Notes: generated by a model not told the origin, from the sequence alone. DNA of 64,000 nt from a virus (IMGVR_UViG_3300017917_003607:47692-111691); one strand, 5' to 3'; positions 1 to 64,000 are shown, numbered from the stretch's first letter. Made by a program: numbers and translations.

Positions 1-803
1 TGTTTTCCAAATTCCTTATTTAAAAATTCTTTAACCTTTTCTATATTTTTTAAGTCGTCATCGGAAAACCCTATTTTTGGAATCACAAAATTATTGGTCA
101 CGTCATTTTTAAACAACACTTTACCCCCAATTTGTTGTGATAGTTGTTTTACATATCCGATAAATTCACGAAGTGCGTTTATTTTACCCTCTTCAGGATT
201 TGCTTCAGCACCTGTACCAAATGACACAGGATAAAACCTACACATATCCAAATAGTCCGAAATCATTGTGTCATCACCTTTCATCTCTTCACCAGCGATT
301 TCTCTATAATCTTTTAATGATTGAACTAATTTTTCTTGGTCAATACCTCCTATATCATTTTTGATTAAAATATAGACTGCTTGTTTAAGTGTGTTTGGGT
401 TGTGTCCACGAGCGGTGATGATTGAAAAAATCGACCCACCATTAATACACTCAACAAAATCGTCCCACGATGGACCGAAACTAGCTAATAATACGTCTTT
501 TAAAAATTGTTGGTCACCACCCTCTCTGAAAAATCTAAAAGGACCTTCAGCATACCCGACAATATTTTTTCCATCATAGACAAATGGTTCTTTACCTAAA
601 ATGTGTCTATACTCAGCAAAATCTTCAGTAGACAGACCAACCTCTGTACCGTTTTCATCTACTACCATTATTTTTGTTGGCATGTTCATTATGTTATCAT
701 CCCAATCAAATGCATAGTATTTGTGGTCTGGTATTTTATTAGGGTCCAAACCTTCGTTTACTAAACTTAATAAATTTTGACGTACAATCTTGTGTAGAGA
801 CAT
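1..803 (-). CDS. HAD-superfamily phosphatase (3' end outside window; not in ORF track)
   Basis: Manual translation from ATG at 803: MSLHKIVRQNLLSLVNEGLDPNKIPDHKYYAFDWDDNIMNMPTKI (motif I DxD) ... FSIITARGH (motif II) ... PKIGFSDDDLKN (motif IV). The frame runs off the window start. Confidence 0.85.
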   Translation of the reverse strand, partial: MSLHKIVRQNLLSLVNEGLDPNKIPDHKYYAFDWDDNIMNMPTKIMVVDENGTEVGLSTEDFAEYRHILGKEPFVYDGKNIVGYAEGPFRFFREGGDQQFLKDVLLASFGPSWDDFVECINGGSIFSIITARGHNPNTLKQAVYILIKNDIGGIDQEKLVQSLKDYREIAGEEMKGDDTMISDYLDMCRFYPVSFGTGAEANPEEGKINALREFIGYVKQLSQQIGGKVLFKNDVTNNFVIPKIGFSDDDLKNIEKVKEFLNKEFGK

Positions 804-946
804 TATTTCTTTTTGGACAATTTAGCAATTATTCTTTCTAATTGTGATTCAGTTACAATAACCGACTGCGGTTTTTCAGAAAACGTTTTTAAACCACTTA
901 ATTTAACGTTCAAATTTTCGAGTAAAACTTTTTTTTCGAATTTCAT
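803..946 (-). CDS. 47-aa hypothetical protein (not in ORF track)
   Basis: MKFEKKVLLENLNVKLSGLKTFSEKPQSVIVTESQLERIIAKLSKKK*. Its stop overlaps the HAD start (TAATG), and it lies directly downstream of the sheath gene. Confidence 0.7.
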   Translation of the reverse strand: MKFEKKVLLENLNVKLSGLKTFSEKPQSVIVTESQLERIIAKLSKKK

Positions 947-964
947 GATATTTTTTTTTAATTT

Positions 965-987
965 GGGGGTAGGAATGACCTACCCCC
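965..987 (-). other. GC-rich stem-loop after the tail sheath gene (RNA stability/attenuation or weak terminator)
   Basis: GGGGGTAGG-AATGA-CCTACCCCC, a perfect 9-bp stem. No U-tract follows on the minus strand. Confidence 0.55.
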
Positions 988-1001
988 GTTTATAATATGT
1001 A

Positions 1002-4000
1002 TTAGATATTTTCAAAAGAAGCACCTGTTGGAGTAATTAAGAATTCAATATCTATAAATTCAAGTGCTTTAGTTGGTTTAAGGTAAATTTTACCTGTTAA
1101 AGTATTTCTGTCTAAGTCTTCAGGTGTATTTGTTACAACAACTCTAAAGTCAATCAAACCTCTATCTCTTCTTATTGAATCCAAAATTGGGTTAACAGAA
1201 TCCAAGAAGTCCTGTCTAACTTTATCGTCGTTTTGTTCAAACAACAACCTTACAGCCACAGCCGAAATCAATTTACGAGCTTGTAACAACAATCTTCTTA
1301 CGTTGATTCTATCAAGAGCTGATTGTGCAACTTGTGTTGTTTTATTACCCCAAATCAAAGTTCCCACATCAGAGAAAGTTGCAATTGGGTTAATTCTTCC
1401 TTGATAAAGTGTATCTCTATCATCTTGTGTAAGTTTTTTACGTGCTTTGATTGAACTTACGATACCTCTTGTGTAACCCGCAGATGCGAACCATGGGAAA
1501 GAAATATTATCAGTTAACGCTAAGTTTTTACAAACCTCAGCAGTTGGAGGTAAATAAATCTGTGTATTGTTTACTGTATCTCTTGTTAATACCCAAGGAT
1601 AATAAGTTGCGGTGTAATTTGAATCTATACCCGCAGTATCTAAGTTGTCTACCGCTTCTGTTGGGTAAATCAAATCAGTTGCTGGTGTTGTTGAGGTAGG
1701 TGCAAATAAATCATAATCAGGACATGTCATGATGTATAATGAATCCGCTCTTTGAGATTCAATCATATCAATAGCATCTGCAACTAAATTAGAGTTATTA
1801 ACAAAATCAATACCTGGAGTAACAAAAACGTTGATATTTGTAGCTTCAGGATTTGCAAATGTTTCTTGTCCTAAAAGATATGCGTAATAGTCTGTGTTTG
1901 CCCAATCAGTTGCGTTGTTGTTTATTACTATTCTTTTGAATGCTCCCCAACCTGTCGCGTCAGGAAACTGAGATGAAGGTGCCGCTCCTTTTTTATAGTT
2001 ACCACCACCTAAAACATAATCATCACCATTAGTTCTATATTTTCTGTAGATATCCCATCCGTCAAAACCACCATTTACAAATAGAGTAAATTTACGTGAT
2101 TGTAATCTGTAGTAAGGGTCTGTAGAACTTGTTGGGTCAGAGGTAAAAGACGCAGCTCCAACCTCAAACGCCGAAGTTCCTGAAGTACTAAATGACGATG
2201 AAATAGTTACAACTGTTGCCCCACTATCCATATGGAAACCTTTAGATTTGTAATCCCAAGGTGTTGAGGTTGTTGCCTCTGCAATATCACTAGGTGTTTG
2301 TTTACCCTTATAGTCAAAAAACTCAGAGTCATAACCTATTGTATCTGAAAGACCTAAGAAAGTTCTATTTATTTTATCACCCGAACTTCTTTGTACTGAA
2401 GAAAATGGTGGTTGGAAAGTAATTTCACCAGCGGTAAAATATTTAGTTTTGTATGTTGGGAAAGGAGTTAAAGCTCCATTATAATTTCTCATTGAGTATC
2501 CTTCAAAACCACAAGGTAGTGCGTCTACAGGTGCTTCAGGATTAATTTCCAACATTACAAACTTAGACCTCTGTTGATATTCGCCATCACTTGTTCCTAT
2601 TTTTACACCCACAAAACTGTTTGAATTTGGGTTCATAGAACAATTTGTAAATTTCTCCAAATATACAGGGTTAGCGTCAGTGTCGTTGAAAGCTCTAATA
2701 CCAACATCAAAAGTTCCGTTGTTAAATGATATGTTGAGTATTGATATTTTTATTTCTTGGTTTGCTGCGTTACCGTCAGATATTGAAATAAATTTAAATA
2801 ATTGATAAACTTTATTACCTCTCAATTCTGAAACCAAATAAGGTGTTTCAGGAGTTTGGTATTGTTCTAAGTACCAACCAATTGATGTAAGCGTTCCATT
2901 ATCGTCTTGTGCAGAAGGTAAAGAGGTCAAGTTAGAACTTATACCTCTAATATAACCTTTCTTATAACCGTAGTTTAATAAATTACTAAATTCTTCTTCA
3001 ACAAATAAAGGTACTTGTTCACTTGGTTTTGCAAAGTTTGAAAGACCTAAAACTCTAGAAATGTAATTACTATCTGTCGAGTCCATAGAAACTTTAAACT
3101 CAAATGAAGTTCCGTTATTTGAAACCCCTGATATGCCAAATGGTGAATAAGGACTAAAAGTCGCTGCTGAATATACGCTATTAAAATCTAAAGTAACATC
3201 ACTTGTTCCCGATACAACCCAAACAGGATTTACCGAAGATGTGTATGTAGAAACACCTCTTGAGCGAAGTGTTGCAACTACCACATTATTATACTCAGTA
3301 AATGCAGTACCGATTTGTGTGAAACCTGAAACAGAAACTGAACCTGAGAATTGTCCTGCGACACCATAAGTAGTTCCTGACAAAGTATTTACCCTTGAAA
3401 TAAACGAGTAACCTGAATAAGCGTTTCCTGTTGTAGGTTTAAATTGTGCGTAATACCAAGCGTCGTTATCTCTACTACCATAAGTGGTCAAACTATCTTT
3501 AACACTTGGTACATTATATACGTTAGTAATTCCTGTCCATCCCGCACCTGTTAGGGCATCATATCTTGCATCTGGAACCGTACCGAAAACATATGCTGAT
3601 GTACCACTTGTTGCAGGTGTTGCAAATACACCACTTAGTAAAGATTTTAATTTAGCCGAAATACTTGTTGAAGTACCATTATTTAAACTTAATACTCTAT
3701 TCAAATCAGAATTAAATATTGCGGAAGAAGTTGAGCCAAGCTCAATTGTTGAGGTTCCGCCAGTTGTTCCTGTAAATGTTACGATTACTTCAGTGAGTGA
3801 AGAATTCTGAGAAACAGAACCACCACTTACGTTTGCTATTGTTTTGATTGACCAAGAAGGTCCCGCATCATAACCCGAAAGTCCTAATACTCTTGTAACA
3901 AACAATTGATTAGATTGTTGTAAATAAGCCTTTGCAATATAGGCCGCTTCGTATTTAGGGATTTGTGTTTCCACGAATTTTTCAGGAGTTGTTCCACCAA

Positions 4001-4175
4001 ACACTGTTTGGAATTGGTCAAAATCTGAAATGAAAATAGGTTCAAATGCTGGTCCCTTTAAGGTTTCACCAACAATGCCCAAAGTTGTAACACCTACACT
4101 TTGTGCTACGAATGATAAATCACGTTCTGAAGTATAAACTCCAGGTGAAACGAATACTTTATTGGATGTTGCCAT
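1002..4175 (-). CDS. gp18: Contractile tail sheath protein (T4 gp18-like) with Ser/Thr/Gly-rich insertions
   Basis: N-terminal FVSPGVYTSERDLS and GETLKGPAFEP; C-terminal YYPWV, PWFASAG, RINPI, WGNKT, DRINVRRL, LFEQND, KPTKALEFI are sheath hallmarks. Confidence 0.95.
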   Translation of the reverse strand: MATSNKVFVSPGVYTSERDLSFVAQSVGVTTLGIVGETLKGPAFEPIFISDFDQFQTVFGGTTPEKFVETQIPKYEAAYIAKAYLQQSNQLFVTRVLGLSGYDAGPSWSIKTIANVSGGSVSQNSSLTEVIVTFTGTTGGTSTIELGSTSSAIFNSDLNRVLSLNNGTSTSISAKLKSLLSGVFATPATSGTSAYVFGTVPDARYDALTGAGWTGITNVYNVPSVKDSLTTYGSRDNDAWYYAQFKPTTGNAYSGYSFISRVNTLSGTTYGVAGQFSGSVSVSGFTQIGTAFTEYNNVVVATLRSRGVSTYTSSVNPVWVVSGTSDVTLDFNSVYSAATFSPYSPFGISGVSNNGTSFEFKVSMDSTDSNYISRVLGLSNFAKPSEQVPLFVEEEFSNLLNYGYKKGYIRGISSNLTSLPSAQDDNGTLTSIGWYLEQYQTPETPYLVSELRGNKVYQLFKFISISDGNAANQEIKISILNISFNNGTFDVGIRAFNDTDANPVYLEKFTNCSMNPNSNSFVGVKIGTSDGEYQQRSKFVMLEINPEAPVDALPCGFEGYSMRNYNGALTPFPTYKTKYFTAGEITFQPPFSSVQRSSGDKINRTFLGLSDTIGYDSEFFDYKGKQTPSDIAEATTSTPWDYKSKGFHMDSGATVVTISSSFSTSGTSAFEVGAASFTSDPTSSTDPYYRLQSRKFTLFVNGGFDGWDIYRKYRTNGDDYVLGGGNYKKGAAPSSQFPDATGWGAFKRIVINNNATDWANTDYYAYLLGQETFANPEATNINVFVTPGIDFVNNSNLVADAIDMIESQRADSLYIMTCPDYDLFAPTSTTPATDLIYPTEAVDNLDTAGIDSNYTATYYPWVLTRDTVNNTQIYLPPTAEVCKNLALTDNISFPWFASAGYTRGIVSSIKARKKLTQDDRDTLYQGRINPIATFSDVGTLIWGNKTTQVAQSALDRINVRRLLLQARKLISAVAVRLLFEQNDDKVRQDFLDSVNPILDSIRRDRGLIDFRVVVTNTPEDLDRNTLTGKIYLKPTKALEFIDIEFLITPTGASFENI

Positions 4176-4300
4176 TATTTTTAATTTTTCTTTTTACGGT
4201 TTTATTTTTATACATAAATATTGTTGATTTTTTCAAAAAACTTTGTAACGCATTTATATTTATAAAGTGGTGGGAATAAATTCTGCCTTTTTTCTACCAT

Positions 4301-4471
4301 ATGAAAAAAACACCCAAGAAGATAAAAAACATAAAGATTTCTATAGAATCACATCAGATTCTTAAAGATTACTGTAATAAAAAAGGATATAAGATATACG
4401 GTTTTTTAGAAGAACTTATTAAGAATAATTGTAAAATAAAAACCGACCTATATGGTGACCCATTAGATTAA
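4301..4471 (+). CDS. 56-aa ribbon-helix-helix-like DNA-binding protein (not in ORF track)
   Basis: MKKTPKKIKNIKISIESHQILKDYCNKKGYKIYGFLEELIKNNCKIKTDLYGDPLD*. The KNIKIS beta-strand followed by two helices fits an RHH pattern; TATTTAT box at 4257-4263. Confidence 0.6.
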   Translation: MKKTPKKIKNIKISIESHQILKDYCNKKGYKIYGFLEELIKNNCKIKTDLYGDPLD

Positions 4472-5506
4472 ATCTACTTTAAATAGAATATTTGCATCTT
4501 GTCCGACAACTTCTTTTGTTACATTAATTCTTAAAGTGTCATTAGTATTAATTTGAAAATAAGTTAAATCGTTCCCAATCAAATTACCATTAATTAAAAC
4601 TTCATAAGTCAAAACATTTTCTGTTTTTACTAAATGATAATCGTAGTTAGCACTTACCAAATCAATTAAAGAATTGTTAGAACCTAAAAACTGAAAATTA
4701 CCAACTATTGTATTTTCGTTTGGTTGTAATGATGTTGCTTGTCTAGCTCTTGTTTTGGTAGATATATCATACATCGTTAAAACTCTTGAAACCGCAGGAG
4801 ACACCTCAAATTGTTCTTCATCTAACAAAATACCCAACATCTTAAAAGTGTAGTTTTGTATGTAGTATCTTCTTTTTTGTAATTCAACAACGGATTCATC
4901 AGAAATCGAATCCATTATTATTGGTATGTATCTTCCTTTTATTAATGTATATGCTTGTCTTGAAGAAAATTTTTCCAACACTTTTTTATTGAATGAATTT
5001 ATTTCTCTCATTCTATTACAAAAGATTTTAACTTCATATGTTATATCTACAGGAATTGGTTGTGGTATTTTATATACATCATATCCATTTCTTGTACCAT
5101 CAAAATTAGGGACCAATGAGTATTGAAAAAGTGGTCTACCTGGAATTCTATAAGCATTTGCACCTTGATTTGTACCATATGGTGTCTCAGGTTTTCTTAT
5201 AGTCGCAACAAATGGTGGAGAAATATTATTATCCAAATCATTAAAATTCCAAGTTTGAGTAAACTGAGCCCAGTTTTGTGTGGTAATCAAAACGTCAACC
5301 GTGTTAACTTTTTTTCCGTCAACGGATATACCAAGGTCATCTTTTACAAAATCTAACATTCCCCTATCTAAATCCGCATGATAAATACCCTTAGGTAAAT
5401 AAGTACCATCCTTTTGTATTTGTTCTAAAAGCTCTTCTCTTCTCTGTTGTAGAATTTTAGGAGAAGTTAAATTAATCGTTTTTAAAAGTTTTTTTGGAGT
5501 TGCCAT
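4463..5506 (-). CDS. Tail terminator / sheath stabiliser (T4 gp15-like)
   Basis: PIPVDITYEVKIFC motif typical of gp15-like proteins; lies between the sheath and neck genes. Confidence 0.6.
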   Translation of the reverse strand: MATPKKLLKTINLTSPKILQQRREELLEQIQKDGTYLPKGIYHADLDRGMLDFVKDDLGISVDGKKVNTVDVLITTQNWAQFTQTWNFNDLDNNISPPFVATIRKPETPYGTNQGANAYRIPGRPLFQYSLVPNFDGTRNGYDVYKIPQPIPVDITYEVKIFCNRMREINSFNKKVLEKFSSRQAYTLIKGRYIPIIMDSISDESVVELQKRRYYIQNYTFKMLGILLDEEQFEVSPAVSRVLTMYDISTKTRARQATSLQPNENTIVGNFQFLGSNNSLIDLVSANYDYHLVKTENVLTYEVLINGNLIGNDLTYFQINTNDTLRINVTKEVVGQDANILFKVDLI

Positions 5507-6018
5507 TATATACCTCTAAACTCATCTTCACTTACTGGTGTACAAATAAATGTTTTATAAAACGGTTTATAACCACCATAAGTATGTTTATTGTCCGAAA
5601 CAATCCTACCATCATCAGCAACAGAATAATATCTCATTCTACTTTCAGTTTCAGCATAACCAATATAATCACCATATTGTACTTGAACATTTAATTCTTC
5701 CAAATGATGTAAATACACACTAAACTTCATGTTACCAGGTTCTGTTTGAGTTAATCTAGAATTCCCAAACGTAGGATTTTCGGGTGCTAATATTTGAAGG
5801 AACCCTTTAACCTCAACAGGAGGTAAAAAACTAATTGAGTCTTTTAATGCCTCACCATACACATCGTCTTGATTTGTTTTTGACCTATCTATTCGATATA
5901 GTACTACACTAAAATTCATATCTCCAAATAACCATTCTTCACCCAAAGAAATATTTAATTGAAAATCTTTCTCTCCAAAAAACCTTGAAATTCGCGTAAT
6001 TGGGACTTTGTTACTCAT
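5506..6018 (-). CDS. Neck / head-closure protein (T4 gp14-like)
   Basis: VLYRID...DDVYGE...F.PPVEVKG pattern. The ATG at 6018 sits 5 nt from a TATTTAT box and is preferred over the GTG at 6033. Confidence 0.6.
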   Translation of the reverse strand: MSNKVPITRISRFFGEKDFQLNISLGEEWLFGDMNFSVVLYRIDRSKTNQDDVYGEALKDSISFLPPVEVKGFLQILAPENPTFGNSRLTQTEPGNMKFSVYLHHLEELNVQVQYGDYIGYAETESRMRYYSVADDGRIVSDNKHTYGGYKPFYKTFICTPVSEDEFRGI

Positions 6019-6060
6019 TATTGATAAATACACTAAAATTGATTATTATTATAAGGATTA

Positions 6061-7830
6061 ATGTCAGATAATTCACCAATAGAATTAGTTTCACTTGTTG
6101 AACAAAAAGCTCTGAATGTTTTAGAGAACTATAACGGTGCAAATAACTATATACTGAAACTTAAAAATATATACGGACCTAATAAAAAAGGTATTCCAAC
6201 GAGAAGTCAATCTGATTATATTATAACCTATCAAAATACAGTTCCAAAAATAGCTCGTAAGTGGGTAGAATTAGATAGTTATTTTTCTGAAAAAATCGCA
6301 AACGAAAAATTATACACCGAACCCCCAAAACAAGTTTGGGTAGAAAAGTTATTAGTTGAAAAAGACAAATCATATCATGTGTGGGGTAAATTCCTCGAGA
6401 GTGAACAACTATCAGAATTTTGGATTCCAAAAGTTGCGATTATTAAAAACCCCGAACAATACTATAAAGAAATAGATTTTTCAAAGTATTCACATAGACC
6501 ATTATTATCACATCAAATAGAAGCGGTAAACAAACTTGTAAGAACAAAAAGATTTATATTAGCGGATGATATGGGATTGGGAAAAACTACATCAACTGTG
6601 GTTGCTGCGTTAGAAACCGAAGCCAAAAAAGTTTTGGTAATTTGTCCTGCATCGTTAAAGATAAATTGGCAAAGAGAAATACAAAACTATACAGATAGAC
6701 CAACTTTTATTTGTGATGGAAAAAAATATGAAGATACTGATTTTGTAATAATTAACTATGATATCATTAAAAATTTTCATGACCCCGAAAATGAAAAAGA
6801 ATCTTTAATATTAAAAAGTAAATTTGATTTAATAATAATTGATGAGGCACATTACATACAGAATAAATCAGCACAAAGAACAAAATTAATCAATAGTTTT
6901 GTTAAAGATGTTGATAGATTGTGGTTACTAACAGGTACACCAATGACCTCAAGACCCATGAATTATTATAATCTTTTAAATCTTGTTGAATCACCCGTGG
7001 CGGCAAATTGGATGGCTTACGTTAGAAGATATTGTAATGGATACCAATTCAAAGTCGGAAATAGAAAAATATGGAACGTCACGGGCGCATCAAATTTAGA
7101 AGAACTAAGAGACAGAACATCAAAACAAGTTTTACGTAGATTAAAAACTGAAGTGTTAGACTTACCTGATAAGATTATAACACCTGTATATTTGAGATTA
7201 AAATCAAAAGAATATGAAAATTTAATGGGTGAATATTATGATTGGTATGATAAAAATCCCGATGAAAGTACATCACTAACCGTCCAATTTACAAAACTTA
7301 CAAAAATAAGACAGGTAATCGCAAGTGAAAAAATAAACTCAACAATAGAATTAATTGAAAACATTTTAGAACAAGATAAAAAAGTAATAGTTTTTACAAA
7401 CTTTACAGAGACATTACACACAATACATTCACACTTTGGAAAAAAATCGGTTTATCTTGATGGTTCTTGTAGTCCAAAACAAAGACAGGACGCGGTAGAC
7501 AATTTTCAAAACAATGAAGAAATTAGAGTGTTTGTCGGAAACCTGAAAGCCGCGGGTGTTGGTATTACACTAACCGCGGCTGAGGCTGTTATTATGAATG
7601 ACTTATCATTTGTACCATCAGACCATTCACAAGCTGAAGACAGAAGTTATAGATACGGACAGAAATCAAATGTTTCTGTTTATTATCCAATATTTGAAAA
7701 TACAATCGAAGGAGTTATATACGATATACTAAATCATAAGAAAAATATTTTTGAGACTGTAATGGGTGATAATCAATCAAGAGCGGATGTTGTACAAGAA
7801 ATAATGAGTCGAATTAATGAACGAATGTAA
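6061..7830 (+). CDS. SNF2-family (SMARCAL1/HARP-like) helicase/ATPase
   Basis: LADDMGLGKT (I), ICPASL, IIDEAH (II), LTGTP (III), AAGVGITLT (V), QAEDRSYRYGQ (VI). Confidence 0.93.
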   Translation: MSDNSPIELVSLVEQKALNVLENYNGANNYILKLKNIYGPNKKGIPTRSQSDYIITYQNTVPKIARKWVELDSYFSEKIANEKLYTEPPKQVWVEKLLVEKDKSYHVWGKFLESEQLSEFWIPKVAIIKNPEQYYKEIDFSKYSHRPLLSHQIEAVNKLVRTKRFILADDMGLGKTTSTVVAALETEAKKVLVICPASLKINWQREIQNYTDRPTFICDGKKYEDTDFVIINYDIIKNFHDPENEKESLILKSKFDLIIIDEAHYIQNKSAQRTKLINSFVKDVDRLWLLTGTPMTSRPMNYYNLLNLVESPVAANWMAYVRRYCNGYQFKVGNRKIWNVTGASNLEELRDRTSKQVLRRLKTEVLDLPDKIITPVYLRLKSKEYENLMGEYYDWYDKNPDESTSLTVQFTKLTKIRQVIASEKINSTIELIENILEQDKKVIVFTNFTETLHTIHSHFGKKSVYLDGSCSPKQRQDAVDNFQNNEEIRVFVGNLKAAGVGITLTAAEAVIMNDLSFVPSDHSQAEDRSYRYGQKSNVSVYYPIFENTIEGVIYDILNHKKNIFETVMGDNQSRADVVQEIMSRINERM

Positions 7831-7871
7831 AGTTTTGTGGAACTCTATTTATTTATAATAAAAGTAGAGAC

Positions 7872-9434
7872 ATGAAATTGAAAAAGTTAGAATCCGAAAT
7901 TGAAGAACTACAAAGTATAATCGAAGGTACCGAAAACACACAAGAAATACTTCAAGAGCAACAAAAAGAAATTATTAACGAAATGAAGAAAATAGGTATT
8001 GAAAAATTACCTTACTCTTATTCTTCACTCCAACGATTCATTGACCCAAAAACAATGAATATCCACTATAACAAACATTACAAAGGATATGTGGATAAAC
8101 TAAACAAAGCATTAGAAAAACAAAAAGACAACGATTTAGACCTCGAAGAGATAGTTAAAGGTATTTCTCGTTTTAGTAAAACCGTTAGAAATAATGCTGG
8201 TGGGGCTTTTAACCACGCATTGTTTTGGAAAATGTTAACACCAAAAAAACAAAAGATTAAAGGTGAAATTTTAGAAAAAATCATTAAAGATTTTGGTTCA
8301 TACGAAGAATTTAAAAAACAGTTCATTGAAAAATCAAAATTAAATTTTGGTTCAGGTTGGTGTTGGTTGGTTATTACAAAAACAGGTAAATTAAAAATTG
8401 TAACCACGCCAAATCAAGACAATCCATTAATGAATGTTATTAAAGATGGCGGATACCCACTTTTGGGGTTAGACCTTTGGGAACACGCATATTATCTTAG
8501 ATATCAAAACAAAAAAGATGAATATATTGAAAAGTTTTTTTTAGTTGTTAATTGGGAATTTGTAAATTCTCTATATACGGCAAAAACCGAGAAGAAATTA
8601 AATGAAGAAAAATTAGTATCACAAATTTTAACAGAAGAACAAAGAAGTATGGGATGTAATTCATCACAAGTGAAACAAATTAACAGATTGTTTTCAACAA
8701 ACCCACAAGTAAAATACAAGTTTATGAACACCATTAACACAATATTAAAAAGTGTTTATGCCGAATATTGGAAAGAAAAAGACGAATATGAACCAGGTTC
8801 TATGTCAGGAATATATGATTTTGGTACCAAAGGACGTTCAGTTTTAAATAAACTAAACACAAACTACAGTTCATTTTGTATTTTAATGAACGACCTCAAT
8901 ATTTTTTTAATTTCAAAAGAAAAACAACCAATTATGTTCTCTATGAACAATAAAGAACAACAACTACAAGAGGTTGAAAGATTTTGTAACTATTTGGAGT
9001 TACTCAAAGATAGAATTTTTAATTTGTCTACATCGAAAACATTCCAAGAAATTTTCAAAAAATTAAAAGAGACTGACCAAAGAGGTGAAAAAAGAGAAGA
9101 CGATACGGTAATACAACTTAAAAAAATATTCAAAACCGATAAAGTTGAAAAAATTGGTGGTCTTGGGAATGAAGAAGATATGATTTCAGGTGTAGACGCA
9201 ATTATTGATGTTAATGGTGAAAGGAAAACCGCACAAATTAAACCATTTAGTTACACTAAAGACATCTCAGATAATGAAGTTATGGTATTTGGTGCTAGTG
9301 CACCTAAAAAATACAAAACCGATTTTATTGTTTTTAATAACCCAAGTAGAACTTTGGTTTTTAAAAATCAAGGAACAAAAATATTAGACGGAAATTACGT
9401 TTTTCCAAAAGAAAGCGAAATTAAATCTGTTTAA
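7872..9434 (+). CDS. sodA: Mn/Fe superoxide dismutase fused to a C-terminal domain with a PD-(D/E)XK-like nuclease motif
   Basis: LPYSY, HYNKH, NNAGGAFNHALFW, FGSGWCWL, NQDNPL, DLWEHAYY (all four metal ligands; GG and Q indicate Mn type). The extra ~280 aa contain EDMISGVDAII...TAQIKPF. Confidence 0.88.
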   Translation: MKLKKLESEIEELQSIIEGTENTQEILQEQQKEIINEMKKIGIEKLPYSYSSLQRFIDPKTMNIHYNKHYKGYVDKLNKALEKQKDNDLDLEEIVKGISRFSKTVRNNAGGAFNHALFWKMLTPKKQKIKGEILEKIIKDFGSYEEFKKQFIEKSKLNFGSGWCWLVITKTGKLKIVTTPNQDNPLMNVIKDGGYPLLGLDLWEHAYYLRYQNKKDEYIEKFFLVVNWEFVNSLYTAKTEKKLNEEKLVSQILTEEQRSMGCNSSQVKQINRLFSTNPQVKYKFMNTINTILKSVYAEYWKEKDEYEPGSMSGIYDFGTKGRSVLNKLNTNYSSFCILMNDLNIFLISKEKQPIMFSMNNKEQQLQEVERFCNYLELLKDRIFNLSTSKTFQEIFKKLKETDQRGEKREDDTVIQLKKIFKTDKVEKIGGLGNEEDMISGVDAIIDVNGERKTAQIKPFSYTKDISDNEVMVFGASAPKKYKTDFIVFNNPSRTLVFKNQGTKILDGNYVFPKESEIKSV

Positions 9435-9446
9435 TATTTATAATAA

Positions 9447-10574
9447 ATGGCAGTAATACAAGAACCCGAAAGAAGTAAATTATACAGACGTATCCGTAAT
9501 CTTCTTGGTGCACCTGTTAGGGGTGTTGAATTGGAGGACGAACAAATGGATGCATTGTTAGAGTTGGCTATAGGAGACTATACTCAATATGTTTTAAATT
9601 GGTTAATTGACGCTCAATGGACATCTCTTAATGGTTTGAATTTGGATGAGCGTTCAGTGGCAAATGCTTTGATTACTCGTAGTTTAGATTGGGAAACTCA
9701 ATACACATACGCTTATTCAAAAATAGTAGGGTTACAAGCTGGCGGACCATGGGTATTAAAAAAGGATTATTTTGATTTAGTCCCTAATCAACAATTATAC
9801 GAGATACCTGCTGGTAGAGAAATCAATGAGTTGTTATGGTTTCAAAGAGCCGAATTAAATGACACGTTTTTTGACCCATTTATGGGTGGATTGTATGGGT
9901 TTGGAGGTACTGGATTAGGAGGTCCTGCAGGATACTCACAGTTTGGTGTTGGTGGTAGTTATTTTATGATGCCAGCATTTGATGTTCTGTTGAGAATGGC
10001 GGACAGAAATATAAAACAGAGAATCATAATTGGTGATTTAACTTATAGAATAACCGCAGCTCCTGATGGTAAAAAAATAGTTCATTTGTACAACGTACCT
10101 GGTGGGAGATTTGATTTTTCAAACATTTCTTTTAATAAATACAGATGTTGGTATTGGTATTATGATACTACAGATGCAGATAGAGATGATTGTTTGAAAA
10201 AAAATCCAGACATTGTTAAACTACCTTCAGATGTTCCTTTGGATGAATTAAGTTGGTCTGAATTGAATACTCCCGCACAACAATGGGTGAGACGTTGGTT
10301 TACCGCCTATTGTAAAGAAACCTTATCACGAATTTGGGGTAAGTATCAAGGAAATATTAAAACACCCGATTCTGAACTTACTTTGGATTATGCATCATTA
10401 GCCACTGAGGCTAAAGATGAAAAATTAAAATTAATGGAGGATTTAACGGGTCCTGAAGGCACTCTCACAAGGCTCAGACCTGACAAAGTCATGGAAAGAG
10501 AGGCTTTAATTGCTGAAAACTTAAATAAACAACTTAAGTTTAGAGCTTTTCCTGGTAATTTTTATGTAATATAA
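9447..10574 (+). CDS. Neck protein (T4 gp13-like head-tail adaptor)
   Basis: IRNLLGAPVRGVELEDEQMD...AIGDY N-terminus and WVRRW...KETLSRIWGKY C-terminus match the gp13 pattern. Confidence 0.75.
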   Translation: MAVIQEPERSKLYRRIRNLLGAPVRGVELEDEQMDALLELAIGDYTQYVLNWLIDAQWTSLNGLNLDERSVANALITRSLDWETQYTYAYSKIVGLQAGGPWVLKKDYFDLVPNQQLYEIPAGREINELLWFQRAELNDTFFDPFMGGLYGFGGTGLGGPAGYSQFGVGGSYFMMPAFDVLLRMADRNIKQRIIIGDLTYRITAAPDGKKIVHLYNVPGGRFDFSNISFNKYRCWYWYYDTTDADRDDCLKKNPDIVKLPSDVPLDELSWSELNTPAQQWVRRWFTAYCKETLSRIWGKYQGNIKTPDSELTLDYASLATEAKDEKLKLMEDLTGPEGTLTRLRPDKVMEREALIAENLNKQLKFRAFPGNFYVI

Positions 10575-10909
10575 TGGCAGTTTTACGAAGTATACCATCA
10601 AAAAAAATAGTAAATGGTCACGAGATAACCACATCAGAAAATTTACTAATATCAGAATCATTTTACAAAACAAATGGTGAATATGCAATTGTAATAAAAG
10701 GAGTTGATTTCTGTGAATTAATTTTAAATAGTGATACTTCAGACCACGTTGTTGTAAAAGCTTTGACACATGTTTTAATTAAACCCGATAAAAACAAAAT
10801 TGATGAGGAATACGATGAAGTAGAAATCAACAAAGGTGCTTGTGTCGAGTTCTACTTCATGGGTGGTTGTTGGTATATCCTTTCCTCAGACGGACTCAAA
10901 TTGAGTTAA
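10574..10909 (+). CDS. Hypothetical protein (probably virion-associated)
   Basis: 111-aa ORF coupled (TAATG) to the neck gene; beta-rich, ends GGCWYILS. Confidence 0.7.
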   Translation: MAVLRSIPSKKIVNGHEITTSENLLISESFYKTNGEYAIVIKGVDFCELILNSDTSDHVVVKALTHVLIKPDKNKIDEEYDEVEINKGACVEFYFMGGCWYILSSDGLKLS

Positions 10910-13618
10910 CTTGTCTTCCCAACCTTCTTCAGCTAATTCGTATATGTAATTTGGTTCTAATCCTCTTTTATTCCAATATTTAACCTCATCAGGTGATATA
11001 ATCAAAACGTCTTCATCAAGTCTATCTTGGTCACCATCACCTAATGGATATCCATTCACTAATTCACATTGTTCTTTAGTGTAAAACTCTCTTTTAGTTG
11101 GGTCATCAATTAATAAAGTTTCTCTAACATCATCTTTAAAAACAACCATTAAAGGTTCTAATCTTTTGTTAAATGTAGCAACCGCTCTAGGTACATTATA
11201 CTCCCCAACCATATCGGGATTTTTTTCTAACTCATCATTTTCTAATCTGTAACAATTTATTTGAATTGTGTCACCTTTCTTTTGAACGTCACCATGAGAT
11301 GCTCTTGAGCCATTATTAACGTAATAAATCACATCCCCCAAATTAACATTAAGACCATCTCTAATTGCCAATTCCATATGTGCCATCCGAGACATCAGAT
11401 TTCCTGCTTTTGTCTTTTGAGTACATCTTGTTCTGTAATCGTCTAAACTAAGTTTTACCTTCGCTCTTGAAGCAATCAACTTAAGAGGGATTTTCATACT
11501 AACAATTTTTTCCAAATACTCATAGTAATACTCAACAAATTCTTGTCCCTTACCATTTAGTAAAAGTTTCAAACCTTTATCCAAAAATTCTTCAATATAT
11601 AGAGGTAGTTTCTTTGATTTAATTGTATTGCCAACAAGTTTGATTTTTCCTTTATCGGTCATAAGAGCGTAGTTTTTACGAGCCACGTTAATACATGATG
11701 GCCAAACACCATCGTTATCTAAAGCCATTTCACCTCTCATGAATATGTCATTATATTCGGCAATATCGGCAGCGGCTCCTGTATATTCTTTACCCTCTTT
11801 AACTTTCCAATTGTTTCCACGACCAATATACTTGCGAGTCTCAATATCAGAAGGTGCGGAGAAGTTTACACCGTCCGTGTCCATTACAAGTGGTTGATAA
11901 CCACGAGTCATGAAGAATTTAATCATTTGACGTAGGTACTGTCTACCTGTACAGGTAATTTGTTCTCCCATGTACATATCACCCCAATGAAACACCTGAG
12001 GAGCGGATAAAGCACCGAACATTGAGTTAATAAAAATCTTAATTGGTAACTGTTTGTTTGAATATGTTTCAGAAAGTTTTGGGTCTGTTTTTTCGTATTT
12101 TTCCGCCAATTCTTTATAGTGAATACGGGTGTCACGGAAATATTTTAACATTCCTTTCATTGCACCTGTTACATCACATTTTGGAAACACATCGTGAACC
12201 AATTGAATTGATGGATATAGTGAACTAAAGTCAAGTTTCAATACGTTAGTTGAGTAACCAACTTTTAGTAATCGTGACAAACCACCAACAAAGTCTGTCT
12301 TACCTTGTTTTTCAGGAATAGCCAAACCATGTTTGTAAGACCACGCAACCATCAACATTTTCCAAAGAGTTGCAGTACCCATAGTAGATACACGTTCATA
12401 AGTTGTTGGAATCATGGATGCAAGTAAGAAAGATGCTTGGTTAAATTCTTTATCAACCAACAGAGTTTCTTCCAAGTCATCATCAAGATATCTTTCAACT
12501 ATATTATCACCCGTGGTCTTAAGGTAAGTGTCACTTCTTCGAGAACAAATGTCATCAATTTTTGGGTCCAAACCAACCTTTTTGTAATTACCATTCTTAA
12601 TATTTAACCAATATTCTTCTTTCTTTTTATATAAAGAACCAATATCTGTGTGCTGAATATAAACACGGTCCTCAGCTTCGAGGTCCAAATATTGTGTAAT
12701 ATATTTCAAACCAGCGGCTTTAATGTTGGAGTTAATTGCTTGTGCTCTACGAACAGAGTGTAGGATATCAATTACATTATATCCCCAAATTGAAGTTTGT
12801 TGATAATCTTCTATTTCGTTAGCTAACTTAAGTATTTGCTTTGTTTGAGTTATACTCTTTTCAGGATTGAGTGAGTGACACACTTTTTTTATATCCAAAC
12901 CAAGAGCTTTACATCTTTCAAATATCCAATACCAGTCAAAGTTAAATGAGTTATATCCACCAATAATTGAAGGTCTAAGTTCATCAATTACTTTGAAAAA
13001 TTCAATGATACCTTCTCTTTCTTGGTCTTCTTCCATACATTCAATCACCCTGTGGTAACCCTTGTTTGTTTTTAATCCAATCATGAATATACGACCATCC
13101 TTTGGTTCAAGTGAGGTCGTTTCTAAGTCAAATACCAATCGAGTTACTTCATCGTAATCTGCAAAACCTTTGAATAATCGTTTTTCTTTCTGAACTAAGA
13201 ATTGTTCTACGGGCGGTAACATCAAGATTTTATCTTTCATTTTTTCACCCCAAGGGTCTAACCCTCCATCCCTAAAAAATTGAATTAGAGTCCTATATCC
13301 TTTGAGTGATTTAACCATAAATGTAAGACCTCTTTCAAGTCTCTCATCACCCATAGTTTCAAGTTTGTCAATTACAATACCATACTTGGTCATTGCTTCT
13401 TTTTGTAAACCTTTAGAACCTTGATAAAAGTTTAATCCTCGTAAATCACCAACCCATGCAAAAGCAACAAAAGTATCCCTTTGAATGACTTTTCCCTTAC
13501 CAGGAATTTCTTTAATTTTGTAAATGTAGTCTGATTGATAATCGAATTCTATCGATGTGATGAATTCTTCGGGGTCAGCACCCTCCAAAAACTGCTTAAT
13601 TTCTTCTTGTGATATCAT
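10886..13618 (-). CDS. polB: Family-B DNA polymerase with 3'-5' exonuclease
   Basis: VFDLET (ExoI), GYNSFNFDW (ExoII), LDFSSLYPSI (motif A), KIFINSMFG (motif B), MDTDG (motif C), KNYA; no intein. Confidence 0.96.
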   Translation of the reverse strand: MISQEEIKQFLEGADPEEFITSIEFDYQSDYIYKIKEIPGKGKVIQRDTFVAFAWVGDLRGLNFYQGSKGLQKEAMTKYGIVIDKLETMGDERLERGLTFMVKSLKGYRTLIQFFRDGGLDPWGEKMKDKILMLPPVEQFLVQKEKRLFKGFADYDEVTRLVFDLETTSLEPKDGRIFMIGLKTNKGYHRVIECMEEDQEREGIIEFFKVIDELRPSIIGGYNSFNFDWYWIFERCKALGLDIKKVCHSLNPEKSITQTKQILKLANEIEDYQQTSIWGYNVIDILHSVRRAQAINSNIKAAGLKYITQYLDLEAEDRVYIQHTDIGSLYKKKEEYWLNIKNGNYKKVGLDPKIDDICSRRSDTYLKTTGDNIVERYLDDDLEETLLVDKEFNQASFLLASMIPTTYERVSTMGTATLWKMLMVAWSYKHGLAIPEKQGKTDFVGGLSRLLKVGYSTNVLKLDFSSLYPSIQLVHDVFPKCDVTGAMKGMLKYFRDTRIHYKELAEKYEKTDPKLSETYSNKQLPIKIFINSMFGALSAPQVFHWGDMYMGEQITCTGRQYLRQMIKFFMTRGYQPLVMDTDGVNFSAPSDIETRKYIGRGNNWKVKEGKEYTGAAADIAEYNDIFMRGEMALDNDGVWPSCINVARKNYALMTDKGKIKLVGNTIKSKKLPLYIEEFLDKGLKLLLNGKGQEFVEYYYEYLEKIVSMKIPLKLIASRAKVKLSLDDYRTRCTQKTKAGNLMSRMAHMELAIRDGLNVNLGDVIYYVNNGSRASHGDVQKKGDTIQINCYRLENDELEKNPDMVGEYNVPRAVATFNKRLEPLMVVFKDDVRETLLIDDPTKREFYTKEQCELVNGYPLGDGDQDRLDEDVLIISPDEVKYWNKRGLEPNYIYELAEEGWEDKLTQFESV

Positions 13619-13689
13619 ATTTTCCTTTCCGAGTGGTGTATTAGCTGCCGTGGTTCACGACATTTACCTTACTCATTCATGGATAAATA
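13619..13689 (-). promoter_or_regulatory. Structured 5' leader of the polymerase gene
   Basis: TATTTAT box (13683-13689), then GAGU-AA-GGU-AAAU-GUCGUG-AAC-CACGGC-AGCUAAUAC-ACC-ACUC nested pairing, then GGAAAGGAAAAU-AUG. Confidence 0.5.
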
Positions 13690-13710
13690 TAATTTGGTGA
13701 AGTTGTATTA

Positions 13711-14091
13711 TCAACAACAGTATTGAGTTTTTATAAACGAATCTGTTACGTTTATGTATAGGTTTTCTCTTATTGGAACAATTAGTTCACCCTGAGATGT
13801 TGTCACACTAAATTCCCCTAAAAATCTACCTGTAGATTTTGTGTCTTTATCTGTGAACTGATAATAGATATAATATTCTGTTGGTGCATCAGGATTATCC
13901 AATATTTTTTCAACAATATATGCGGGTTTGGATGCAATCTTTAAAACACCATCACCTTCATTTCTCATCGAAAATGTTATAACTGCATTTTCCAAATCCT
14001 CCATAAAATTACGAAAATCATTTCTACCATCCTTAACTATTTGCATTTTAAGAATAGGAAGAGTAGCACCTTTTTTGATAAAAAATTCCAT
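13711..14091 (-). CDS. BppU-like baseplate/virion beta-sandwich protein
   Basis: FFIKKGATLPIL...ITFSM...YQFTDKDT...GRFLGEFSVT...LIVP pattern of the BppU N-terminal-like family. Confidence 0.6.
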   Translation of the reverse strand: MEFFIKKGATLPILKMQIVKDGRNDFRNFMEDLENAVITFSMRNEGDGVLKIASKPAYIVEKILDNPDAPTEYYIYYQFTDKDTKSTGRFLGEFSVTTSQGELIVPIRENLYINVTDSFIKTQYCC

Positions 14092-14126
14092 TATATATAA
14101 ATATTATGTTTTGTTAATTAAAAATT

Positions 14127-16763
14127 CTATCCAATATTTAATCTTAATGTTCCTGCGTTGGCACCACTACCCCAAGTATAGTCATATGTTCCTGTGGTTA
14201 CACCTAAGGTTGATAATGTTTTTCCTGTAAAAGTTGATTGAGTTGTTAAAGTCGTATTTGAAGTGTATCCTGAAGGAACCACTAAATAATATATTAGTCC
14301 TTGTTTAATAACACTTACTAAATCTCCGCTACCAGAATTAGCATTTGTAAGACCTGAAACACCAAAATTAGTTGGGAATGTAAGTGTTGAACCCGTGTAT
14401 AAATCAACAGGTTTTGTTGAAATACCCGTTCCTGAGCTAAGTGATGCGGTATTTGGAGTTACAAAACTATTAAAATTACCAGATTGTCTATAAGTCAAAT
14501 TAGTGAGATTAAACTTACCCGTACCCGATAATATTACATCAGAACCAGATTCAAATAACCTCATTTCAAATGAAGAACCCGACACACTTGTACTACTTGG
14601 TGTTGGAGTAATTGTGTTTGTTGGTGTCACACTGGGTGTATTGGTTGGTGTATTAGTTGGTGTATCTGTAATTGTAGGGGTTATTGAAGGAGTTACAGAA
14701 CTTGTTGGAGTATTAGTTGGTGTTTCAGTTGGCGTTACCGTAGGAGTTGGGGTTATCCCACCATTAATTGTTAAACTCACATAAACAGTTACTCCCGTAA
14801 CCCATTCGGTTGTTGCGGATTGTATTAAAATTGCACTTCCTGAAGGTGTTCCAAGAGGTGGCACTCCAATCCCTGTTCCAAACACAAATCCAGTTCCAGG
14901 AACGCCAGGAGGTGTACCTGTATTGCCCGACCAAAACTTGAATGCGTTTGTATCTCCTGAATAAATTGCTGTACTTCCTGTTTGACTTAAAGTAATTGTA
15001 ATACTTTGTCCTGTAAATCCTGAAAAATAATTAGTTCTGTCAGTATTGGTAGTATCAATTGAATTAAAGTAAAAACCGTTTCCTGTGATTGAGAATACGT
15101 TAGGGTCTGTTGTACCAGTTTGTCCACCCAATGCTTGTTCTGTCATAATTGTATTTCCTGATGATGGGAAATTATACGGAAGAACAATTAAATTATATCC
15201 ATAACCCGTTACAGGTATTGGTGTTGATGTTGGTGTTGGTGTATTGGTTGGAGTTACAGTACTCGTAGGAGTTTCTGTTACAGTTGGTGTTACAGTACTT
15301 GTAGGGGTTTCTGTCACAGTTGGAGTATTAGTTGGTGTGCTGGTTGGTGTATCTGTAATTGTAGGAGTTATAGATGGTGTTATCGAACTTGTTGGAGTAT
15401 TGGTTGGTGTATCTGTAATTGTAGGAGTTATAGAAGGTGTTATCGAACTTGTTGGGGTATTGGTTGGTGTGATGGTTGGGGTATTTGTAATTGTAGGAGT
15501 TATTGAAGGTGTTATAGAACTTGTTGGGGTAATTGTGGTTGTACTTGTTGGGGTATTTGTAATTGTGGGGGTTGCGGAAGGTGTTATAGAATTTGTTGGT
15601 GTATTGGTTGGTGTTGTTGACGGAGTTATTGTATTAGTTGGACTAACTGTTGGTGTGTTGGTTGGGGTTTGAGTTGGCGTCTTAGTTGGTGTTGGAGTTG
15701 GTGTTGGTGACGGGCACATTCCCAAATCAACAATTGTTAAAGAATTAACACCGCCAGTTCTAACAATACTATTTTTCTTAGCACATAGATAAAAATCAGG
15801 ATTTGGTCCTAATATATTACCACTGATTAGGTTACCATCACAATCTATATATGAATAAATTACACTACCTAATATTGAGTCGTTAATTAATTGGTATCTC
15901 TCACAACCTTGATAATTAATTGTAGACGTAACACTAGGTGTGATTGTTGGGGTTTGAGTTGGTGTTTTTGTTACCGTTGATGTGACTGTCTGAGTTAATG
16001 TTTGTGTCGGTGTTGGGGTTGGTGTTGGCGTAATCATTTGATTAACGGAAATACTAACATAAACTGTTTGACCTGTCACCCACTGTGTTGTTGCTGATTG
16101 TATCAAAACGGCATTTCCTGAAGGTGTATTAGATGGTGGTACACCTATTCTAGTACCGAAAACAAAACCAGATTTACCTGATGTTGACCAATATTTAAAT
16201 GAACTTGTGTCCCCTGAGTAAATCGCCACACTTCCACCTTGATTTAAAGTAATTGTAACACTTTGACCCGTAAAATTCGAGAAATAACTTGTTCTATCAA
16301 TACCATTTATATCAATACTATTAAAGTAAATTCCTCTTGAATTGGTGGCTAATATATTTGGGTTAGTACTACCTGTTGAGATACCAACCGCGTTATTCAT
16401 GAATGTATTTCCAGTTGTTGGGAAATCTATTGGTAGGGCAACAAGATTATAACCAATTGGTGAAGGTGTTGAAGTTGGTGTGCTACTTATTGTTGGTGTT
16501 ATTGTTGGTGTTACGGTTGTATTTGGTGTTGGGGTTGGAGATGGATTAACACCTGTAATATTCAGAACAAACGTTTGGTCAGTACCTGAAAAATATAAAA
16601 ATACTTTACCTTGTGGGGTACCATCGGCAGGAAAGTAATCGAATGGAATAGTTTCAGGACCTAAAATAGTTGTTTGATTTGTTGAATTATCTAAAAAACT
16701 AACAATACATGTTTTTCCACTATAGGTGTTACTTTCAACTCTAAATCCGTAATCGTTTGCCAT
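14127..16763 (-). CDS. Mucin-like Pro/Thr-rich virion surface (fibre/decoration) protein with a duplicated globular domain
   Basis: Several (TPT/TPS)n tracts; an ~140-aa domain present twice (GYNL..LP..FP..GNT...YFNSID...DRT.YFS.FTGQS...GFVFGT.IGVPP...LIQSATT.WVTG.TVYVS); C-terminal domain ending GTYDYTWGSG. Confidence 0.8.
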   Translation of the reverse strand: MANDYGFRVESNTYSGKTCIVSFLDNSTNQTTILGPETIPFDYFPADGTPQGKVFLYFSGTDQTFVLNITGVNPSPTPTPNTTVTPTITPTISSTPTSTPSPIGYNLVALPIDFPTTGNTFMNNAVGISTGSTNPNILATNSRGIYFNSIDINGIDRTSYFSNFTGQSVTITLNQGGSVAIYSGDTSSFKYWSTSGKSGFVFGTRIGVPPSNTPSGNAVLIQSATTQWVTGQTVYVSISVNQMITPTPTPTPTQTLTQTVTSTVTKTPTQTPTITPSVTSTINYQGCERYQLINDSILGSVIYSYIDCDGNLISGNILGPNPDFYLCAKKNSIVRTGGVNSLTIVDLGMCPSPTPTPTPTKTPTQTPTNTPTVSPTNTITPSTTPTNTPTNSITPSATPTITNTPTSTTTITPTSSITPSITPTITNTPTITPTNTPTSSITPSITPTITDTPTNTPTSSITPSITPTITDTPTSTPTNTPTVTETPTSTVTPTVTETPTSTVTPTNTPTPTSTPIPVTGYGYNLIVLPYNFPSSGNTIMTEQALGGQTGTTDPNVFSITGNGFYFNSIDTTNTDRTNYFSGFTGQSITITLSQTGSTAIYSGDTNAFKFWSGNTGTPPGVPGTGFVFGTGIGVPPLGTPSGSAILIQSATTEWVTGVTVYVSLTINGGITPTPTVTPTETPTNTPTSSVTPSITPTITDTPTNTPTNTPSVTPTNTITPTPSSTSVSGSSFEMRLFESGSDVILSGTGKFNLTNLTYRQSGNFNSFVTPNTASLSSGTGISTKPVDLYTGSTLTFPTNFGVSGLTNANSGSGDLVSVIKQGLIYYLVVPSGYTSNTTLTTQSTFTGKTLSTLGVTTGTYDYTWGSGANAGTLRLNIG
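15341..15470. repeat. 60-bp tandem repeat encoding TPTNTPTSSITPSITPTITD units
   Basis: tggttggtgtatctgtaattgtaggagttataga(t/a)ggtgttatcgaacttgttgg(a/g)gtat occurs twice in tandem, with degenerate copies nearby (~14640-14720, ~15480-15600). Confidence 0.85.
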
Positions 16764-18667
16764 TATGGTGCAGGTATTAATGTTACTGTAAAATCTCCAC
16801 TGTCAACAACACAAGCAGTTGTTGGACAATCAAAATTAAACAAATTATATTTATCTTTAAGTATTCTATAATTATGTTGAATCTGTGATGACACCAAAGG
16901 TTCCACATACATTCTAAATTCTGAAATACCCCCCATAAAAGTACCCCCAAAGTTTTGTTCTAAAAGTATTGGGGTTGTCAATCCTGATAAACTTGTACCA
17001 CTTAAATTATTTTCACACATGACTTCAGGGTCTTGAATATATGGACCTGTTGCGTTTGAACACCCACTAAAAGTTAAAGATTCTCTTAATCCAAAAGTAC
17101 CCCCACCCCATGAAATGTTAAATGGGACACCAATCTGTTTTTCTTTAACTTCGTCAAGTTCTCTTGGAATAATTTCCTCAAAATTTTCTATCTTCATGAA
17201 TCTTTTACCATTCACATAAAAAATTAAATCACCTAATCTGAATTTTCTTTGCTCTAACCACTTTCTCTGCAATGTAATTATTTCAACCCTACTAGGGTAG
17301 GTATTACCTGTATGTGTACTTGGTGGGGTAATTAGAGACACTGTTTTATTAATGGTAGATGCGGTGAAAATTAATTCTCTCATTCCACCTAAACCCCCCA
17401 TGTTTATTAAATCACAATCCTCTAACGTTTGATATCTACTGAAAACAACGTCTATCATGACCCATTTTTCAATACCTGTACTACCTGTTGAGCAATCGTC
17501 ATATATACCGTTTGTGGAACAAATTTCAGTAATCGTATATCCTGTTTCATATGTTTGACCTGTATTTACACAAGTTCCTGTTGTTTCACAATTACCTGTC
17601 CACAACAAATATTTTACACAAAGTCTTGGATTTGATGGGTCACCACTTAACCTAAAAGATAAGGCATTAGAATATGTATCTAATTCAGTTTCTTTTTCTG
17701 TTTGTATTACTTGTTCTGTCTCACAGCTTTTTTGAATTGTTATTGCGGAAAGAGGGTATACCGTATAACAATTTGAGTTTGTTGATGCGGTATTACTACA
17801 ACCACACGTTTCAACACAGGACCCTGATAAGGACTCTGTTACTCTTGTATAACCTGTATTCCCAGAATTTGAACTATCTGCATAGTGCCAAAATTTATTT
17901 TCACCTCTAGTCCCCATGTAGAAGAAGATTCCTGAATTATCAGGATAAACTGTATTTAATAATGTTTGACCACTATTTGGGGTGTACTCATCAACTAATC
18001 TAGGTTTTAATAATAATTCTACCGTCCAACCTTTATTCATTCTTTCGGGTAATATTTTATAATCATATCCATATAATTGATAAAAACCCTGTAAATAACC
18101 ACCATACAATTCATAATATTGACCAATTGTTGTTGCGGTTTTAGTTACCATATTATAAAGTGTTTGAGCGGTTATACCTGAGAATCTTATATTTGGACTT
18201 TGGGTGTATCCCGTGATTGGTCTCATTTTAAATCTTCGGTCATAATACAACGGATTAAACTTGTAGTCATTCCTAATACCCATAGAATAATATAATGTTT
18301 TACCCGTCATTTCATTTACTAATCCATTATCAATTCCCGTTAAACCTATATCACAAGTCCCAGTAAAAGCACTATAACAACTATCGTTTAGTAAATTATT
18401 ATTGTAATTATTTGATGAAACAAATGTATTACCCGTTTTGTAATCACCATAATTTATTGTAAAATTTTGAGAACAACCACTATCTGACAATTGAATGTTA
18501 ATTGGTAATCTTTGTCCGTCCAAGTAACCAATCAATTGATTTGAAAAAACAACTTCTTCGTCATATTGTTGTTCGTCAGCAACTAAAAACAAATCAGTAT
18601 ATTCACTGTCGTCTGTATATGCATCAAATCTTCTGAAATAATAGTTATTAATGTTCTGCGTCGCCAT
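16763..18667 (-). CDS. Cys-rich virion structural protein with LamG/concanavalin-A-like elements
   Basis: GWTVELLLKP, LIFYVNGK and FMGGISEFRMYVEPL...IQHNY are LamG-like strands; TATTTAT box upstream; coupled to the Pro/Thr gene. Confidence 0.7.
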   Translation of the reverse strand: MATQNINNYYFRRFDAYTDDSEYTDLFLVADEQQYDEEVVFSNQLIGYLDGQRLPINIQLSDSGCSQNFTINYGDYKTGNTFVSSNNYNNNLLNDSCYSAFTGTCDIGLTGIDNGLVNEMTGKTLYYSMGIRNDYKFNPLYYDRRFKMRPITGYTQSPNIRFSGITAQTLYNMVTKTATTIGQYYELYGGYLQGFYQLYGYDYKILPERMNKGWTVELLLKPRLVDEYTPNSGQTLLNTVYPDNSGIFFYMGTRGENKFWHYADSSNSGNTGYTRVTESLSGSCVETCGCSNTASTNSNCYTVYPLSAITIQKSCETEQVIQTEKETELDTYSNALSFRLSGDPSNPRLCVKYLLWTGNCETTGTCVNTGQTYETGYTITEICSTNGIYDDCSTGSTGIEKWVMIDVVFSRYQTLEDCDLINMGGLGGMRELIFTASTINKTVSLITPPSTHTGNTYPSRVEIITLQRKWLEQRKFRLGDLIFYVNGKRFMKIENFEEIIPRELDEVKEKQIGVPFNISWGGGTFGLRESLTFSGCSNATGPYIQDPEVMCENNLSGTSLSGLTTPILLEQNFGGTFMGGISEFRMYVEPLVSSQIQHNYRILKDKYNLFNFDCPTTACVVDSGDFTVTLIPAP

Positions 18668-18718
18668 TCATAAATAAATACAAACATTATTGTATTTATA
18701 GTAAAAAGAAATTCATTG

Positions 18719-19417
18719 ATGTCACACGAATATAAAAATAGAAAAGACGCAGTTTTAAAAGCCAAAGAATTGGGTTGTATTGGTACCCATGAGATGAAAA
18801 ATGGTAAATTTATGCCATGTAAAACACATCAAAAATACTTAAGTCTTACCAAACAGAAAGAAAATGATGGTGAACTTGAGGAATTTGTGGACAAAGACGG
18901 TACAATGTTAAGCTCAAAAATACCTATTTTGGACCCACATGTTACACCTAAAAAAACAATGGACCAAACAGTATCAATGGCTAGAAATGTGTATGATATT
19001 TTTAGAATGGGATATAGAAGATATTTTTACGAAGAAGATATGAGTAAAGTTTTTGGGAGAGAAGAAGAGACAGATTTTATGTCTTATGATGAAACCGTAA
19101 ACTTCCTATCTGATTTACTTGGTATTGAAGACGCAAAATCAAAATCAAAGAAAAAAGAAATAGAATCCGATGCTGAAGAAAGAGCAAAGGAAATGGGTAA
19201 AATTCCTGGTAAAGAAAAAGTGCAAAGACTTTTTGAAAAAGAAACTGAAGTTACTGAAGATATTTTAGTAAAGAAAACTAAGTCAAATGGTGAGGTAAAC
19301 AAAAAAGAACAAATAACTTCTAAGATACTTAAAAGGAACTTGGATTTTGTAAAAAAACAAGCCGAAAGAGAAGGAGTGTCGATAAACGAATTAATTAAAA
19401 TGTTGAAGAGTGAATAA
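18719..19417 (+). CDS. Hypothetical protein with an N-terminal DUF3721-like C/H motif
   Basis: AVLKAKELGCIGTHEMKNGKFMPCKTH resembles the DUF3721 motif (A..LGC.G.H....MPC..H). Confidence 0.65.
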   Translation: MSHEYKNRKDAVLKAKELGCIGTHEMKNGKFMPCKTHQKYLSLTKQKENDGELEEFVDKDGTMLSSKIPILDPHVTPKKTMDQTVSMARNVYDIFRMGYRRYFYEEDMSKVFGREEETDFMSYDETVNFLSDLLGIEDAKSKSKKKEIESDAEERAKEMGKIPGKEKVQRLFEKETEVTEDILVKKTKSNGEVNKKEQITSKILKRNLDFVKKQAEREGVSINELIKMLKSE

Positions 19418-19868
19418 AGAACTGTATGATGAGAAATTTGAGATTCCTCAACATATTTTAGAAATTTTAAGAAAGTCTCTCTCAAAATATTCTAATCAAA
19501 GTGTTGAGAATGTAAAAAGAGCTCAAGAACTCTCTGATTCAGGTTTTGCAACTTATCAACAATTAAAAAGAATAAAAAACTGGTTTGAAAATAGTGGGGA
19601 TTCTACAAGTCCTGAATTTCAAATTTTAGGAGGACATTCATTCAAAGGATGGGTTGACCAAACTTTAGACAGCTCTCGAAACGCCAAAAAACTCCCAAAA
19701 AAAATAAAAAGTGATGCGGCGATTTCAAATCAATTTATAAAAACCCACCAAAAAAACACAGACTTAAAAACTGATTTTAGACCTAAACATTCACACACAA
19801 AACATTATTTAGGTCTTACAGAAGAAATTGAACAAATAAATAAATGGTTTAAAAAATTAATATTATGA
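19410..19868 (+). CDS. Hypothetical protein
   Basis: 152-aa ORF overlapping both neighbours (GTG start); KRAQEL...LKRIKNWF...LGG...W pattern. Confidence 0.7.
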   Translation: MNKELYDEKFEIPQHILEILRKSLSKYSNQSVENVKRAQELSDSGFATYQQLKRIKNWFENSGDSTSPEFQILGGHSFKGWVDQTLDSSRNAKKLPKKIKSDAAISNQFIKTHQKNTDLKTDFRPKHSHTKHYLGLTEEIEQINKWFKKLIL

Positions 19869-20167
19869 GTACACAAAATGATAAATTAGACTTTACTCAA
19901 CCTGAGGCAGATAAAAACCAAATGAGTTTTTTTGCCGAACAACAAAGAGCAAAATTGTTTCCAAGAAACGACTATAATAATAAAAATCAATATGGACCTA
20001 CAAATAAAGATGCACTTGCAGATGGTGATTCTTTAGGTAGAGGTACTGGTGGTTTTTTAGATGTTAACAATGAAAAGATTGGAACATCAGATGATATTAT
20101 GGAAAGAATTGATAACATAAAAACAAACAAATACAACAACAAAAACCCTTATACAATCCCACAATAA
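19865..20167 (+). CDS. Hypothetical protein
   Basis: 100-aa ORF with ATGA coupling; DALADGDSLGRGTG segment. Confidence 0.7.
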   Translation: MSTQNDKLDFTQPEADKNQMSFFAEQQRAKLFPRNDYNNKNQYGPTNKDALADGDSLGRGTGGFLDVNNEKIGTSDDIMERIDNIKTNKYNNKNPYTIPQ

Positions 20168-20547
20168 TGAAGTTATTAGAAGCCATAAAAAGTTTTATAA
20201 CAGAAACAGTATCTTTTGATGACCTACAAAGGGCCATCAAAAGTAAAGATGTTATTATTATAACTTATGATGGTGATGAACCAGGTGGAAAAGGATATAG
20301 AACGGTTTATCCAGTATGTTTAGGTCGTTCCCTAAAAGGTAATTTGGTTTTAAGAGCTTACGAACCCGAAGGAGCTTCTCATAGTGTTGCAATAGGAAAA
20401 AAAGTTTTACCTGGTTGGAGATTATTTAGAGTTGATAAAACCTTTACATTTAGAAGAACTGGCGAGACATTTGATACACTACCTTCTGACTACAACCCAA
20501 ATGGTGACAAATTAATGACGACAGTATATATAAATGCAACTATATAA
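20167..20547 (+). CDS. Stand-alone WYL-domain protein
   Basis: IIITY...YRTVYPVCLG...GNLVLRAY...GWRLFRVDK is the WYL signature. Confidence 0.75.
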   Translation: MKLLEAIKSFITETVSFDDLQRAIKSKDVIIITYDGDEPGGKGYRTVYPVCLGRSLKGNLVLRAYEPEGASHSVAIGKKVLPGWRLFRVDKTFTFRRTGETFDTLPSDYNPNGDKLMTTVYINATI

Positions 20548-20553
20548 AAAAAT

Positions 20554-21147
20554 ATGAACGATTTAATGAGTAAATTAGCTTTGTCCAAAAAAATTATGGA
20601 CAGACACAATGAAATACCAAGAGGTACAAATGACGCTCCTCTAAAAAACTATTCACAACAAGTAGAATCTTTTGAGCCAATACAGGGAAATTATAATATT
20701 CCAAACGAATTCCTTTCTGAGGAAGTTAGTACAAAAGAAATTAATCAACCGATGACTCAAGATAGGATTATTAATTCTAAACTTCCTGATGAAATAAAAA
20801 AATTAATGATTGAGAACCCAATTGAAAAACCAAGTGTACCAGGATTAAACAACAGTATTTTATCTGAAGAAGTAATACAAGGTGCACAAAAGTTAATGGG
20901 TACATCACCTAAAAAACAACCTCAAGGACAATCTCAAGGACAAAATGTCCCTGGTATTGATATGAATATGTTAAAAACTATGATAAGAGACACTGTGAGA
21001 GATACAGTTAGAGATGTTGTGAGAGAAGAACTTTCTAAATCAGGTATGATTACAGAAAGCGAATCTAGAGCAAATGATATGCTACAACTTAAAGTTGGAA
21101 AACATGTATTTGAAGGAAAAGTAACGAAAATAAAAAAAATTCAATAG
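20554..21147 (+). CDS. Hypothetical protein
   Basis: 197-aa ORF in operon; NSKLPDEIKKLMIENPI and IRDTVRDTVRDVVREE repeats. Confidence 0.7.
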   Translation: MNDLMSKLALSKKIMDRHNEIPRGTNDAPLKNYSQQVESFEPIQGNYNIPNEFLSEEVSTKEINQPMTQDRIINSKLPDEIKKLMIENPIEKPSVPGLNNSILSEEVIQGAQKLMGTSPKKQPQGQSQGQNVPGIDMNMLKTMIRDTVRDTVRDVVREELSKSGMITESESRANDMLQLKVGKHVFEGKVTKIKKIQ

Positions 21148-21159
21148 GTTGATTATTCC

Positions 21160-21196
21160 TGTAATATTTCTATATTTTTAGACAAGAAATATTACA
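21160..21196 (+). promoter_or_regulatory. Perfect 12-bp inverted repeat at the head of the glycan operon
   Basis: TGTAATATTTCT-(13 nt)-AGAAATATTACA, ending 1 nt before the ATG at 21198. Confidence 0.6.
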
Positions 21197-21197
21197 T

Positions 21198-22412
21198 ATG
21201 TCCAAATTAAAAATTTTAGTATTACCTTCAGATAGAACAGGCGTTGGTAAATTTAGGTCTTTAGAACCACACATTTTTTTACAAAATGAATATCCCGAAG
21301 ATTTTCACGTGGATATTGATTATAATCCTAACATGGACGATATATCATATTGGACAAAATATGACATCGTTTGTTTTCACAGAAGTTTAAATCCTGATTA
21401 TGACAAGTCGAATACATTAATTCAAGTCTTGAATAGTCTTGGAATTATTACCGTAATGGATTTAGATGACTACTGGTTACCAACTAAGGAACATCCCGCA
21501 CATCACATGGTAGTTCAAAGTAAACTACACGAGAAAATTATTGCAAACTTAAAAGTTTCCAAATACGTAACAACAACTACTGAAATTTTTGCTAATGAGA
21601 TTAAAAAGTTTAACAAAAACGTATTTGTTTTACCAAACGCAATTAATCCAAAAGAACCTCAATTTACCGCAGAAACAAAACCATCGGATAAACTTAGATT
21701 TGGTTGGTTAGGAGGTTCTTCACATTTACATGATATAAACATACTGAAAGGGTGTACAAACGCTTTAGGTGACGACCTTAGAAGTAAATCTCAGTTTTTC
21801 TTGTGTGGATTTGATACACGTGGCACAATGACTGAAATAAATGCACAAACAGGAGAACAAAAACAACGTAACATTCTTCCTCAAGAAACTGTTTGGGCAA
21901 GATATGAAGAAACGTTCACCAATAATTACGAATACACCTCTCCAGAATATAAAGACTACCTTTTAAAATTCAAACAAGAACCTTGGGTTAATGTTGAAAA
22001 TGAATTTTATAATAGAGTTTGGACCGAACCCGTAACTTCTTACGCTAAAAATTATTCTAAGTTTGATGTTTCGTTAGCACCAATTGTCGACCACATCTTC
22101 AACAGAGTTAAATCCCAATTAAAAGTTATTGAAGCTGGTTTTTACAAAAAGGCTATCATCGCCTCAAATGTTGGTCCTTATACAATTGATTTGAAACATT
22201 GCTTACAAAATGGTAACTTTGTAGATGGAAACGCGTTATTAGTTGATGAGAAAAGAAATCATTCTGATTGGACCAAGTACATGAAAAAACTAATACAAAA
22301 TCCAAACATGGCATATGATATGGGTCAAAGGTTATATGAAACTGTTAAAGATAGATATGACTTGAATATTGTTACAAAACACAGGGCTGAATTATATAAA
22401 AGTTTAAAATAA
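21198..22412 (+). CDS. GT-B fold glycosyltransferase
   Basis: GVGKFRSLEP, VMDLDDYW, VLPNAI, FGWLGGSSH, DVSLAP...FNRVKSQLKVIEAG, IASNVGPY. Confidence 0.85.
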   Translation: MSKLKILVLPSDRTGVGKFRSLEPHIFLQNEYPEDFHVDIDYNPNMDDISYWTKYDIVCFHRSLNPDYDKSNTLIQVLNSLGIITVMDLDDYWLPTKEHPAHHMVVQSKLHEKIIANLKVSKYVTTTTEIFANEIKKFNKNVFVLPNAINPKEPQFTAETKPSDKLRFGWLGGSSHLHDINILKGCTNALGDDLRSKSQFFLCGFDTRGTMTEINAQTGEQKQRNILPQETVWARYEETFTNNYEYTSPEYKDYLLKFKQEPWVNVENEFYNRVWTEPVTSYAKNYSKFDVSLAPIVDHIFNRVKSQLKVIEAGFYKKAIIASNVGPYTIDLKHCLQNGNFVDGNALLVDEKRNHSDWTKYMKKLIQNPNMAYDMGQRLYETVKDRYDLNIVTKHRAELYKSLK

Positions 22413-23122
22413 TGTTACCATACCCAAAAACAAAATTATTATTTTTTGATTTGGAAACAGTTGGAGAGTTTCCAAACTTGTCTGAATTGGCAAAAAACAA
22501 ACCAGGTCTATACAAAATGTTTGTTAAGTATAAAGATTGGTTTATTAAAAAATTTCCTGAAGACAAAGACAAAACAATCGATGAAATATACGAAACAAGA
22601 GCGGCTTTAGTTCCTGAGTTTGCAAAGATTGTCGTTGCTAGTTTTGCATTTATAAACCAAGATGGAAAAATACAAAAACAAACTTACGCAATGGACGATG
22701 AAAAAGAACTAATCCGTAATGTGATAAAACTTTTAAACAAAGTTAACAAACTTAATTTCTTCTTATGTGGACATAACATTAAGGGATTTGATATACCAAT
22801 GTTATATAAAAGAATGATGATTAATGGATTTCAACCAGCATCAATTTTACCAACCGCAGATACAAAACCATGGGACATTAAAGCTATGGACACCAAAGAA
22901 TTTTGGAATGGTACAAACCCTTTTACAATAGCACAACTTGAGTTAATATCTATGGCGATGGATTGTACTTCATCTAAAGAAGGTCCTGTTACAGGTGGCG
23001 TTGTACATCAGGCTTATTGGGATGGTGGTATATTGGATAAAATTGCGGAATATTGTGAACAAGACGTACAAGCTTTAGTAGATTTAATAAACAAATTTGA
23101 TAATTTAGAATATGTTCAATAA
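22412..23122 (+). CDS. PolB-like DEDD 3'-5' exonuclease
   Basis: FFDLET, CGHNIKGFDIP, EYCEQDV (ExoI/II/III). Confidence 0.85.
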   Translation: MLPYPKTKLLFFDLETVGEFPNLSELAKNKPGLYKMFVKYKDWFIKKFPEDKDKTIDEIYETRAALVPEFAKIVVASFAFINQDGKIQKQTYAMDDEKELIRNVIKLLNKVNKLNFFLCGHNIKGFDIPMLYKRMMINGFQPASILPTADTKPWDIKAMDTKEFWNGTNPFTIAQLELISMAMDCTSSKEGPVTGGVVHQAYWDGGILDKIAEYCEQDVQALVDLINKFDNLEYVQ

Positions 23123-23708
23123 ATTAAAAGAAATAAATAAAATGATGTCTATGGTAAAAGAGATATCAGAAAATCCTGAAGGATTTAAAAACAACGATGA
23201 AATTTTCAAACATTTAGGTATTGATAAAGATTTTATTGAGAACGAATTAGGTAAACACTTTGTAAAATCTGTCGAGTTAAAATTTACAAAAATAACAGAG
23301 GATGCCGTTGTTCCAAAGTATAATTACGAGAGTGACTCAGGATTTGACTTACACTCAATTGAAAGAGTTGTTTTACCTCCCTTTGGTAGAGCCCTTGTTA
23401 AAACTGGTTTAAAATTTTCTCTACCTTTAGGTTATGAATTACAAGTAAGACCGAAAAGTGGATTGGCCCTTAAACAAGGTTTGACCGTTTTGAACACACC
23501 AGGAACGGTAGACCAAGGATACACTGGAGAAATAATGGTTATTGTTTTTAATACAAACAATTCTGAGTTTGTAATTGAAAAGGGTATGAAAATTGCACAG
23601 GGTGTGTTATGTCCCGTAGCTTCAGGAAGAAATGTGCTTTTACATGAGGTTGTTGAAATAAACGAAAAAGAAAGAGGAGAAAATGGATTCGGTTCAACAG
23701 GAATTTAA
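23112..23708 (+). CDS. dut: Trimeric dUTPase with N-terminal extension
   Basis: SGFDL, QVRPKSGLA, NTPGTVDQGYTGEI, IAQ, RGENGFGSTG. Confidence 0.95.
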   Translation: MFNKLKEINKMMSMVKEISENPEGFKNNDEIFKHLGIDKDFIENELGKHFVKSVELKFTKITEDAVVPKYNYESDSGFDLHSIERVVLPPFGRALVKTGLKFSLPLGYELQVRPKSGLALKQGLTVLNTPGTVDQGYTGEIMVIVFNTNNSEFVIEKGMKIAQGVLCPVASGRNVLLHEVVEINEKERGENGFGSTGI

Positions 23709-24084
23709 TATAAGTCCCGTATTACCCAACGGTGTTAAAAATTATCTAATTGATATCGATGGGACAATAACGGAAGATGTACCAAATGAAGAGCCAGAAC
23801 GAATGGTCACATGTTTACCATATAAAGGCTCGATAGAAATGATAAACACTTGGTATAACGAAGGAAATATTATCACTTTTTTTACATCAAGAACAAATGA
23901 ACATGAAGTGGTTACTAAACAGTGGTTAGATAAACACGGGTTTAAGTATCACAATTTACTATTTAACAAACCACGTGGTGGAAATTATCATTGGATTGAT
24001 AATCACATTGTTAGAGCAACTCGTTATGACGGTAAGTGGAGTGAATTAGTAAAAAAAGAACACACAATAGAAGTATTTGAATAA
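23683..24084 (+). CDS. Small HAD-family phosphatase (capsule-biosynthesis type)
   Basis: LIDIDGTI, FFTSR, WLDKHGFKYHNLLFNKPRGG, WIDN. Confidence 0.8.
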   Translation: MDSVQQEFNISPVLPNGVKNYLIDIDGTITEDVPNEEPERMVTCLPYKGSIEMINTWYNEGNIITFFTSRTNEHEVVTKQWLDKHGFKYHNLLFNKPRGGNYHWIDNHIVRATRYDGKWSELVKKEHTIEVFE

Positions 24085-25724
24085 TGATAACAATTGGATA
24101 TAGTACAAGAAAATCAAATCCAACACTGCAAGAATATTTAAAAAAGTCTTGTGGTCACCCAAAGGTACAAATAATAGAAAAGGTCAATCCTGATGGACGT
24201 TCCTTAACAGAAGTTTACAATGAAATACTAAAAGAATCTCAAACAGATGTTGTGGTTTTATGTCACGATGATATATATTTTGAAAAAAATGGTTGGGGTA
24301 ATTATTTATTAAATCATTTTAAGAAAACAGAATATGGTATTTTAGGTGTTGCTGGTTCAACACACGTACCAAAATCAGGTATGTGGTGGGAAGACCGAAG
24401 AAAAATGGTTGGGATAGTAAATCACGAACACGAAGGAAAAAAATGGGAATCAAAATATTCAAATAGTTTGGGTAAATCAGTACAACCAACGGTAATTGTG
24501 GATGGACTTTTTTTGGTAATCAACAAACAAAGAATTAAACATAATTTTGATGAAAATGTGAAAGGTTTTCACATGTATGATGTTGATTTTTGTTTTAGAA
24601 ATTTTTTAGACGGTGTTGGAGTTGGGGTAATATACGATGTAAGAATTACACATAAATCTATTGGTATGACTAATGAAGAATGGGATAATAATAGAAAACA
24701 ATTCTCTGAAAAATTTAGTTCATCTCTACCTGTAAAAATCAAAAAAACAGTAGACAGTAAATTAAATATTTTATTATCCTGTTTGAATTTTAGAACATTT
24801 ACTGGTTCGGAGGTTTATGTATATGAACTTGCAAAAAACCTAGTTCAAAGAGGACACAACGTAAGTGTTTTATCTGAAATTGGGGGTCCTTTGACGGACA
24901 TGGCAAGAAAAAACAACATAAAATGCTTTTCATTCAAAGAACCTCCAGGATTTAAAAGGGGTGATGGTGTATGGTCATTACAGACACCAAACGGCACACA
25001 GGTGTCACAGGAAGACGCATTGTATAAAATATCGGAAACAAACTTTGATATAATACATGTACAACACGAACCAGTTACCAATTTAATATTACAATTATAT
25101 CCAAACGAAGAAAAAATCGCAACAATACATTCTGAAGTTATTGATTTAGAAAAACCAATAGTTAATGACACTATAAAAAAATACATATCAATAAGACCTG
25201 AAATTAAAAAACACATTGTTGATTTTTACGATATTCCAAGTGAAAAAGTGGAAATAATTTACAATCCTGTTGACGAAAAAAGATTTAAACCATCAAATAA
25301 ACCTTCTAAAAATTATTTGTTATTTGTTGGTACAATAGATTATTTGAGGGAAAATACAATAAGAGATTTAGTAGAATATACGAAAAAAAATTCATTGGAA
25401 CTTTATATTGTTGGGGAAAACAAGTCAGATTATTTGGATGAACTTAAACAAAATAATCATGTTAAGTGGTTTCCACCAACTTGGAATACTGAAAAATATA
25501 TTTTGGATGCAAAGGAAACCGCTGGTATATTATTAGGTAGAACAACAATTGAAAGTTGGATGTGCGGTAAAAATTCTTGGATTTACAACGTAGATAAATC
25601 TGGATACATTTTGAGTAAGGAGTTATTTGAACCCCCAAAAGATATTAATAAATTTTACGCTTCCTCAGTTTGTGATAAAATAATTGAAAGTTATATAACA
25701 GTAATAAATGAAACTATTAATTAA
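24084..25724 (+). CDS. Bifunctional glycosyltransferase (GT-A + GT-B domains)
   Basis: N-half: LCHDD, GVAG, VDGLF, FHMYDVDF. C-half: TGSEVYVYELA, TIHSE, IIYNPVDEKRF. Confidence 0.85.
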   Translation: MITIGYSTRKSNPTLQEYLKKSCGHPKVQIIEKVNPDGRSLTEVYNEILKESQTDVVVLCHDDIYFEKNGWGNYLLNHFKKTEYGILGVAGSTHVPKSGMWWEDRRKMVGIVNHEHEGKKWESKYSNSLGKSVQPTVIVDGLFLVINKQRIKHNFDENVKGFHMYDVDFCFRNFLDGVGVGVIYDVRITHKSIGMTNEEWDNNRKQFSEKFSSSLPVKIKKTVDSKLNILLSCLNFRTFTGSEVYVYELAKNLVQRGHNVSVLSEIGGPLTDMARKNNIKCFSFKEPPGFKRGDGVWSLQTPNGTQVSQEDALYKISETNFDIIHVQHEPVTNLILQLYPNEEKIATIHSEVIDLEKPIVNDTIKKYISIRPEIKKHIVDFYDIPSEKVEIIYNPVDEKRFKPSNKPSKNYLLFVGTIDYLRENTIRDLVEYTKKNSLELYIVGENKSDYLDELKQNNHVKWFPPTWNTEKYILDAKETAGILLGRTTIESWMCGKNSWIYNVDKSGYILSKELFEPPKDINKFYASSVCDKIIESYITVINETIN

Positions 25725-26370
25725 ATTTCCGACCAGGAACAGAAAAGAACAATTTTTTTCTACCTTTAGAAAATATCAAGAATTCATTACTGAATCAACC
25801 ACTATGTTTTCAGTGACAATAGATATTGACGACGTTTCTATGAACAATGACTCGGTAATAAACGAACTTACATCTTACACTAATACTGAGGTTACAATAG
25901 GTTCAAGTACATCAAAAGTAGACGCAATAAATCGTGACATAGACACAACTTTAGATTGGGATATAATTCTTTTAGCGTCAGACGACATGATACCACAAAT
26001 CAAAGGTTTTGACAAAATAATCAATTCATTGATGAGCACAACATATCCCGATACTGACGGTATTCTGTTTTTCAATGACGGATTTAAAGGTAAAGAACTA
26101 AACACACTTTGTATCTTAGGTAAAAAATATTATCAAAGATTTGGTTACATTTACAATCCTGAATATAAATCAACTTGGTGCGATAATGAATTTATGATGG
26201 TTGGGGATTTACTAAATAAACAAACTTACTTTCCTATGGTTATTATTAAACATGAACATCCTGATTGGGGATATGGTAAACACGACGTTATTCATCAAAA
26301 AAATCATAAAGATTTACAGTATGATATGAATTTGTTTAACGAGAGAAAACTTAAAAATTTTTATATATGA
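25708..26370 (+). CDS. GT2-like glycosyltransferase
   Basis: IKFPTRNR, KVDAINRD, LLASDDM (DxD-like), WCDNEF, IKHEH. Confidence 0.75.
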   Translation: MKLLIKFPTRNRKEQFFSTFRKYQEFITESTTMFSVTIDIDDVSMNNDSVINELTSYTNTEVTIGSSTSKVDAINRDIDTTLDWDIILLASDDMIPQIKGFDKIINSLMSTTYPDTDGILFFNDGFKGKELNTLCILGKKYYQRFGYIYNPEYKSTWCDNEFMMVGDLLNKQTYFPMVIIKHEHPDWGYGKHDVIHQKNHKDLQYDMNLFNERKLKNFYI

Positions 26371-27029
26371 AAAAAATAATATCATTTTCTTTATGGGGTG
26401 ATAATCCAAAATACACACAAGGGGCGATAGAAAATGTAAAACTTTCTCAAACCATCTATCCCGATTGGATATGTAGGTTCTACATTGGAGATTCTGTTCC
26501 TGATGAAATAGTTGAAAAATTAAAAGGTTTTGAAAATACAGAGTTGGTGGAAATGGGCGAAGATGGGGATTGGACTGGAATGTTTTGGAGGTTTTTTCCT
26601 GCATCTGAAGAGGATGTTGATGTTTTTATTGTTAGAGATACCGATTCAAGACTAAGTTATAGAGAAAAAGAGGCGGTAGATGAATGGTTAGAATCCGACA
26701 AAGGATTACACATTATGAGGGACCATCCATTTCACAATAGTTTAATAATGGGTGGAATGTGGGGAATGAAAAAAGGAACTTTTCCAAAAATGAAAGAACT
26801 AATCAAAATTTATAAAGGTGGTAATTTTTGGCAGGTTGACCAAAATTTTTTAAATGTGTTTGTCTACCCTTTATGTAAAAACAATAGTATGGTACACGAC
26901 GAGTTTATGTCGTTTGAAAGTTGGAAAAAACCATTTCCAACTAAAAGAAAAGAATTAGAATTTGTTGGTGATGTATTTGATGAGTATAATGAAAGACATC
27001 CCGAATATTATAAATCAATAAAAAATTAA
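26367..27029 (+). CDS. Putative GT-A fold glycosyltransferase
   Basis: ISFSLWG...Y..GA..N, GMFWRF, VRDTDSR (DxD), HIMRDHPFH, MGGMWG, DQNFL. Confidence 0.7.
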   Translation: MKKIISFSLWGDNPKYTQGAIENVKLSQTIYPDWICRFYIGDSVPDEIVEKLKGFENTELVEMGEDGDWTGMFWRFFPASEEDVDVFIVRDTDSRLSYREKEAVDEWLESDKGLHIMRDHPFHNSLIMGGMWGMKKGTFPKMKELIKIYKGGNFWQVDQNFLNVFVYPLCKNNSMVHDEFMSFESWKKPFPTKRKELEFVGDVFDEYNERHPEYYKSIKN

Positions 27030-27032
27030 AAA

Positions 27033-27647
27033 ATGTTTAATAGTCAACAATCAGAAGATAAAATTTTATTTGAAAAATACCTAAATTATAAAGATGGTTT
27101 TTTTATAGAATTGGGTGCCATGAATGGAATAACGTACTCAAATACTCTTTTTTTTGAAAAGGTATTGAATTGGACTGGTATTTTAATTGAGCCGACAAAT
27201 CAGTATGAATCTTTAGTTTTGAATAGACCAAATTGTTTTAATTTTAATTTGGCGGTCTCTAAAAAAAGCGGTGAAGTAGAATTTGTCGGTAATCATGCAT
27301 TAGGTGGTATTAAAGACACGATGGATGATAAACATTTTTATGGTTGGGGACTCAATGAGGGACACACATATAAAGTTCAGTCCAAACCAATGTATGAAAT
27401 AATTGATGAAGTAAGAAGTAAAATAAAAATAGACAAGATTGATTTGTTATCTTTAGATGTGGAGGGTGGTGAATTAGAAGTATTGGAAACTTACAATTGG
27501 GAAATACCGACAATATTCATACTAATTGAATTAGATGGGCATAATTCTGAAAAGGACGAAAATTGTAGAAAACTACTTAGAGAAAAAAACTTTAGTTTCA
27601 TGGAAAATATTGGAATTAATGAACTTTGGAAAAACAATAATTTTTAA
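27033..27647 (+). CDS. FkbM-family SAM methyltransferase
   Basis: SQQSED, FFIELGAMNG...SNT, WTGILIEP, IDLLSLDVEGGE. Confidence 0.88.
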   Translation: MFNSQQSEDKILFEKYLNYKDGFFIELGAMNGITYSNTLFFEKVLNWTGILIEPTNQYESLVLNRPNCFNFNLAVSKKSGEVEFVGNHALGGIKDTMDDKHFYGWGLNEGHTYKVQSKPMYEIIDEVRSKIKIDKIDLLSLDVEGGELEVLETYNWEIPTIFILIELDGHNSEKDENCRKLLREKNFSFMENIGINELWKNNNF

Positions 27648-27649
27648 TT

Positions 27650-28324
27650 ATGGAAGAAAAAAACGATAACTTTTCACTTACAGTTTTAATTTGTGCGCAC
27701 AGTACAAACAAAGACTATGACAATCTTCTTGTTAGGTCTTTGGAGTCCTTAGAAAACCAAACATATAAAAACTTCAAATCCCTAATTGTGTTGGACGATT
27801 GTTGGTCCGAAACAAAAGAAACCATAAGTAAATTCGCTGATACTTTGAATTTGAAAATAGTTGAAAAAAAAGAAAGGTCAGGATTGTCATTTGCCAAAAA
27901 TTTGGGTCTTAGTTTTATTGATACCGAGTATGTTTGTTTTTTAGATGCCGACGATTTATACTGTGAAGAAAAGCTTGAAAGACAAGTAAAATATATGACA
28001 AAAAATAAATCGGTAGATTTTTTAGGGACTCAAACTTGGGTTATTTATAATAATAATGAAGAAAAAAAAGATGAAAGTTGTTTCCGTATTGGTCAATATG
28101 AAACACATGAGGAAATCTTAAATAGAATCACCGATGAAAATGTTCTAACTCATGGGTCTATGATGATTAGAAAAAAATGTATAGATGAGTTAGGTGGGTA
28201 CCAAAATGTTAAGGGTATGGAGGATTGGGATTTATGGAAAAGAGCGTTTGAGAAGGGATTTAAATTTTATCAAATACAAGAGAGATTATATGTCTACAGA
28301 ATAGGTAGTAGTACCGTAAGATAA
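27650..28324 (+). CDS. GT2 glycosyltransferase
   Basis: SLENQTY, IVLDD, GLSFAKNLG, CFLDADD, EDWDLW. Confidence 0.9.
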   Translation: MEEKNDNFSLTVLICAHSTNKDYDNLLVRSLESLENQTYKNFKSLIVLDDCWSETKETISKFADTLNLKIVEKKERSGLSFAKNLGLSFIDTEYVCFLDADDLYCEEKLERQVKYMTKNKSVDFLGTQTWVIYNNNEEKKDESCFRIGQYETHEEILNRITDENVLTHGSMMIRKKCIDELGGYQNVKGMEDWDLWKRAFEKGFKFYQIQERLYVYRIGSSTVR

Positions 28325-28346
28325 AAAAATTTAATATAATAAGATT

Positions 28347-29159
28347 ATGAATTTTATATCAACAAATCATATGGGAGGTATATGTAACGTAATGTTTAAA
28401 TTGTCAGCAACAATAAGTTTGGCAATAGATAATGAAGTTGATTATATATTTTCTACCGAATTTTTAAGACCAATAAGTAATGAATGTCCAAAACCTGGAT
28501 ACGACCCAGACTATAGTGTATATAGTGACAATTTATTGCGTAACATTCGTTTTATAGATAAATTACCCACACCGTACAGGACACACAAAGAACCAATTAG
28601 TTTTAATTACCAACCAATAGAATACAATAAAGGTGAAAATTTATTATTGGAGGGGTATTTTCAAAGCGAAAAATATTTTATAAATAACAAAGATTATATT
28701 GTGGATTTATTTAAACCGACAGAAGATATTAAACAAACAATATTAAAATCTATACCTAATATTAATCAATCTGTTTCTATCCATATAAGGAGAGGTGATT
28801 ATTTAAACACTCCTGATTATCATCCACAACAATCTTTAGATTACTACATGAAGTCCATTGAATTGATTGGAACAAATAAAAACTATTTGATTTTTAGTGA
28901 TGATTTAAATGGGGTTAGGCCTATGTTTGATTTTTTACCTAACAAACAATTTATAAGTTTAGGTAAAGATTATTTAGATTTATACGCTATTAGTATGTGT
29001 GAACATAATATTATTTGTAATAGTACTTTTGGTTGGTGGGGAGCGTATTTGAATGAAAATTCTGAAAAAAAAGTAATTGGTCCAAACAATTGGTTTGGTC
29101 CTTCGGCCAGACATTTAAACTCATGTGACATACTACCAGTAGATTGGATAAAAATGTAA
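28347..29159 (+). CDS. GT11 alpha-1,2-fucosyltransferase-like glycosyltransferase
   Basis: GGICNVMF, GYFQSEKYF, SIHIRRGDY, IFSDD, IICNSTFGWWGAYL. Confidence 0.9.
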   Translation: MNFISTNHMGGICNVMFKLSATISLAIDNEVDYIFSTEFLRPISNECPKPGYDPDYSVYSDNLLRNIRFIDKLPTPYRTHKEPISFNYQPIEYNKGENLLLEGYFQSEKYFINNKDYIVDLFKPTEDIKQTILKSIPNINQSVSIHIRRGDYLNTPDYHPQQSLDYYMKSIELIGTNKNYLIFSDDLNGVRPMFDFLPNKQFISLGKDYLDLYAISMCEHNIICNSTFGWWGAYLNENSEKKVIGPNNWFGPSARHLNSCDILPVDWIKM

Positions 29160-29164
29160 AAAAA

Positions 29165-29575
29165 ATGAAAAAAATATATTCAAAAATAGATGAATCAAAA
29201 CTTCTACATATGATTGTAAGGAAGGATGAAATTTTACCAGGTCGAGAAGATATAGTATCCGAAGAAAACTTTATTCAGTGCTCAAGATTAAATCTTAATA
29301 AAGGAACTACATTTAAACCTCACAGACATATTTGGAAATTAAGAGAAAGGAACGTAATTGCTCAAGAAAGTTGGGTTGTAATACAAGGTAGTGTAAAATG
29401 CATTTTCTATGACACCGATAATTCAATACTCACAACTGAAATTCTTGAGGTTGGAGATGCGTCTTTTACTTTAGAGGGGGGTCATAATTATGAAATATTA
29501 CAAGATAACACTCTTGTATATGAATATAAAACAGGTCCATATGAAGGACAAGAATTAGACAAAATATTTATATGA
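29165..29575 (+). CDS. Cupin-fold (WbuC-like) sugar-modifying protein
   Basis: KPHRH, QESWVVIQG, GGHNY, YEYKTGPY. Confidence 0.75.
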   Translation: MKKIYSKIDESKLLHMIVRKDEILPGREDIVSEENFIQCSRLNLNKGTTFKPHRHIWKLRERNVIAQESWVVIQGSVKCIFYDTDNSILTTEILEVGDASFTLEGGHNYEILQDNTLVYEYKTGPYEGQELDKIFI

Positions 29576-30210
29576 TAAGACAAGACGTTAATAGTTTGAA
29601 CATGTGGTTTGCAGATAGAGGTGACTACACCCATAATATAAACTACGAATTAAATGATGAATCTGTTATAATTGATTTAGGTGGGTATCATGGACTTTGG
29701 GTTGATGAAATTTTAAAAAAAATAAATCCTAATATTCCAAACATTTTATTAGTAGAGCCTGTACCTGAGTATTATAACTTTTTAGTTGATAAGTTTAAAA
29801 ACTACGAAAAAATTAAAGTTATTAACTTTGCGGTTTCAACCAATCAAAATGAAGAGATTAAAAAATTATTTTTATCAAATGACGGCTCATCAACAAATTT
29901 TAATATCAATTCAAGTACCTCAATTGAAATAAAAACCATACCTATTGACAAAATTCTTTCAGATAATAACCTTAATAAGGTAGATTTACTTCAAATCAAT
30001 ATTGAAGGAGATGAATACGGTTTAATGGAATATATGATAGAAACAAATTTAGTTAGTAGATTTAAAAACATACAAATACAATTTCATTTAGGGATTGAGA
30101 ACGATATTGCCAGAAGAAAAAATATTCATAGTGGTCTTTTATCGAAAGGTTTTAAAAATAAATTTGATTATCCATTTGTTTGGGAATCGTGGGAAAATTT
30201 TAATTTTTAA
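29572..30210 (+). CDS. FkbM-family methyltransferase
   Basis: IIDLGGYHG, VEP, VDLLQINIEGDEY, IQIQFH. Confidence 0.85.
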   Translation: MIRQDVNSLNMWFADRGDYTHNINYELNDESVIIDLGGYHGLWVDEILKKINPNIPNILLVEPVPEYYNFLVDKFKNYEKIKVINFAVSTNQNEEIKKLFLSNDGSSTNFNINSSTSIEIKTIPIDKILSDNNLNKVDLLQINIEGDEYGLMEYMIETNLVSRFKNIQIQFHLGIENDIARRKNIHSGLLSKGFKNKFDYPFVWESWENFNF

Positions 30211-30212
30211 TC

Positions 30213-31157
30213 ATGAATAAACTAAAGGTATCAATAAAAGGAACCAGTTCTTATTTACCACCCAAGGTAGTTACCAATTTAGATATTTCAAAAAAAATAG
30301 ATACCACAGACGAGTGGATTTATACTAAATTAGGTATAAAAGAAAGAAGAGTTGCTCAAAATGAAAGTGTTTCAGATATGGGGTACAAATCGGCTTTATC
30401 GGCACTTTCAGACGCTAATTTAGATAAAAATGATATTGATATGATTATTGTCGCAACTTCAAGTCCTGATAAAATATCACCATCTGTTGCATGTACAATA
30501 CACGAAAAACTTAAACTCAATAAAAAAATACCAGCTTTTGATATAAACGCTGTGTGTTCTGGGTTTGTGTACGCACTAACGGTTGCCTCATCAATGATAG
30601 GTAGTAATATTTGTGATACAGTACTTGTAATTGCAACAGAAGCTTATTCAAAAAACACCAATTGGGAAGATAGACATTCCGTTTTTTTCGGTGATGGAGC
30701 GGGTGCGGTTATTTTGGGAAAATCAAAAGATGGTTGGGTTCACAGTGAGATATTAGCCGACGGTTCAGGTACTGGAATGACAGGGTTTCAACAACCATTA
30801 GACCAACCATTTATTATGAATGCTAAAGAAGTTTGGAATCAAGCAGTTTCTGTTTTACCCGATTCAATAAATAAAGTTTTATCGGATACAAATACAAACG
30901 TTAATGACATAAAAATGTTAATACCCCACCAACCAAGTATTAACATTTTAAAAATTATCGCTAAAGAAGTTGGACTACCAATGAGTAAAGTTAAAACAGT
31001 TATGGATAGATATGGTAATATTGCGGGTGCATCAATACCAATCGCACTACATGAGGCAATAATCAATAAAGAAATAACAAAAGGTGATAAAATATTATTC
31101 ACCGCAATAGGTTCTGGTTGGACTTGGGGAACTATTTTAATGAATTATGATAACTAA
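30213..31157 (+). CDS. fabH: 3-oxoacyl-ACP synthase III (KAS III)
   Basis: GIKERR, AFDINAVCSGF (catalytic Cys), FGDGAGA, PHQPS (His), YGNIAGASIP (Asn), GSGWTWG. Confidence 0.93.
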   Translation: MNKLKVSIKGTSSYLPPKVVTNLDISKKIDTTDEWIYTKLGIKERRVAQNESVSDMGYKSALSALSDANLDKNDIDMIIVATSSPDKISPSVACTIHEKLKLNKKIPAFDINAVCSGFVYALTVASSMIGSNICDTVLVIATEAYSKNTNWEDRHSVFFGDGAGAVILGKSKDGWVHSEILADGSGTGMTGFQQPLDQPFIMNAKEVWNQAVSVLPDSINKVLSDTNTNVNDIKMLIPHQPSINILKIIAKEVGLPMSKVKTVMDRYGNIAGASIPIALHEAIINKEITKGDKILFTAIGSGWTWGTILMNYDN

Positions 31158-31698
31158 TATGGAAAATAAAAAAAATTTTAAAAAAATTGGTGATGATGTT
31201 AGAGTTAATGAATTGGCAATAATATCAAGACCAGAATTGGTAGAAATTGGTGACCACGTATCTATAGATATGTGGACATATATATCAACACAAGCGAGTT
31301 TAGGTAGTTACATTCACATAGCACCTAGTGTATCAATAATAGGAGGAGCTCCAGCATCAATTATAATGGAGGATTTCACAAATATTGGTTCAGGAAGTAG
31401 AATAGTATGTGCTAGTGACGATTTTATGCAAGGTCTTATTTCACCTGTTGTACCAATAGAACACAGAACAGTAATTAATAAACCTGTAACCTTTAAAAGG
31501 TATTCAACCCTGGGGGTTAACTGTACTGTACTACCAGGTGTTACTTTAGCCGAAGGTTCTATAGTAGGAGCGAATTCTGTTGTAACTAAAGACACAGAAC
31601 CGTGGACTGTATACGCTGGTTCACCAGCAAAACCAATTAAGAAAAGAGATTCTAAAAGAATATTAGAAAGTGCTAAAAAACTTATGAATTATGAATAA
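31147..31698 (+). CDS. Hexapeptide-repeat (LbH) O/N-acyltransferase
   Basis: IGDHVSID, LGSYIHIA, LGVNCTVLPGVTLAEGSIVGANSVVTKD, YAGSPAKPIK. Confidence 0.9.
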   Translation: MITNMENKKNFKKIGDDVRVNELAIISRPELVEIGDHVSIDMWTYISTQASLGSYIHIAPSVSIIGGAPASIIMEDFTNIGSGSRIVCASDDFMQGLISPVVPIEHRTVINKPVTFKRYSTLGVNCTVLPGVTLAEGSIVGANSVVTKDTEPWTVYAGSPAKPIKKRDSKRILESAKKLMNYE

Positions 31699-32599
31699 TT
31701 TTAAAAAAACTAAAGACTCATTAGATATCCCTTGGATTGAGTCCCCATTTTTCGAAGACCTATTAAACGAATCTGATTTATCGGATGAACAAAAAGAAAA
31801 CTGCAGATTTTTTAACCAAAATGGTTATTTAGTGATTGATTTGTCTCTTACCGACCAAGAAATTAACTCAGTGGTTAATGACATGTATAACGCACTCCAA
31901 AATGAAAACACCACATACCACGCAGACCATTTTCAATATACGGAAAGTAAAAGAATTTTTGAACACTGGAAAAAAAGTGATTCTATTGCAAAACTAACTG
32001 TACATCCAAATATATTAAACACGTTAAGCTATCTATACGGAAAAAAACCATTTCCGTTTTCAACAATTAATTTTATAAAAGGTAGTAATCAACCACTTCA
32101 CAGTGATACAATACATTTTCATACTATACCACATTTATGGATGGTTGGTGTTTGGATTGCATTGGAAGATGTTGATGAAACAAACGGCACTCTTAGAGTA
32201 GTACCAGGTAGTCATAAGTGGCCTGTATATGAATATCACAATCTAAACTTACCTCATCCTGATACGATAGTTGATGGTGAGGCAAATAATTATAAGATAT
32301 ATGAGGATTTTTTAGTTGAACTTGTAAGAAGTAAAAAAGCATCGGAAAAAAATGTAAAATTAAAAAAAGGTCAAGCACTTATATGGGCGGCAAATATGCT
32401 ACACGGAGGTTGTAATGTTGATGGTGTTACTGACTTTGACAAAACAAGGTTAACACAGGCAAATCATTACTTTTTTGAGGGCTGCACAAAACACTACCAT
32501 CCCATGTTTTCAAGACCATTAGATGGTCAATACGCACTTAAATGGTGTGACGATAAAAATAACATTCAAACATACTTAGACAATAAAAATGAATTTTGA
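31691..32599 (+). CDS. PhyH-like Fe(II)/2-oxoglutarate dioxygenase
   Basis: NGYLVI, QPLHSD (HxD), WIALEDV...NGTLRVVPGSH, LHGG, R.T. Confidence 0.9.
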   Translation: MNNFKKTKDSLDIPWIESPFFEDLLNESDLSDEQKENCRFFNQNGYLVIDLSLTDQEINSVVNDMYNALQNENTTYHADHFQYTESKRIFEHWKKSDSIAKLTVHPNILNTLSYLYGKKPFPFSTINFIKGSNQPLHSDTIHFHTIPHLWMVGVWIALEDVDETNGTLRVVPGSHKWPVYEYHNLNLPHPDTIVDGEANNYKIYEDFLVELVRSKKASEKNVKLKKGQALIWAANMLHGGCNVDGVTDFDKTRLTQANHYFFEGCTKHYHPMFSRPLDGQYALKWCDDKNNIQTYLDNKNEF

Positions 32600-33188
32600 G
32601 GTAGTATCTGTTTTTGAAAAAAATATTGCGGATTTTTTTGGTTCTAAGTTTGCGGTTGCCGTAGATAGTTGTACTCACGGATTAGAATTGTGTTTAAGAT
32701 ACACCAAAGAATCAAAAATAAACGTACCAAAAAGAACTTATTTGTCGGTTCCATTTTTGGCCGAAAAACTAGGGATTGATAGAGAATGGAGAGATGACGA
32801 TTGGGAAAAATATTACACAATTAATTATGGTAATAAAAGAATTATCGATGCTGCTGTATTATGGGAAAAAAATAGTTATATTCCTAATACCTTTATGTGT
32901 GTCAGTTTTCAATATCAGAAACATCTTTCATTGGGTAGAGGAGGTGTAATTTTAATGGATAATGAATCTGATTATGTTTCACTAAAAAAAATGTCCTATG
33001 ACGGAAGACTACCTAATATGCCTTGGAGAGACCAAAATATTGATACTGTTGGTTTTCACTATTATATGACACCTGAAACTGCGCAGTTAGGATTAAATAA
33101 ACTACAGGCGGCTATAGATACACAACCAAGAAAATGGGTTGTTACTGACTGGCCTGATTTAACAGAAATGCAAATCTTTAAAAAATAA
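32589..33188 (+). CDS. Short DegT/DnrJ/EryC1/StrS PLP-dependent sugar aminotransferase
   Basis: AVAVDSCTHGLEL, IIDAA, SFQYQKHLSLGRGG (PLP Lys), GFHYYMTPETA; only 199 aa. Confidence 0.8.
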   Translation: MNFEVVSVFEKNIADFFGSKFAVAVDSCTHGLELCLRYTKESKINVPKRTYLSVPFLAEKLGIDREWRDDDWEKYYTINYGNKRIIDAAVLWEKNSYIPNTFMCVSFQYQKHLSLGRGGVILMDNESDYVSLKKMSYDGRLPNMPWRDQNIDTVGFHYYMTPETAQLGLNKLQAAIDTQPRKWVVTDWPDLTEMQIFKK

Positions 33189-33189
33189 A

Positions 33190-34185
33190 ATGAAAAAGGC
33201 GTTTATTACAGGTATTAATGGTCAGGACGGTTCATACTTGTCAGAATATTTATTGTCCTTGGGTTATGAAGTTCACGGTATTGTTAGAAGAAATTCAGTA
33301 CCTGAACATCAACAAAGTCGTATTGAAACCATAAAAGATAGGATGTACGTTTATTATGGTGATGTGTTAGACCAAACAAATTTACAAAAATTATTGGATA
33401 AGATACAACCAGACGAGATTTATAACTTAGCAGCACAGAGTCATGTTAGAATTAGTTTTGACATACCTGAATTTACACTACAAACTAATGCTAATGGTGT
33501 TTTAAATATGTTAGAGGCGTATAGAAGAAGTTGCCCAAACGCAAAATTTTATCAAGCGTCTTCATCTGAAATGTTTGGAAATTCTGTAGACGAAGACGGA
33601 TTCCAAAGAGAAACTACCCCGATGACACCAGTCTCTCCATACGGTTGTTCTAAATTGTGCGGTTATTCATTGGTTAGAAATTATAGAAGAGCTTACGGAC
33701 TACATGCGGTAAACGGGATTTTATTTAACCATGAATCACCAAGAAGGGGTTCCAATTTTATAACTAATAAAGTAATTAAAACTGCGGTTGAGATAAAACA
33801 CGGATTAAAAGATAAATTAGTTGTTGGTAATATGGATTCTTTCAGGGATTGGGGACACTCTAAAGATTATGTTAAGGCAATGCATTTAATGTTAAATCAA
33901 GAAACACCAGACGATTTTGTAATATCAACAATGATTACTCACTCGGTTAGAGAAATGATTGATTATGTTTTTACAAAATTAGGTTTAGATTATAGAGAAT
34001 ATGTTCATCAAGACAAAGAATTTATGAGACCTGAAGAATTAAAATATCTTAAAGGAGATTCAACAAAGGCAAGAAAAATATTAGGTTGGCAACCAGAATA
34101 TTCGTTTGAGGATTTAATGGATGAAATGATTGAACATTGGGAAAAACAGGTAAAAATTAACAAAATAATATCTGAAAAACTTTGA
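33190..34185 (+). CDS. gmd: GDP-mannose 4,6-dehydratase
   Basis: ITGINGQDGSYL, YNLAAQSHV, YQASSSEMFG, SPYGCSK, FNHESPRRG, RDWGH. Confidence 0.96.
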   Translation: MKKAFITGINGQDGSYLSEYLLSLGYEVHGIVRRNSVPEHQQSRIETIKDRMYVYYGDVLDQTNLQKLLDKIQPDEIYNLAAQSHVRISFDIPEFTLQTNANGVLNMLEAYRRSCPNAKFYQASSSEMFGNSVDEDGFQRETTPMTPVSPYGCSKLCGYSLVRNYRRAYGLHAVNGILFNHESPRRGSNFITNKVIKTAVEIKHGLKDKLVVGNMDSFRDWGHSKDYVKAMHLMLNQETPDDFVISTMITHSVREMIDYVFTKLGLDYREYVHQDKEFMRPEELKYLKGDSTKARKILGWQPEYSFEDLMDEMIEHWEKQVKINKIISEKL

Positions 34186-34198
34186 TAAAATTAAAATA

Positions 34199-34801
34199 AT
34201 GAAATTTTCACAATACAACGAAGACTCTATATTGGAGTCATTTTTTAAAGGTAGGAAAGGTTTTTTAGTTGATGTTGGAGCCGCGGATGGAGTTTTAAAT
34301 TCAAACTCAAGAAAGTTAATACTTGAGGGTTGGTCCGCTGTTTTAGTTGAACCAAATAATAAAAATTTTATAAAATCATTAAGTCTTTATGAAAATAATC
34401 CTGAGGTTTCAGTTTTTAATTTAGGTTGTTCAAATAATAGCAATGATGATGTTATTTTTTATATTGACAAAAATAATCAATATGAACAATTATCAACTTT
34501 TAGTAAAGAACAAATGGAGTGGTGTAAAAACTACTTTAAATGTGATTTTGTTGAGGAAAAAGTAAAAGTTGTGAAAACATCAGAATTTTTTGAGTCATTA
34601 AAAATACAAAACATAGATTTTCTAAGTGTTGATACTGAAAGTTATGATTTTAACGTAATCGATGGAATTGATTTTGAGAAAACAAATATTGAACTTATCT
34701 GTGTCGAACATGTAAATGAAGAATTAATTAATTTATTAGAAAAGAATGGATATGTTATTGAATGTCAAGATGTTGGTAACACATTTTTCAAAAAAATATG
34801 A
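34199..34801 (+). CDS. FkbM-family methyltransferase
   Basis: SQYNED, VDVGAADG...SNS, GWSAVLVEP, IDFLSVDTE. Confidence 0.88.
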   Translation: MKFSQYNEDSILESFFKGRKGFLVDVGAADGVLNSNSRKLILEGWSAVLVEPNNKNFIKSLSLYENNPEVSVFNLGCSNNSNDDVIFYIDKNNQYEQLSTFSKEQMEWCKNYFKCDFVEEKVKVVKTSEFFESLKIQNIDFLSVDTESYDFNVIDGIDFEKTNIELICVEHVNEELINLLEKNGYVIECQDVGNTFFKKI

Positions 34802-35658
34802 AATTATTAATAATACAAGAAAACGGTAGACATTTAGAAAATAGAAACTACAGAGAGTGTTTTAATTTGCAAAGGGCTCTTCATCGAAAAAATATAGATG
34901 TAGTAGTTTGGGGTTTAGGTCATGATAACTTTAAACAGCCATTTAACGATATTATTAAAGACATAGACGTGATTATTCTTTTAGAAAATTATGAATCAAA
35001 TGGATGGTTACCTGATTTGAGTGGTATTAAAAAATTAAAAATATTTTGGAGTATAGATTCTCATTTAGTATTAATGAGTCATTTATCAACTGTGGTCAAA
35101 AACAAAATAGACATAGTGTTAAACTCAATCGAGTCTCACCAAATGTATTTTAAACAAAGTAAAACTTTTTATTTTCCAAACGCATACCCATCAGATTTAA
35201 TTTACCCCAAAGAAAACGTAGAAAAAAATATTTTTTTAGGTTTTTGTGGTTCTTTACTAAATCGCTCTGAAATTTTAGATAAATTAGAAAACAAATTTTC
35301 ACTTAAAAAAGACATATGGAAATTAGGTGATGAGATGGTTAAAACAATCAGCGGATATAAAATACACTTTAACAAAACTCTTTCAAACGACATTAACTAT
35401 AGGATTTTTGAAACAATGGGATGTAATACCTTGACATTAACTAACAAAACAGAAAATATAAACACATTTTTTAAAGACATGGAAAACATAGTAATTTATA
35501 ATAGTGAAAACGAACTGTTTGAAAAACTTAATTTTTTATCGTCTAACGATTCTCTAATAAGTCAGATTAGTAATTCAGGTTTTGAATTGGTTAAAAACAA
35601 TCACACTTATGATAATCGTGTGGACGTTTTACTTAAAATTATTAAAGATTACTTTTAA
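34798..35658 (+). CDS. CgeB/YkvP-like GT-B glycosyltransferase
   Basis: WSIDSH, FPNAY, GFCGS, KIHFN...NYRIFETMGC, NHTYDNR. Confidence 0.8.
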   Translation: MKLLIIQENGRHLENRNYRECFNLQRALHRKNIDVVVWGLGHDNFKQPFNDIIKDIDVIILLENYESNGWLPDLSGIKKLKIFWSIDSHLVLMSHLSTVVKNKIDIVLNSIESHQMYFKQSKTFYFPNAYPSDLIYPKENVEKNIFLGFCGSLLNRSEILDKLENKFSLKKDIWKLGDEMVKTISGYKIHFNKTLSNDINYRIFETMGCNTLTLTNKTENINTFFKDMENIVIYNSENELFEKLNFLSSNDSLISQISNSGFELVKNNHTYDNRVDVLLKIIKDYF

Positions 35659-35667
35659 TATTAAAAT

Positions 35668-36417
35668 ATGGATAATAGAAAAATCAGAAAGAAGAGTACT
35701 TCATTAAGTGGAGAAACTCAACCACAATTTAAATCAAAAAAAGAAATAATTGCGCAATTTATAAAAAAACAAACCAAAGAGAAATTTTTGACTGAAAATC
35801 AAAAACACTATTATAACATTTTAAAAGATAATCAAATTACAATATGTTCAGGACCTGCGGGTGTTGGTAAATCATATATTGCAATGAAGGCTGCGGTTGA
35901 TTTACTTCAGGACCCAAGTAACTCTTATGAAAAAATTATGATTGTTAGACCCGCGGTTGAGGCTGAAGAAAAACTTGGTTCATTACCTGGTGCTTTGGAA
36001 GAAAAATTAGACCCATATATAAGCCCTTCATATTACTTATTAAATAAATTAATAGGTAAGGAAAATAGAGAAAAATTAATCGAGTTGGATTTTATCGAAG
36101 TACAGGCATTGGCGTATATACGTGGGTGGAATATCGATAATACTATTTTGATATTTGAAGAAGCCCAAAACAGTACTCCAAAACAAATGAAGTTATTATT
36201 AACTAGAATTGGGTTTAATAGTAAATTTTTCATTTCAGGTGATTTAGAACAAACTGACAGATATAAAGATAAGACACAATCAGGTCTTTGGGATGCAATA
36301 AATAAATTCAGAGATATGGAAGATATTGGTGTTTTTGAATTTAATGAAAAAGACATAGTAAGGAATCCATTAATTACAAAAATCTTAAAAAGATACGAAG
36401 ATGAAGTTCGCTTTTGA
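35668..36417 (+). CDS. phoH: PhoH-family ATPase
   Basis: GPAGVGKS, RPAVEAEEKLGSLPG, LAYIRG, EEAQN, LTRIG, GDLEQTD, DIVRN. Confidence 0.95.
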   Translation: MDNRKIRKKSTSLSGETQPQFKSKKEIIAQFIKKQTKEKFLTENQKHYYNILKDNQITICSGPAGVGKSYIAMKAAVDLLQDPSNSYEKIMIVRPAVEAEEKLGSLPGALEEKLDPYISPSYYLLNKLIGKENREKLIELDFIEVQALAYIRGWNIDNTILIFEEAQNSTPKQMKLLLTRIGFNSKFFISGDLEQTDRYKDKTQSGLWDAINKFRDMEDIGVFEFNEKDIVRNPLITKILKRYEDEVRF

Positions 36418-37024
36418 TACTGACGAAGTTTTAAGAGACACATTATCAAAAATGAAAGCAACTTATGAAAAGTTCTTTATTGAGGACTATGTGTCTGAGG
36501 AGGGTGAAGAAGAATTTGAATACAAAATAATTGAACCCATAACAACACATAAATTTTCAGATTACTTCCTATTCCCGTCTGAAAGTGAATATATAAATTT
36601 TTTATATTTGGATTTTCCAATGAACATTTTTGGTCACTCACCATCAATGTCCGCAAATACTTTTAATACTTTTTCTGAGATACAAAAAAAAGTATTATCT
36701 AAAAGAGACAAGTTGAGTGTTATTGGTATGGGAGTTGCTAAAATAAAACCAGCATCATTATTTTTTTATTCAAAATACGGAATGGAAGTAGATAATATAC
36801 TATTCTATAATAAAAAAACAATAAAAAATATATGGTCAAAATTTGATGTTATTGTTACTGCAAATCCTGATTTGCTTAAAATCAAACCAAAAAATAAAAT
36901 AAGTATCAAAGTTTTAACTTCCTATAATGCAGAGTATGACTCTGATTTTACAATAGATTCATTGGAAGGTTTTACTTCGGTATATAATGAATTAAAATTA
37001 AAACATGTTAAAAGTATTAGGTGA
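36401..37024 (+). CDS. HAD-like 5'(3')-deoxyribonucleotidase-family protein (divergent)
   Basis: FAFDTDEVLRD motif I; later motifs are degenerate. Confidence 0.55.
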   Translation: MKFAFDTDEVLRDTLSKMKATYEKFFIEDYVSEEGEEEFEYKIIEPITTHKFSDYFLFPSESEYINFLYLDFPMNIFGHSPSMSANTFNTFSEIQKKVLSKRDKLSVIGMGVAKIKPASLFFYSKYGMEVDNILFYNKKTIKNIWSKFDVIVTANPDLLKIKPKNKISIKVLTSYNAEYDSDFTIDSLEGFTSVYNELKLKHVKSIR

Positions 37025-37271
37025 AGAATATTTCGTTGATTTTCAAAAAATCGAGGATTTGATTACAATTAAGCAAGAATTAACAGGTGATACTGAACAA
37101 AACGTTAGTATAGTAAAATTTGAACTAATTAAAACTATGTTAGACGTGGTATTAACTGAATCAACAGAATTAGATGAAAAGATGTCCATGAAAGGTAGTA
37201 ACGATTTAACAATACCATTCAAGATTGCATTTAACACTTTAATCAGATATAACATATTACAATCTTTTTAA
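37005..37271 (+). CDS. Hypothetical protein
   Basis: 88-aa ORF in operon; FKIAFNTLIRYNIL C-terminus. Confidence 0.7.
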   Translation: MLKVLGEEYFVDFQKIEDLITIKQELTGDTEQNVSIVKFELIKTMLDVVLTESTELDEKMSMKGSNDLTIPFKIAFNTLIRYNILQSF

Positions 37272-37273
37272 TT

Positions 37274-38329
37274 ATGAGTACAGAACTTATCCCAAAAATT
37301 CAAGAATCAATTGAGAAACTAAAAAATAAAGAATGTAGAATTTATTTTTTAGTACAAGACACTAAAGGAAACGCTAAAGCTTCCGTAAGATTCATTTATG
37401 AAATCGCATATACATTGAGACAAAATGGTTTCAATAGTATTATTATGCATGAACAAAATGACTACAAAGGGGTATCGTCTTGGTTAAACGAAAAATACAT
37501 GACAATACCACATAAATCTATTGAAGAGCAGAGTTTGGAGCTTTCTCCTGAAGATTTTTTAGTCATACCTGAACTATATGGACACGTAATGGAACAAGTT
37601 GCAAAGTTCCCTTGTGGAAAAATAGTAATATCACAGAGCTATGATTATATATTAGAAACTTTGTCTCCTGGGGCAACATGGACACAGTATGGATTTTTCA
37701 AATGTATCACAACAAGCGAAGAACAAAAAAATTATTTGGAGCAGATTATGAAAAACGTTTCTTTTGATATTCTTACACCACAAATTAGCGAGTCTTTCAA
37801 AGAGAAAAAACTTCCACCAAAACCAATTATTTCAGTTCACACAAGAGACCAAAGAGATACCATGAAAATAATAAAAACTTTCTATTTAAAATATCCACAA
37901 TATAGATGGTTCACATTTAGAGACATGAGAGGATTGACAGAGTCTGAATTTGCAGAATTGTTAAAAGATTCGTTTGTTTCTGTTTGGGTAGATGATATAT
38001 CGTCGTTTGGTACCTTTCCCTTAGAAAGTATGAAAACAAAAACACCTGTGATAGGTAAAATCCCAAATGTAAAACCTGCTTGGATGAACGACCAAAATGG
38101 TATTTGGGTTAATGACACTTTATTAATTGTTGATGTTTTGGCTGAATTTATACAAAATTGGCTCGAAGATAATATTTCAGACCAACTGTACGACTCATCT
38201 TTGGAAACCGCAAAAAAATATTCCGATATTGAATTATTTGAAAAGGAAACTATTGAATTGTTTTCTGAATTTATAAACAAAAGACTCTCAAACTTTGATG
38301 AGCAATTACAAAAATTACAATCTAATTAA
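37274..38329 (+). CDS. GT-B fold glycosyltransferase
   Basis: DFLVIPE, VWVDDISSFGTFPLESMKTKTPVIG (E-x7-E-like nucleotide-sugar binding region). Confidence 0.75.
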   Translation: MSTELIPKIQESIEKLKNKECRIYFLVQDTKGNAKASVRFIYEIAYTLRQNGFNSIIMHEQNDYKGVSSWLNEKYMTIPHKSIEEQSLELSPEDFLVIPELYGHVMEQVAKFPCGKIVISQSYDYILETLSPGATWTQYGFFKCITTSEEQKNYLEQIMKNVSFDILTPQISESFKEKKLPPKPIISVHTRDQRDTMKIIKTFYLKYPQYRWFTFRDMRGLTESEFAELLKDSFVSVWVDDISSFGTFPLESMKTKTPVIGKIPNVKPAWMNDQNGIWVNDTLLIVDVLAEFIQNWLEDNISDQLYDSSLETAKKYSDIELFEKETIELFSEFINKRLSNFDEQLQKLQSN

Positions 38330-38331
38330 TT

Positions 38332-39141
38332 ATGGAAAATAATGTTAACATATCAGTAATCCTCCCTATTTCTTCAGCGTATGGGAAAGATTTCGACGAA
38401 CTTTTTGATAAAGCAATTGAATCACTAAAAAAACAATCTGTGGGTATTGGTGAATTAGTTATAGTTCATACAGACGAAGAAAAACTTTGTAAAAAGTTAG
38501 AAACATACAATTTTGAAAACTTGAATGTCACCAAAATATTAAACACAACAACCGAATTTGATTATGCAAGTCAAATTAATCTTGGTGTAAAAAACGCTAA
38601 AAATGATTGGGTTAGTTTTTTTGAGTATGATGATGAATATTCATTTATTTGGTTTAAAAATGTTAAAGAATATATTGATTATCATCCCGAATGTGACGGA
38701 TTCTTACCAATCGTGGTGGATGTAGATGAAAAAGGTATATTTGCAGGATATACTAACGAAGCTACCTTTGCAGCATCTTTTAACTCAGAATTGGGAATTC
38801 TTACTAATGACCTTTTAAATACATACCAAAACTTTCAGTCAAGTGGTATGGTTATTAAGAAAAGTGTTATTGAAAATTTTGGCGGTTTTAAAAAATCTAT
38901 GAAACTTACTTTTGTGTATGAGTTTTTATTAAGAGTCACTTATAATTCGGTTAGAATAATGACTATTCCAAGATTAGGTTACAAACACATCAATATGAGA
39001 GAGTCTTCTATTTTTTGGAACTATAAAAACGGAAAAACTCCAATGACAGACAACGAAGTGAAATTTTGGATTGAGACCGCAAAAAAAGAATACTTTTTTA
39101 ACTCGGACAGAAATATAAAATATGAAACAAGTAACTCTTGA
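38332..39141 (+). CDS. GT2-like glycosyltransferase
   Basis: ISVILP, QINLGVK, VSFFEYDD, GGFK, YEFLLR. Confidence 0.8.
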   Translation: MENNVNISVILPISSAYGKDFDELFDKAIESLKKQSVGIGELVIVHTDEEKLCKKLETYNFENLNVTKILNTTTEFDYASQINLGVKNAKNDWVSFFEYDDEYSFIWFKNVKEYIDYHPECDGFLPIVVDVDEKGIFAGYTNEATFAASFNSELGILTNDLLNTYQNFQSSGMVIKKSVIENFGGFKKSMKLTFVYEFLLRVTYNSVRIMTIPRLGYKHINMRESSIFWNYKNGKTPMTDNEVKFWIETAKKEYFFNSDRNIKYETSNS

Positions 39142-39899
39142 TGATTTTAGAAAGTGTCTATTCGAGTGGAAAAACAGAAGACGCTCAATCTAAACGTGGT
39201 AAGAAACCAACAACAACCACAAATTATTTTGACGTAAGAGAGGAGAACGCAGTGGTGTTATTCCTCAATGCAGAGACAATTGAAGAAAGAAATAAAATAT
39301 ATAATGAGTACCTGAAAAAGCCAATCGAAAAGATGGTTTCTTCAATTATAAGAAGGTATAAATTATATAGAAAAGATATGTCTTTTGATGAAATTCTGAA
39401 CGACACTCATTCTTTTTTAATTACCAAGTCAGATAAATTTGTACCCGATAAGAATAAGAAAGCATATTCTTATTTTGGTACAATATGTAAAAACTATCTG
39501 ATGGGGCAAATAATAAAAGACCAAAAAGACATCAATAGAAAAGTTTCTTATGAGGACATTTCATCTAATTTGGAAAATAGACCTGACATGGTTTATTATA
39601 TAGAAAACGACGCGGTTGAGAGTGATAAAATAATTCAAGACTATATTGATATGTTAAAAGAATTCATATCCAACAGTAATCTAAATGAAAATGAGATAAA
39701 GTTGGGTGAAGCGTTATTACAACTATTTGAGACATACGATGAAATATTTGTTGCAAACGACAATAAAAAGTTTAATAAAAACTTAGTTTTGTTATCTCTA
39801 AGAGAGATGACAAATCTTTCAACGAAAGAAATCAGGATAAGTATGAAAAGATACAAAAAATTATACTTTGATTTCGTAAAAAAAATAGACCTTAGATAA
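39141..39899 (+). CDS. Late-transcription sigma factor (T4 gp55-like)
   Basis: NYF..., KFVPDKNKKAYSYFGTICKNYL region-2 motif typical of gp55-like phage sigmas; C-terminal helix-turn-helix-like LREMTNLSTKEI. Confidence 0.75.
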   Translation: MILESVYSSGKTEDAQSKRGKKPTTTTNYFDVREENAVVLFLNAETIEERNKIYNEYLKKPIEKMVSSIIRRYKLYRKDMSFDEILNDTHSFLITKSDKFVPDKNKKAYSYFGTICKNYLMGQIIKDQKDINRKVSYEDISSNLENRPDMVYYIENDAVESDKIIQDYIDMLKEFISNSNLNENEIKLGEALLQLFETYDEIFVANDNKKFNKNLVLLSLREMTNLSTKEIRISMKRYKKLYFDFVKKIDLR

Positions 39900-39911
39900 A
39901 AAAGGTCTTTT
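39887..39911 (+). terminator. Possible terminator closing the glycan/sigma operon
   Basis: AGACCTT-(8 nt)-AAGGTCT followed by TTT, just before the TATTTAT box at 39914. Confidence 0.4.
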
Positions 39912-39924
39912 AATATTTATAGAT

Positions 39925-40302
39925 ATGACTAGACCAAAAAAGAAAGAAATTCTTTTAAATAAAGAATCTATATTGTCTTTGATGCAGGAAATTTACAATG
40001 AACTTGTAGAACAGAGGTCAACGGCACTTAGAATTCAAAATAAAATGCTGTCTTTAATGAAAGACGCTTCAGATATGGCAGTAATTGGTCCTATCATAAA
40101 AGAACAACAAAAAATAATAAACGATACTGTCGAAAAAAAACTTAGTCTTTCTAAACTACAATCAACAATTTGGGAAAAGTCACAACAGAAGAATAACGAC
40201 GATAACTTTTCTATGTCAGATTTTGATGATAAATTAATTCAAGATTTATTAAACAAAGATATCTCAGATAGTAACATAGACGGTTATAAACTTAATAAGT
40301 AA
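39925..40302 (+). CDS. Coiled-coil hypothetical late protein
   Basis: 125 aa, helical; TATTTAT box 4 nt upstream. Confidence 0.7.
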   Translation: MTRPKKKEILLNKESILSLMQEIYNELVEQRSTALRIQNKMLSLMKDASDMAVIGPIIKEQQKIINDTVEKKLSLSKLQSTIWEKSQQKNNDDNFSMSDFDDKLIQDLLNKDISDSNIDGYKLNK

Positions 40303-40310
40303 TTAATTTT

Positions 40311-42512
40311 ATGCCAAATTCAAACGAGTCAGAAAAATCAAACGAAACGTCTCAACAATACAAGACTTTAAATAAGACAATTGATTCTTACAAAAAGGCT
40401 AAGAAAATTAATGAACAACAGAAACAGTTAAGAAAAAATCCACAAAATACAAATAGTGAGACCTCAAAAGAAATAGAAAACGTTGAGAAAAAAACTAAGA
40501 AAAAAGTGGAGTTATATACAGAAAAGGTAAAAGAGTTTCCTAAAAATTTTAAATCTAATTCTAAAAATCAATTACAAGAATTAATTGATACATATATTAC
40601 ATCAAATTTTGATAATAGTTTACAAGGTAAAAGCACAGGTACCGACACAAAAAAAATTAAAGAACTTAAAGACAAAGAAAAAAAAATAGATAAGGAACTT
40701 GGTAACGCAATCATTACTAAAAATGTACCTGAAGAAAAAAGATTACGAACAGAATTAGAAGACACAAAAAAACAAATAAGAAAAGCCGAATTAAGTTTGG
40801 CAAAAACAAATATTGCAAACGACTCTATTTCAACACTGAAAAATACAATGATTCAGACTGTAAATAGAACCAAAGACGAGTTAAAAAAAATATTAGAGAC
40901 CGAATATGTTAGCGCATTAGGTTGTTCTCAAGAACAGACATACTTAGCAAAAGACTTTTATATTAAAGTAAAAAGTATCGATATTTTTGGAAAAACTTTA
41001 CAGCAAAACCCAAATCAAGTACCAGGGAAATATGTTTATGAATTTAAGCAATTTTCACCAACATCAATACCAAGGTCATTCAACAGAGAATTATGGAATA
41101 GAATACAAAACACAGAATCATACAGTGAAGAATATGTTGGTTCATATATTGGTGCTTCAGGTCAAGAACTATTTGATATAAAATTTGTAATAAATCCATC
41201 ACCTACTTTACAAGGAGAATACTTCAAAGTATCCCTAAAAGATAGAGTCGGTGGAAACACGGTAACTGAGTTTCTGTCTGACTACCTGAATACGATTGAC
41301 ATTTTAAATTTTAACGAATTATTTGCAAATGTGTTGAATCTATTAATTGGTTCTGTAAACATGAAAAATGCAATTGGGTACGACGAATTAAAAACTCAAA
41401 CTAAATTTGAGAAATTAATTCAAAGAGTGCTGGGTTTATGTTTTGATAACAAGGAAGAGGTTGATGTTTCAGGCACTGGTAAGTTAGATTCCTCTAATCA
41501 AATTGATGATAGTTTTTTTGAACTTAGTGAAGAAGATTTAGTCGAAATTGAAAATAAAGTTAAAAACATACAAGAAAAAGTAATACAGTATAGAGATTGT
41601 GGTTCTTTGTCATTACCTGTTAATGTTGATGGCTCATTGTCATTATTAGATGATTTCTTAATTGTAGATATTGATGCAACTTTAGCGGATAAAGCAGCTC
41701 AAAATCTTCTTGATGGGTTAGCAAATAATGCAGATTGGAAAATCAATTATCCACAATTTGATTTTTCCAATATAATCAATAAACAATTCATAGAGTTATT
41801 ACCAATAGCAGTTATGAATAGTGTTTTATCACCAAAACACTTATTCCCGTTGATGGTTATGGCCAAAGCATTACAAAAAGAATATGTTGATAATATAGAA
41901 AATACTGAAGATTTTTTCAGAGAGTTTAGAAAAATGGTTATAAACATATCATCTAATATTCAAGCAATTTTTGTAAAACAATTATTTTTGGCCATCAAAC
42001 AAAATCTCAGAACTCTCATGAGGAGTATTGTCCAACAACAAGTTTCTGAAATTTTGTCTAAAGAACAAAAATTATACTTGGCGGGTATTAACATTGCACT
42101 ACAAGCATTATCTGCAATTAGAGACTTCAGAAGATGTAAAAACGTATTAGACCAATTATTTAATGTGGTAAATTTGAGTATTGCTTTAAGAAACGCACTA
42201 AAGGGTAGACAAGGTAAACCATCAGGACCTATTCCCGCAATATTAAATTACGTATCCGCGGCTAGTAAGCCAGGAATGAGTCCTACCAGTATTTTAACAA
42301 AATTTATTAATAAAATGGAAGAAACTGGTGTACCCACGGGAGATATGCCAAGTGGAAAACCAAATATTGGACTTATTTTGACCAAAAGTTTTAACGACGC
42401 ATTATTAGAAGAGTTGACTGAGAATGGTTATTCTCAAACAACAATTACTGCGGTTGAGGTTGCGGACATTTCGGCTAAAGGATTTACAAGTGTAAAAGGA
42501 AACGTTTTATAA
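40311..42512 (+). CDS. Large hypothetical protein (baseplate-region structural candidate)
   Basis: 733 aa, Lys-rich coiled-coil N-terminus; co-transcribed with the spike gene. Confidence 0.7.
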   Translation: MPNSNESEKSNETSQQYKTLNKTIDSYKKAKKINEQQKQLRKNPQNTNSETSKEIENVEKKTKKKVELYTEKVKEFPKNFKSNSKNQLQELIDTYITSNFDNSLQGKSTGTDTKKIKELKDKEKKIDKELGNAIITKNVPEEKRLRTELEDTKKQIRKAELSLAKTNIANDSISTLKNTMIQTVNRTKDELKKILETEYVSALGCSQEQTYLAKDFYIKVKSIDIFGKTLQQNPNQVPGKYVYEFKQFSPTSIPRSFNRELWNRIQNTESYSEEYVGSYIGASGQELFDIKFVINPSPTLQGEYFKVSLKDRVGGNTVTEFLSDYLNTIDILNFNELFANVLNLLIGSVNMKNAIGYDELKTQTKFEKLIQRVLGLCFDNKEEVDVSGTGKLDSSNQIDDSFFELSEEDLVEIENKVKNIQEKVIQYRDCGSLSLPVNVDGSLSLLDDFLIVDIDATLADKAAQNLLDGLANNADWKINYPQFDFSNIINKQFIELLPIAVMNSVLSPKHLFPLMVMAKALQKEYVDNIENTEDFFREFRKMVINISSNIQAIFVKQLFLAIKQNLRTLMRSIVQQQVSEILSKEQKLYLAGINIALQALSAIRDFRRCKNVLDQLFNVVNLSIALRNALKGRQGKPSGPIPAILNYVSAASKPGMSPTSILTKFINKMEETGVPTGDMPSGKPNIGLILTKSFNDALLEELTENGYSQTTITAVEVADISAKGFTSVKGNVL

Positions 42513-42513
42513 A

Positions 42514-42711
42514 ATGGATATAGAAAAAATTGAAAAAATAATATTGGAGCCAAGTTCTTATTCAAACCAAGAACTCATGCAATGTATGGATATATTATCA
42601 GAAGAACATGAAAAGGTTAAAGAAGATATTATCAAATATACCTATCAATTAGATAAATTAGAATTATCCTACAACAAATTACTAAACGAATATAAAGAGA
42701 GGACTAAATAA
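42514..42711 (+). CDS. Small coiled-coil hypothetical protein
   Basis: 65 aa, tightly coupled on both sides. Confidence 0.65.
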   Translation: MDIEKIEKIILEPSSYSNQELMQCMDILSEEHEKVKEDIIKYTYQLDKLELSYNKLLNEYKERTK

Positions 42712-44267
42712 TGATTGGTAACAATTATCAGGATTTGCCAAAAAAATACACACAGATATTCAATTTTGGTAAAGTTATAGACAACAAAGACCCTATGAAT
42801 TTAGGTCGTGTTAGATTAGAGGTGGTTCCATGGCAAAACCAAGATGTTATCAACGCATTTAAAAATCCAGTCACGGGTCAGGCTCTACAAGAAAAAGATT
42901 ATTGGACTGATATTGACCCATTGGTCTTTATGCCATTACTACCTCAATTCTTTAGTCAAGTTCCACAAGAGGGGGAGTTTGTTCATGTTGCGTTTTATAA
43001 CACGGATTTACAAGATAGAAACAGATACTACATACAAGGTATGTTCTCAAGTCCAAACGAACTTAAAGGAGAACCTTACGATTCTTCAGTTGCATTTACT
43101 TCTAAGGGTGAAAGAAACAAACTACCTAAAGATTTAAGAACCAAAGATGGAAAAATTATAAATTCAGAACAATCTGGTCTTTATCCTGAACTAAATGTTA
43201 CAGGTATACTTGGTAGATATAATTCGGACATGTTGTTACCACCAAATGCAGCAATGTTAAGAGTTAATAAACTGAATGACTCAAACTCTGGTTCCCCTAC
43301 TTTCAACAAGAAATTTTCTATGATTGGATTACAAAAATTCGACACAAGAAAAGTTGACAATGGTACTGATACTTTTATTGAAAGAGGTCAAATTGTTCAG
43401 AAAATAAAATACCTTATTGAATATGATGTTAACGGAGGTGTTGGTAGTTTGCTTGGTAAATTTTCCGCATCCGTAAGAATATATAAAATATCTGAGTACA
43501 AACCAGTTTATTCAACAAGTGCGGAAGATGGTTTTTATACATTTCCTGAAGAAAGTAAAATCGGTCCAATATACCAAAAAGATTATACTTTTGATAGTAA
43601 AGATGATATAATAAATGGTATTAATAACATTATTTCAAACTTCAATAGTGGTAACTTTACTTTGAATCCGTCGGGCTCAACAGTTAGTGATACTTTCCCT
43701 TTTGTTTTTCAACCAACAAAAAAAATGTATGATATTTGGTTACTAAACACGGAGTCCACAATTACCGAAATCACCAATGTGACTGAGTTTATACAAAAAA
43801 TATATCTAAACAAACAAGATGCAACAAGAGGTTATGGATATGTATCGGAACAAGATAGAATTGGTCCTGTTTTTTCTTCTAATAGATATAAAATACCTAA
43901 AGTTACTTACGAAGCGAACCCAATTACTTATGGTATTAATGTTGCAAATACTTTTTTTATATTGTCTCATGACAGTCAAATAGGTGTTAATAAAATTGAT
44001 TTTGATTTAATTAATTTTTCTGGTAATACAATACCGCAACAATTCATCGATGATTTTATTATGCCAAACACCAACTCAATGGTTAGAGGGGAACAATTGA
44101 TGAGTTTTTTAGAATTAATTGTGAGATTCTTAATCTCTCATGTACATCCATATCACGGTATGGCTCCTGACTCTCAGGGTTTAGATGGGACTTTGACCGA
44201 AACATTACTTACAAAATTATTTGATGCTGATAGTAAGATTTTAAATAAAAACTTACGCATTAACTAA
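42711..44267 (+). CDS. Baseplate hub/central spike (gp5/VgrG-like OB-fold plus HxH tip)
   Basis: GKVIDNKDPMNLGRVRL...PLLP...VPQEGEFV OB-fold; C-terminal VRGEQL...SHVHPYHG. Confidence 0.75.
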   Translation: MIGNNYQDLPKKYTQIFNFGKVIDNKDPMNLGRVRLEVVPWQNQDVINAFKNPVTGQALQEKDYWTDIDPLVFMPLLPQFFSQVPQEGEFVHVAFYNTDLQDRNRYYIQGMFSSPNELKGEPYDSSVAFTSKGERNKLPKDLRTKDGKIINSEQSGLYPELNVTGILGRYNSDMLLPPNAAMLRVNKLNDSNSGSPTFNKKFSMIGLQKFDTRKVDNGTDTFIERGQIVQKIKYLIEYDVNGGVGSLLGKFSASVRIYKISEYKPVYSTSAEDGFYTFPEESKIGPIYQKDYTFDSKDDIINGINNIISNFNSGNFTLNPSGSTVSDTFPFVFQPTKKMYDIWLLNTESTITEITNVTEFIQKIYLNKQDATRGYGYVSEQDRIGPVFSSNRYKIPKVTYEANPITYGINVANTFFILSHDSQIGVNKIDFDLINFSGNTIPQQFIDDFIMPNTNSMVRGEQLMSFLELIVRFLISHVHPYHGMAPDSQGLDGTLTETLLTKLFDADSKILNKNLRIN

Positions 44268-44279
44268 TATTTATAGTTA

Positions 44280-45773
44280 ATGTCTATACACAAATCATAT
44301 CTAAATAGAAATAATACAATTATTTATAATAGTTCTACAAACACAGGACAAAATCCTGTTACAGAACTTTTTTTTGGTAGGGTAGATAATACACTATCAA
44401 CGCCAGGATTTTCAAGATTCATATTCAATATAGATTTAACAGAACTTACAAACAAAATATCTTCAGGTGTAATATACACAGGAAGTCCAATGACACACGT
44501 ATTCAAAATGACCAATACAATTATGTATAATTATGAATTACTGAATACAACAACATCAGATGGTAGAAAAAGAGCAACAGGTTTTAATTTAAATTTACAT
44601 AGAATACCTAAATATAACCTTACAGGTTCTTCTCAAAATTGGGACGAAGGTGTTGGATATGATTATTACGATAATTCAAACATCAACTCTTCTAATGCAA
44701 GTTTAAGTTCACAAAACTATAGAGACAACGACAAATCTTACTCCAATAGACCATCTAATTGGACAAAAGCAACAACAATTAGTGGGTGGAGTGAATCAGG
44801 AATATATAACAACATAAACAGTGGTAGTTCTGTAAATTATTCAGCACTAACTTTGGTGGATACTCAATATTTTGAATTTGGAAATGAAAATATTGAGTTT
44901 GATATGACTAACGAAATAAATAGTATTTTAACAGGTGGGACTACAGGGGTTACTGGTTACATAATATCTTTTGACCCAGAACTAGAAAATATAACAGGAC
45001 TTACAGAAAATTATTCCGTTGGTTTTTTTACTCGCCACACACAAACTTTTTATGAACCATTTTTGGAAACATCATATGATGATTTAATTTTAGATAATAG
45101 AACAAGTTTTTTTGAAAAGAAAATAAATAAGTTATATCTATATTCATATATTGATGGGGTACCAACTAATTTAGATTTTAACCCTACAGTTACGATAGAA
45201 GACTCGAATGGTGATATACCTACAAACTGCACAGGATTAACTACAACATTGAGGACTGAGGGTATTTATGAGGTTTCAGTACCACCAATTACTGGTTATA
45301 CAACCCCATGTCAATTCAGTGATATTTGGAGTGGATGTACTTTGAATGGTATAAGTATTGGTAACATAACAAATGAATTTGTTTTAAGACCATACGGTGA
45401 GTATTATCAAATAGGGATTAATTCTAAAGACCCTCAGACATACGGATTTACTTTTTCAGGAATAAAACAAGATGAGAAAATTATTAATACAGACCTAAGG
45501 AAGGTTGTATTACAAATTAAACAAGCGTATACATCCAACGTAGTTTACCCCAATTTTAAAGCTTACTATAGAATCTTTGTTAAAGAAGGTAAAACAGAGG
45601 TTAACGTACAAGATTGGACAAGAATAAATCAAACATCAAATGAATATTATTTTATGTTTGACACTAAAGACAAAATACCAAATGAATATTTTGTCGATAT
45701 TAAAGTATTAACTTCAGGTGAGGTAGATATTTATAAAAGACAACTAAAATTTCAAATAGTTAATCAAAAATGA
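44280..45773 (+). CDS. Virion structural protein (Ser/Thr-rich, beta-sandwich domains)
   Basis: SRFIFNID, WDEGVG, FFTRHT, YEPFLE; TATTTAT box 5 nt upstream. Confidence 0.7.
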   Translation: MSIHKSYLNRNNTIIYNSSTNTGQNPVTELFFGRVDNTLSTPGFSRFIFNIDLTELTNKISSGVIYTGSPMTHVFKMTNTIMYNYELLNTTTSDGRKRATGFNLNLHRIPKYNLTGSSQNWDEGVGYDYYDNSNINSSNASLSSQNYRDNDKSYSNRPSNWTKATTISGWSESGIYNNINSGSSVNYSALTLVDTQYFEFGNENIEFDMTNEINSILTGGTTGVTGYIISFDPELENITGLTENYSVGFFTRHTQTFYEPFLETSYDDLILDNRTSFFEKKINKLYLYSYIDGVPTNLDFNPTVTIEDSNGDIPTNCTGLTTTLRTEGIYEVSVPPITGYTTPCQFSDIWSGCTLNGISIGNITNEFVLRPYGEYYQIGINSKDPQTYGFTFSGIKQDEKIINTDLRKVVLQIKQAYTSNVVYPNFKAYYRIFVKEGKTEVNVQDWTRINQTSNEYYFMFDTKDKIPNEYFVDIKVLTSGEVDIYKRQLKFQIVNQK

Positions 45774-46510
45774 AAAAACAAATATTAAAAGAGTATGTTG
45801 ACGCTTGGTCAATGATTGGAAACTTTTTAGGTGATTTAGCACTACAAACCGCTGGTGCTGCAGACGTGTTAGGTGACCCAATAGTAATTGCCGCTTTGGT
45901 AAAAAACTTTAAAGAATTAAATGATAGTCTTGATAGATTTGAAGATTTAAAATCTAAACTATTAGGTCCTGAAATGGAATTAAATTATGAGAACCTAAAA
46001 GAAGAGATGTATGATATTAGAGAAGATTTAGAAGTAGACATTATTGACACATTTCAAAGATTGATAGAACTAACGCCTACAAGTGTTGCTGGTTCAGTAT
46101 CGTCATTAGCCGCAGGACTTCCACCACTTGTCACAAAATTAACCTTGAGTACAATTGTTGACCATATACATAGTATTGTACCAAAAGACTTGGATTTTCC
46201 TTTGGTTGGTACATTAACAGATTCTTTAAGGGCGATTTATTTTATTGATAATATCGAGAAAGTTCAACAAGAAATCAAACCACTACACGATGACCCTGAG
46301 GTTTTTTCAAAAGAAGTTATTGAAAGATTGATGGTACATGAAGGTAGAAAAAAGAGTGGAACTAAGTTATGTTCTCGTGGTAAATCAGCGGCAAAGTCTA
46401 AATTTGACGTATACCCTAGCGCGTATGCCAACGGATATGCAATTCAAGTTTGTAAAGGTAAGATTAAGGGTTTAGATGGTAAGAAAAGGTGTTCTCCACC
46501 ATATTGTTAA
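45770..46510 (+). CDS. Hypothetical protein with a C-terminal basic 'AAKSKFDVYPSAYAN' (DUF5872-like) module
   Basis: Acidic helical body, then VHE|GRKKSGTKLCSRGKSAAKSKFDVYPSAYANGYAIQVCKG. Confidence 0.7.
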   Translation: MKKQILKEYVDAWSMIGNFLGDLALQTAGAADVLGDPIVIAALVKNFKELNDSLDRFEDLKSKLLGPEMELNYENLKEEMYDIREDLEVDIIDTFQRLIELTPTSVAGSVSSLAAGLPPLVTKLTLSTIVDHIHSIVPKDLDFPLVGTLTDSLRAIYFIDNIEKVQQEIKPLHDDPEVFSKEVIERLMVHEGRKKSGTKLCSRGKSAAKSKFDVYPSAYANGYAIQVCKGKIKGLDGKKRCSPPYC

Positions 46511-47982
46511 TCCTTTGGTTCTTGATATAGATTATCTAATTCTTTAAACTTTTTAAAGGAGTATCTGGTAAATTTACCAATTATTTCCATAAATTTACCG
46601 TACAAATCATATCTATCAAATAAATTCATAATTTTATTTGAGGTTACTATATCGTTTTTCTCATCATAAAAAATTAACCCGTCAGGTCCTGGATATCTTC
46701 CACCTAAATAATTTTCACCAGGTCTGTTTATGTAAATTCCAAACTTTTCTGAACCTAATTTATCCTGTAATTCTTTATTTTTTATTATTAGATAAGCTAA
46801 AGAACCCATCCTATTATGTTTTTTAAACATGGTATCATCCAATGATGACGTGCACCATTTGGTATTTGCACCGTATTTACAAGACGCTGTGTGAGTTAAT
46901 GGAACAACCAATAAGAAGTTGTTGTCTTCGTACAATTTTTCCCTCTCATATGGTTCTATTTTGAATTTCTCTGCAATAACTACTTTATTAATCAAACTCT
47001 CTTTTCTTGGTTTGTACGAAGTCATTACAGGTTTTTGTCCCTTACCTCTCTGAGCGTCTTTTTTCTCAGCTCTTCTTTTCTGTGCACAGGCCGCTTTTTT
47101 CTGAGATGCTGACATTTTGCCCGCTACTCCAGCCGCTCTACATTTCGGATATGCACCTTTAGAAGTGTCGGGTCTTCCACAAGGGGGGTGTTTACCATTA
47201 ACCTTTCTACATATATTAACCCATGGACCTTTAGGTTGTTTACTACCCTTTGGTTTTTTCTTTGTACCAAACCAAACTGCTAAATCCTCAACAAGTGTTT
47301 TCTTATCATATTTACTTTCACTTGCCACATGTACGTAATGTGTTGGTATATCATATTTTCCATCTTTTCCCTTTTCCCACATTCCAACAACTTTTTTTAT
47401 ATTATTTTTTAATGTTTTATTTTTTTTATCATCATTTGATTTATGAGTCGAGGTTTCAGTAAAAGGTGATAATTCAGATGGTCTCCATTTTTTTAAACCT
47501 AATTCTGTTGGCCCTGTGTAGATACCCGAAGTAACTGAAGTATGTGTGGCCTCTTCAATGACATTTGAATTAACTTTCACATATTTAATTAAGGATTTAA
47601 TTTTTTTTATAGTTTCAGAAACATTACTATTAGCACCTGATGAATTTATACTTGTTCTTCCACCGCCTAAACCGTCATCATCTTGATTTTGTCGTTTCTT
47701 TTTTAGTTCCTTAGATATTTTAATGGCAATATGTTCTTTTGTTTTTATATTTTTACTATCCATAATACCATCATAACTATCGTACTGTAATTCTGCACTA
47801 ACATAATCAGAAACAGGTTCAATAAACGGACCCAATGAAGACTCGTCCCACGATTTTAAACCTGGAACAATTGGTACTTTATACGAACCAGACCCTAGTG
47901 TTGATGTTGTTTCATTGATGTTATCCCATAGGACGATATCTTCAGATATTATCTTATCTAATGTAACTTTATTTTTTGACAT
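46507..47982 (-). CDS. Multimodular hypothetical protein (duplicated module + DUF5872-like Cys/basic module + 'ASCKYGANTKWC' domain)
   Basis: Two copies of T.S..SG.Y..P...GLK.W..S.L.PF.E; DLAVWFG...PWVNIC...CGR...YPKC; PLTHTASCKYGANTKWCT. Confidence 0.75.
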   Translation of the reverse strand: MSKNKVTLDKIISEDIVLWDNINETTSTLGSGSYKVPIVPGLKSWDESSLGPFIEPVSDYVSAELQYDSYDGIMDSKNIKTKEHIAIKISKELKKKRQNQDDDGLGGGRTSINSSGANSNVSETIKKIKSLIKYVKVNSNVIEEATHTSVTSGIYTGPTELGLKKWRPSELSPFTETSTHKSNDDKKNKTLKNNIKKVVGMWEKGKDGKYDIPTHYVHVASESKYDKKTLVEDLAVWFGTKKKPKGSKQPKGPWVNICRKVNGKHPPCGRPDTSKGAYPKCRAAGVAGKMSASQKKAACAQKRRAEKKDAQRGKGQKPVMTSYKPRKESLINKVVIAEKFKIEPYEREKLYEDNNFLLVVPLTHTASCKYGANTKWCTSSLDDTMFKKHNRMGSLAYLIIKNKELQDKLGSEKFGIYINRPGENYLGGRYPGPDGLIFYDEKNDIVTSNKIMNLFDRYDLYGKFMEIIGKFTRYSFKKFKELDNLYQEPKD

Positions 47983-48018
47983 TTAGAATTATTTTTTATA
48001 TATATAAATATTTGAAAA

Positions 48019-48255
48019 ATGATAAATAACAACAAAAAACTTTTTGATATGTTGAGTTATTCAACTAATGAAGAATTAGACCATATTATATCTTCATTGG
48101 GTCAAGAACAATCTTTATTTTTTATGACATTAGCGATTAAATCAGCGTTTAACAGAAACGCATTCACAATGGAAGAAACTGAGTTAATATCAAAATGTTT
48201 ACGAGTCTTACAATCACCAAATCAGGAAATAACTGAAAATAAAAAAGGGGACTAA
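48019..48255 (+). CDS. Small hypothetical protein
   Basis: 78-aa ORF filling the gap and ending in a bidirectional terminator. Confidence 0.6.
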   Translation: MINNNKKLFDMLSYSTNEELDHIISSLGQEQSLFFMTLAIKSAFNRNAFTMEETELISKCLRVLQSPNQEITENKKGD

Positions 48256-48268
48256 AGTCCCCTTTTTT
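48241..48268. terminator. Bidirectional rho-independent terminator (after the major capsid gene)
   Basis: AAAAAAGGGGACT-AA-AGTCCCCTTTTTT. Confidence 0.9.
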
Positions 48269-48287
48269 ATTATTGGATTATGTTAGA

Positions 48288-50138
48288 TTATCTCAATTCT
48301 CTCAAATCAAATGTTCTAACACCATCAACTGTGATTTTACCGTAGAAACGGTTGTTCACCATCTTCTTAGCGTATCTTGTCATGATACCTTTGATTGGTG
48401 TAAAGTTGAATGGGTTATACATTGTTGGAGTTAATTGTAGAGGAACATATGGTGCGTATACATAACCAGTGTCCAATAGAGAATTACCTTTGTGACCCAA
48501 CAACAATGTGTTTGGTGGGAAATAAGGGTCTCTATAAACTTGGTATCTACCTGCCAAAGTACCTACTCTCTCAATACCCATGTTGTATTGGTCCTGTTCA
48601 GGAGATGCGTTTGATACGTGGAAGTATTCCAAATCATCAAAAATAGCACTGATTTCAGAAGATACAACAATCCAGTTAGCTCCACCTCTTAAGGTAGATT
48701 TGTGGATTTGTGCTGAAATTTGGTTGATAGCAGTTATCAACGTTTGATTCCAGTCTTTTTGAGTATACTGTGTTAATGGATTAGATGAAGTACCTCTCTT
48801 CCAACCATTGTAGTCCCATCTCAAAGTCCAAGCCGCACCTTTTCTAAGGTCTCTCAAGATTTCTCTATCAATTTCAGCCGCAACTTGTTCAGACAATAAA
48901 GCTGTCAATTCAGCTTCAGCATCGATGTTATGGAACGCTGCAACGTCTTGAGCCAATTCAGGTGACCACTGAGCTCTTAATTTTCTTTCAGTTACTGAAA
49001 CAGTTACAGAATTCAAATCAAAAGAAACTTCACCGATTTGGTCTTCAAATTCCAACTCTTTGTAAATCTTGTAAGTACAAGTAAAGATGTTGTTAGTTGA
49101 TGCGATTGAGTTTGTTGTGATACCTGAGTATCCGTCTAAAGAACCAGAACCAACTGAACATGGAACTTGTGTATCAATTTCCAAATAAATGTTACCTTCT
49201 TGTGAACAAATGTTATCAAAAGTACCACCGTTACCGTCTGTTGGGAAAGTAGTTGTGTAAGGAGAACCATACTGAACAATACCCTGTCCGTATTTTTGAG
49301 TTACTACTCTAAACAACAATGGACCAGTACTCAATGAATTACCAGCGGTAGTTCCTGAGAAACCGTTACGTACTTGAGCAGCAACAGCACCAGCCGCAGT
49401 GTTTTGTTGTACAGTTAATGACGCCAAGAATTCTTCAGTATCCATTTCGTTACCGTTAGGTCCGATTAGTTTACCTTCACCTGCGGTGTTGAAACCTGAC
49501 ATAACTATCAATACTTTTCTGAATTCAGTATTTGCAGGATAACCTGAAGGTGTCAAAGTAGCTCCGTCCCATACAACAGTACAAGCTGTTACTGTTCTAG
49601 CAGAGAACTGACCTTTAGAATAGTCAAACAATCCTGGAGGGTCTAAAGTCGCCTCATTACCTTCATAAAATCTATCGTAAAGATTTTTTGTTGTACTATC
49701 ATAACCTGAATCTGGTGATGTAGGACCGTTAGGTGCTCCGTAAGGACCGTAGTGTTGTCCACCATTTGTTGGGTCAACACCACTGTTGTTACCAGTTGCG
49801 TAGTTTTGAATTTTAGGTACAAAGTAGAACAATTTACCGATAGGTAAGTTCATTGCTTGTACAGAAACGATGTCGTTAGCTAACAACTTAGAGAATACTC
49901 TTCTTACGATTGGGAATACAACCGTTTCGAAAGAACCGTCTGAAGATGTGCTAGCAGCTTCGTTTATTAAGTGTGATGCTTGGTTTTCATAAAGTTGAGC
50001 GATGTTTTCTTTAACATGACCTCTCAAACCTTCTAGGAACCCTAGCTTGTCCCATTTGTTAATAGTATCTTCTTTGATAACTTTAAGGTGCTTAAGACCG
50101 ATGTTACCAACAAGACCTGATTCTAATAATGCTCCCAT
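48288..50138 (-). CDS. gp23: Major capsid protein (T4 gp23-like) with a large central insertion
   Basis: PIVRR...ANDIVSVQAM..P.G..FY, RKLRAQWSPELAQD..AFH.IDAEAEL...L..Q...EIDREI, GYVYAPYVPL, F.P.KGIMTRY. Confidence 0.96.
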   Translation of the reverse strand: MGALLESGLVGNIGLKHLKVIKEDTINKWDKLGFLEGLRGHVKENIAQLYENQASHLINEAASTSSDGSFETVVFPIVRRVFSKLLANDIVSVQAMNLPIGKLFYFVPKIQNYATGNNSGVDPTNGGQHYGPYGAPNGPTSPDSGYDSTTKNLYDRFYEGNEATLDPPGLFDYSKGQFSARTVTACTVVWDGATLTPSGYPANTEFRKVLIVMSGFNTAGEGKLIGPNGNEMDTEEFLASLTVQQNTAAGAVAAQVRNGFSGTTAGNSLSTGPLLFRVVTQKYGQGIVQYGSPYTTTFPTDGNGGTFDNICSQEGNIYLEIDTQVPCSVGSGSLDGYSGITTNSIASTNNIFTCTYKIYKELEFEDQIGEVSFDLNSVTVSVTERKLRAQWSPELAQDVAAFHNIDAEAELTALLSEQVAAEIDREILRDLRKGAAWTLRWDYNGWKRGTSSNPLTQYTQKDWNQTLITAINQISAQIHKSTLRGGANWIVVSSEISAIFDDLEYFHVSNASPEQDQYNMGIERVGTLAGRYQVYRDPYFPPNTLLLGHKGNSLLDTGYVYAPYVPLQLTPTMYNPFNFTPIKGIMTRYAKKMVNNRFYGKITVDGVRTFDLRELR

Positions 50139-50163
50139 TTTCTTATTTTTTTAATTTTTAAGT

Positions 50164-51477
50164 TTATTTTGTTAATTTTGACATAAGGTCCTTCATTCTT
50201 AAGAACTGAGGATTTTCATATGTCTTGTTTTCAACCAAGTTAGTTGAACCTTTAGATGGTGTTCTATCTATGTTTTCAACGATAGATTCTTTAACCACTG
50301 TATTATTCTTACTTCCCAATTCATCTTTGATTTGAGTATAAAGATTTTTTGATTCCTTGATTGTTTCGACGTTATCAAAACGTCTCATGATGTTTATTTT
50401 TTCTTGTTTGGTTGTTGTATGTTCTGTGAACAATCTTGTTGCGTAAGCCAAATTAGAATTAAATACAGCTACTTCATTCAATTTTTCTCTAAAGATGTTA
50501 AGAGCTTTTCTGTATTCTTCATTTTTTAATCTCAAAACTCTAACCTCTTCTTCTAATTTTGAATTTGTAATTGTTTTCATTTTTGGAAGACCTCTTCCTG
50601 GATAATTCCTTGAACCATTACCATAAGTTCTAGCAGCCTCTTTTGTTTCAGCGTCCTTCTCATCGTCCATTTCTTCAACTTCAGATTCTTTAAATTCGCC
50701 TTTTCTAAATTTCTTAGCTTCAGGTGCTGATTTACCTTTTGGTCCTGAATGAATGTTTTCTCCTTTGAAAGATACTTTCTTAGGTCCACTACCCATACCC
50801 ATACCAACATAAGTTTTGTCTTTTGATTCCATTACACCTTTTTCGTCATCATCTTCAGTACCTTTAGAGTCATCATCGTCATCCTCATTTGACAATTCAA
50901 TTTCGTAAACGATTTCTTCATCCATTTGGTCTTCATCACCCATGGTCATTGATAAGTCAGGCTCATCACCTTCATAATCATCATCCATAGAGAATGTCAT
51001 AGAATCAGTTTGAGTCATTTTGTCAACATCAACGTCATCACCTGATTTAGCAACGATTAATCTGTCTTCGTCACCCATACCCATAACAATTTTCATGAGT
51101 TCTTCATCAGATGCTTGCGTCATGTCCAACGGTGCAAGTTCATCATCATCTTCATCACCCATTAGGTCAGTGTCATCGAGTGAAACATTAATTTCATCAC
51201 CCATGTCATCACCAACTTCTTTGGTCATGTCGATAGTCATTGAATCTTCGTCTTCGTCTTCATACATGCTCATGTGAGCATCTTCTTTCATTTCATAAGA
51301 TTCATCTTTCATCGGTTCATCTTCAGTACCTTCTTCTAAGGACTCTTTTACCAATTCTTCGATTTCTTCCTTCATAGTAGAAGCAAGTATTCCTTTTGCG
51401 TTTTCAGAAACAACATTCTCCAAATTTTTCATCTGAAGAAGAGCCTCTTCAACTAAAGATTTTTTTTCTGTATTCAT
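50164..51477 (-). CDS. Prohead core / scaffolding protein
   Basis: Very acidic, coiled-coil, directly upstream of the capsid gene; LNEVAVFNSNLAY, RFD and RMKDL C-terminal motifs; many L/I-x-E sites. Confidence 0.8.
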   Translation of the reverse strand: MNTEKKSLVEEALLQMKNLENVVSENAKGILASTMKEEIEELVKESLEEGTEDEPMKDESYEMKEDAHMSMYEDEDEDSMTIDMTKEVGDDMGDEINVSLDDTDLMGDEDDDELAPLDMTQASDEELMKIVMGMGDEDRLIVAKSGDDVDVDKMTQTDSMTFSMDDDYEGDEPDLSMTMGDEDQMDEEIVYEIELSNEDDDDDSKGTEDDDEKGVMESKDKTYVGMGMGSGPKKVSFKGENIHSGPKGKSAPEAKKFRKGEFKESEVEEMDDEKDAETKEAARTYGNGSRNYPGRGLPKMKTITNSKLEEEVRVLRLKNEEYRKALNIFREKLNEVAVFNSNLAYATRLFTEHTTTKQEKINIMRRFDNVETIKESKNLYTQIKDELGSKNNTVVKESIVENIDRTPSKGSTNLVENKTYENPQFLRMKDLMSKLTK

Positions 51478-51560
51478 TTTTTGCAATAAAAAATTTATTT
51501 TATTTTCATATAAATATGCCCAATTTGAAGAAAAGTTATTTTTGGCATACTAATAAAATA

Positions 51561-51585
51561 AAAAAACCCGATTTCTCGGGTTTTT
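51561..51585. terminator. Rho-independent terminator
   Basis: AAAAAACCCGA-TTTC-TCGGGTTTTT. Confidence 0.85.
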
Positions 51586-51611
51586 AATTTAAAGTTTTTT
51601 AGTAGATTTTA

Positions 51612-51821
51612 TTATTCAAAAACTTCGTCAATTTTACTCTCAGCTACCGAAGTGATTCTCCAATCATGTTGAAAACCTTTGAACTTGTCTGTTACTTTGG
51701 CTTCAACATCGGTTACATTGTAACCTTTAACGAGTTTTTCTTCTCTGATTTTTTTAATCTTACCTGAGTTTTCGTCAATTAAATCGTACTGTACTTTCGC
51801 TACAAAAAATTTTTCGTCCAT
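51612..51821 (-). CDS. DUF4494-like protein
   Basis: FFVAKVQY...ENSGKIKKIREEKLV...VTDVEAKV...ITSVAESKIDEV. Confidence 0.7.
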   Translation of the reverse strand: MDEKFFVAKVQYDLIDENSGKIKKIREEKLVKGYNVTDVEAKVTDKFKGFQHDWRITSVAESKIDEVFE

Positions 51822-51827
51822 AATGTT

Positions 51828-52541
51828 TTATCTATGACCCAAAAAATCGTTTAATTTATTCATTAAGTCAAGCGATTTTCCCAATCCACCATTAATAGTC
51901 GGTTCAGATTTTTTTTCTACGTCAATATTTTCATCATAAAGTTGTCTGTCACCTTTATCTAAATAAAGATAAGCCCCAGGTGTTGACGGATTCATAACTA
52001 AGTCAAAACAGATAATTTCAAAGTCTTCCTGAACTTCATTATGTTCACCTTTTTTAGCCAAAGAACCAACACCTCTAGAAGAAATACCCATTCTCACACC
52101 TTGTCTCATTAAATTTGCTGCAATGTCTCCTTTTGTAGAAACAACACCTCTTTCATGAAAACCAGGTGAAGTCAATAATCTCAGTTTACCCATGAGCACA
52201 TTGTCATCCCACCATATATCATCTATTATGTGTGAAACACGGTCTAAGTCAATTAACGAAGATTCAGGGTGATTTAATTCTGATGTTGATAAACCTTTTT
52301 GTATTAAAGATTTATATTTCTCAGCTTCTCTTTTTAGAATTTTTTCAGGATAAATTCTACCATTTCTATTTGGTACACCATATTTCTGAAGTGTGGCATA
52401 AAAAACAAATGGTTTAGAATGTTCCAATTGAGTTTTTGCTCCCCCATAATTTTCCGTTAAAGAATCTTTCCAAGAGATACTTCCAGCGTCATATTCTATC
52501 AATATACCCTTACCAAGTTCATTTGGTCCTAATATTTTCAT
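51828..52541 (-). CDS. gp21: Prohead core protease (T4 gp21-like)
   Basis: NRNGRIYP, ELNHP (His), VSH, GISSRGVGS (Ser), FDLVMNPSTPGA. Confidence 0.93.
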   Translation of the reverse strand: MKILGPNELGKGILIEYDAGSISWKDSLTENYGGAKTQLEHSKPFVFYATLQKYGVPNRNGRIYPEKILKREAEKYKSLIQKGLSTSELNHPESSLIDLDRVSHIIDDIWWDDNVLMGKLRLLTSPGFHERGVVSTKGDIAANLMRQGVRMGISSRGVGSLAKKGEHNEVQEDFEIICFDLVMNPSTPGAYLYLDKGDRQLYDENIDVEKKSEPTINGGLGKSLDLMNKLNDFLGHR

Positions 52542-52572
52542 AATTCTTTTTCATTATAAATATAAGAATTAA

Positions 52573-53019
52573 TCAAACTTTTAATTTTTCTTTTGTCTTT
52601 GAGTATTGAATTGTAAAATACTTAGAGTTAGATAATACTTTTGTGTAAACCTCTTTAATTAAATTTGACATCTCATTAGTTAATTCTTCTGATTTGAATT
52701 CTACATTTTCTTTTGTAAATAAAGTAATTTCTAAATTTAAAAACGAAGATTTTGTTAGTTTTATACCGCTAGTTCTTAAATCCATATCGACTATGAAAAA
52801 TTCTTTAAAATATTTCTTATTAACAACTTCTAAAATTTTATGTTTTATTGTCCTTGTAATTGACCCTACCGTTGTATTCCAATTATCTTTTTCCATTTTT
52901 GGTGTTACCCACGTTTGTAATACCAAATAAATTGATTTTAATTCTGTTGTGTCCACACTACCATAGTAACACTTAGCATCCCTGAATAATTCCAATTTGG
53001 ATGTTTTTCCTTTTTTCAT
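52573..53019 (-). CDS. Hypothetical protein
   Basis: 148-aa ORF; FIVDMDLRTSGI...SFLNLEITLF. Confidence 0.75.
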   Translation of the reverse strand: MKKGKTSKLELFRDAKCYYGSVDTTELKSIYLVLQTWVTPKMEKDNWNTTVGSITRTIKHKILEVVNKKYFKEFFIVDMDLRTSGIKLTKSSFLNLEITLFTKENVEFKSEELTNEMSNLIKEVYTKVLSNSKYFTIQYSKTKEKLKV

Positions 53020-53130
53020 TTTTAAATTTTTCCATTATAAAATAGTTTATTTTTTGTAAAATATAAGAAAAAAAAACTTATTAACAAATTTGAGTTTTTC
53101 TCGAGTATTTATTATCGTAACAACAAAAAT

Positions 53131-53325
53131 ATGATTGTAATTAAAATTGAAAAAGGGGAAAGTTTGGACAAAGCTTTAAAAAGGTATAAATATAAAGTTA
53201 TTAAAACCAAACAAATCGAACAATTGAGAGAAAGACAGGAATTTGTAAAAAATACGACAAGAAAAAGAGAAAAAATGAAAAAGGCTAAGTATGTTCAAAA
53301 AATTCAAGAAAGTAAATATCAATGA
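53131..53325 (+). CDS. rpsU: Ribosomal protein bS21 (Bacteroidota type)
   Basis: IKIEKGESLDKALKRYK.K...LRERQEFVK...KAKYVQ; Tyr at position 54. Confidence 0.92.
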   Translation: MIVIKIEKGESLDKALKRYKYKVIKTKQIEQLRERQEFVKNTTRKREKMKKAKYVQKIQESKYQ

Positions 53326-53336
53326 TATTTATTAGT

Positions 53337-53624
53337 ATGAAAAAACTACAAAACCTTTATTCTAAAATTACGTGGTTCGTATCTGAAGTCGGTAAAATTT
53401 ACTCAAACGAAGATTCATATTTTTCAAAAAAGAGAATTGAATCGGGTATTGCGTTTATTGTAGGTCAGTGGGGTATGATTTATTTTCTTATAAAGAATAT
53501 TGCAACAATGACCGCATCAGATGTAGCAATTTGGTCTGGTGTTGAATTTGCATTAGCTGGTTATATGATTAGCCAAATCCAAAAAGAAAAAAAGACAGAG
53601 GAACCTAAAGAAGAAAACAACTAA
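53337..53624 (+). CDS. Small two-TM membrane protein (holin-like candidate)
   Basis: Hydrophobic segments GIAFIVGQWGMIYFLI and VAIWSGVEFALAGYMI, charged C-tail; ATG at 53337 is 4 nt after a TATTTAT box. Confidence 0.6.
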   Translation: MKKLQNLYSKITWFVSEVGKIYSNEDSYFSKKRIESGIAFIVGQWGMIYFLIKNIATMTASDVAIWSGVEFALAGYMISQIQKEKKTEEPKEENN

Positions 53625-53625
53625 T

Positions 53626-53654
53626 AAAAAACCCCGACTAAATCGGGGTTTTTT
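53626..53654. terminator. Bidirectional rho-independent terminator
   Basis: AAAAAACCCCGA-CTAAA-TCGGGGTTTTTT between convergent genes. Confidence 0.9.
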
Positions 53655-53657
53655 ATT

Positions 53658-54386
53658 TTAAAGTCCTTCGGAAAGTTTTTTAAGTTTGTAATAGGATAAT
53701 GAATCTATTTCTGTCTTTTCAATCCTATTTTTAGTTTCCTGTATTTTTATTTTAGTTTCTTCGTCAGACTCTGAAATTAAATTCAATTTTGATATAATTT
53801 CATTTTTAAGTCTTTCAATACCTTCCGTCAATTCTTCTTTAGTTAATTTTAATATAGATTTTAATTCAAAAAGTTGTGACTCTGAAAGGTTAGAATATTC
53901 ATTTGAAAATGTGTCGGCAACAACACCAAACATTTTTTCTATGGGTATATTGATTGTTTCGGTTAATGTTTTTTCTTCTTTTTTACTATTTGTTAACATT
54001 TTGTGTAGTATTTTTTTAGACTCCACAAGTTTCACAAACTCTTCAGATGTTTGGGCAAAAACCAAATCATCTAAAAGTTTATAATTGTTTTCAACTGACT
54101 CATCTAAAGTCTCAACCCAATAATCAAACTCTTGGAATTGTTTTTTGTTTTCCTTAATAGTTGTTTTGATATCGTCAATAGATAGTCTTAAAAAATCGGT
54201 TGCAACATCTTCGGTCAAACTATTTATCTTCATTATTGACCCGTAGTTTAAATATATTTTAGCAACAGCTTTGTTATCTGATACAAACTCTTTGAATTCT
54301 CTAATTACTTTTTTAAATTCATCTGTTTTATAATTTGTAACCAAAGCGTTTTCAACGATTGATTTTAATAATCCAAAATTTCTCAT
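53658..54386 (-). CDS. Hypothetical head-morphogenesis protein
   Basis: 242-aa helical ORF downstream of the portal gene; TATTTAT box 4 nt upstream. Confidence 0.7.
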   Translation of the reverse strand: MRNFGLLKSIVENALVTNYKTDEFKKVIREFKEFVSDNKAVAKIYLNYGSIMKINSLTEDVATDFLRLSIDDIKTTIKENKKQFQEFDYWVETLDESVENNYKLLDDLVFAQTSEEFVKLVESKKILHKMLTNSKKEEKTLTETINIPIEKMFGVVADTFSNEYSNLSESQLFELKSILKLTKEELTEGIERLKNEIISKLNLISESDEETKIKIQETKNRIEKTEIDSLSYYKLKKLSEGL

Positions 54387-54399
54387 ATTAATAAATATC

Positions 54400-56235
54400 T
54401 TACTTATTTAATAGTTCATCAAGTTTATTTTCAATCTCAAGTAGCGACTTTCTACCTTTAGACAAATCAATCTCCTCCATACCTGATACCATGTCATTTT
54501 CTAAAATAAGATTTAAATCTTTATCTATTTTAGATTCAGGAGCCAAACCAGGTCCGCCTTCAGGAGGTGCACCTAATTCTTCACCGCCTGGAGGAGTTGC
54601 CTCTCCACCACCAATTTCAGGAGGAGCTCCACCACCAATGTCTGAAATACCTCCACCCGCACCACCTTCAGGTGCTGGCGCTCCTGCAGGTTCTTCAGGT
54701 TTTTTACCATAAAGTTTATCTATAGTATCGAATATTCCCGTGTGTATAATAACTTCAGGAGTTTTAGTTAACTCAGCACCAACAGCCTTTTCAATCCTCT
54801 GTTGTTGTAGGTCAAGTTTAATTTCTTCATCTGAAAAACCTAAAATGTGTTTTTTAGCCCAAGTTACAGACACTGGTCCAATTCCCTCAACTGCGGTAAC
54901 CGCGTCTTTATATAGTAACATTTTTTCTTTCCAAGTATCAATTTTTAACAAATCGGCCTGAGTGGACGGATTAGTTAAACCTAAGGTAAAGTTAGTTAAT
55001 TCATCTTCAAAACCTAAAATAAATAAATGAATAATTGCAATCTTATTCAATTCTTGTATCATAGATTTTTGAATCCTATTAATTGTTCTTGCAAAACGAA
55101 TATCTTGTAATGCTAAGTTTTTACCATCACCAACAACTTCTTCAAATCCCAAAAAAGCTTTAGGTACACGAAGAGCTGTTAATAATTTCTTTTGGATGTA
55201 TTCAATATCTGCGATTTCAGATAAATTTTGAGCTCCCGCCAATGTTTCAATTGGACTTGCTTGTGCTGGGTCTCTAACAGGTATAAAGAAATCTTGGTCA
55301 ACTGCCATTTGATTCATACGTAAATCTACATTACCTGTTTTAGGGTCAACAACTTGGTCCCTTTTGAATTTGTTTGCAATTCTTTGGATATATGGCTCAA
55401 CGTCCTTATCATCCATGTTACCTACAAATATTTTAAATACTCTTCTTTCAGGTGCTCTTGATGTTCTATAAATTAACATCGCGTCTTCTGAAAGTAATAA
55501 TTGTTTCCAAACCCTTCTTGCCTTTTCCAACATAGAAGTACCATAAGGAAGTTTTCTATCATCACCTAATAATCTAAAGTGGGCGACTTCCCATGTATTA
55601 AATTCCATGTCTTTAACTTTCCAAACAAATTTAAGACCTTTGGCTTCTTCTGAGGTACTATGAGCGGGTTTTACCTTCATACCCCTCTCTAATCTTTCAA
55701 TTTCTATATTTGGTAATTGTTGACAACCAACAATACCTTTTTCAGGGTCTAATTTAAGATAGACAAAGTTATCACCATATTTACAGGTATTTCTGGTCCA
55801 CATTGGTAAATTGGTGTTAATGTCCAACCTATTATTAAAGAGGTCGGCTAAAACCCCTTTTATACGTGAAGATTCAGAATAAATTTGAAGAATAAATCCA
55901 TCTTCATTAGTAGTTGTTGATTCTTCAGCGTATATGTCAAGAGCGGCTGAAATTTCAGGGGTGTATTCCATACTCTCATAGTCATAATATGAGGCCAATC
56001 TAGTTGGTTCATAATATACCGCTTGAGTATACAAGTTATTTTCAATTTTAGACCATTGTTGACCTAAATAATAACTTTGTTGGGCTTGTAGTTTTTGTTT
56101 TTCAAACTCTTGTTTATCGTCTGTTTTTAAAAGTTCTTTTTTATCGAACTTATATACTGGCGGCTGTTGACCTAAAGTTGAGTCAGGACCAAAAACTCTT
56201 GTAAGTCGTTGCCATATTGTAAAATTATCTGCCAT
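54400..56235 (-). CDS. gp20: Portal protein (T4 gp20-like)
   Basis: PEISAALDIYAEE, KYGDNF, AHFRL, YGTSMLE, EDAMLIYR.SRAPERRVF, DFFIPVR, IETL.G, DIRFARTI.RIQ. Confidence 0.95.
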   Translation of the reverse strand: MADNFTIWQRLTRVFGPDSTLGQQPPVYKFDKKELLKTDDKQEFEKQKLQAQQSYYLGQQWSKIENNLYTQAVYYEPTRLASYYDYESMEYTPEISAALDIYAEESTTTNEDGFILQIYSESSRIKGVLADLFNNRLDINTNLPMWTRNTCKYGDNFVYLKLDPEKGIVGCQQLPNIEIERLERGMKVKPAHSTSEEAKGLKFVWKVKDMEFNTWEVAHFRLLGDDRKLPYGTSMLEKARRVWKQLLLSEDAMLIYRTSRAPERRVFKIFVGNMDDKDVEPYIQRIANKFKRDQVVDPKTGNVDLRMNQMAVDQDFFIPVRDPAQASPIETLAGAQNLSEIADIEYIQKKLLTALRVPKAFLGFEEVVGDGKNLALQDIRFARTINRIQKSMIQELNKIAIIHLFILGFEDELTNFTLGLTNPSTQADLLKIDTWKEKMLLYKDAVTAVEGIGPVSVTWAKKHILGFSDEEIKLDLQQQRIEKAVGAELTKTPEVIIHTGIFDTIDKLYGKKPEEPAGAPAPEGGAGGGISDIGGGAPPEIGGGEATPPGGEELGAPPEGGPGLAPESKIDKDLNLILENDMVSGMEEIDLSKGRKSLLEIENKLDELLNK

Positions 56236-56275
56236 TATCTATTAATTATAATTCATTTGGTTTATGAATAAAGAT

Positions 56276-58051
56276 TTATCTTCTTCCACTACCGAATAAC
56301 CATAAATACTTTTCATAATCACTTTTTGTTGGGTTAGTACCAAATCTATCACCATAAGATGAAGGTGACATAACAGGTAGACTTGGGTTAAAATCTATAA
56401 CATCTTTATGGTCGTTACTATTTTGCACACTCCATGAATTCAATATTGCCTTAGTTTGTTCTGTAACTTTTTCTAATTGATTATAAGAATTTTGTCCAAC
56501 ATAAAGAGCCATTGCGATTGACATAATTAAGTCATCATGATGTCCTTTCATGTGGTCAGGTCGTCCATTTATATAAACAAAAGTGTTCATTTCACTCAAT
56601 AGTCTTGGTGAATAAACCTTAAATCCATGTCTCAAACCCTCCTCAAACGCTGAAATAATCTGAACACGTTTAGCATTAAAGTTAATACCTGGTATTTTTT
56701 CCATAGCTTTTGAGTTATATTCCCAAACATTTGCGTAGTTGACACCATCAACGTATAAATTTCTATAACCCATTTCTTGTAACTTTCTTGAGGTGGAAAC
56801 ACCCATACCTCCAGTAATATCGATTACGATAAACGCATCATAGTAAACACCCCATTTATACGCAATTTCAGCGGCAACGTCAGGTGGGATTTTTCCAAGA
56901 TATTCCGCAACTTGCTCTCTCTCATCAAAATCAATTATTTGAAATGACGTGTAATCTTCTGAGTCACCTCTTGAAACGTCAATACCCATAATATATCTAT
57001 GTCCAACTACGGGTTCTTTCCAAATCCACAATTGATTTTGAACCATCTTAGTTTGTGGTTGACAAACCATCTCAGTTCTAATTTTTTCAATAATCTTACT
57101 TTCAAAAACATTATCACCCGAACCCAAGAAATTACACTCTAATTCTTGTGAAATTTTTCTTCTATCAAATTTTAATTTCTTAGCCATTTTTTCAAACCAA
57201 TCAGAATGTGGTTTGTATCCTTGGTCCATTAATTTTTTAAACTCTTCAAAATCTCTCTCACTTTGTTGAACAGTTTCAAACGAAATTGTTTCAACATCCT
57301 TATATTCGTCTCTATTCAAATAATAATGAATAATGTCTTTAACTTTTATAAATTGTAAATCTTTTGTGTATCTTGGGTCTCTCCACCAAAACATTTCAGT
57401 AATTTTAAAATTATTCATGTTTTTTAAAGATTGGTCATAGATTGGATAATAAATCGCATCGTAACCGTTAGGTGTGGAAATAACAATAACTTTACCACCC
57501 GTAGATAGTGAAGCCATACAAGCAGCCCAAAAGTCATCACCCGCTTCAATATATGCTGCCTCATCAAATATCAATACGGTGGGGGTATAACCACGAAGAG
57601 CGTCATTAGATGTTGCAACAGCTTTAACCTCACACCCGTTTGTGAGTTTCCAATGACGAGCAGCGTTTTTCTCAGTAGAAAATTCCACACTCATCCAGTT
57701 TGGCCACTGTTCTGTAAATTGTTTTATTTTATTTGCAAATTCTACAGACGTATCAAGTTTGTTTGCAATTATTAGAATTTTTTCGGGTTTTTCTTTTTTT
57801 GCAAATGCTATTTTTTTTGAAACCCAAGCGGCGGTAACTGTAGATACACCTGCCTGTCTATACTTTAAGGCTATATTTTCCTCGTAATTTTCATAGTCTT
57901 CAACCAATGTTATTTGGTCAGCAAATAAATCTAAAGGTACAAATTTTGAAACGGTGTTATCGTAAGTTTGGAGGTATGTTCTCAGCGCGTAAGGAGTACT
58001 TTTAATACATTTGGCATACTCAATAAGGGCTTGTTCTCTTGTTATACTCAT
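56276..58051 (-). CDS. gp17: Terminase large subunit (T4 gp17-like)
   Basis: LKYRQAGVST (Walker A), LIFDEAA (Walker B), ISTPNG, QELEC.FLGSG, GIDVSRG, HDDLIMS. Confidence 0.95.
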   Translation of the reverse strand: MSITREQALIEYAKCIKSTPYALRTYLQTYDNTVSKFVPLDLFADQITLVEDYENYEENIALKYRQAGVSTVTAAWVSKKIAFAKKEKPEKILIIANKLDTSVEFANKIKQFTEQWPNWMSVEFSTEKNAARHWKLTNGCEVKAVATSNDALRGYTPTVLIFDEAAYIEAGDDFWAACMASLSTGGKVIVISTPNGYDAIYYPIYDQSLKNMNNFKITEMFWWRDPRYTKDLQFIKVKDIIHYYLNRDEYKDVETISFETVQQSERDFEEFKKLMDQGYKPHSDWFEKMAKKLKFDRRKISQELECNFLGSGDNVFESKIIEKIRTEMVCQPQTKMVQNQLWIWKEPVVGHRYIMGIDVSRGDSEDYTSFQIIDFDEREQVAEYLGKIPPDVAAEIAYKWGVYYDAFIVIDITGGMGVSTSRKLQEMGYRNLYVDGVNYANVWEYNSKAMEKIPGINFNAKRVQIISAFEEGLRHGFKVYSPRLLSEMNTFVYINGRPDHMKGHHDDLIMSIAMALYVGQNSYNQLEKVTEQTKAILNSWSVQNSNDHKDVIDFNPSLPVMSPSSYGDRFGTNPTKSDYEKYLWLFGSGRR

Positions 58052-58070
58052 TAAGTATAAATATACCAGA

Positions 58071-59408
58071 TTAGTCCTTCGGCCTATCTATACCAAAATC
58101 GTCTAAGAAACTTAGGTCTGTTCCACCGTCATCATCGTCATCATCGGTAGGTAAAGTTGGGTAATCATCATCACCGTCATCAACATCTTCATAAGACCCA
58201 AGAATTTCTTCCAAATCTTGTTTGTTAAGTTGTTCCATGACATCATCGGCAATTCTTTCCATTTCCGTATACGCCGACTGGTCACCAGAATTTATTCTTT
58301 GTGCTAAAGAAATAAATCTATTTTTTGGTATTTGTGTAATTTCTCTAAATATCAAACCTTGAACTATCTTCATGTTTTCAACATCATCGAAAAGTTTCGC
58401 GGGTAACGACTCAATAAGTTTTTCCCACAGATACACACCAACAATAATATCAAATATTTCGTTAACTAACGTGTCGGCTTTTGCCTTTACCATTTGAGCT
58501 TGAATAGGTTCTTTAGGTAAAGATGGTGCTAAAATGATATCCATATAACCTTTTAATAATTCATGAACAATTATTGGGAAAATAACACCTTTAGCTTTTA
58601 CAACCATATTACCAGTTTCATTCCCTTCTTCATCTTTTTCAAAATCAACCTCTTCTTCACCGCCAATATTTTGTTGTGAACTAGCCATGGCTTCCATCAT
58701 TTCAGGTGGTAACATCCAATACAAATAGTCGTTTAGAGCCATTAAAATACCATATTTGTCAGTAATTCCAGGTTCCATTTGTTCTAACCTGTCTCTAACC
58801 AATTCAAACATAAAGTGACCTTTTTTAGCAAAACCTTGAGTTATTGCATTAAAAAATCTTCTTTTTGCTACTTTATAATTGAAGTTTTCAAAAGCATCTA
58901 AAAACTCATCAAGGTCTTCCCCATTTTCTTCGAATGCCAATTCTATATCCTCTGCACTAAATTCTTCAGGTTCGCTTTGGAAATTCTCGTTTGGTGCGTC
59001 CCCTAAATTTTTAAACTTAGCTTCAAATTTAATAAACTCTCTGTACTTTTCATCTAAAAGTTCATTTTCGGCTAATTCTACAGCCAAGTTTTCAAGCTCT
59101 CTTTCTCTACCGTTTTCAAACGATTTAACATCTCTAAAAACGCTCATCAATAACATTTGTAGACCACCTAAATTTGTAGGTACTCTTTCACCAACGTATC
59201 TTTGTAATTTTTGTATAACATCGGCAAATCTTTTGGTTGCTGCTTTTTCTTCAAAAGTCTGCCTTTCACCTTCTTTTTTCTTTGGGAAAAAAGGACTATC
59301 TGAGTATGGGGTATCTCCTCTTTCTATACTTCTTTTGAGTTCAGGGTTCATTCTAAAACCTTCTGGTTCATCAATCGGAGCTTCAAATATTCTATTTCTG
59401 TTTTTCAT
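58071..59408 (-). CDS. Conserved-looking hypothetical protein upstream of the terminase
   Basis: 445 aa; KRRFFNAITQG, FPIIVHELLKG; acidic C-tail. Confidence 0.75.
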   Translation of the reverse strand: MKNRNRIFEAPIDEPEGFRMNPELKRSIERGDTPYSDSPFFPKKKEGERQTFEEKAATKRFADVIQKLQRYVGERVPTNLGGLQMLLMSVFRDVKSFENGRERELENLAVELAENELLDEKYREFIKFEAKFKNLGDAPNENFQSEPEEFSAEDIELAFEENGEDLDEFLDAFENFNYKVAKRRFFNAITQGFAKKGHFMFELVRDRLEQMEPGITDKYGILMALNDYLYWMLPPEMMEAMASSQQNIGGEEEVDFEKDEEGNETGNMVVKAKGVIFPIIVHELLKGYMDIILAPSLPKEPIQAQMVKAKADTLVNEIFDIIVGVYLWEKLIESLPAKLFDDVENMKIVQGLIFREITQIPKNRFISLAQRINSGDQSAYTEMERIADDVMEQLNKQDLEEILGSYEDVDDGDDDYPTLPTDDDDDDGGTDLSFLDDFGIDRPKD

Positions 59409-60274
59409 TATTTTAATCTATAACCTGCATTTATGAAAGAATTGTAACTCAACCATTCAGGACCTTTTCTTCTTGCCTTTGGACCAGGTTTTTGAGCTGG
59501 TTCTATTTTAAAAGGATTTTTTCTTTGTGGTTTTGACGGTGTCTTTGTTGGTGTTTTTACAGGTGCCTTTGCTGGCGCTCCTGTACCCGCTTCATCTAAC
59601 TCAGCTTTAGGTCCAGGTTTTTGGGATGGTTCTATTTTTAAAGGATTTTTTCTTTTTGGTTTTGACGGAGATTCCTTTTCTTTTGTTTTTTCTCCTGGTG
59701 CTTCCTTTGTTCTTGTTGATGACTCTATAAGTGACATGAGTTCTTTTTTACTGATTGACTCAGGTATATACTTTTCAATTAACTTTGTCAAGCTCTCTTC
59801 TAATTTCTTTTCAGGTAATTTTTTAAAATCAGTTTTTTTAGAAAATTCTTTAGCCCATTTACACCACTTCTTTTTAGCTTTCTCAGTTCTTGCATTATCA
59901 CACTTAGCCCAAAAAAGTCTTTGTTGTGATTTAGACTCAAATTTTTCGGACATTTCACCTTCAAACATTCCCATACCATCTTCTGTCGCATCAGGGTCAT
60001 CCACAACATTTATAGTATCATCTTCTTTCAAAGGAGTAATTGTAGTACCTCCACCTGTAGTATCAATTTCAATATCACCAACCACTGTTTTTGAATTTGG
60101 TTTAACTTTATACTTAGTTGTTGTGGTGGTTACTGGTGTTGTGTTTGGTGGTGTACCTTGTTCAATCAATCTATTATACAATAGATTAACTTGAGATTCG
60201 GATAAACCTCTTAAGGTATTGTAACTGAATCCATCAGCTATTAATCTTTCTATTTTGGTTCCAATGTTAGACAT
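59408..60274 (-). CDS. Low-complexity modular hypothetical (candidate internal head) protein
   Basis: KFESKSQQRLFWAKC...WAKEF..KTDFKKLPEK module; duplicated PSKP.RKNP.KIEP.QKPGPKA. Confidence 0.7.
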   Translation of the reverse strand: MSNIGTKIERLIADGFSYNTLRGLSESQVNLLYNRLIEQGTPPNTTPVTTTTTKYKVKPNSKTVVGDIEIDTTGGGTTITPLKEDDTINVVDDPDATEDGMGMFEGEMSEKFESKSQQRLFWAKCDNARTEKAKKKWCKWAKEFSKKTDFKKLPEKKLEESLTKLIEKYIPESISKKELMSLIESSTRTKEAPGEKTKEKESPSKPKRKNPLKIEPSQKPGPKAELDEAGTGAPAKAPVKTPTKTPSKPQRKNPFKIEPAQKPGPKARRKGPEWLSYNSFINAGYRLK

Positions 60275-60668
60275 GTGTTAGGTCTTTTTCTATTTTTATT
60301 ACGATATCTCTTTCGTATAGTTTGTCTTTTACTTCTTCTTCTGAATCACCAAAATGAAAAACTAATCTTGTTTCGTTTTCATCGTAGTATTCATTTTCAG
60401 TGTCTTCCCAAGCTAACGCAATTACATTGTCTATTGCGTCATATATGGAAAAAAAGTCAGAGTTTTGAATTACGTTTAATTTTATTCTATCGTTTTTCAA
60501 AACACCAACTTTTGATATAAAGTCTATGTGTGGTGGTTGTGGATTTCCACTTGCTGGATTAGAGTCCCAACCCTCACCATCTACTTTATCTTCAGTTGAG
60601 AAAATAAATTCATACAGATTATCTCCTTTGAAATTAGGTCCCAACTCATTTACAAAAACTAACTTCAT
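60267..60668 (-). CDS. Hypothetical protein
   Basis: 133 aa, coupled on both sides; YEFIFS, DAIDNVIALAWE. Confidence 0.75.
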   Translation of the reverse strand: MKLVFVNELGPNFKGDNLYEFIFSTEDKVDGEGWDSNPASGNPQPPHIDFISKVGVLKNDRIKLNVIQNSDFFSIYDAIDNVIALAWEDTENEYYDENETRLVFHFGDSEEEVKDKLYERDIVIKIEKDLTHV

Positions 60669-61897
60669 AAAATCACACCTTTTGGTGATATTTTAATTTG
60701 TTTTCCTTCGTTTTCAAAAACCAAATTTTTCAAATTTGTTTTACCAACAAATTTAACATTTTCGTTTTCACTTAAAATAAACTCTGCAGTTAATTCTTGT
60801 TCTATTGTTTCAGAAAGTCTTTTTATTTCATCAACAACTGTTACTTTGTTAATTTTTTTGTTAATGAAATTTTTGATTTCTTTTGTTTTTTTATTTTTCT
60901 TTTCATCTTCAGTTATTACAAAATATTTTGATAATACTTTGTCTACTTTAGATTCAAACATTCCACCCATCATTTCGTATACACCATCGTACCCTTCACC
61001 AACTTCAGGTTGTGTGGTAACTTCATCAGAACCGTCAGCACCCAAATCAGCAGGTACTTCATCTGATGATGGTTCCAAAGACGGCTCACCCATGTCACCC
61101 ATGTCTTCACCACCTTCTTCAGTACCTTCAATTTTTCCAATAATTTCTTCAACATCAGAATCTTCTAAAATAGAAAGGTCTAAAGCCGATAAAACAGAAT
61201 TTAAAACATACTTAACATCCTCAGCACTCATTTCGTTTCCTTCTTCATAAGTTCTAAGTTTTTGTCCTAATTTACCTGTTAACTTTTGTATAGTTTTAAA
61301 TGTTACTTCTTCTCCTTCATCACCAGTCGGTTCTGTACCCATGTCGTCCATTGGTTCTGCGCCAATATCGTCCATTGGTGTATCAACCGCTTCAGGAGCT
61401 GGTGCACTTAAATCCGCAGGTGGTGCACTTACTTCTGCAGCTGGTGCACTTAAATCCGCAGGTGGTGCACTTACTTCTGCAGGTGGTGTACTTACTTCAG
61501 GAGCTGGTGTACTTGTTTTAGGTCCTTTTAGTACATATTTTTTTTCTTCGCCAAATAAACTAACACCTTTTTCATTTTCTGTTAGTCTATTTATTTCACC
61601 AGCCAATAAATTAAATCTTTTAAATGCTTGTGAATACGAATTATAATATTTTCTATTATTAATTATGTCCATGTAATCCAAAGAAGATTCATTAACACCT
61701 TTTTTCAAGATGTAACCATTTCTTTCTTTTACAATACCATACACATATCCATCAGATAATGTCTTTGTGTATGAGACAGTCTCATTCAAGTTTATTTCTT
61801 CTTTAGGGGTCTCACCATATCTAGCAATTTCCATGATACGGGCAATTTTATCCATTCCTTGAAGTTTTTCGCTACCTATTGGTTTTAAATCAGCCAT
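60665..61897 (-). CDS. Acidic modular hypothetical protein (candidate core/scaffold-like)
   Basis: 410 aa with Pro/Ala heptad repeats and an IQKLTGKLGQKLR...KYVLNSVLSA module. Confidence 0.75.
   Translation of the reverse strand: MADLKPIGSEKLQGMDKIARIMEIARYGETPKEEINLNETVSYTKTLSDGYVYGIVKERNGYILKKGVNESSLDYMDIINNRKYYNSYSQAFKRFNLLAGEINRLTENEKGVSLFGEEKKYVLKGPKTSTPAPEVSTPPAEVSAPPADLSAPAAEVSAPPADLSAPAPEAVDTPMDDIGAEPMDDMGTEPTGDEGEEVTFKTIQKLTGKLGQKLRTYEEGNEMSAEDVKYVLNSVLSALDLSILEDSDVEEIIGKIEGTEEGGEDMGDMGEPSLEPSSDEVPADLGADGSDEVTTQPEVGEGYDGVYEMMGGMFESKVDKVLSKYFVITEDEKKNKKTKEIKNFINKKINKVTVVDEIKRLSETIEQELTAEFILSENENVKFVGKTNLKNLVFENEGKQIKISPKGVIL
61396..61515. repeat. 21-bp tandem repeats encoding (P/A)-A-E-V-S-A-P / P-A-D-L-S-A-P
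   Basis: ggtgcacttaaatccgcaggt and ggtgcacttacttctgcag(c/g)t units alternate about 5 times. Confidence 0.85.
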
Positions 61898-61916
61898 TTT
61901 ATATTTTTTTTTTAGT

Positions 61917-62117
61917 TTAAGAGTTTAGTCCGTTGAATCCCCCAATAGCAACTGCACCACATTGGAAAGCTTCTTGGGATTTGTCAGTGTATTTTGCGTT
62001 AGTCCACACTGGTTTAGGTGTTTTGAAAGTTACTATATCAGTACCACCTGTTAGGTTGTTTGCAACACCAACCACTACGGTGTTGTAATTGTTATTAGTA
62101 CAAGCTGTTGTTGCCAT
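61917..62117 (-). CDS. 66-aa hypothetical late protein
   Basis: TATTTAT box upstream; ends AVAIGGFNGLNS. Confidence 0.65.
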   Translation of the reverse strand: MATTACTNNNYNTVVVGVANNLTGGTDIVTFKTPKPVWTNAKYTDKSQEAFQCGAVAIGGFNGLNS

Positions 62118-62150
62118 CGTTTATTTTTTATATATAAATATACTATTTTA

Positions 62151-62924
62151 TCAAAATAATTCAGTTTCCTTGAGGGTTAACTGTTTATCTATTAGTTTAT
62201 CCTTGGCTTCTTTAAATTTTCCAATGTACCCATTTCTCCTAAGTACTTTGAAAACTAAATTTTCATATGAGTATTCTCCACCTTTTTTTAAACCCGAAGT
62301 TCTATATTTATCTAACTTATCTTCGTATTTGTCAAACAATTCTTTAACTGTTTTGATGTCTTCGTTTTCAGCTGCGTCAATTACTCCATCAATAATACTC
62401 ATCCATTGTTTTGACTTTTCTTTGACTTTATTTAAATCAATATTTGCCTTTTCGTAGATAGGAGGTTTAACCCAATCATTATTTAAGACTGAATACACAC
62501 CAGCAGAAAATCTTTCACCCGCACTATCTTCGATATATAGTTCAACATCATACCCTTTTATTGTTATGTCGTGTTTTAGATTAAACGCATTTTTTTTCAA
62601 TCTGAATAAATCACCATATAGTTCCTTATTCTTTCCATAATTGTCCAATGAAGTTATAACATGTAAATCAACATCTGAATAGTCAGACCAATTGTAATTG
62701 ACTAAAGAACCTGTCATTACAATATCATTAACAAAAAAATCTACCTTGAGTGTGTCAATAAACAACTCGGCAATTTCCAATAATCGTTTGCGTATTTCAG
62801 GTTTTAATTTGAGTTCTTTTGAATCAGAATCTTTCAAAGACTTATTTTTAGGGCTATACCAAATATCGGAAGGTAATTGGTCCTTAACTTCAAAACTACT
62901 TATAATTGTTTCGATTTTCTTCAC
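62151..62924 (-). CDS. Pol-beta-superfamily nucleotidyltransferase
   Basis: MTGSLVNYNWSDYSDVDLH (GS...DxD), GYDVELY, GEYSYENLVFKVLRR. Confidence 0.85.
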   Translation of the reverse strand: MKKIETIISSFEVKDQLPSDIWYSPKNKSLKDSDSKELKLKPEIRKRLLEIAELFIDTLKVDFFVNDIVMTGSLVNYNWSDYSDVDLHVITSLDNYGKNKELYGDLFRLKKNAFNLKHDITIKGYDVELYIEDSAGERFSAGVYSVLNNDWVKPPIYEKANIDLNKVKEKSKQWMSIIDGVIDAAENEDIKTVKELFDKYEDKLDKYRTSGLKKGGEYSYENLVFKVLRRNGYIGKFKEAKDKLIDKQLTLKETELF

Positions 62925-62945
62925 ATATATAAATACACGAAACTA

Positions 62946-63188
62946 TTACAATTTCTTGTATTGATATATTTTACTGATTTTTGATGAAAAAAACTTACCT
63001 TGTGACTCGGCCATTCTGAATTGTACATATACTTCATGTGGAACATCTTTGTATTCATACTGTAAACCACTGCTAAATTTAACAGTCATGGTTTTATCCG
63101 CGGTATCATACTTACTTTCGGTAATGTTTGATGATTTAATAATATTGTGAATTACCGTACCTTTAATTTCTTCTCTTAAAATTGCCAT
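62946..63188 (-). CDS. KTSC-domain protein
   Basis: SSNI....YD....M.VKF.SG..YEY.DVP..VY..F..AESQGKFF...I...Y.Y.K. Confidence 0.9.
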   Translation of the reverse strand: MAILREEIKGTVIHNIIKSSNITESKYDTADKTMTVKFSSGLQYEYKDVPHEVYVQFRMAESQGKFFSSKISKIYQYKKL

Positions 63189-63203
63189 ACTAATAAATAC
63201 GAA

Positions 63204-63230
63204 AAAACCCCTACTTTGTGTAGGGGTTTT
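63204..63230. terminator. Rho-independent terminator
   Basis: AAAACCCCTAC-TTTGT-GTAGGGGTTTT. Confidence 0.85.
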
Positions 63231-63233
63231 ACC

Positions 63234-63653
63234 TTAGGATTTTAATTTATTTAATTTGTCCCTTAATTTAATTGCCGTTTCAAAGTCCTGTTTTGAAACC
63301 ACTTCGTCTAATTGTGACTGAAGTTTTTCAAGCTCATCTCTGTTCTTTTCAAACTTTTTGATTTTGTCTCTAACTTCAGCTGCTTTTTCAAATTCTTGTT
63401 TTTCTACATACTCATCCATTTCTTTTTTCAGTTGAGTAATTGTATCATTTTCTTTAGTTGATTTTTGTTTTGGACCACCAACAGTTGTGATGATTGTGTA
63501 CTTGAACATACCATCAGGTGATGTGTAAGTTTCTTTGTTTGTTTCAACATCTTCCATAAAAGAGTCAAAGTTCATGGATTCAAAAAATCCGTCAAAGTCT
63601 TTCATCATGTCTTTGATTGAGCGTCTGTTTCTGTTAAATAAATTTTCCAACAT
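63234..63653 (-). CDS. Protein with two UVR (UvrB/UvrC) coiled-coil motifs
   Basis: LKKEMDEYVEKQEFEKAAEVRDKIK and LQSQLDEVVSKQDFETAIKLRDKL. Confidence 0.85.
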   Translation of the reverse strand: MLENLFNRNRRSIKDMMKDFDGFFESMNFDSFMEDVETNKETYTSPDGMFKYTIITTVGGPKQKSTKENDTITQLKKEMDEYVEKQEFEKAAEVRDKIKKFEKNRDELEKLQSQLDEVVSKQDFETAIKLRDKLNKLKS

Positions 63654-63678
63654 ATTTTTTTAATTAATTATTTTAGTT

Positions 63679-63686
63679 TATCTTTG
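63679..63686 (+). promoter_or_regulatory. Bacteroidota-type primary-sigma -7 element (TAnnTTTG) facing clpC
   Basis: TATCTTTG matches the Bacteroidota consensus TAnnTTTG. Confidence 0.45.
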
Positions 63687-63725
63687 TAAGACCAAATGTA
63701 CAAAAATGTGCCAAATCGTGAATAG

Positions 63726-63759
63726 TGACATTTTGTCATTATCATATGACATTTTGACA
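63726..63759. promoter_or_regulatory. Tandem palindromic operator TGACA-TTT-TG(T/A)CA x2
   Basis: TGACATTTTGTCA (63726-63738) and TGACATTTTGACA (63747-63759), 21 bp apart, between divergent genes. Confidence 0.65.
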
Positions 63760-63798
63760 TAATTGATTTTTTGGTATCAAAATTTATATTTTATACAT

Positions 63799-64000
63799 AT
63801 GATAGATTCAGAAGACCGTAATGAAAAGATGGGTGAAAAAAGACCATCTAAAGGCGAAAGTAAATCAAACACACCAGTGTTAGACAATTTTTCAAGAGAC
63901 CTTATTAAATTGGCTCAAGAAGGAAAACTTGACCCTGTAATTGGACGTGAAAACGAAATTAACAGATTGGCTCAGATTATCTCAAGAAGAAAGAAGAATA
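63799..64000 (+). CDS. clpC: ClpC/ClpB-type AAA+ ATPase, 5' part (not in ORF track); lacks the N-terminal Clp-repeat domain
   Basis: [67 protein letters not shown]. Confidence 0.88.

Follow-up and report, generated by a model that had tools for sequence, protein, structure and literature searches.

A Ser/Thr-Gly-x-Thr motif in virion proteins suggests that an uncultured jumbo phage coats its own tail with sugars

Virion proteins and sugar genes of the locus

The window, meaning the whole stretch of 64,000 nucleotides that was analysed, represents about 36% of a jumbo phage of about 300 kb, whose host is probably a member of the Bacteroidota. It contains genes for virion-type proteins, in several of which the short motif [ST]-G-x-[ST] recurs, and an operon of sugar enzymes (Table 1). 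Sites of the tail sheath lie in its N-terminal insertion (10 at residues 117-350), at 651-665 (two) and at 1050 (one), and are partly kept in the orthologues of G001, G002 and G005 with toggling between Gly and Ala, and the sheaths of T4, RM378 and Mel-JY01 contain 0-1 sites. The Pro/Thr-rich protein has an internal duplication (residues 104-241 versus 522-667), and the 634-aa protein a periodic block of four successive TGxCxx units (residues 357-380). The latter belongs to a family of 1627 homologues (845 cluster representatives), and the name 'LamG-like', given to it in the preliminary description, is not confirmed, as no Pfam or PHROG match was found. Similarly, no Pfam or PHROG family matches the 518-aa protein earlier called a spike. 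Both sites of the capsid protein fall within its internal insertion. The motif carriers exhibit no BLAST similarity to each other.

The proposed glycan operon at 21198-39141 is real, as nine glycosyltransferase (GT) domains are found in eight ORFs (starting at 21198, 24084 with two domains, 25708, 27650, 28347, 34798, 37274 and 38332), along with Gmd, three FkbM methyltransferases, a KAS III-like protein, a hexapeptide acyltransferase, a PhyH dioxygenase, a short DegT-like ORF and a WbuC cupin. A dUTPase/dCTP-deaminase-like gene, an exonuclease and a HAD phosphatase are interspersed with the GT genes. No membrane-spanning (hydrophobic 19-residue) segment was found in any ORF of 21198-39899, and hence no flippase, polymerase or polyprenol-priming transferase is encoded there. 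An O-antigen or capsule operon of the Wzx/Wzy type was ruled against by these membrane-protein-free ORFs and by the lack of any Pfam or NCBIfam match to Wzx/Wzy-type families in the operon.

The GT encoded at 21198-22412 has, besides its PHROG assignment, a weak match to Pfam Glyco_trans_1_4. Its AF2 model (pLDDT 93) places it in the GT4 family with a GT-B fold of two Rossmann-like domains, the best Foldseek matches being the GT4 enzymes GlgM, PglA, MshA and BshA (E 1e-13 to 1e-11). These neighbours are generic GT4 enzymes acting on small molecules, sugars or lipid-linked acceptors, and Foldseek revealed no specific likeness to known protein O-transferases. A gap of 2.5 kb separates the gene for this GT from the motif-rich 16763-18667, and in most relatives the homologues of the two are within a few kb of each other. 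Identity of this GT in relatives is 68-92%, as compared to 56-97% for PolB, and its conservation equals or exceeds that of PolB in nearly all of them.

Table 1. Features of the locus, with positions counted from the first nucleotide of the window
Feature	Position	Strand	Match or content
Tail sheath, 1057 aa	1002-4175	-	phrog_23 and Pfam sheath domains, residues 742-1055 only
Pro/Thr-rich virion-type protein, 878 aa, 21 sites	14127-16763	-	motif count
Conserved virion-type protein, 634 aa, 15 sites (19 with Cys at position 4)	16763-18667	-	
GT4-family GT-B glycosyltransferase ('GT1-like'), predicted	21198-22412	+	phrog_7162, E 1e-48
Two-domain glycosyltransferase	24084-25724	+	Glyco_tranf_2_5 and GT4 N-terminal domain
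Variable sugar cassette	25708-35658	+	GT (phrog_14945), three FkbM, GT2, GT11, WbuC cupin, KAS III-like, acyltransferase, PhyH, DegT-like, Gmd, Glyco_trans_1_2
Hexapeptide acyltransferase, in sugar cassette	31147-31698	+	
AmGGT/Agt-like glycosyltransferase	37274-38329	+	PDB 8xsg, E 1.5e-7
GT2	38332-39141	+	Pfam
518-aa protein, earlier called spike, 2 sites	42711-44267	+	
Structural-module protein, 497 aa, 9 sites	44280-45773	+	
Major capsid protein, ~240-aa insertion, 2 sites	48288-50138	-	phrog_138

Enrichment and register of the motif

The enrichment noted in the preliminary description is confirmed and its counts are reproduced, with 13 sites in the tail sheath (3.7 expected from composition), 15 in the 634-aa protein or 19 with Cys at position 4 (1.9 expected), 21 in the Pro/Thr-rich protein (9.5 expected) and nine in the 497-aa protein (1.4 expected). 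The recount also agrees for PolB, terminase, portal and Gmd, each without a site, and for the helicase with one. Enrichment in the four carriers is significant in 5000 whole-protein shuffles (p<0.001) and survives shuffling in blocks of 10 and 20 residues, where the 21 sites of the Pro/Thr-rich protein compare with 5.8-6.2, and thus local richness in Ser, Thr and Gly is no explanation. Using the same 5000 whole-protein shuffles, neither the capsid protein (2 versus 1.4 expected, p=0.41) nor the 518-aa 'spike' (2 versus 0.7 expected, p=0.13) is enriched, and hence the earlier view of a glycan coat on 'sheath, baseplate, fibres and capsid' was too broad. The capsid is the largest exposed surface, and its lack of motif enrichment counts against the glycan-coat reading as such.

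Pooling of 11 structural proteins, with collagen-like runs masked, yields 123 sites of [ST]G.[ST] versus 36.6 expected (z 14), and the remaining 86 proteins contain 27 versus 28.0 expected; the motif is confined to virion-type proteins. When some 2300-3200 three-class patterns were scanned in all proteins of at least 250 aa without pre-selection, the motif ranked fifth in the contig, with only Pro/Thr-linker patterns above it, first in G001 and fourth in G005. The same scan places it 319th in T4, 411th in RM378 and 53rd in Flavobacterium phage immuto, and the signal is lineage-specific and missing from these three phages. Gly codons at the sites are as mixed as in general Gly codon usage, and hence there is no DNA-level motif. 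Collagen-like G-X-Y repeats are not its source, as Gly-every-third runs occur only in a fibre at genome positions 4782-6869 (Pfam Collagen), outside the window, and elsewhere the sites are isolated, with G.[ST]G not among the top-ranked patterns.

In the pooled structural proteins, enrichment stays close to 1x for the related forms [ST].G[ST], G[ST].[ST], [ST]G..[ST], [ND]G.[ST], N-x-S/T and D[ST][AILVMT], the classic turn form [ND]G.[ST] being at 0.79x and N-x-S/T at 0.99x. In the motif-rich proteins the Bacteroidota sequon D[ST][AILVMT], named as different from the motif in the preliminary description, is observed 26 times versus 33.3 expected. Neither of the forms retaining a single hydroxyl residue, [^ST]G.[ST] and [ST]G.[^ST], exceeds expectation; the motif is register-specific, with its two hydroxyl positions coupled. 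With Ala in place of Gly, [ST]A.[ST] is enriched about 2x. At position 4 the ratio of Thr to Ser is 95:28 here and 613:91 in distant homologues, Pro occupies x in one of 123 sites here and in none of 704 in distant homologues, Arg and Lys are nearly missing at -1 and +5, and enrichment reaches 6.2x with a hydrophobic residue at -1. The refined motif is hydrophobic-[S/T]-G-{no Pro}-T, whose flanks look like those of a sequon.

Site turnover and co-absence with one glycosyltransferase

Distant homologues of the 634-aa protein are 6.6x enriched in the motif, and at any one of its site positions only 0-36% of them have it. Where sites are missing in orthologues, Gly is kept in 15% and the flanking Ser/Thr in 56-63%, with E, K, A, L or S replacing the Gly, and motif-free homologues exist as well. 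Because carriers lack mutual BLAST similarity, positions shift among homologues and loss occurs mostly via the Gly, the motif is tied to no single fold. The possibility raised earlier, a turn fixed by the fold and kept in relatives lacking the GT, is therefore not what these homologues exhibit. Six sites of the 634-aa protein, including those of the TGxCxx block, are (nearly) invariant in 121 homologues. Its AF2 model (pLDDT 54) is too poor for site mapping, and in the confident parts sites are predicted at strand-loop junctions, such as residues 152, 232, 357 and 375.

Homologues of the 634-aa protein with 0-1 motifs are present in five related records (G006, G008, G009, G010 and G026), two of which are complete genomes with terminal repeats, and none of the five has a homologue of the GT 21198-22412. 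Related records that bear the motif and encode this GT number 21 (G011-G023, G025, G028 and G030-G035), and the GT also occurs in all four close relatives of the contig. Genome-wide, G006 contains 98 sites versus 95.4 expected, and in the pattern scan of its proteins of at least 250 aa the motif ranks 638th among 3184, an ordinary NG-hydrophobic turn pattern being among the top-ranked. In G016, by contrast, it is the top-ranked pattern of the structural module, and in G022, a sister lineage of G006 with the same GC content, the motif comes third. Orthologue triplets of this phage, G016 and G006 contain 15/15/0, 9/4/0 and 13/8/4 sites, respectively; for the 497-aa protein the alignment is full-length, with four sites in G016 (GT present) and none in G006 (GT absent). 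Among 58 proteins of G022 with a G016 homologue, 55 are also encoded by the complete, motif-less G006, and the three missing are the homologue of the GT 21198-22412, a hexapeptide acyltransferase and a CCA-adding enzyme, hence two sugar enzymes out of three, with the GT the best conserved.

Since the five records lacking both GT and motif fall into a single clade (99% support), they represent one evolutionary contrast and a sign test is powerless. The expected co-variation of the motif with the GT set thus holds for one enzyme, the GT 21198-22412, and for one evolutionary event. Likewise, the claim that the motif is the acceptor signal for about nine phage GTs is partly supported, by the link to this enzyme, and does not extend to all nine. 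The pair 37274-39141 has orthologues in the motif-less G006 and is therefore probably untied to the motif, its AmGGT-like member not tracking it, and the content of the sugar cassette varies among the motif-bearing G001, G002, G003 and G005. Retention of these two GTs in a motif-less genome implies at least one motif-independent function of the operon. The two-domain GT is missing from the motif-less clade, and is also not found or partial in incomplete records of some motif-bearing relatives.

Orthologues in the motif-less clade also have a lower Ser/Thr/Gly content, and coliphage ESCO5, with a GT homologue of 27% identity, exhibits no motif enrichment; both, along with the resemblance of the GT fold to generic GT4 enzymes, count against reading the motif as a glycosylation tag.

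Proposed function of the motif and known systems

The enrichment of the motif and its co-absence with one GT suggest a sugar coat that the phage would itself add to its tail at a Ser/Thr-Gly-x-Thr tag. In this explanation, which is preferred tentatively and at a little under even chance, hydrophobic-[S/T]-G-{not Pro}-T would mark outward-facing tail, sheath-insertion and fibre proteins and would be read in the host cytoplasm by the soluble GT4-family enzyme 21198-22412. This candidate initiating transferase would add the first sugar to the Ser or Thr of the tag, and neighbouring soluble enzymes of the phage-variable cassette (Gmd, GT11, GT2, FkbM methyltransferases, acyltransferase) may extend or decorate it, the outcome being a lineage-variable glycan coat on the tail. 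We infer the action of the GT on protein, the acceptor residue and the identity of the glycan from sequence.

A structural device of beta-rich tail proteins, in which the motif is a strand-turn-strand or beta-arch junction with a Ser/Thr turn cap, the co-loss of the GT on one branch is coincidental and the operon acts elsewhere, is considered unlikely. The preference for a preceding hydrophobic residue and a following Thr and the exclusion of Pro would suit beta strands, and where the AF2 model is confident it predicts sites at the beginnings or ends of strands, yet canonical turn forms are unenriched, the NG-hydrophobic turn pattern is top-ranked in the motif-less genome, and the same fold occurs with 0 motifs. 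Near-invariance of six sites, including the TGxCxx block, and the enrichment of [ST]A.[ST] also favour such a device, whereas homologues keep the density of sites and not their positions, carriers lack BLAST similarity, and Gly is the least conserved residue at lost sites, which is unexpected if backbone geometry needs it. Only a single phylogenetic contrast opposes coincidence, but two of the three genes specifically missing in the motif-less genome are sugar enzymes.

It is improbable that the operon remodels host surface polysaccharide (superinfection block) or glycosylates phage DNA, with the virion motif unrelated, a reading that accounts for neither the motif nor its co-variation with the GT. 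Although the cassette is O-antigen-like and varies between close relatives, the operon lacks a flippase, polymerase, ligase, priming transferase or any membrane protein. Regarding DNA, the dUTPase/dCTP-deaminase-like gene, exonuclease and HAD phosphatase among the GT genes would fit, and a thymidylate-synthase-family gene (PF00303) is present in the relative G004, but PF00303 was not found in G000, G001, G003 and G005, all of them fragments (36-63% complete), nor any T4 alpha- or beta-glucosyltransferase family in the operon (Pfam). Both roles are listed for phage GTs in the glycosyltransferase passages of PMC12619734.

Less probable still is a tag for another reader, be it a different modifying enzyme (kinase, acyl- or methyltransferase), an assembly chaperone or a host-surface ligand, with the GT4 enzyme acting on a non-protein acceptor. 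In its favour, sharp specificity and virion restriction are compatible with any reader, a hexapeptide acyltransferase is co-lost with the motif, and structural neighbours of the GT use small molecules, sugars or lipid-linked acceptors. Against it, the genes missing in G006 include no kinase or other candidate, the third being the CCA-adding enzyme, and the GT is the best conserved of them and lies within a few kb of the motif-rich gene in most relatives.

Tail glycosylation by the phage itself can be compared with several known systems. General O-glycosylation in Bacteroidota, the probable phylum of the host, uses the sequon D-[S/T]-[A/I/L/V/M/T] on many unrelated proteins and is periplasmic and lipid-linked. 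The motif described here resembles this sequon in being short and built on Ser/Thr, and the system differs in that the Bacteroidota sequon is not enriched and the operon is free of membrane proteins. In the chlorovirus PBCV-1, the virus-encoded machinery that glycosylates the capsid protein Vp54 is thought to be cytoplasmic and includes multi-domain GTs and sugar methyltransferases, its sites are short, atypical sequons in which Thr stands at +3 (NTGT, NTET, NTAT), and changes in viral GT genes give rise to glycan variants (PMC9614988). The tool kit here is similar, with Gmd, a two-domain GT, three FkbM methyltransferases and no membrane segments. However, PBCV-1 is a eukaryotic virus with N-linked glycans on Asn of its major capsid protein (PMC9614988), whereas the present motif lacks Asn, N-x-S/T and the capsid are unenriched, and the carriers are bacteriophage tail proteins known from sequence alone.

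Mycobacteriophage-encoded GTs modify the phages' own virion proteins (Freeman et al. 2023, as summarised in PMC12619734), and phage GT genes here likewise adjoin virion genes. According to that summary, capsid and tail-tube subunits bear their glycans at the C-terminus, and it names no short internal sequon; here, in contrast, the motif is internal and scattered in sheath insertions and fibre-type proteins, the capsid is unenriched, the window does not include the tail tube, and the host is probably in the Bacteroidota rather than the Actinobacteria. Moraphages, described as myovirus-like jumbo phages (200-307 kb) that are aquatic and uncultured, with predicted Bacteroidota hosts and four core glycosyltransferase orthogroups, resemble this phage as uncultured jumbo phages with several GTs; the glycosyltransferase passages of PMC12619734 mention virion glycosylation as one possible role and name no motif or sequon. 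In Actinobacillus, soluble cytoplasmic GTs, namely NGT and the alpha-1,6-glucosyltransferase Agt/AmGGT, modify surface proteins at a short sequon, the system being N-linked at N-x-S/T and primed by a GT41 enzyme (PMC12159676). AmGGT has a sequence homologue here in ORF 37274-38329, but no GT41 enzyme was found.

Uncultured jumbo phages of a widespread lineage, which has hundreds of relatives in metagenomes from lakes and other sources, may run their own cytoplasmic O-glycosylation, with a sequon read by a dedicated GT4 enzyme and a variable cassette elaborating the tail glycan, a proposal to which we give nearly even chances. If true, this would be the first defined sequon of a bacteriophage virion glycosylation system, as far as the literature search shows.

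Genome context and organization of the glycan operon

The window spans bases 47692-111691 of a single viral contig of 111,691 bp, whose completeness is estimated by CheckV at 36%. Since its close relatives are fragments of 107-214 kb and, among farther relatives, records with terminal repeats extend to 339-373 kb, the contig represents roughly one third of a jumbo phage of ~300 kb or larger. The phage is a myovirus, and its capsid protein is nearest among deposited sequences to those of an uncultured huge phage, Microcystis phage Mel-JY01 and Flavobacterium phage immuto (42-46% identity), with Rhodothermus phage RM378 lying farther away. An SprB-repeat protein (Pfam PF13573) encoded directly upstream of the window fits a predicted host in Bacteroidota. 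Among other features, a complete Fe/Mn superoxide dismutase (residues 43-233, with matches to Pfam Sod_Fe_N and Sod_Fe_C) is encoded in fusion with ~290 residues without a family match. On the coding strand, the end of the octamer TATTTATA lies 4-23 nt upstream of many start codons, in genes of both strands, and TATAAATA precedes the sheath gene and the gene of the 634-aa protein. Overall, the two give 19 matches versus 11.5 expected, and as a marker of promoter timing they were rejected, as they do not separate the operon from structural genes.

Coordinates of features in the window, with occurrences of [ST]-G-x-[ST] and those expected from composition
Feature	Position	Observed	Expected
Tail sheath	1002-4175	13	3.7
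TATAAATA before sheath gene	4257-4264
Helicase	6061-7830	1
Superoxide dismutase protein	7872-9434
TATTTATA, examples	9435-9442, 39914-39921, 44268-44275, 58056-58063, 62928-62935
Family-B DNA polymerase	10886-13618	0
Pro/Thr protein	14127-16763	21	9.5
634-aa protein	16763-18667	15 (19 with Cys last)	1.9
TATAAATA before 634-aa protein gene	18693-18700
GT4-family glycosyltransferase	21198-22412
Variable cassette	~25708-35658
DegT/LegC-type ORF	32589-33188
'Spike'	42711-44267	2	0.7
497-aa protein	44280-45773	9	1.4
Major capsid protein	48288-50138	2	1.4
Portal	54400-56235	0
Large terminase	56276-58051	0
GDP-mannose 4,6-dehydratase (Gmd)		0

The preliminary description had placed about nine glycosyltransferases at 21198-39141, and eight ORFs with nine GT domains are indeed found. 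The operon further encodes Gmd, three FkbM methyltransferases, a KAS III-like enzyme, a hexapeptide acyltransferase, a PhyH dioxygenase, a short DegT-like ORF and a WbuC cupin; among these genes lie those of an exonuclease, a dUTPase-like protein, a HAD phosphatase and PhoH. The DegT/LegC-type aminotransferase ORF, of only 199 aa, matches two separated parts of a ~360-position model and is probably a truncated or degenerate copy. No membrane-spanning segment is present in the operon ORFs, and hence the flippase, polymerase, ligase and priming transferase of surface-polysaccharide synthesis are all missing; as predicted from their sequences, the operon enzymes should all be soluble in the cytoplasm, the site of virion assembly. 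Both ends of the operon are conserved among relatives, and the variable cassette between them differs even among motif-bearing phages. In the close relatives G001, G002, G003 and G005, the flanks are kept (the GT genes starting at 21198 and 24084, PhoH, and 36401-39899) with different genes between them, resembling an O-antigen island.

The GT4-family enzyme at one end of the operon shows 68-92% identity in relatives, as compared to 56-97% for their PolB, and exceeds PolB in conservation in nearly all of them. Its AF2 model has a pLDDT of 93 and finds as structural matches the generic GT4 enzymes GlgM, PglA, MshA and BshA, which place it in GT4 and are silent on a protein acceptor. Sequence and profile searches of the PDB returned nothing useful, and the ESM Atlas returned viral 'RfaG-like' clusters only. 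In three of the more distant records (G012, G020, G035), the orthologue matches as two pieces, corresponding to query residues ~2-184 and ~170-403, ~1.1 kb apart within a single open frame of 771-805 aa, which looks like an in-frame insert, perhaps an intein or mobile domain, in a highly conserved gene.

The motif in structural proteins

The motif counts given in the preliminary description were all reproduced, and with 5000 composition-preserving shuffles the enrichment is significant (p<0.001 each) for the sheath, the 634-aa protein, the Pro/Thr protein and the 497-aa protein. The suggestion that capsid and spike also carry the signal did not hold, as neither is enriched (p=0.41 and p=0.13, respectively). 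Enrichment persists after shuffling within 10- or 20-residue blocks, and hence insertions locally rich in Ser, Thr and Gly were rejected as its cause. Further carriers are encoded upstream on the same contig, namely the SprB-repeat protein (22 sites), a 374-aa protein (9 sites) and a Laminin_G_3 protein (12 sites), as well as a collagen-like fibre with 55 matches, mostly in Gly-X-Y repeats, whose runs were masked in every pooled test. When 11 structural proteins are pooled, 123 occurrences are observed versus 36.6 expected (z 14), and the other 86 proteins of the contig have 27 versus 28.0 expected. In the same 11 proteins, the shifted registers [ST].G[ST], G[ST].[ST] and [ST]G..[ST], the eukaryotic and bacterial N-sequon N-x-S/T and [ND]G.[ST], the classic turn form, all stay close to or under 1x. 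The same is true of the Bacteroidota O-sequon D[ST][AILVMT], which the preliminary description had already set apart from the motif. Half-motifs are at or below expectation, and thus the two hydroxyl positions are coupled.

Because these 11 proteins had been picked by motif count, an unselected scan of ~2300-3200 three-class patterns was run over all proteins of at least 250 aa. The motif ranks fifth in this contig, behind Pro/Thr-linker patterns only, first in G001 and fourth in G005, as compared to 53rd in immuto, 319th in T4 and 411th in RM378. The Pro/Thr-linker patterns ([ST]P[ST], P[ST]..P) show a 3-7x enrichment of their own in this contig, with similar ones enriched in G001 and G005, and in the more distant records G006 and G022 they do not figure among the top patterns.

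The refined form of the motif is hydrophobic-[S/T]-G-{not Pro}-T. At pooled sites of this contig, a hydrophobic residue precedes the motif in 69 cases versus 11.2 expected, the fourth position is Thr in 95 and Ser in 28, and Pro occupies x at 1 of 123 sites. The same rules are sharper at 704 sites of distant homologues, with Thr 613 and Ser 91, no Pro at x and a near lack of Arg and Lys at -1 and +5. Codons at motif sites are mixed and follow general usage, which excludes a motif at the DNA level.

Turnover of sites and co-variation with one transferase

BLAST among the carriers revealed no mutual similarity that would indicate shared domains, the sole match being an internal duplication within the Pro/Thr protein (residues 104-241 and 522-667, 53-60% identical). 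With 1627 homologues and 845 cluster representatives, the family of the 634-aa protein is very large. In its close orthologues some sites are kept exactly, such as TGYT at 152 and those of a six-residue periodic block TGNCET-TGTCVN-TGQTYE-TGYT at residues 357-380, and others are gained or lost. An alignment of 41 homologues shows no variation at Gly and Cys of this block, and 116-121 of 121 homologues retain the motif there; about ten Cys residues of the protein are conserved, unusual for one made in the cytoplasm. Where a site is absent, Gly is kept in only 15% and the flanking S/T in 56-63%, with A, E, K, S, D or L standing in for Gly, a behaviour that would not be expected if Gly served backbone geometry. 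Distant representatives of the family are on average 6.6x enriched, with the motif present at each site position of this phage's protein in only 0-36%, so that in these alignments motif density is held while positions turn over. Only 0-1 sites occur in the sheath of Mel-JY01, RM378 or T4. By these comparisons the motif is not a property of one fold. The AF2 model of the 634-aa protein, built with 41 homologues, is poor (mean pLDDT 54), with 51% of the chain, including 13 of the 19 sites, in low-confidence segments, and hence its sites are not mappable to the surface. In its confident parts the motif is modelled at strand-loop junctions, which would suit a turn and an exposed acceptor alike.

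Co-variation was followed in IMG/VR, first in 81 loci of farther relatives and then in whole records. Five of the 81 loci have a homologue of the 634-aa protein without the motif, unenriched neighbouring genes and no GT4 gene in the flank. The GT4 gene is absent from all five motif-less or motif-poor records of 65-100% completeness (G006, G008, G009, G010 and later G026), including the complete G006 (339 kb, terminal repeats) and G026 (373 kb, 1 motif). It is present in all four close relatives and in 21 of 21 motif-bearing related records (G011-G023, G025, G028, G030-G035), non-adjacent in five. Three motif-bearing records in which it was not found are small fragments, 14-32% complete and hence uninformative, one of them from a phage near-identical to the GT-bearing G028. 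The predicted co-variation of motif and transferase is thus observed, as one contrast between clades: the five motif-less records group with good support in a single clade inside the motif-bearing relatives, reflecting a single loss event, and an independent-pairs test yields one pair without statistical power. A sixth motif-less row, L147, from a record only 11% complete, stands separately on a long branch, and no close relative of this possible second lineage was found on a longer contig. Query P0238 had no match in viral contigs.

Across the genome of G006 the motif occurs 98 times versus 95.4 expected and ranks 638th of 3184 patterns in proteins of at least 250 aa; no replacement Ser/Thr motif was observed, and an ordinary NG-hydrophobic turn pattern is among the top ones. 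In the complete GT-bearing G016 (353 kb) the motif tops all patterns of the structural module, with 164 occurrences versus 69.1 expected. It ranks third in G022, the GT-bearing relative closest to the motif-less clade, whose GC content of 40.5% is nearly that of G006 (39.1%), which rules out base composition as the cause. For orthologues in this phage, G016 and G006, the counts are 15, 15 and 0 in the 634-aa protein, 9, 4 and 0 in the 497-aa protein, and 13, 8 and 4 in the sheath. Judged from gene content, the loss in G006 is specific: of 58 G022 proteins with a G016 homologue 55 are also found in G006, and the sole three missing are the GT4 enzyme, a hexapeptide acyltransferase and a CCA-adding tRNA nucleotidyltransferase (PolyA_pol head domain; G022 183161-184450, L224:12161-13450). 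The preliminary description had tied the motif to the whole set of about nine transferases, and the co-variation concerns the GT4 enzyme only: G006 retains a GT2 and an AmGGT-like GT, counterparts of 37274-39141, and thus one transferase, rather than GTs generally, tracks the motif. Presence of GT2-family genes alone was rejected as a predictor, since immuto and Mel-JY01 have two each.

Distant homologues of the GT4 enzyme also occur outside this group. Proteins of Escherichia phage ESCO5, whose homologue is 27% identical, are without motif enrichment; this homologue is one of four adjacent annotated glycosyltransferases (NC_047776.2 107401-110545, L255; Phapecoctaviruses). The 735-kb uncultured phage LR756501 has a full-length homologue (35% identity) and 3.9x motif enrichment confounded by collagen-like G-x-[ST] repeats; of its 697 sites, 75 have Pro at x, 392 and 305 end in Thr and Ser, respectively, and only 28% are preceded by a hydrophobic residue at -1. 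Giant proteins of 2816-3487 aa in LR756501.1 (bases 1-640000, L264-L295) have 41-58 matches versus 2-3 expected, many from such repeats.

Candidate roles and relation to known glycosylation systems

Taken from sequence, the favoured reading, which is held tentatively though quite possible, is that hydrophobic-[S/T]-G-{P}-T marks exposed tail proteins. This tag would be read by the phage's own cytoplasmic GT4 transferase, and the variable cassette would supply and decorate further sugars. The main rival, a structural motif specific to this lineage and lost by coincidence together with the genes, is unlikely; it is weakened by the behaviour of Gly at lost sites, the turnover of site positions, the existence of motif-free homologues and the fact that two of the three co-lost genes are sugar-related. 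It is improbable that the operon is aimed at host polysaccharide or DNA with the motif unrelated to it, and slightly more improbable again that the tag has a different reader.

Self-glycosylation of virions is established for chloroviruses (PMC9614988) and, according to the summary of PMC12619734, for some mycobacteriophages. Chloroviruses glycosylate their capsid with their own cytoplasmic enzymes, including multi-domain GTs and sugar methyltransferases, at the atypical sequons NTGT, NTET and NTAT (PMC9614988). This system would be the most alike in its working; its defining N-linkage and capsid target are not found in this phage. The mycobacteriophage system shares the idea of self-glycosylation, there at the C-terminal ends of capsid and tube subunits; an internal motif is not mentioned in that summary (PMC12619734). 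O-glycosylation of Bacteroidota differs in its membrane machinery, missing here, as well as in its sequon. The same paper describes 'moraphages', aquatic jumbo phages with predicted Bacteroidota hosts and four core GT orthogroups (PMC12619734). In the literature searched, no short acceptor motif is reported for any bacteriophage, nor is this motif described.

If the tag is read by the GT4 enzyme, glycosylated virion proteins would become predictable from sequence in hundreds of uncultured jumbo phages, and the enzyme-tag pair would be a compact tool for cytoplasmic protein glycoengineering. Physiologically, such a pairing would explain the presence of a conserved transferase beside a fast-changing sugar cassette, and the resulting variable coat of the tail could affect host recognition, protection from enzymes of hosts or grazers, or stickiness.
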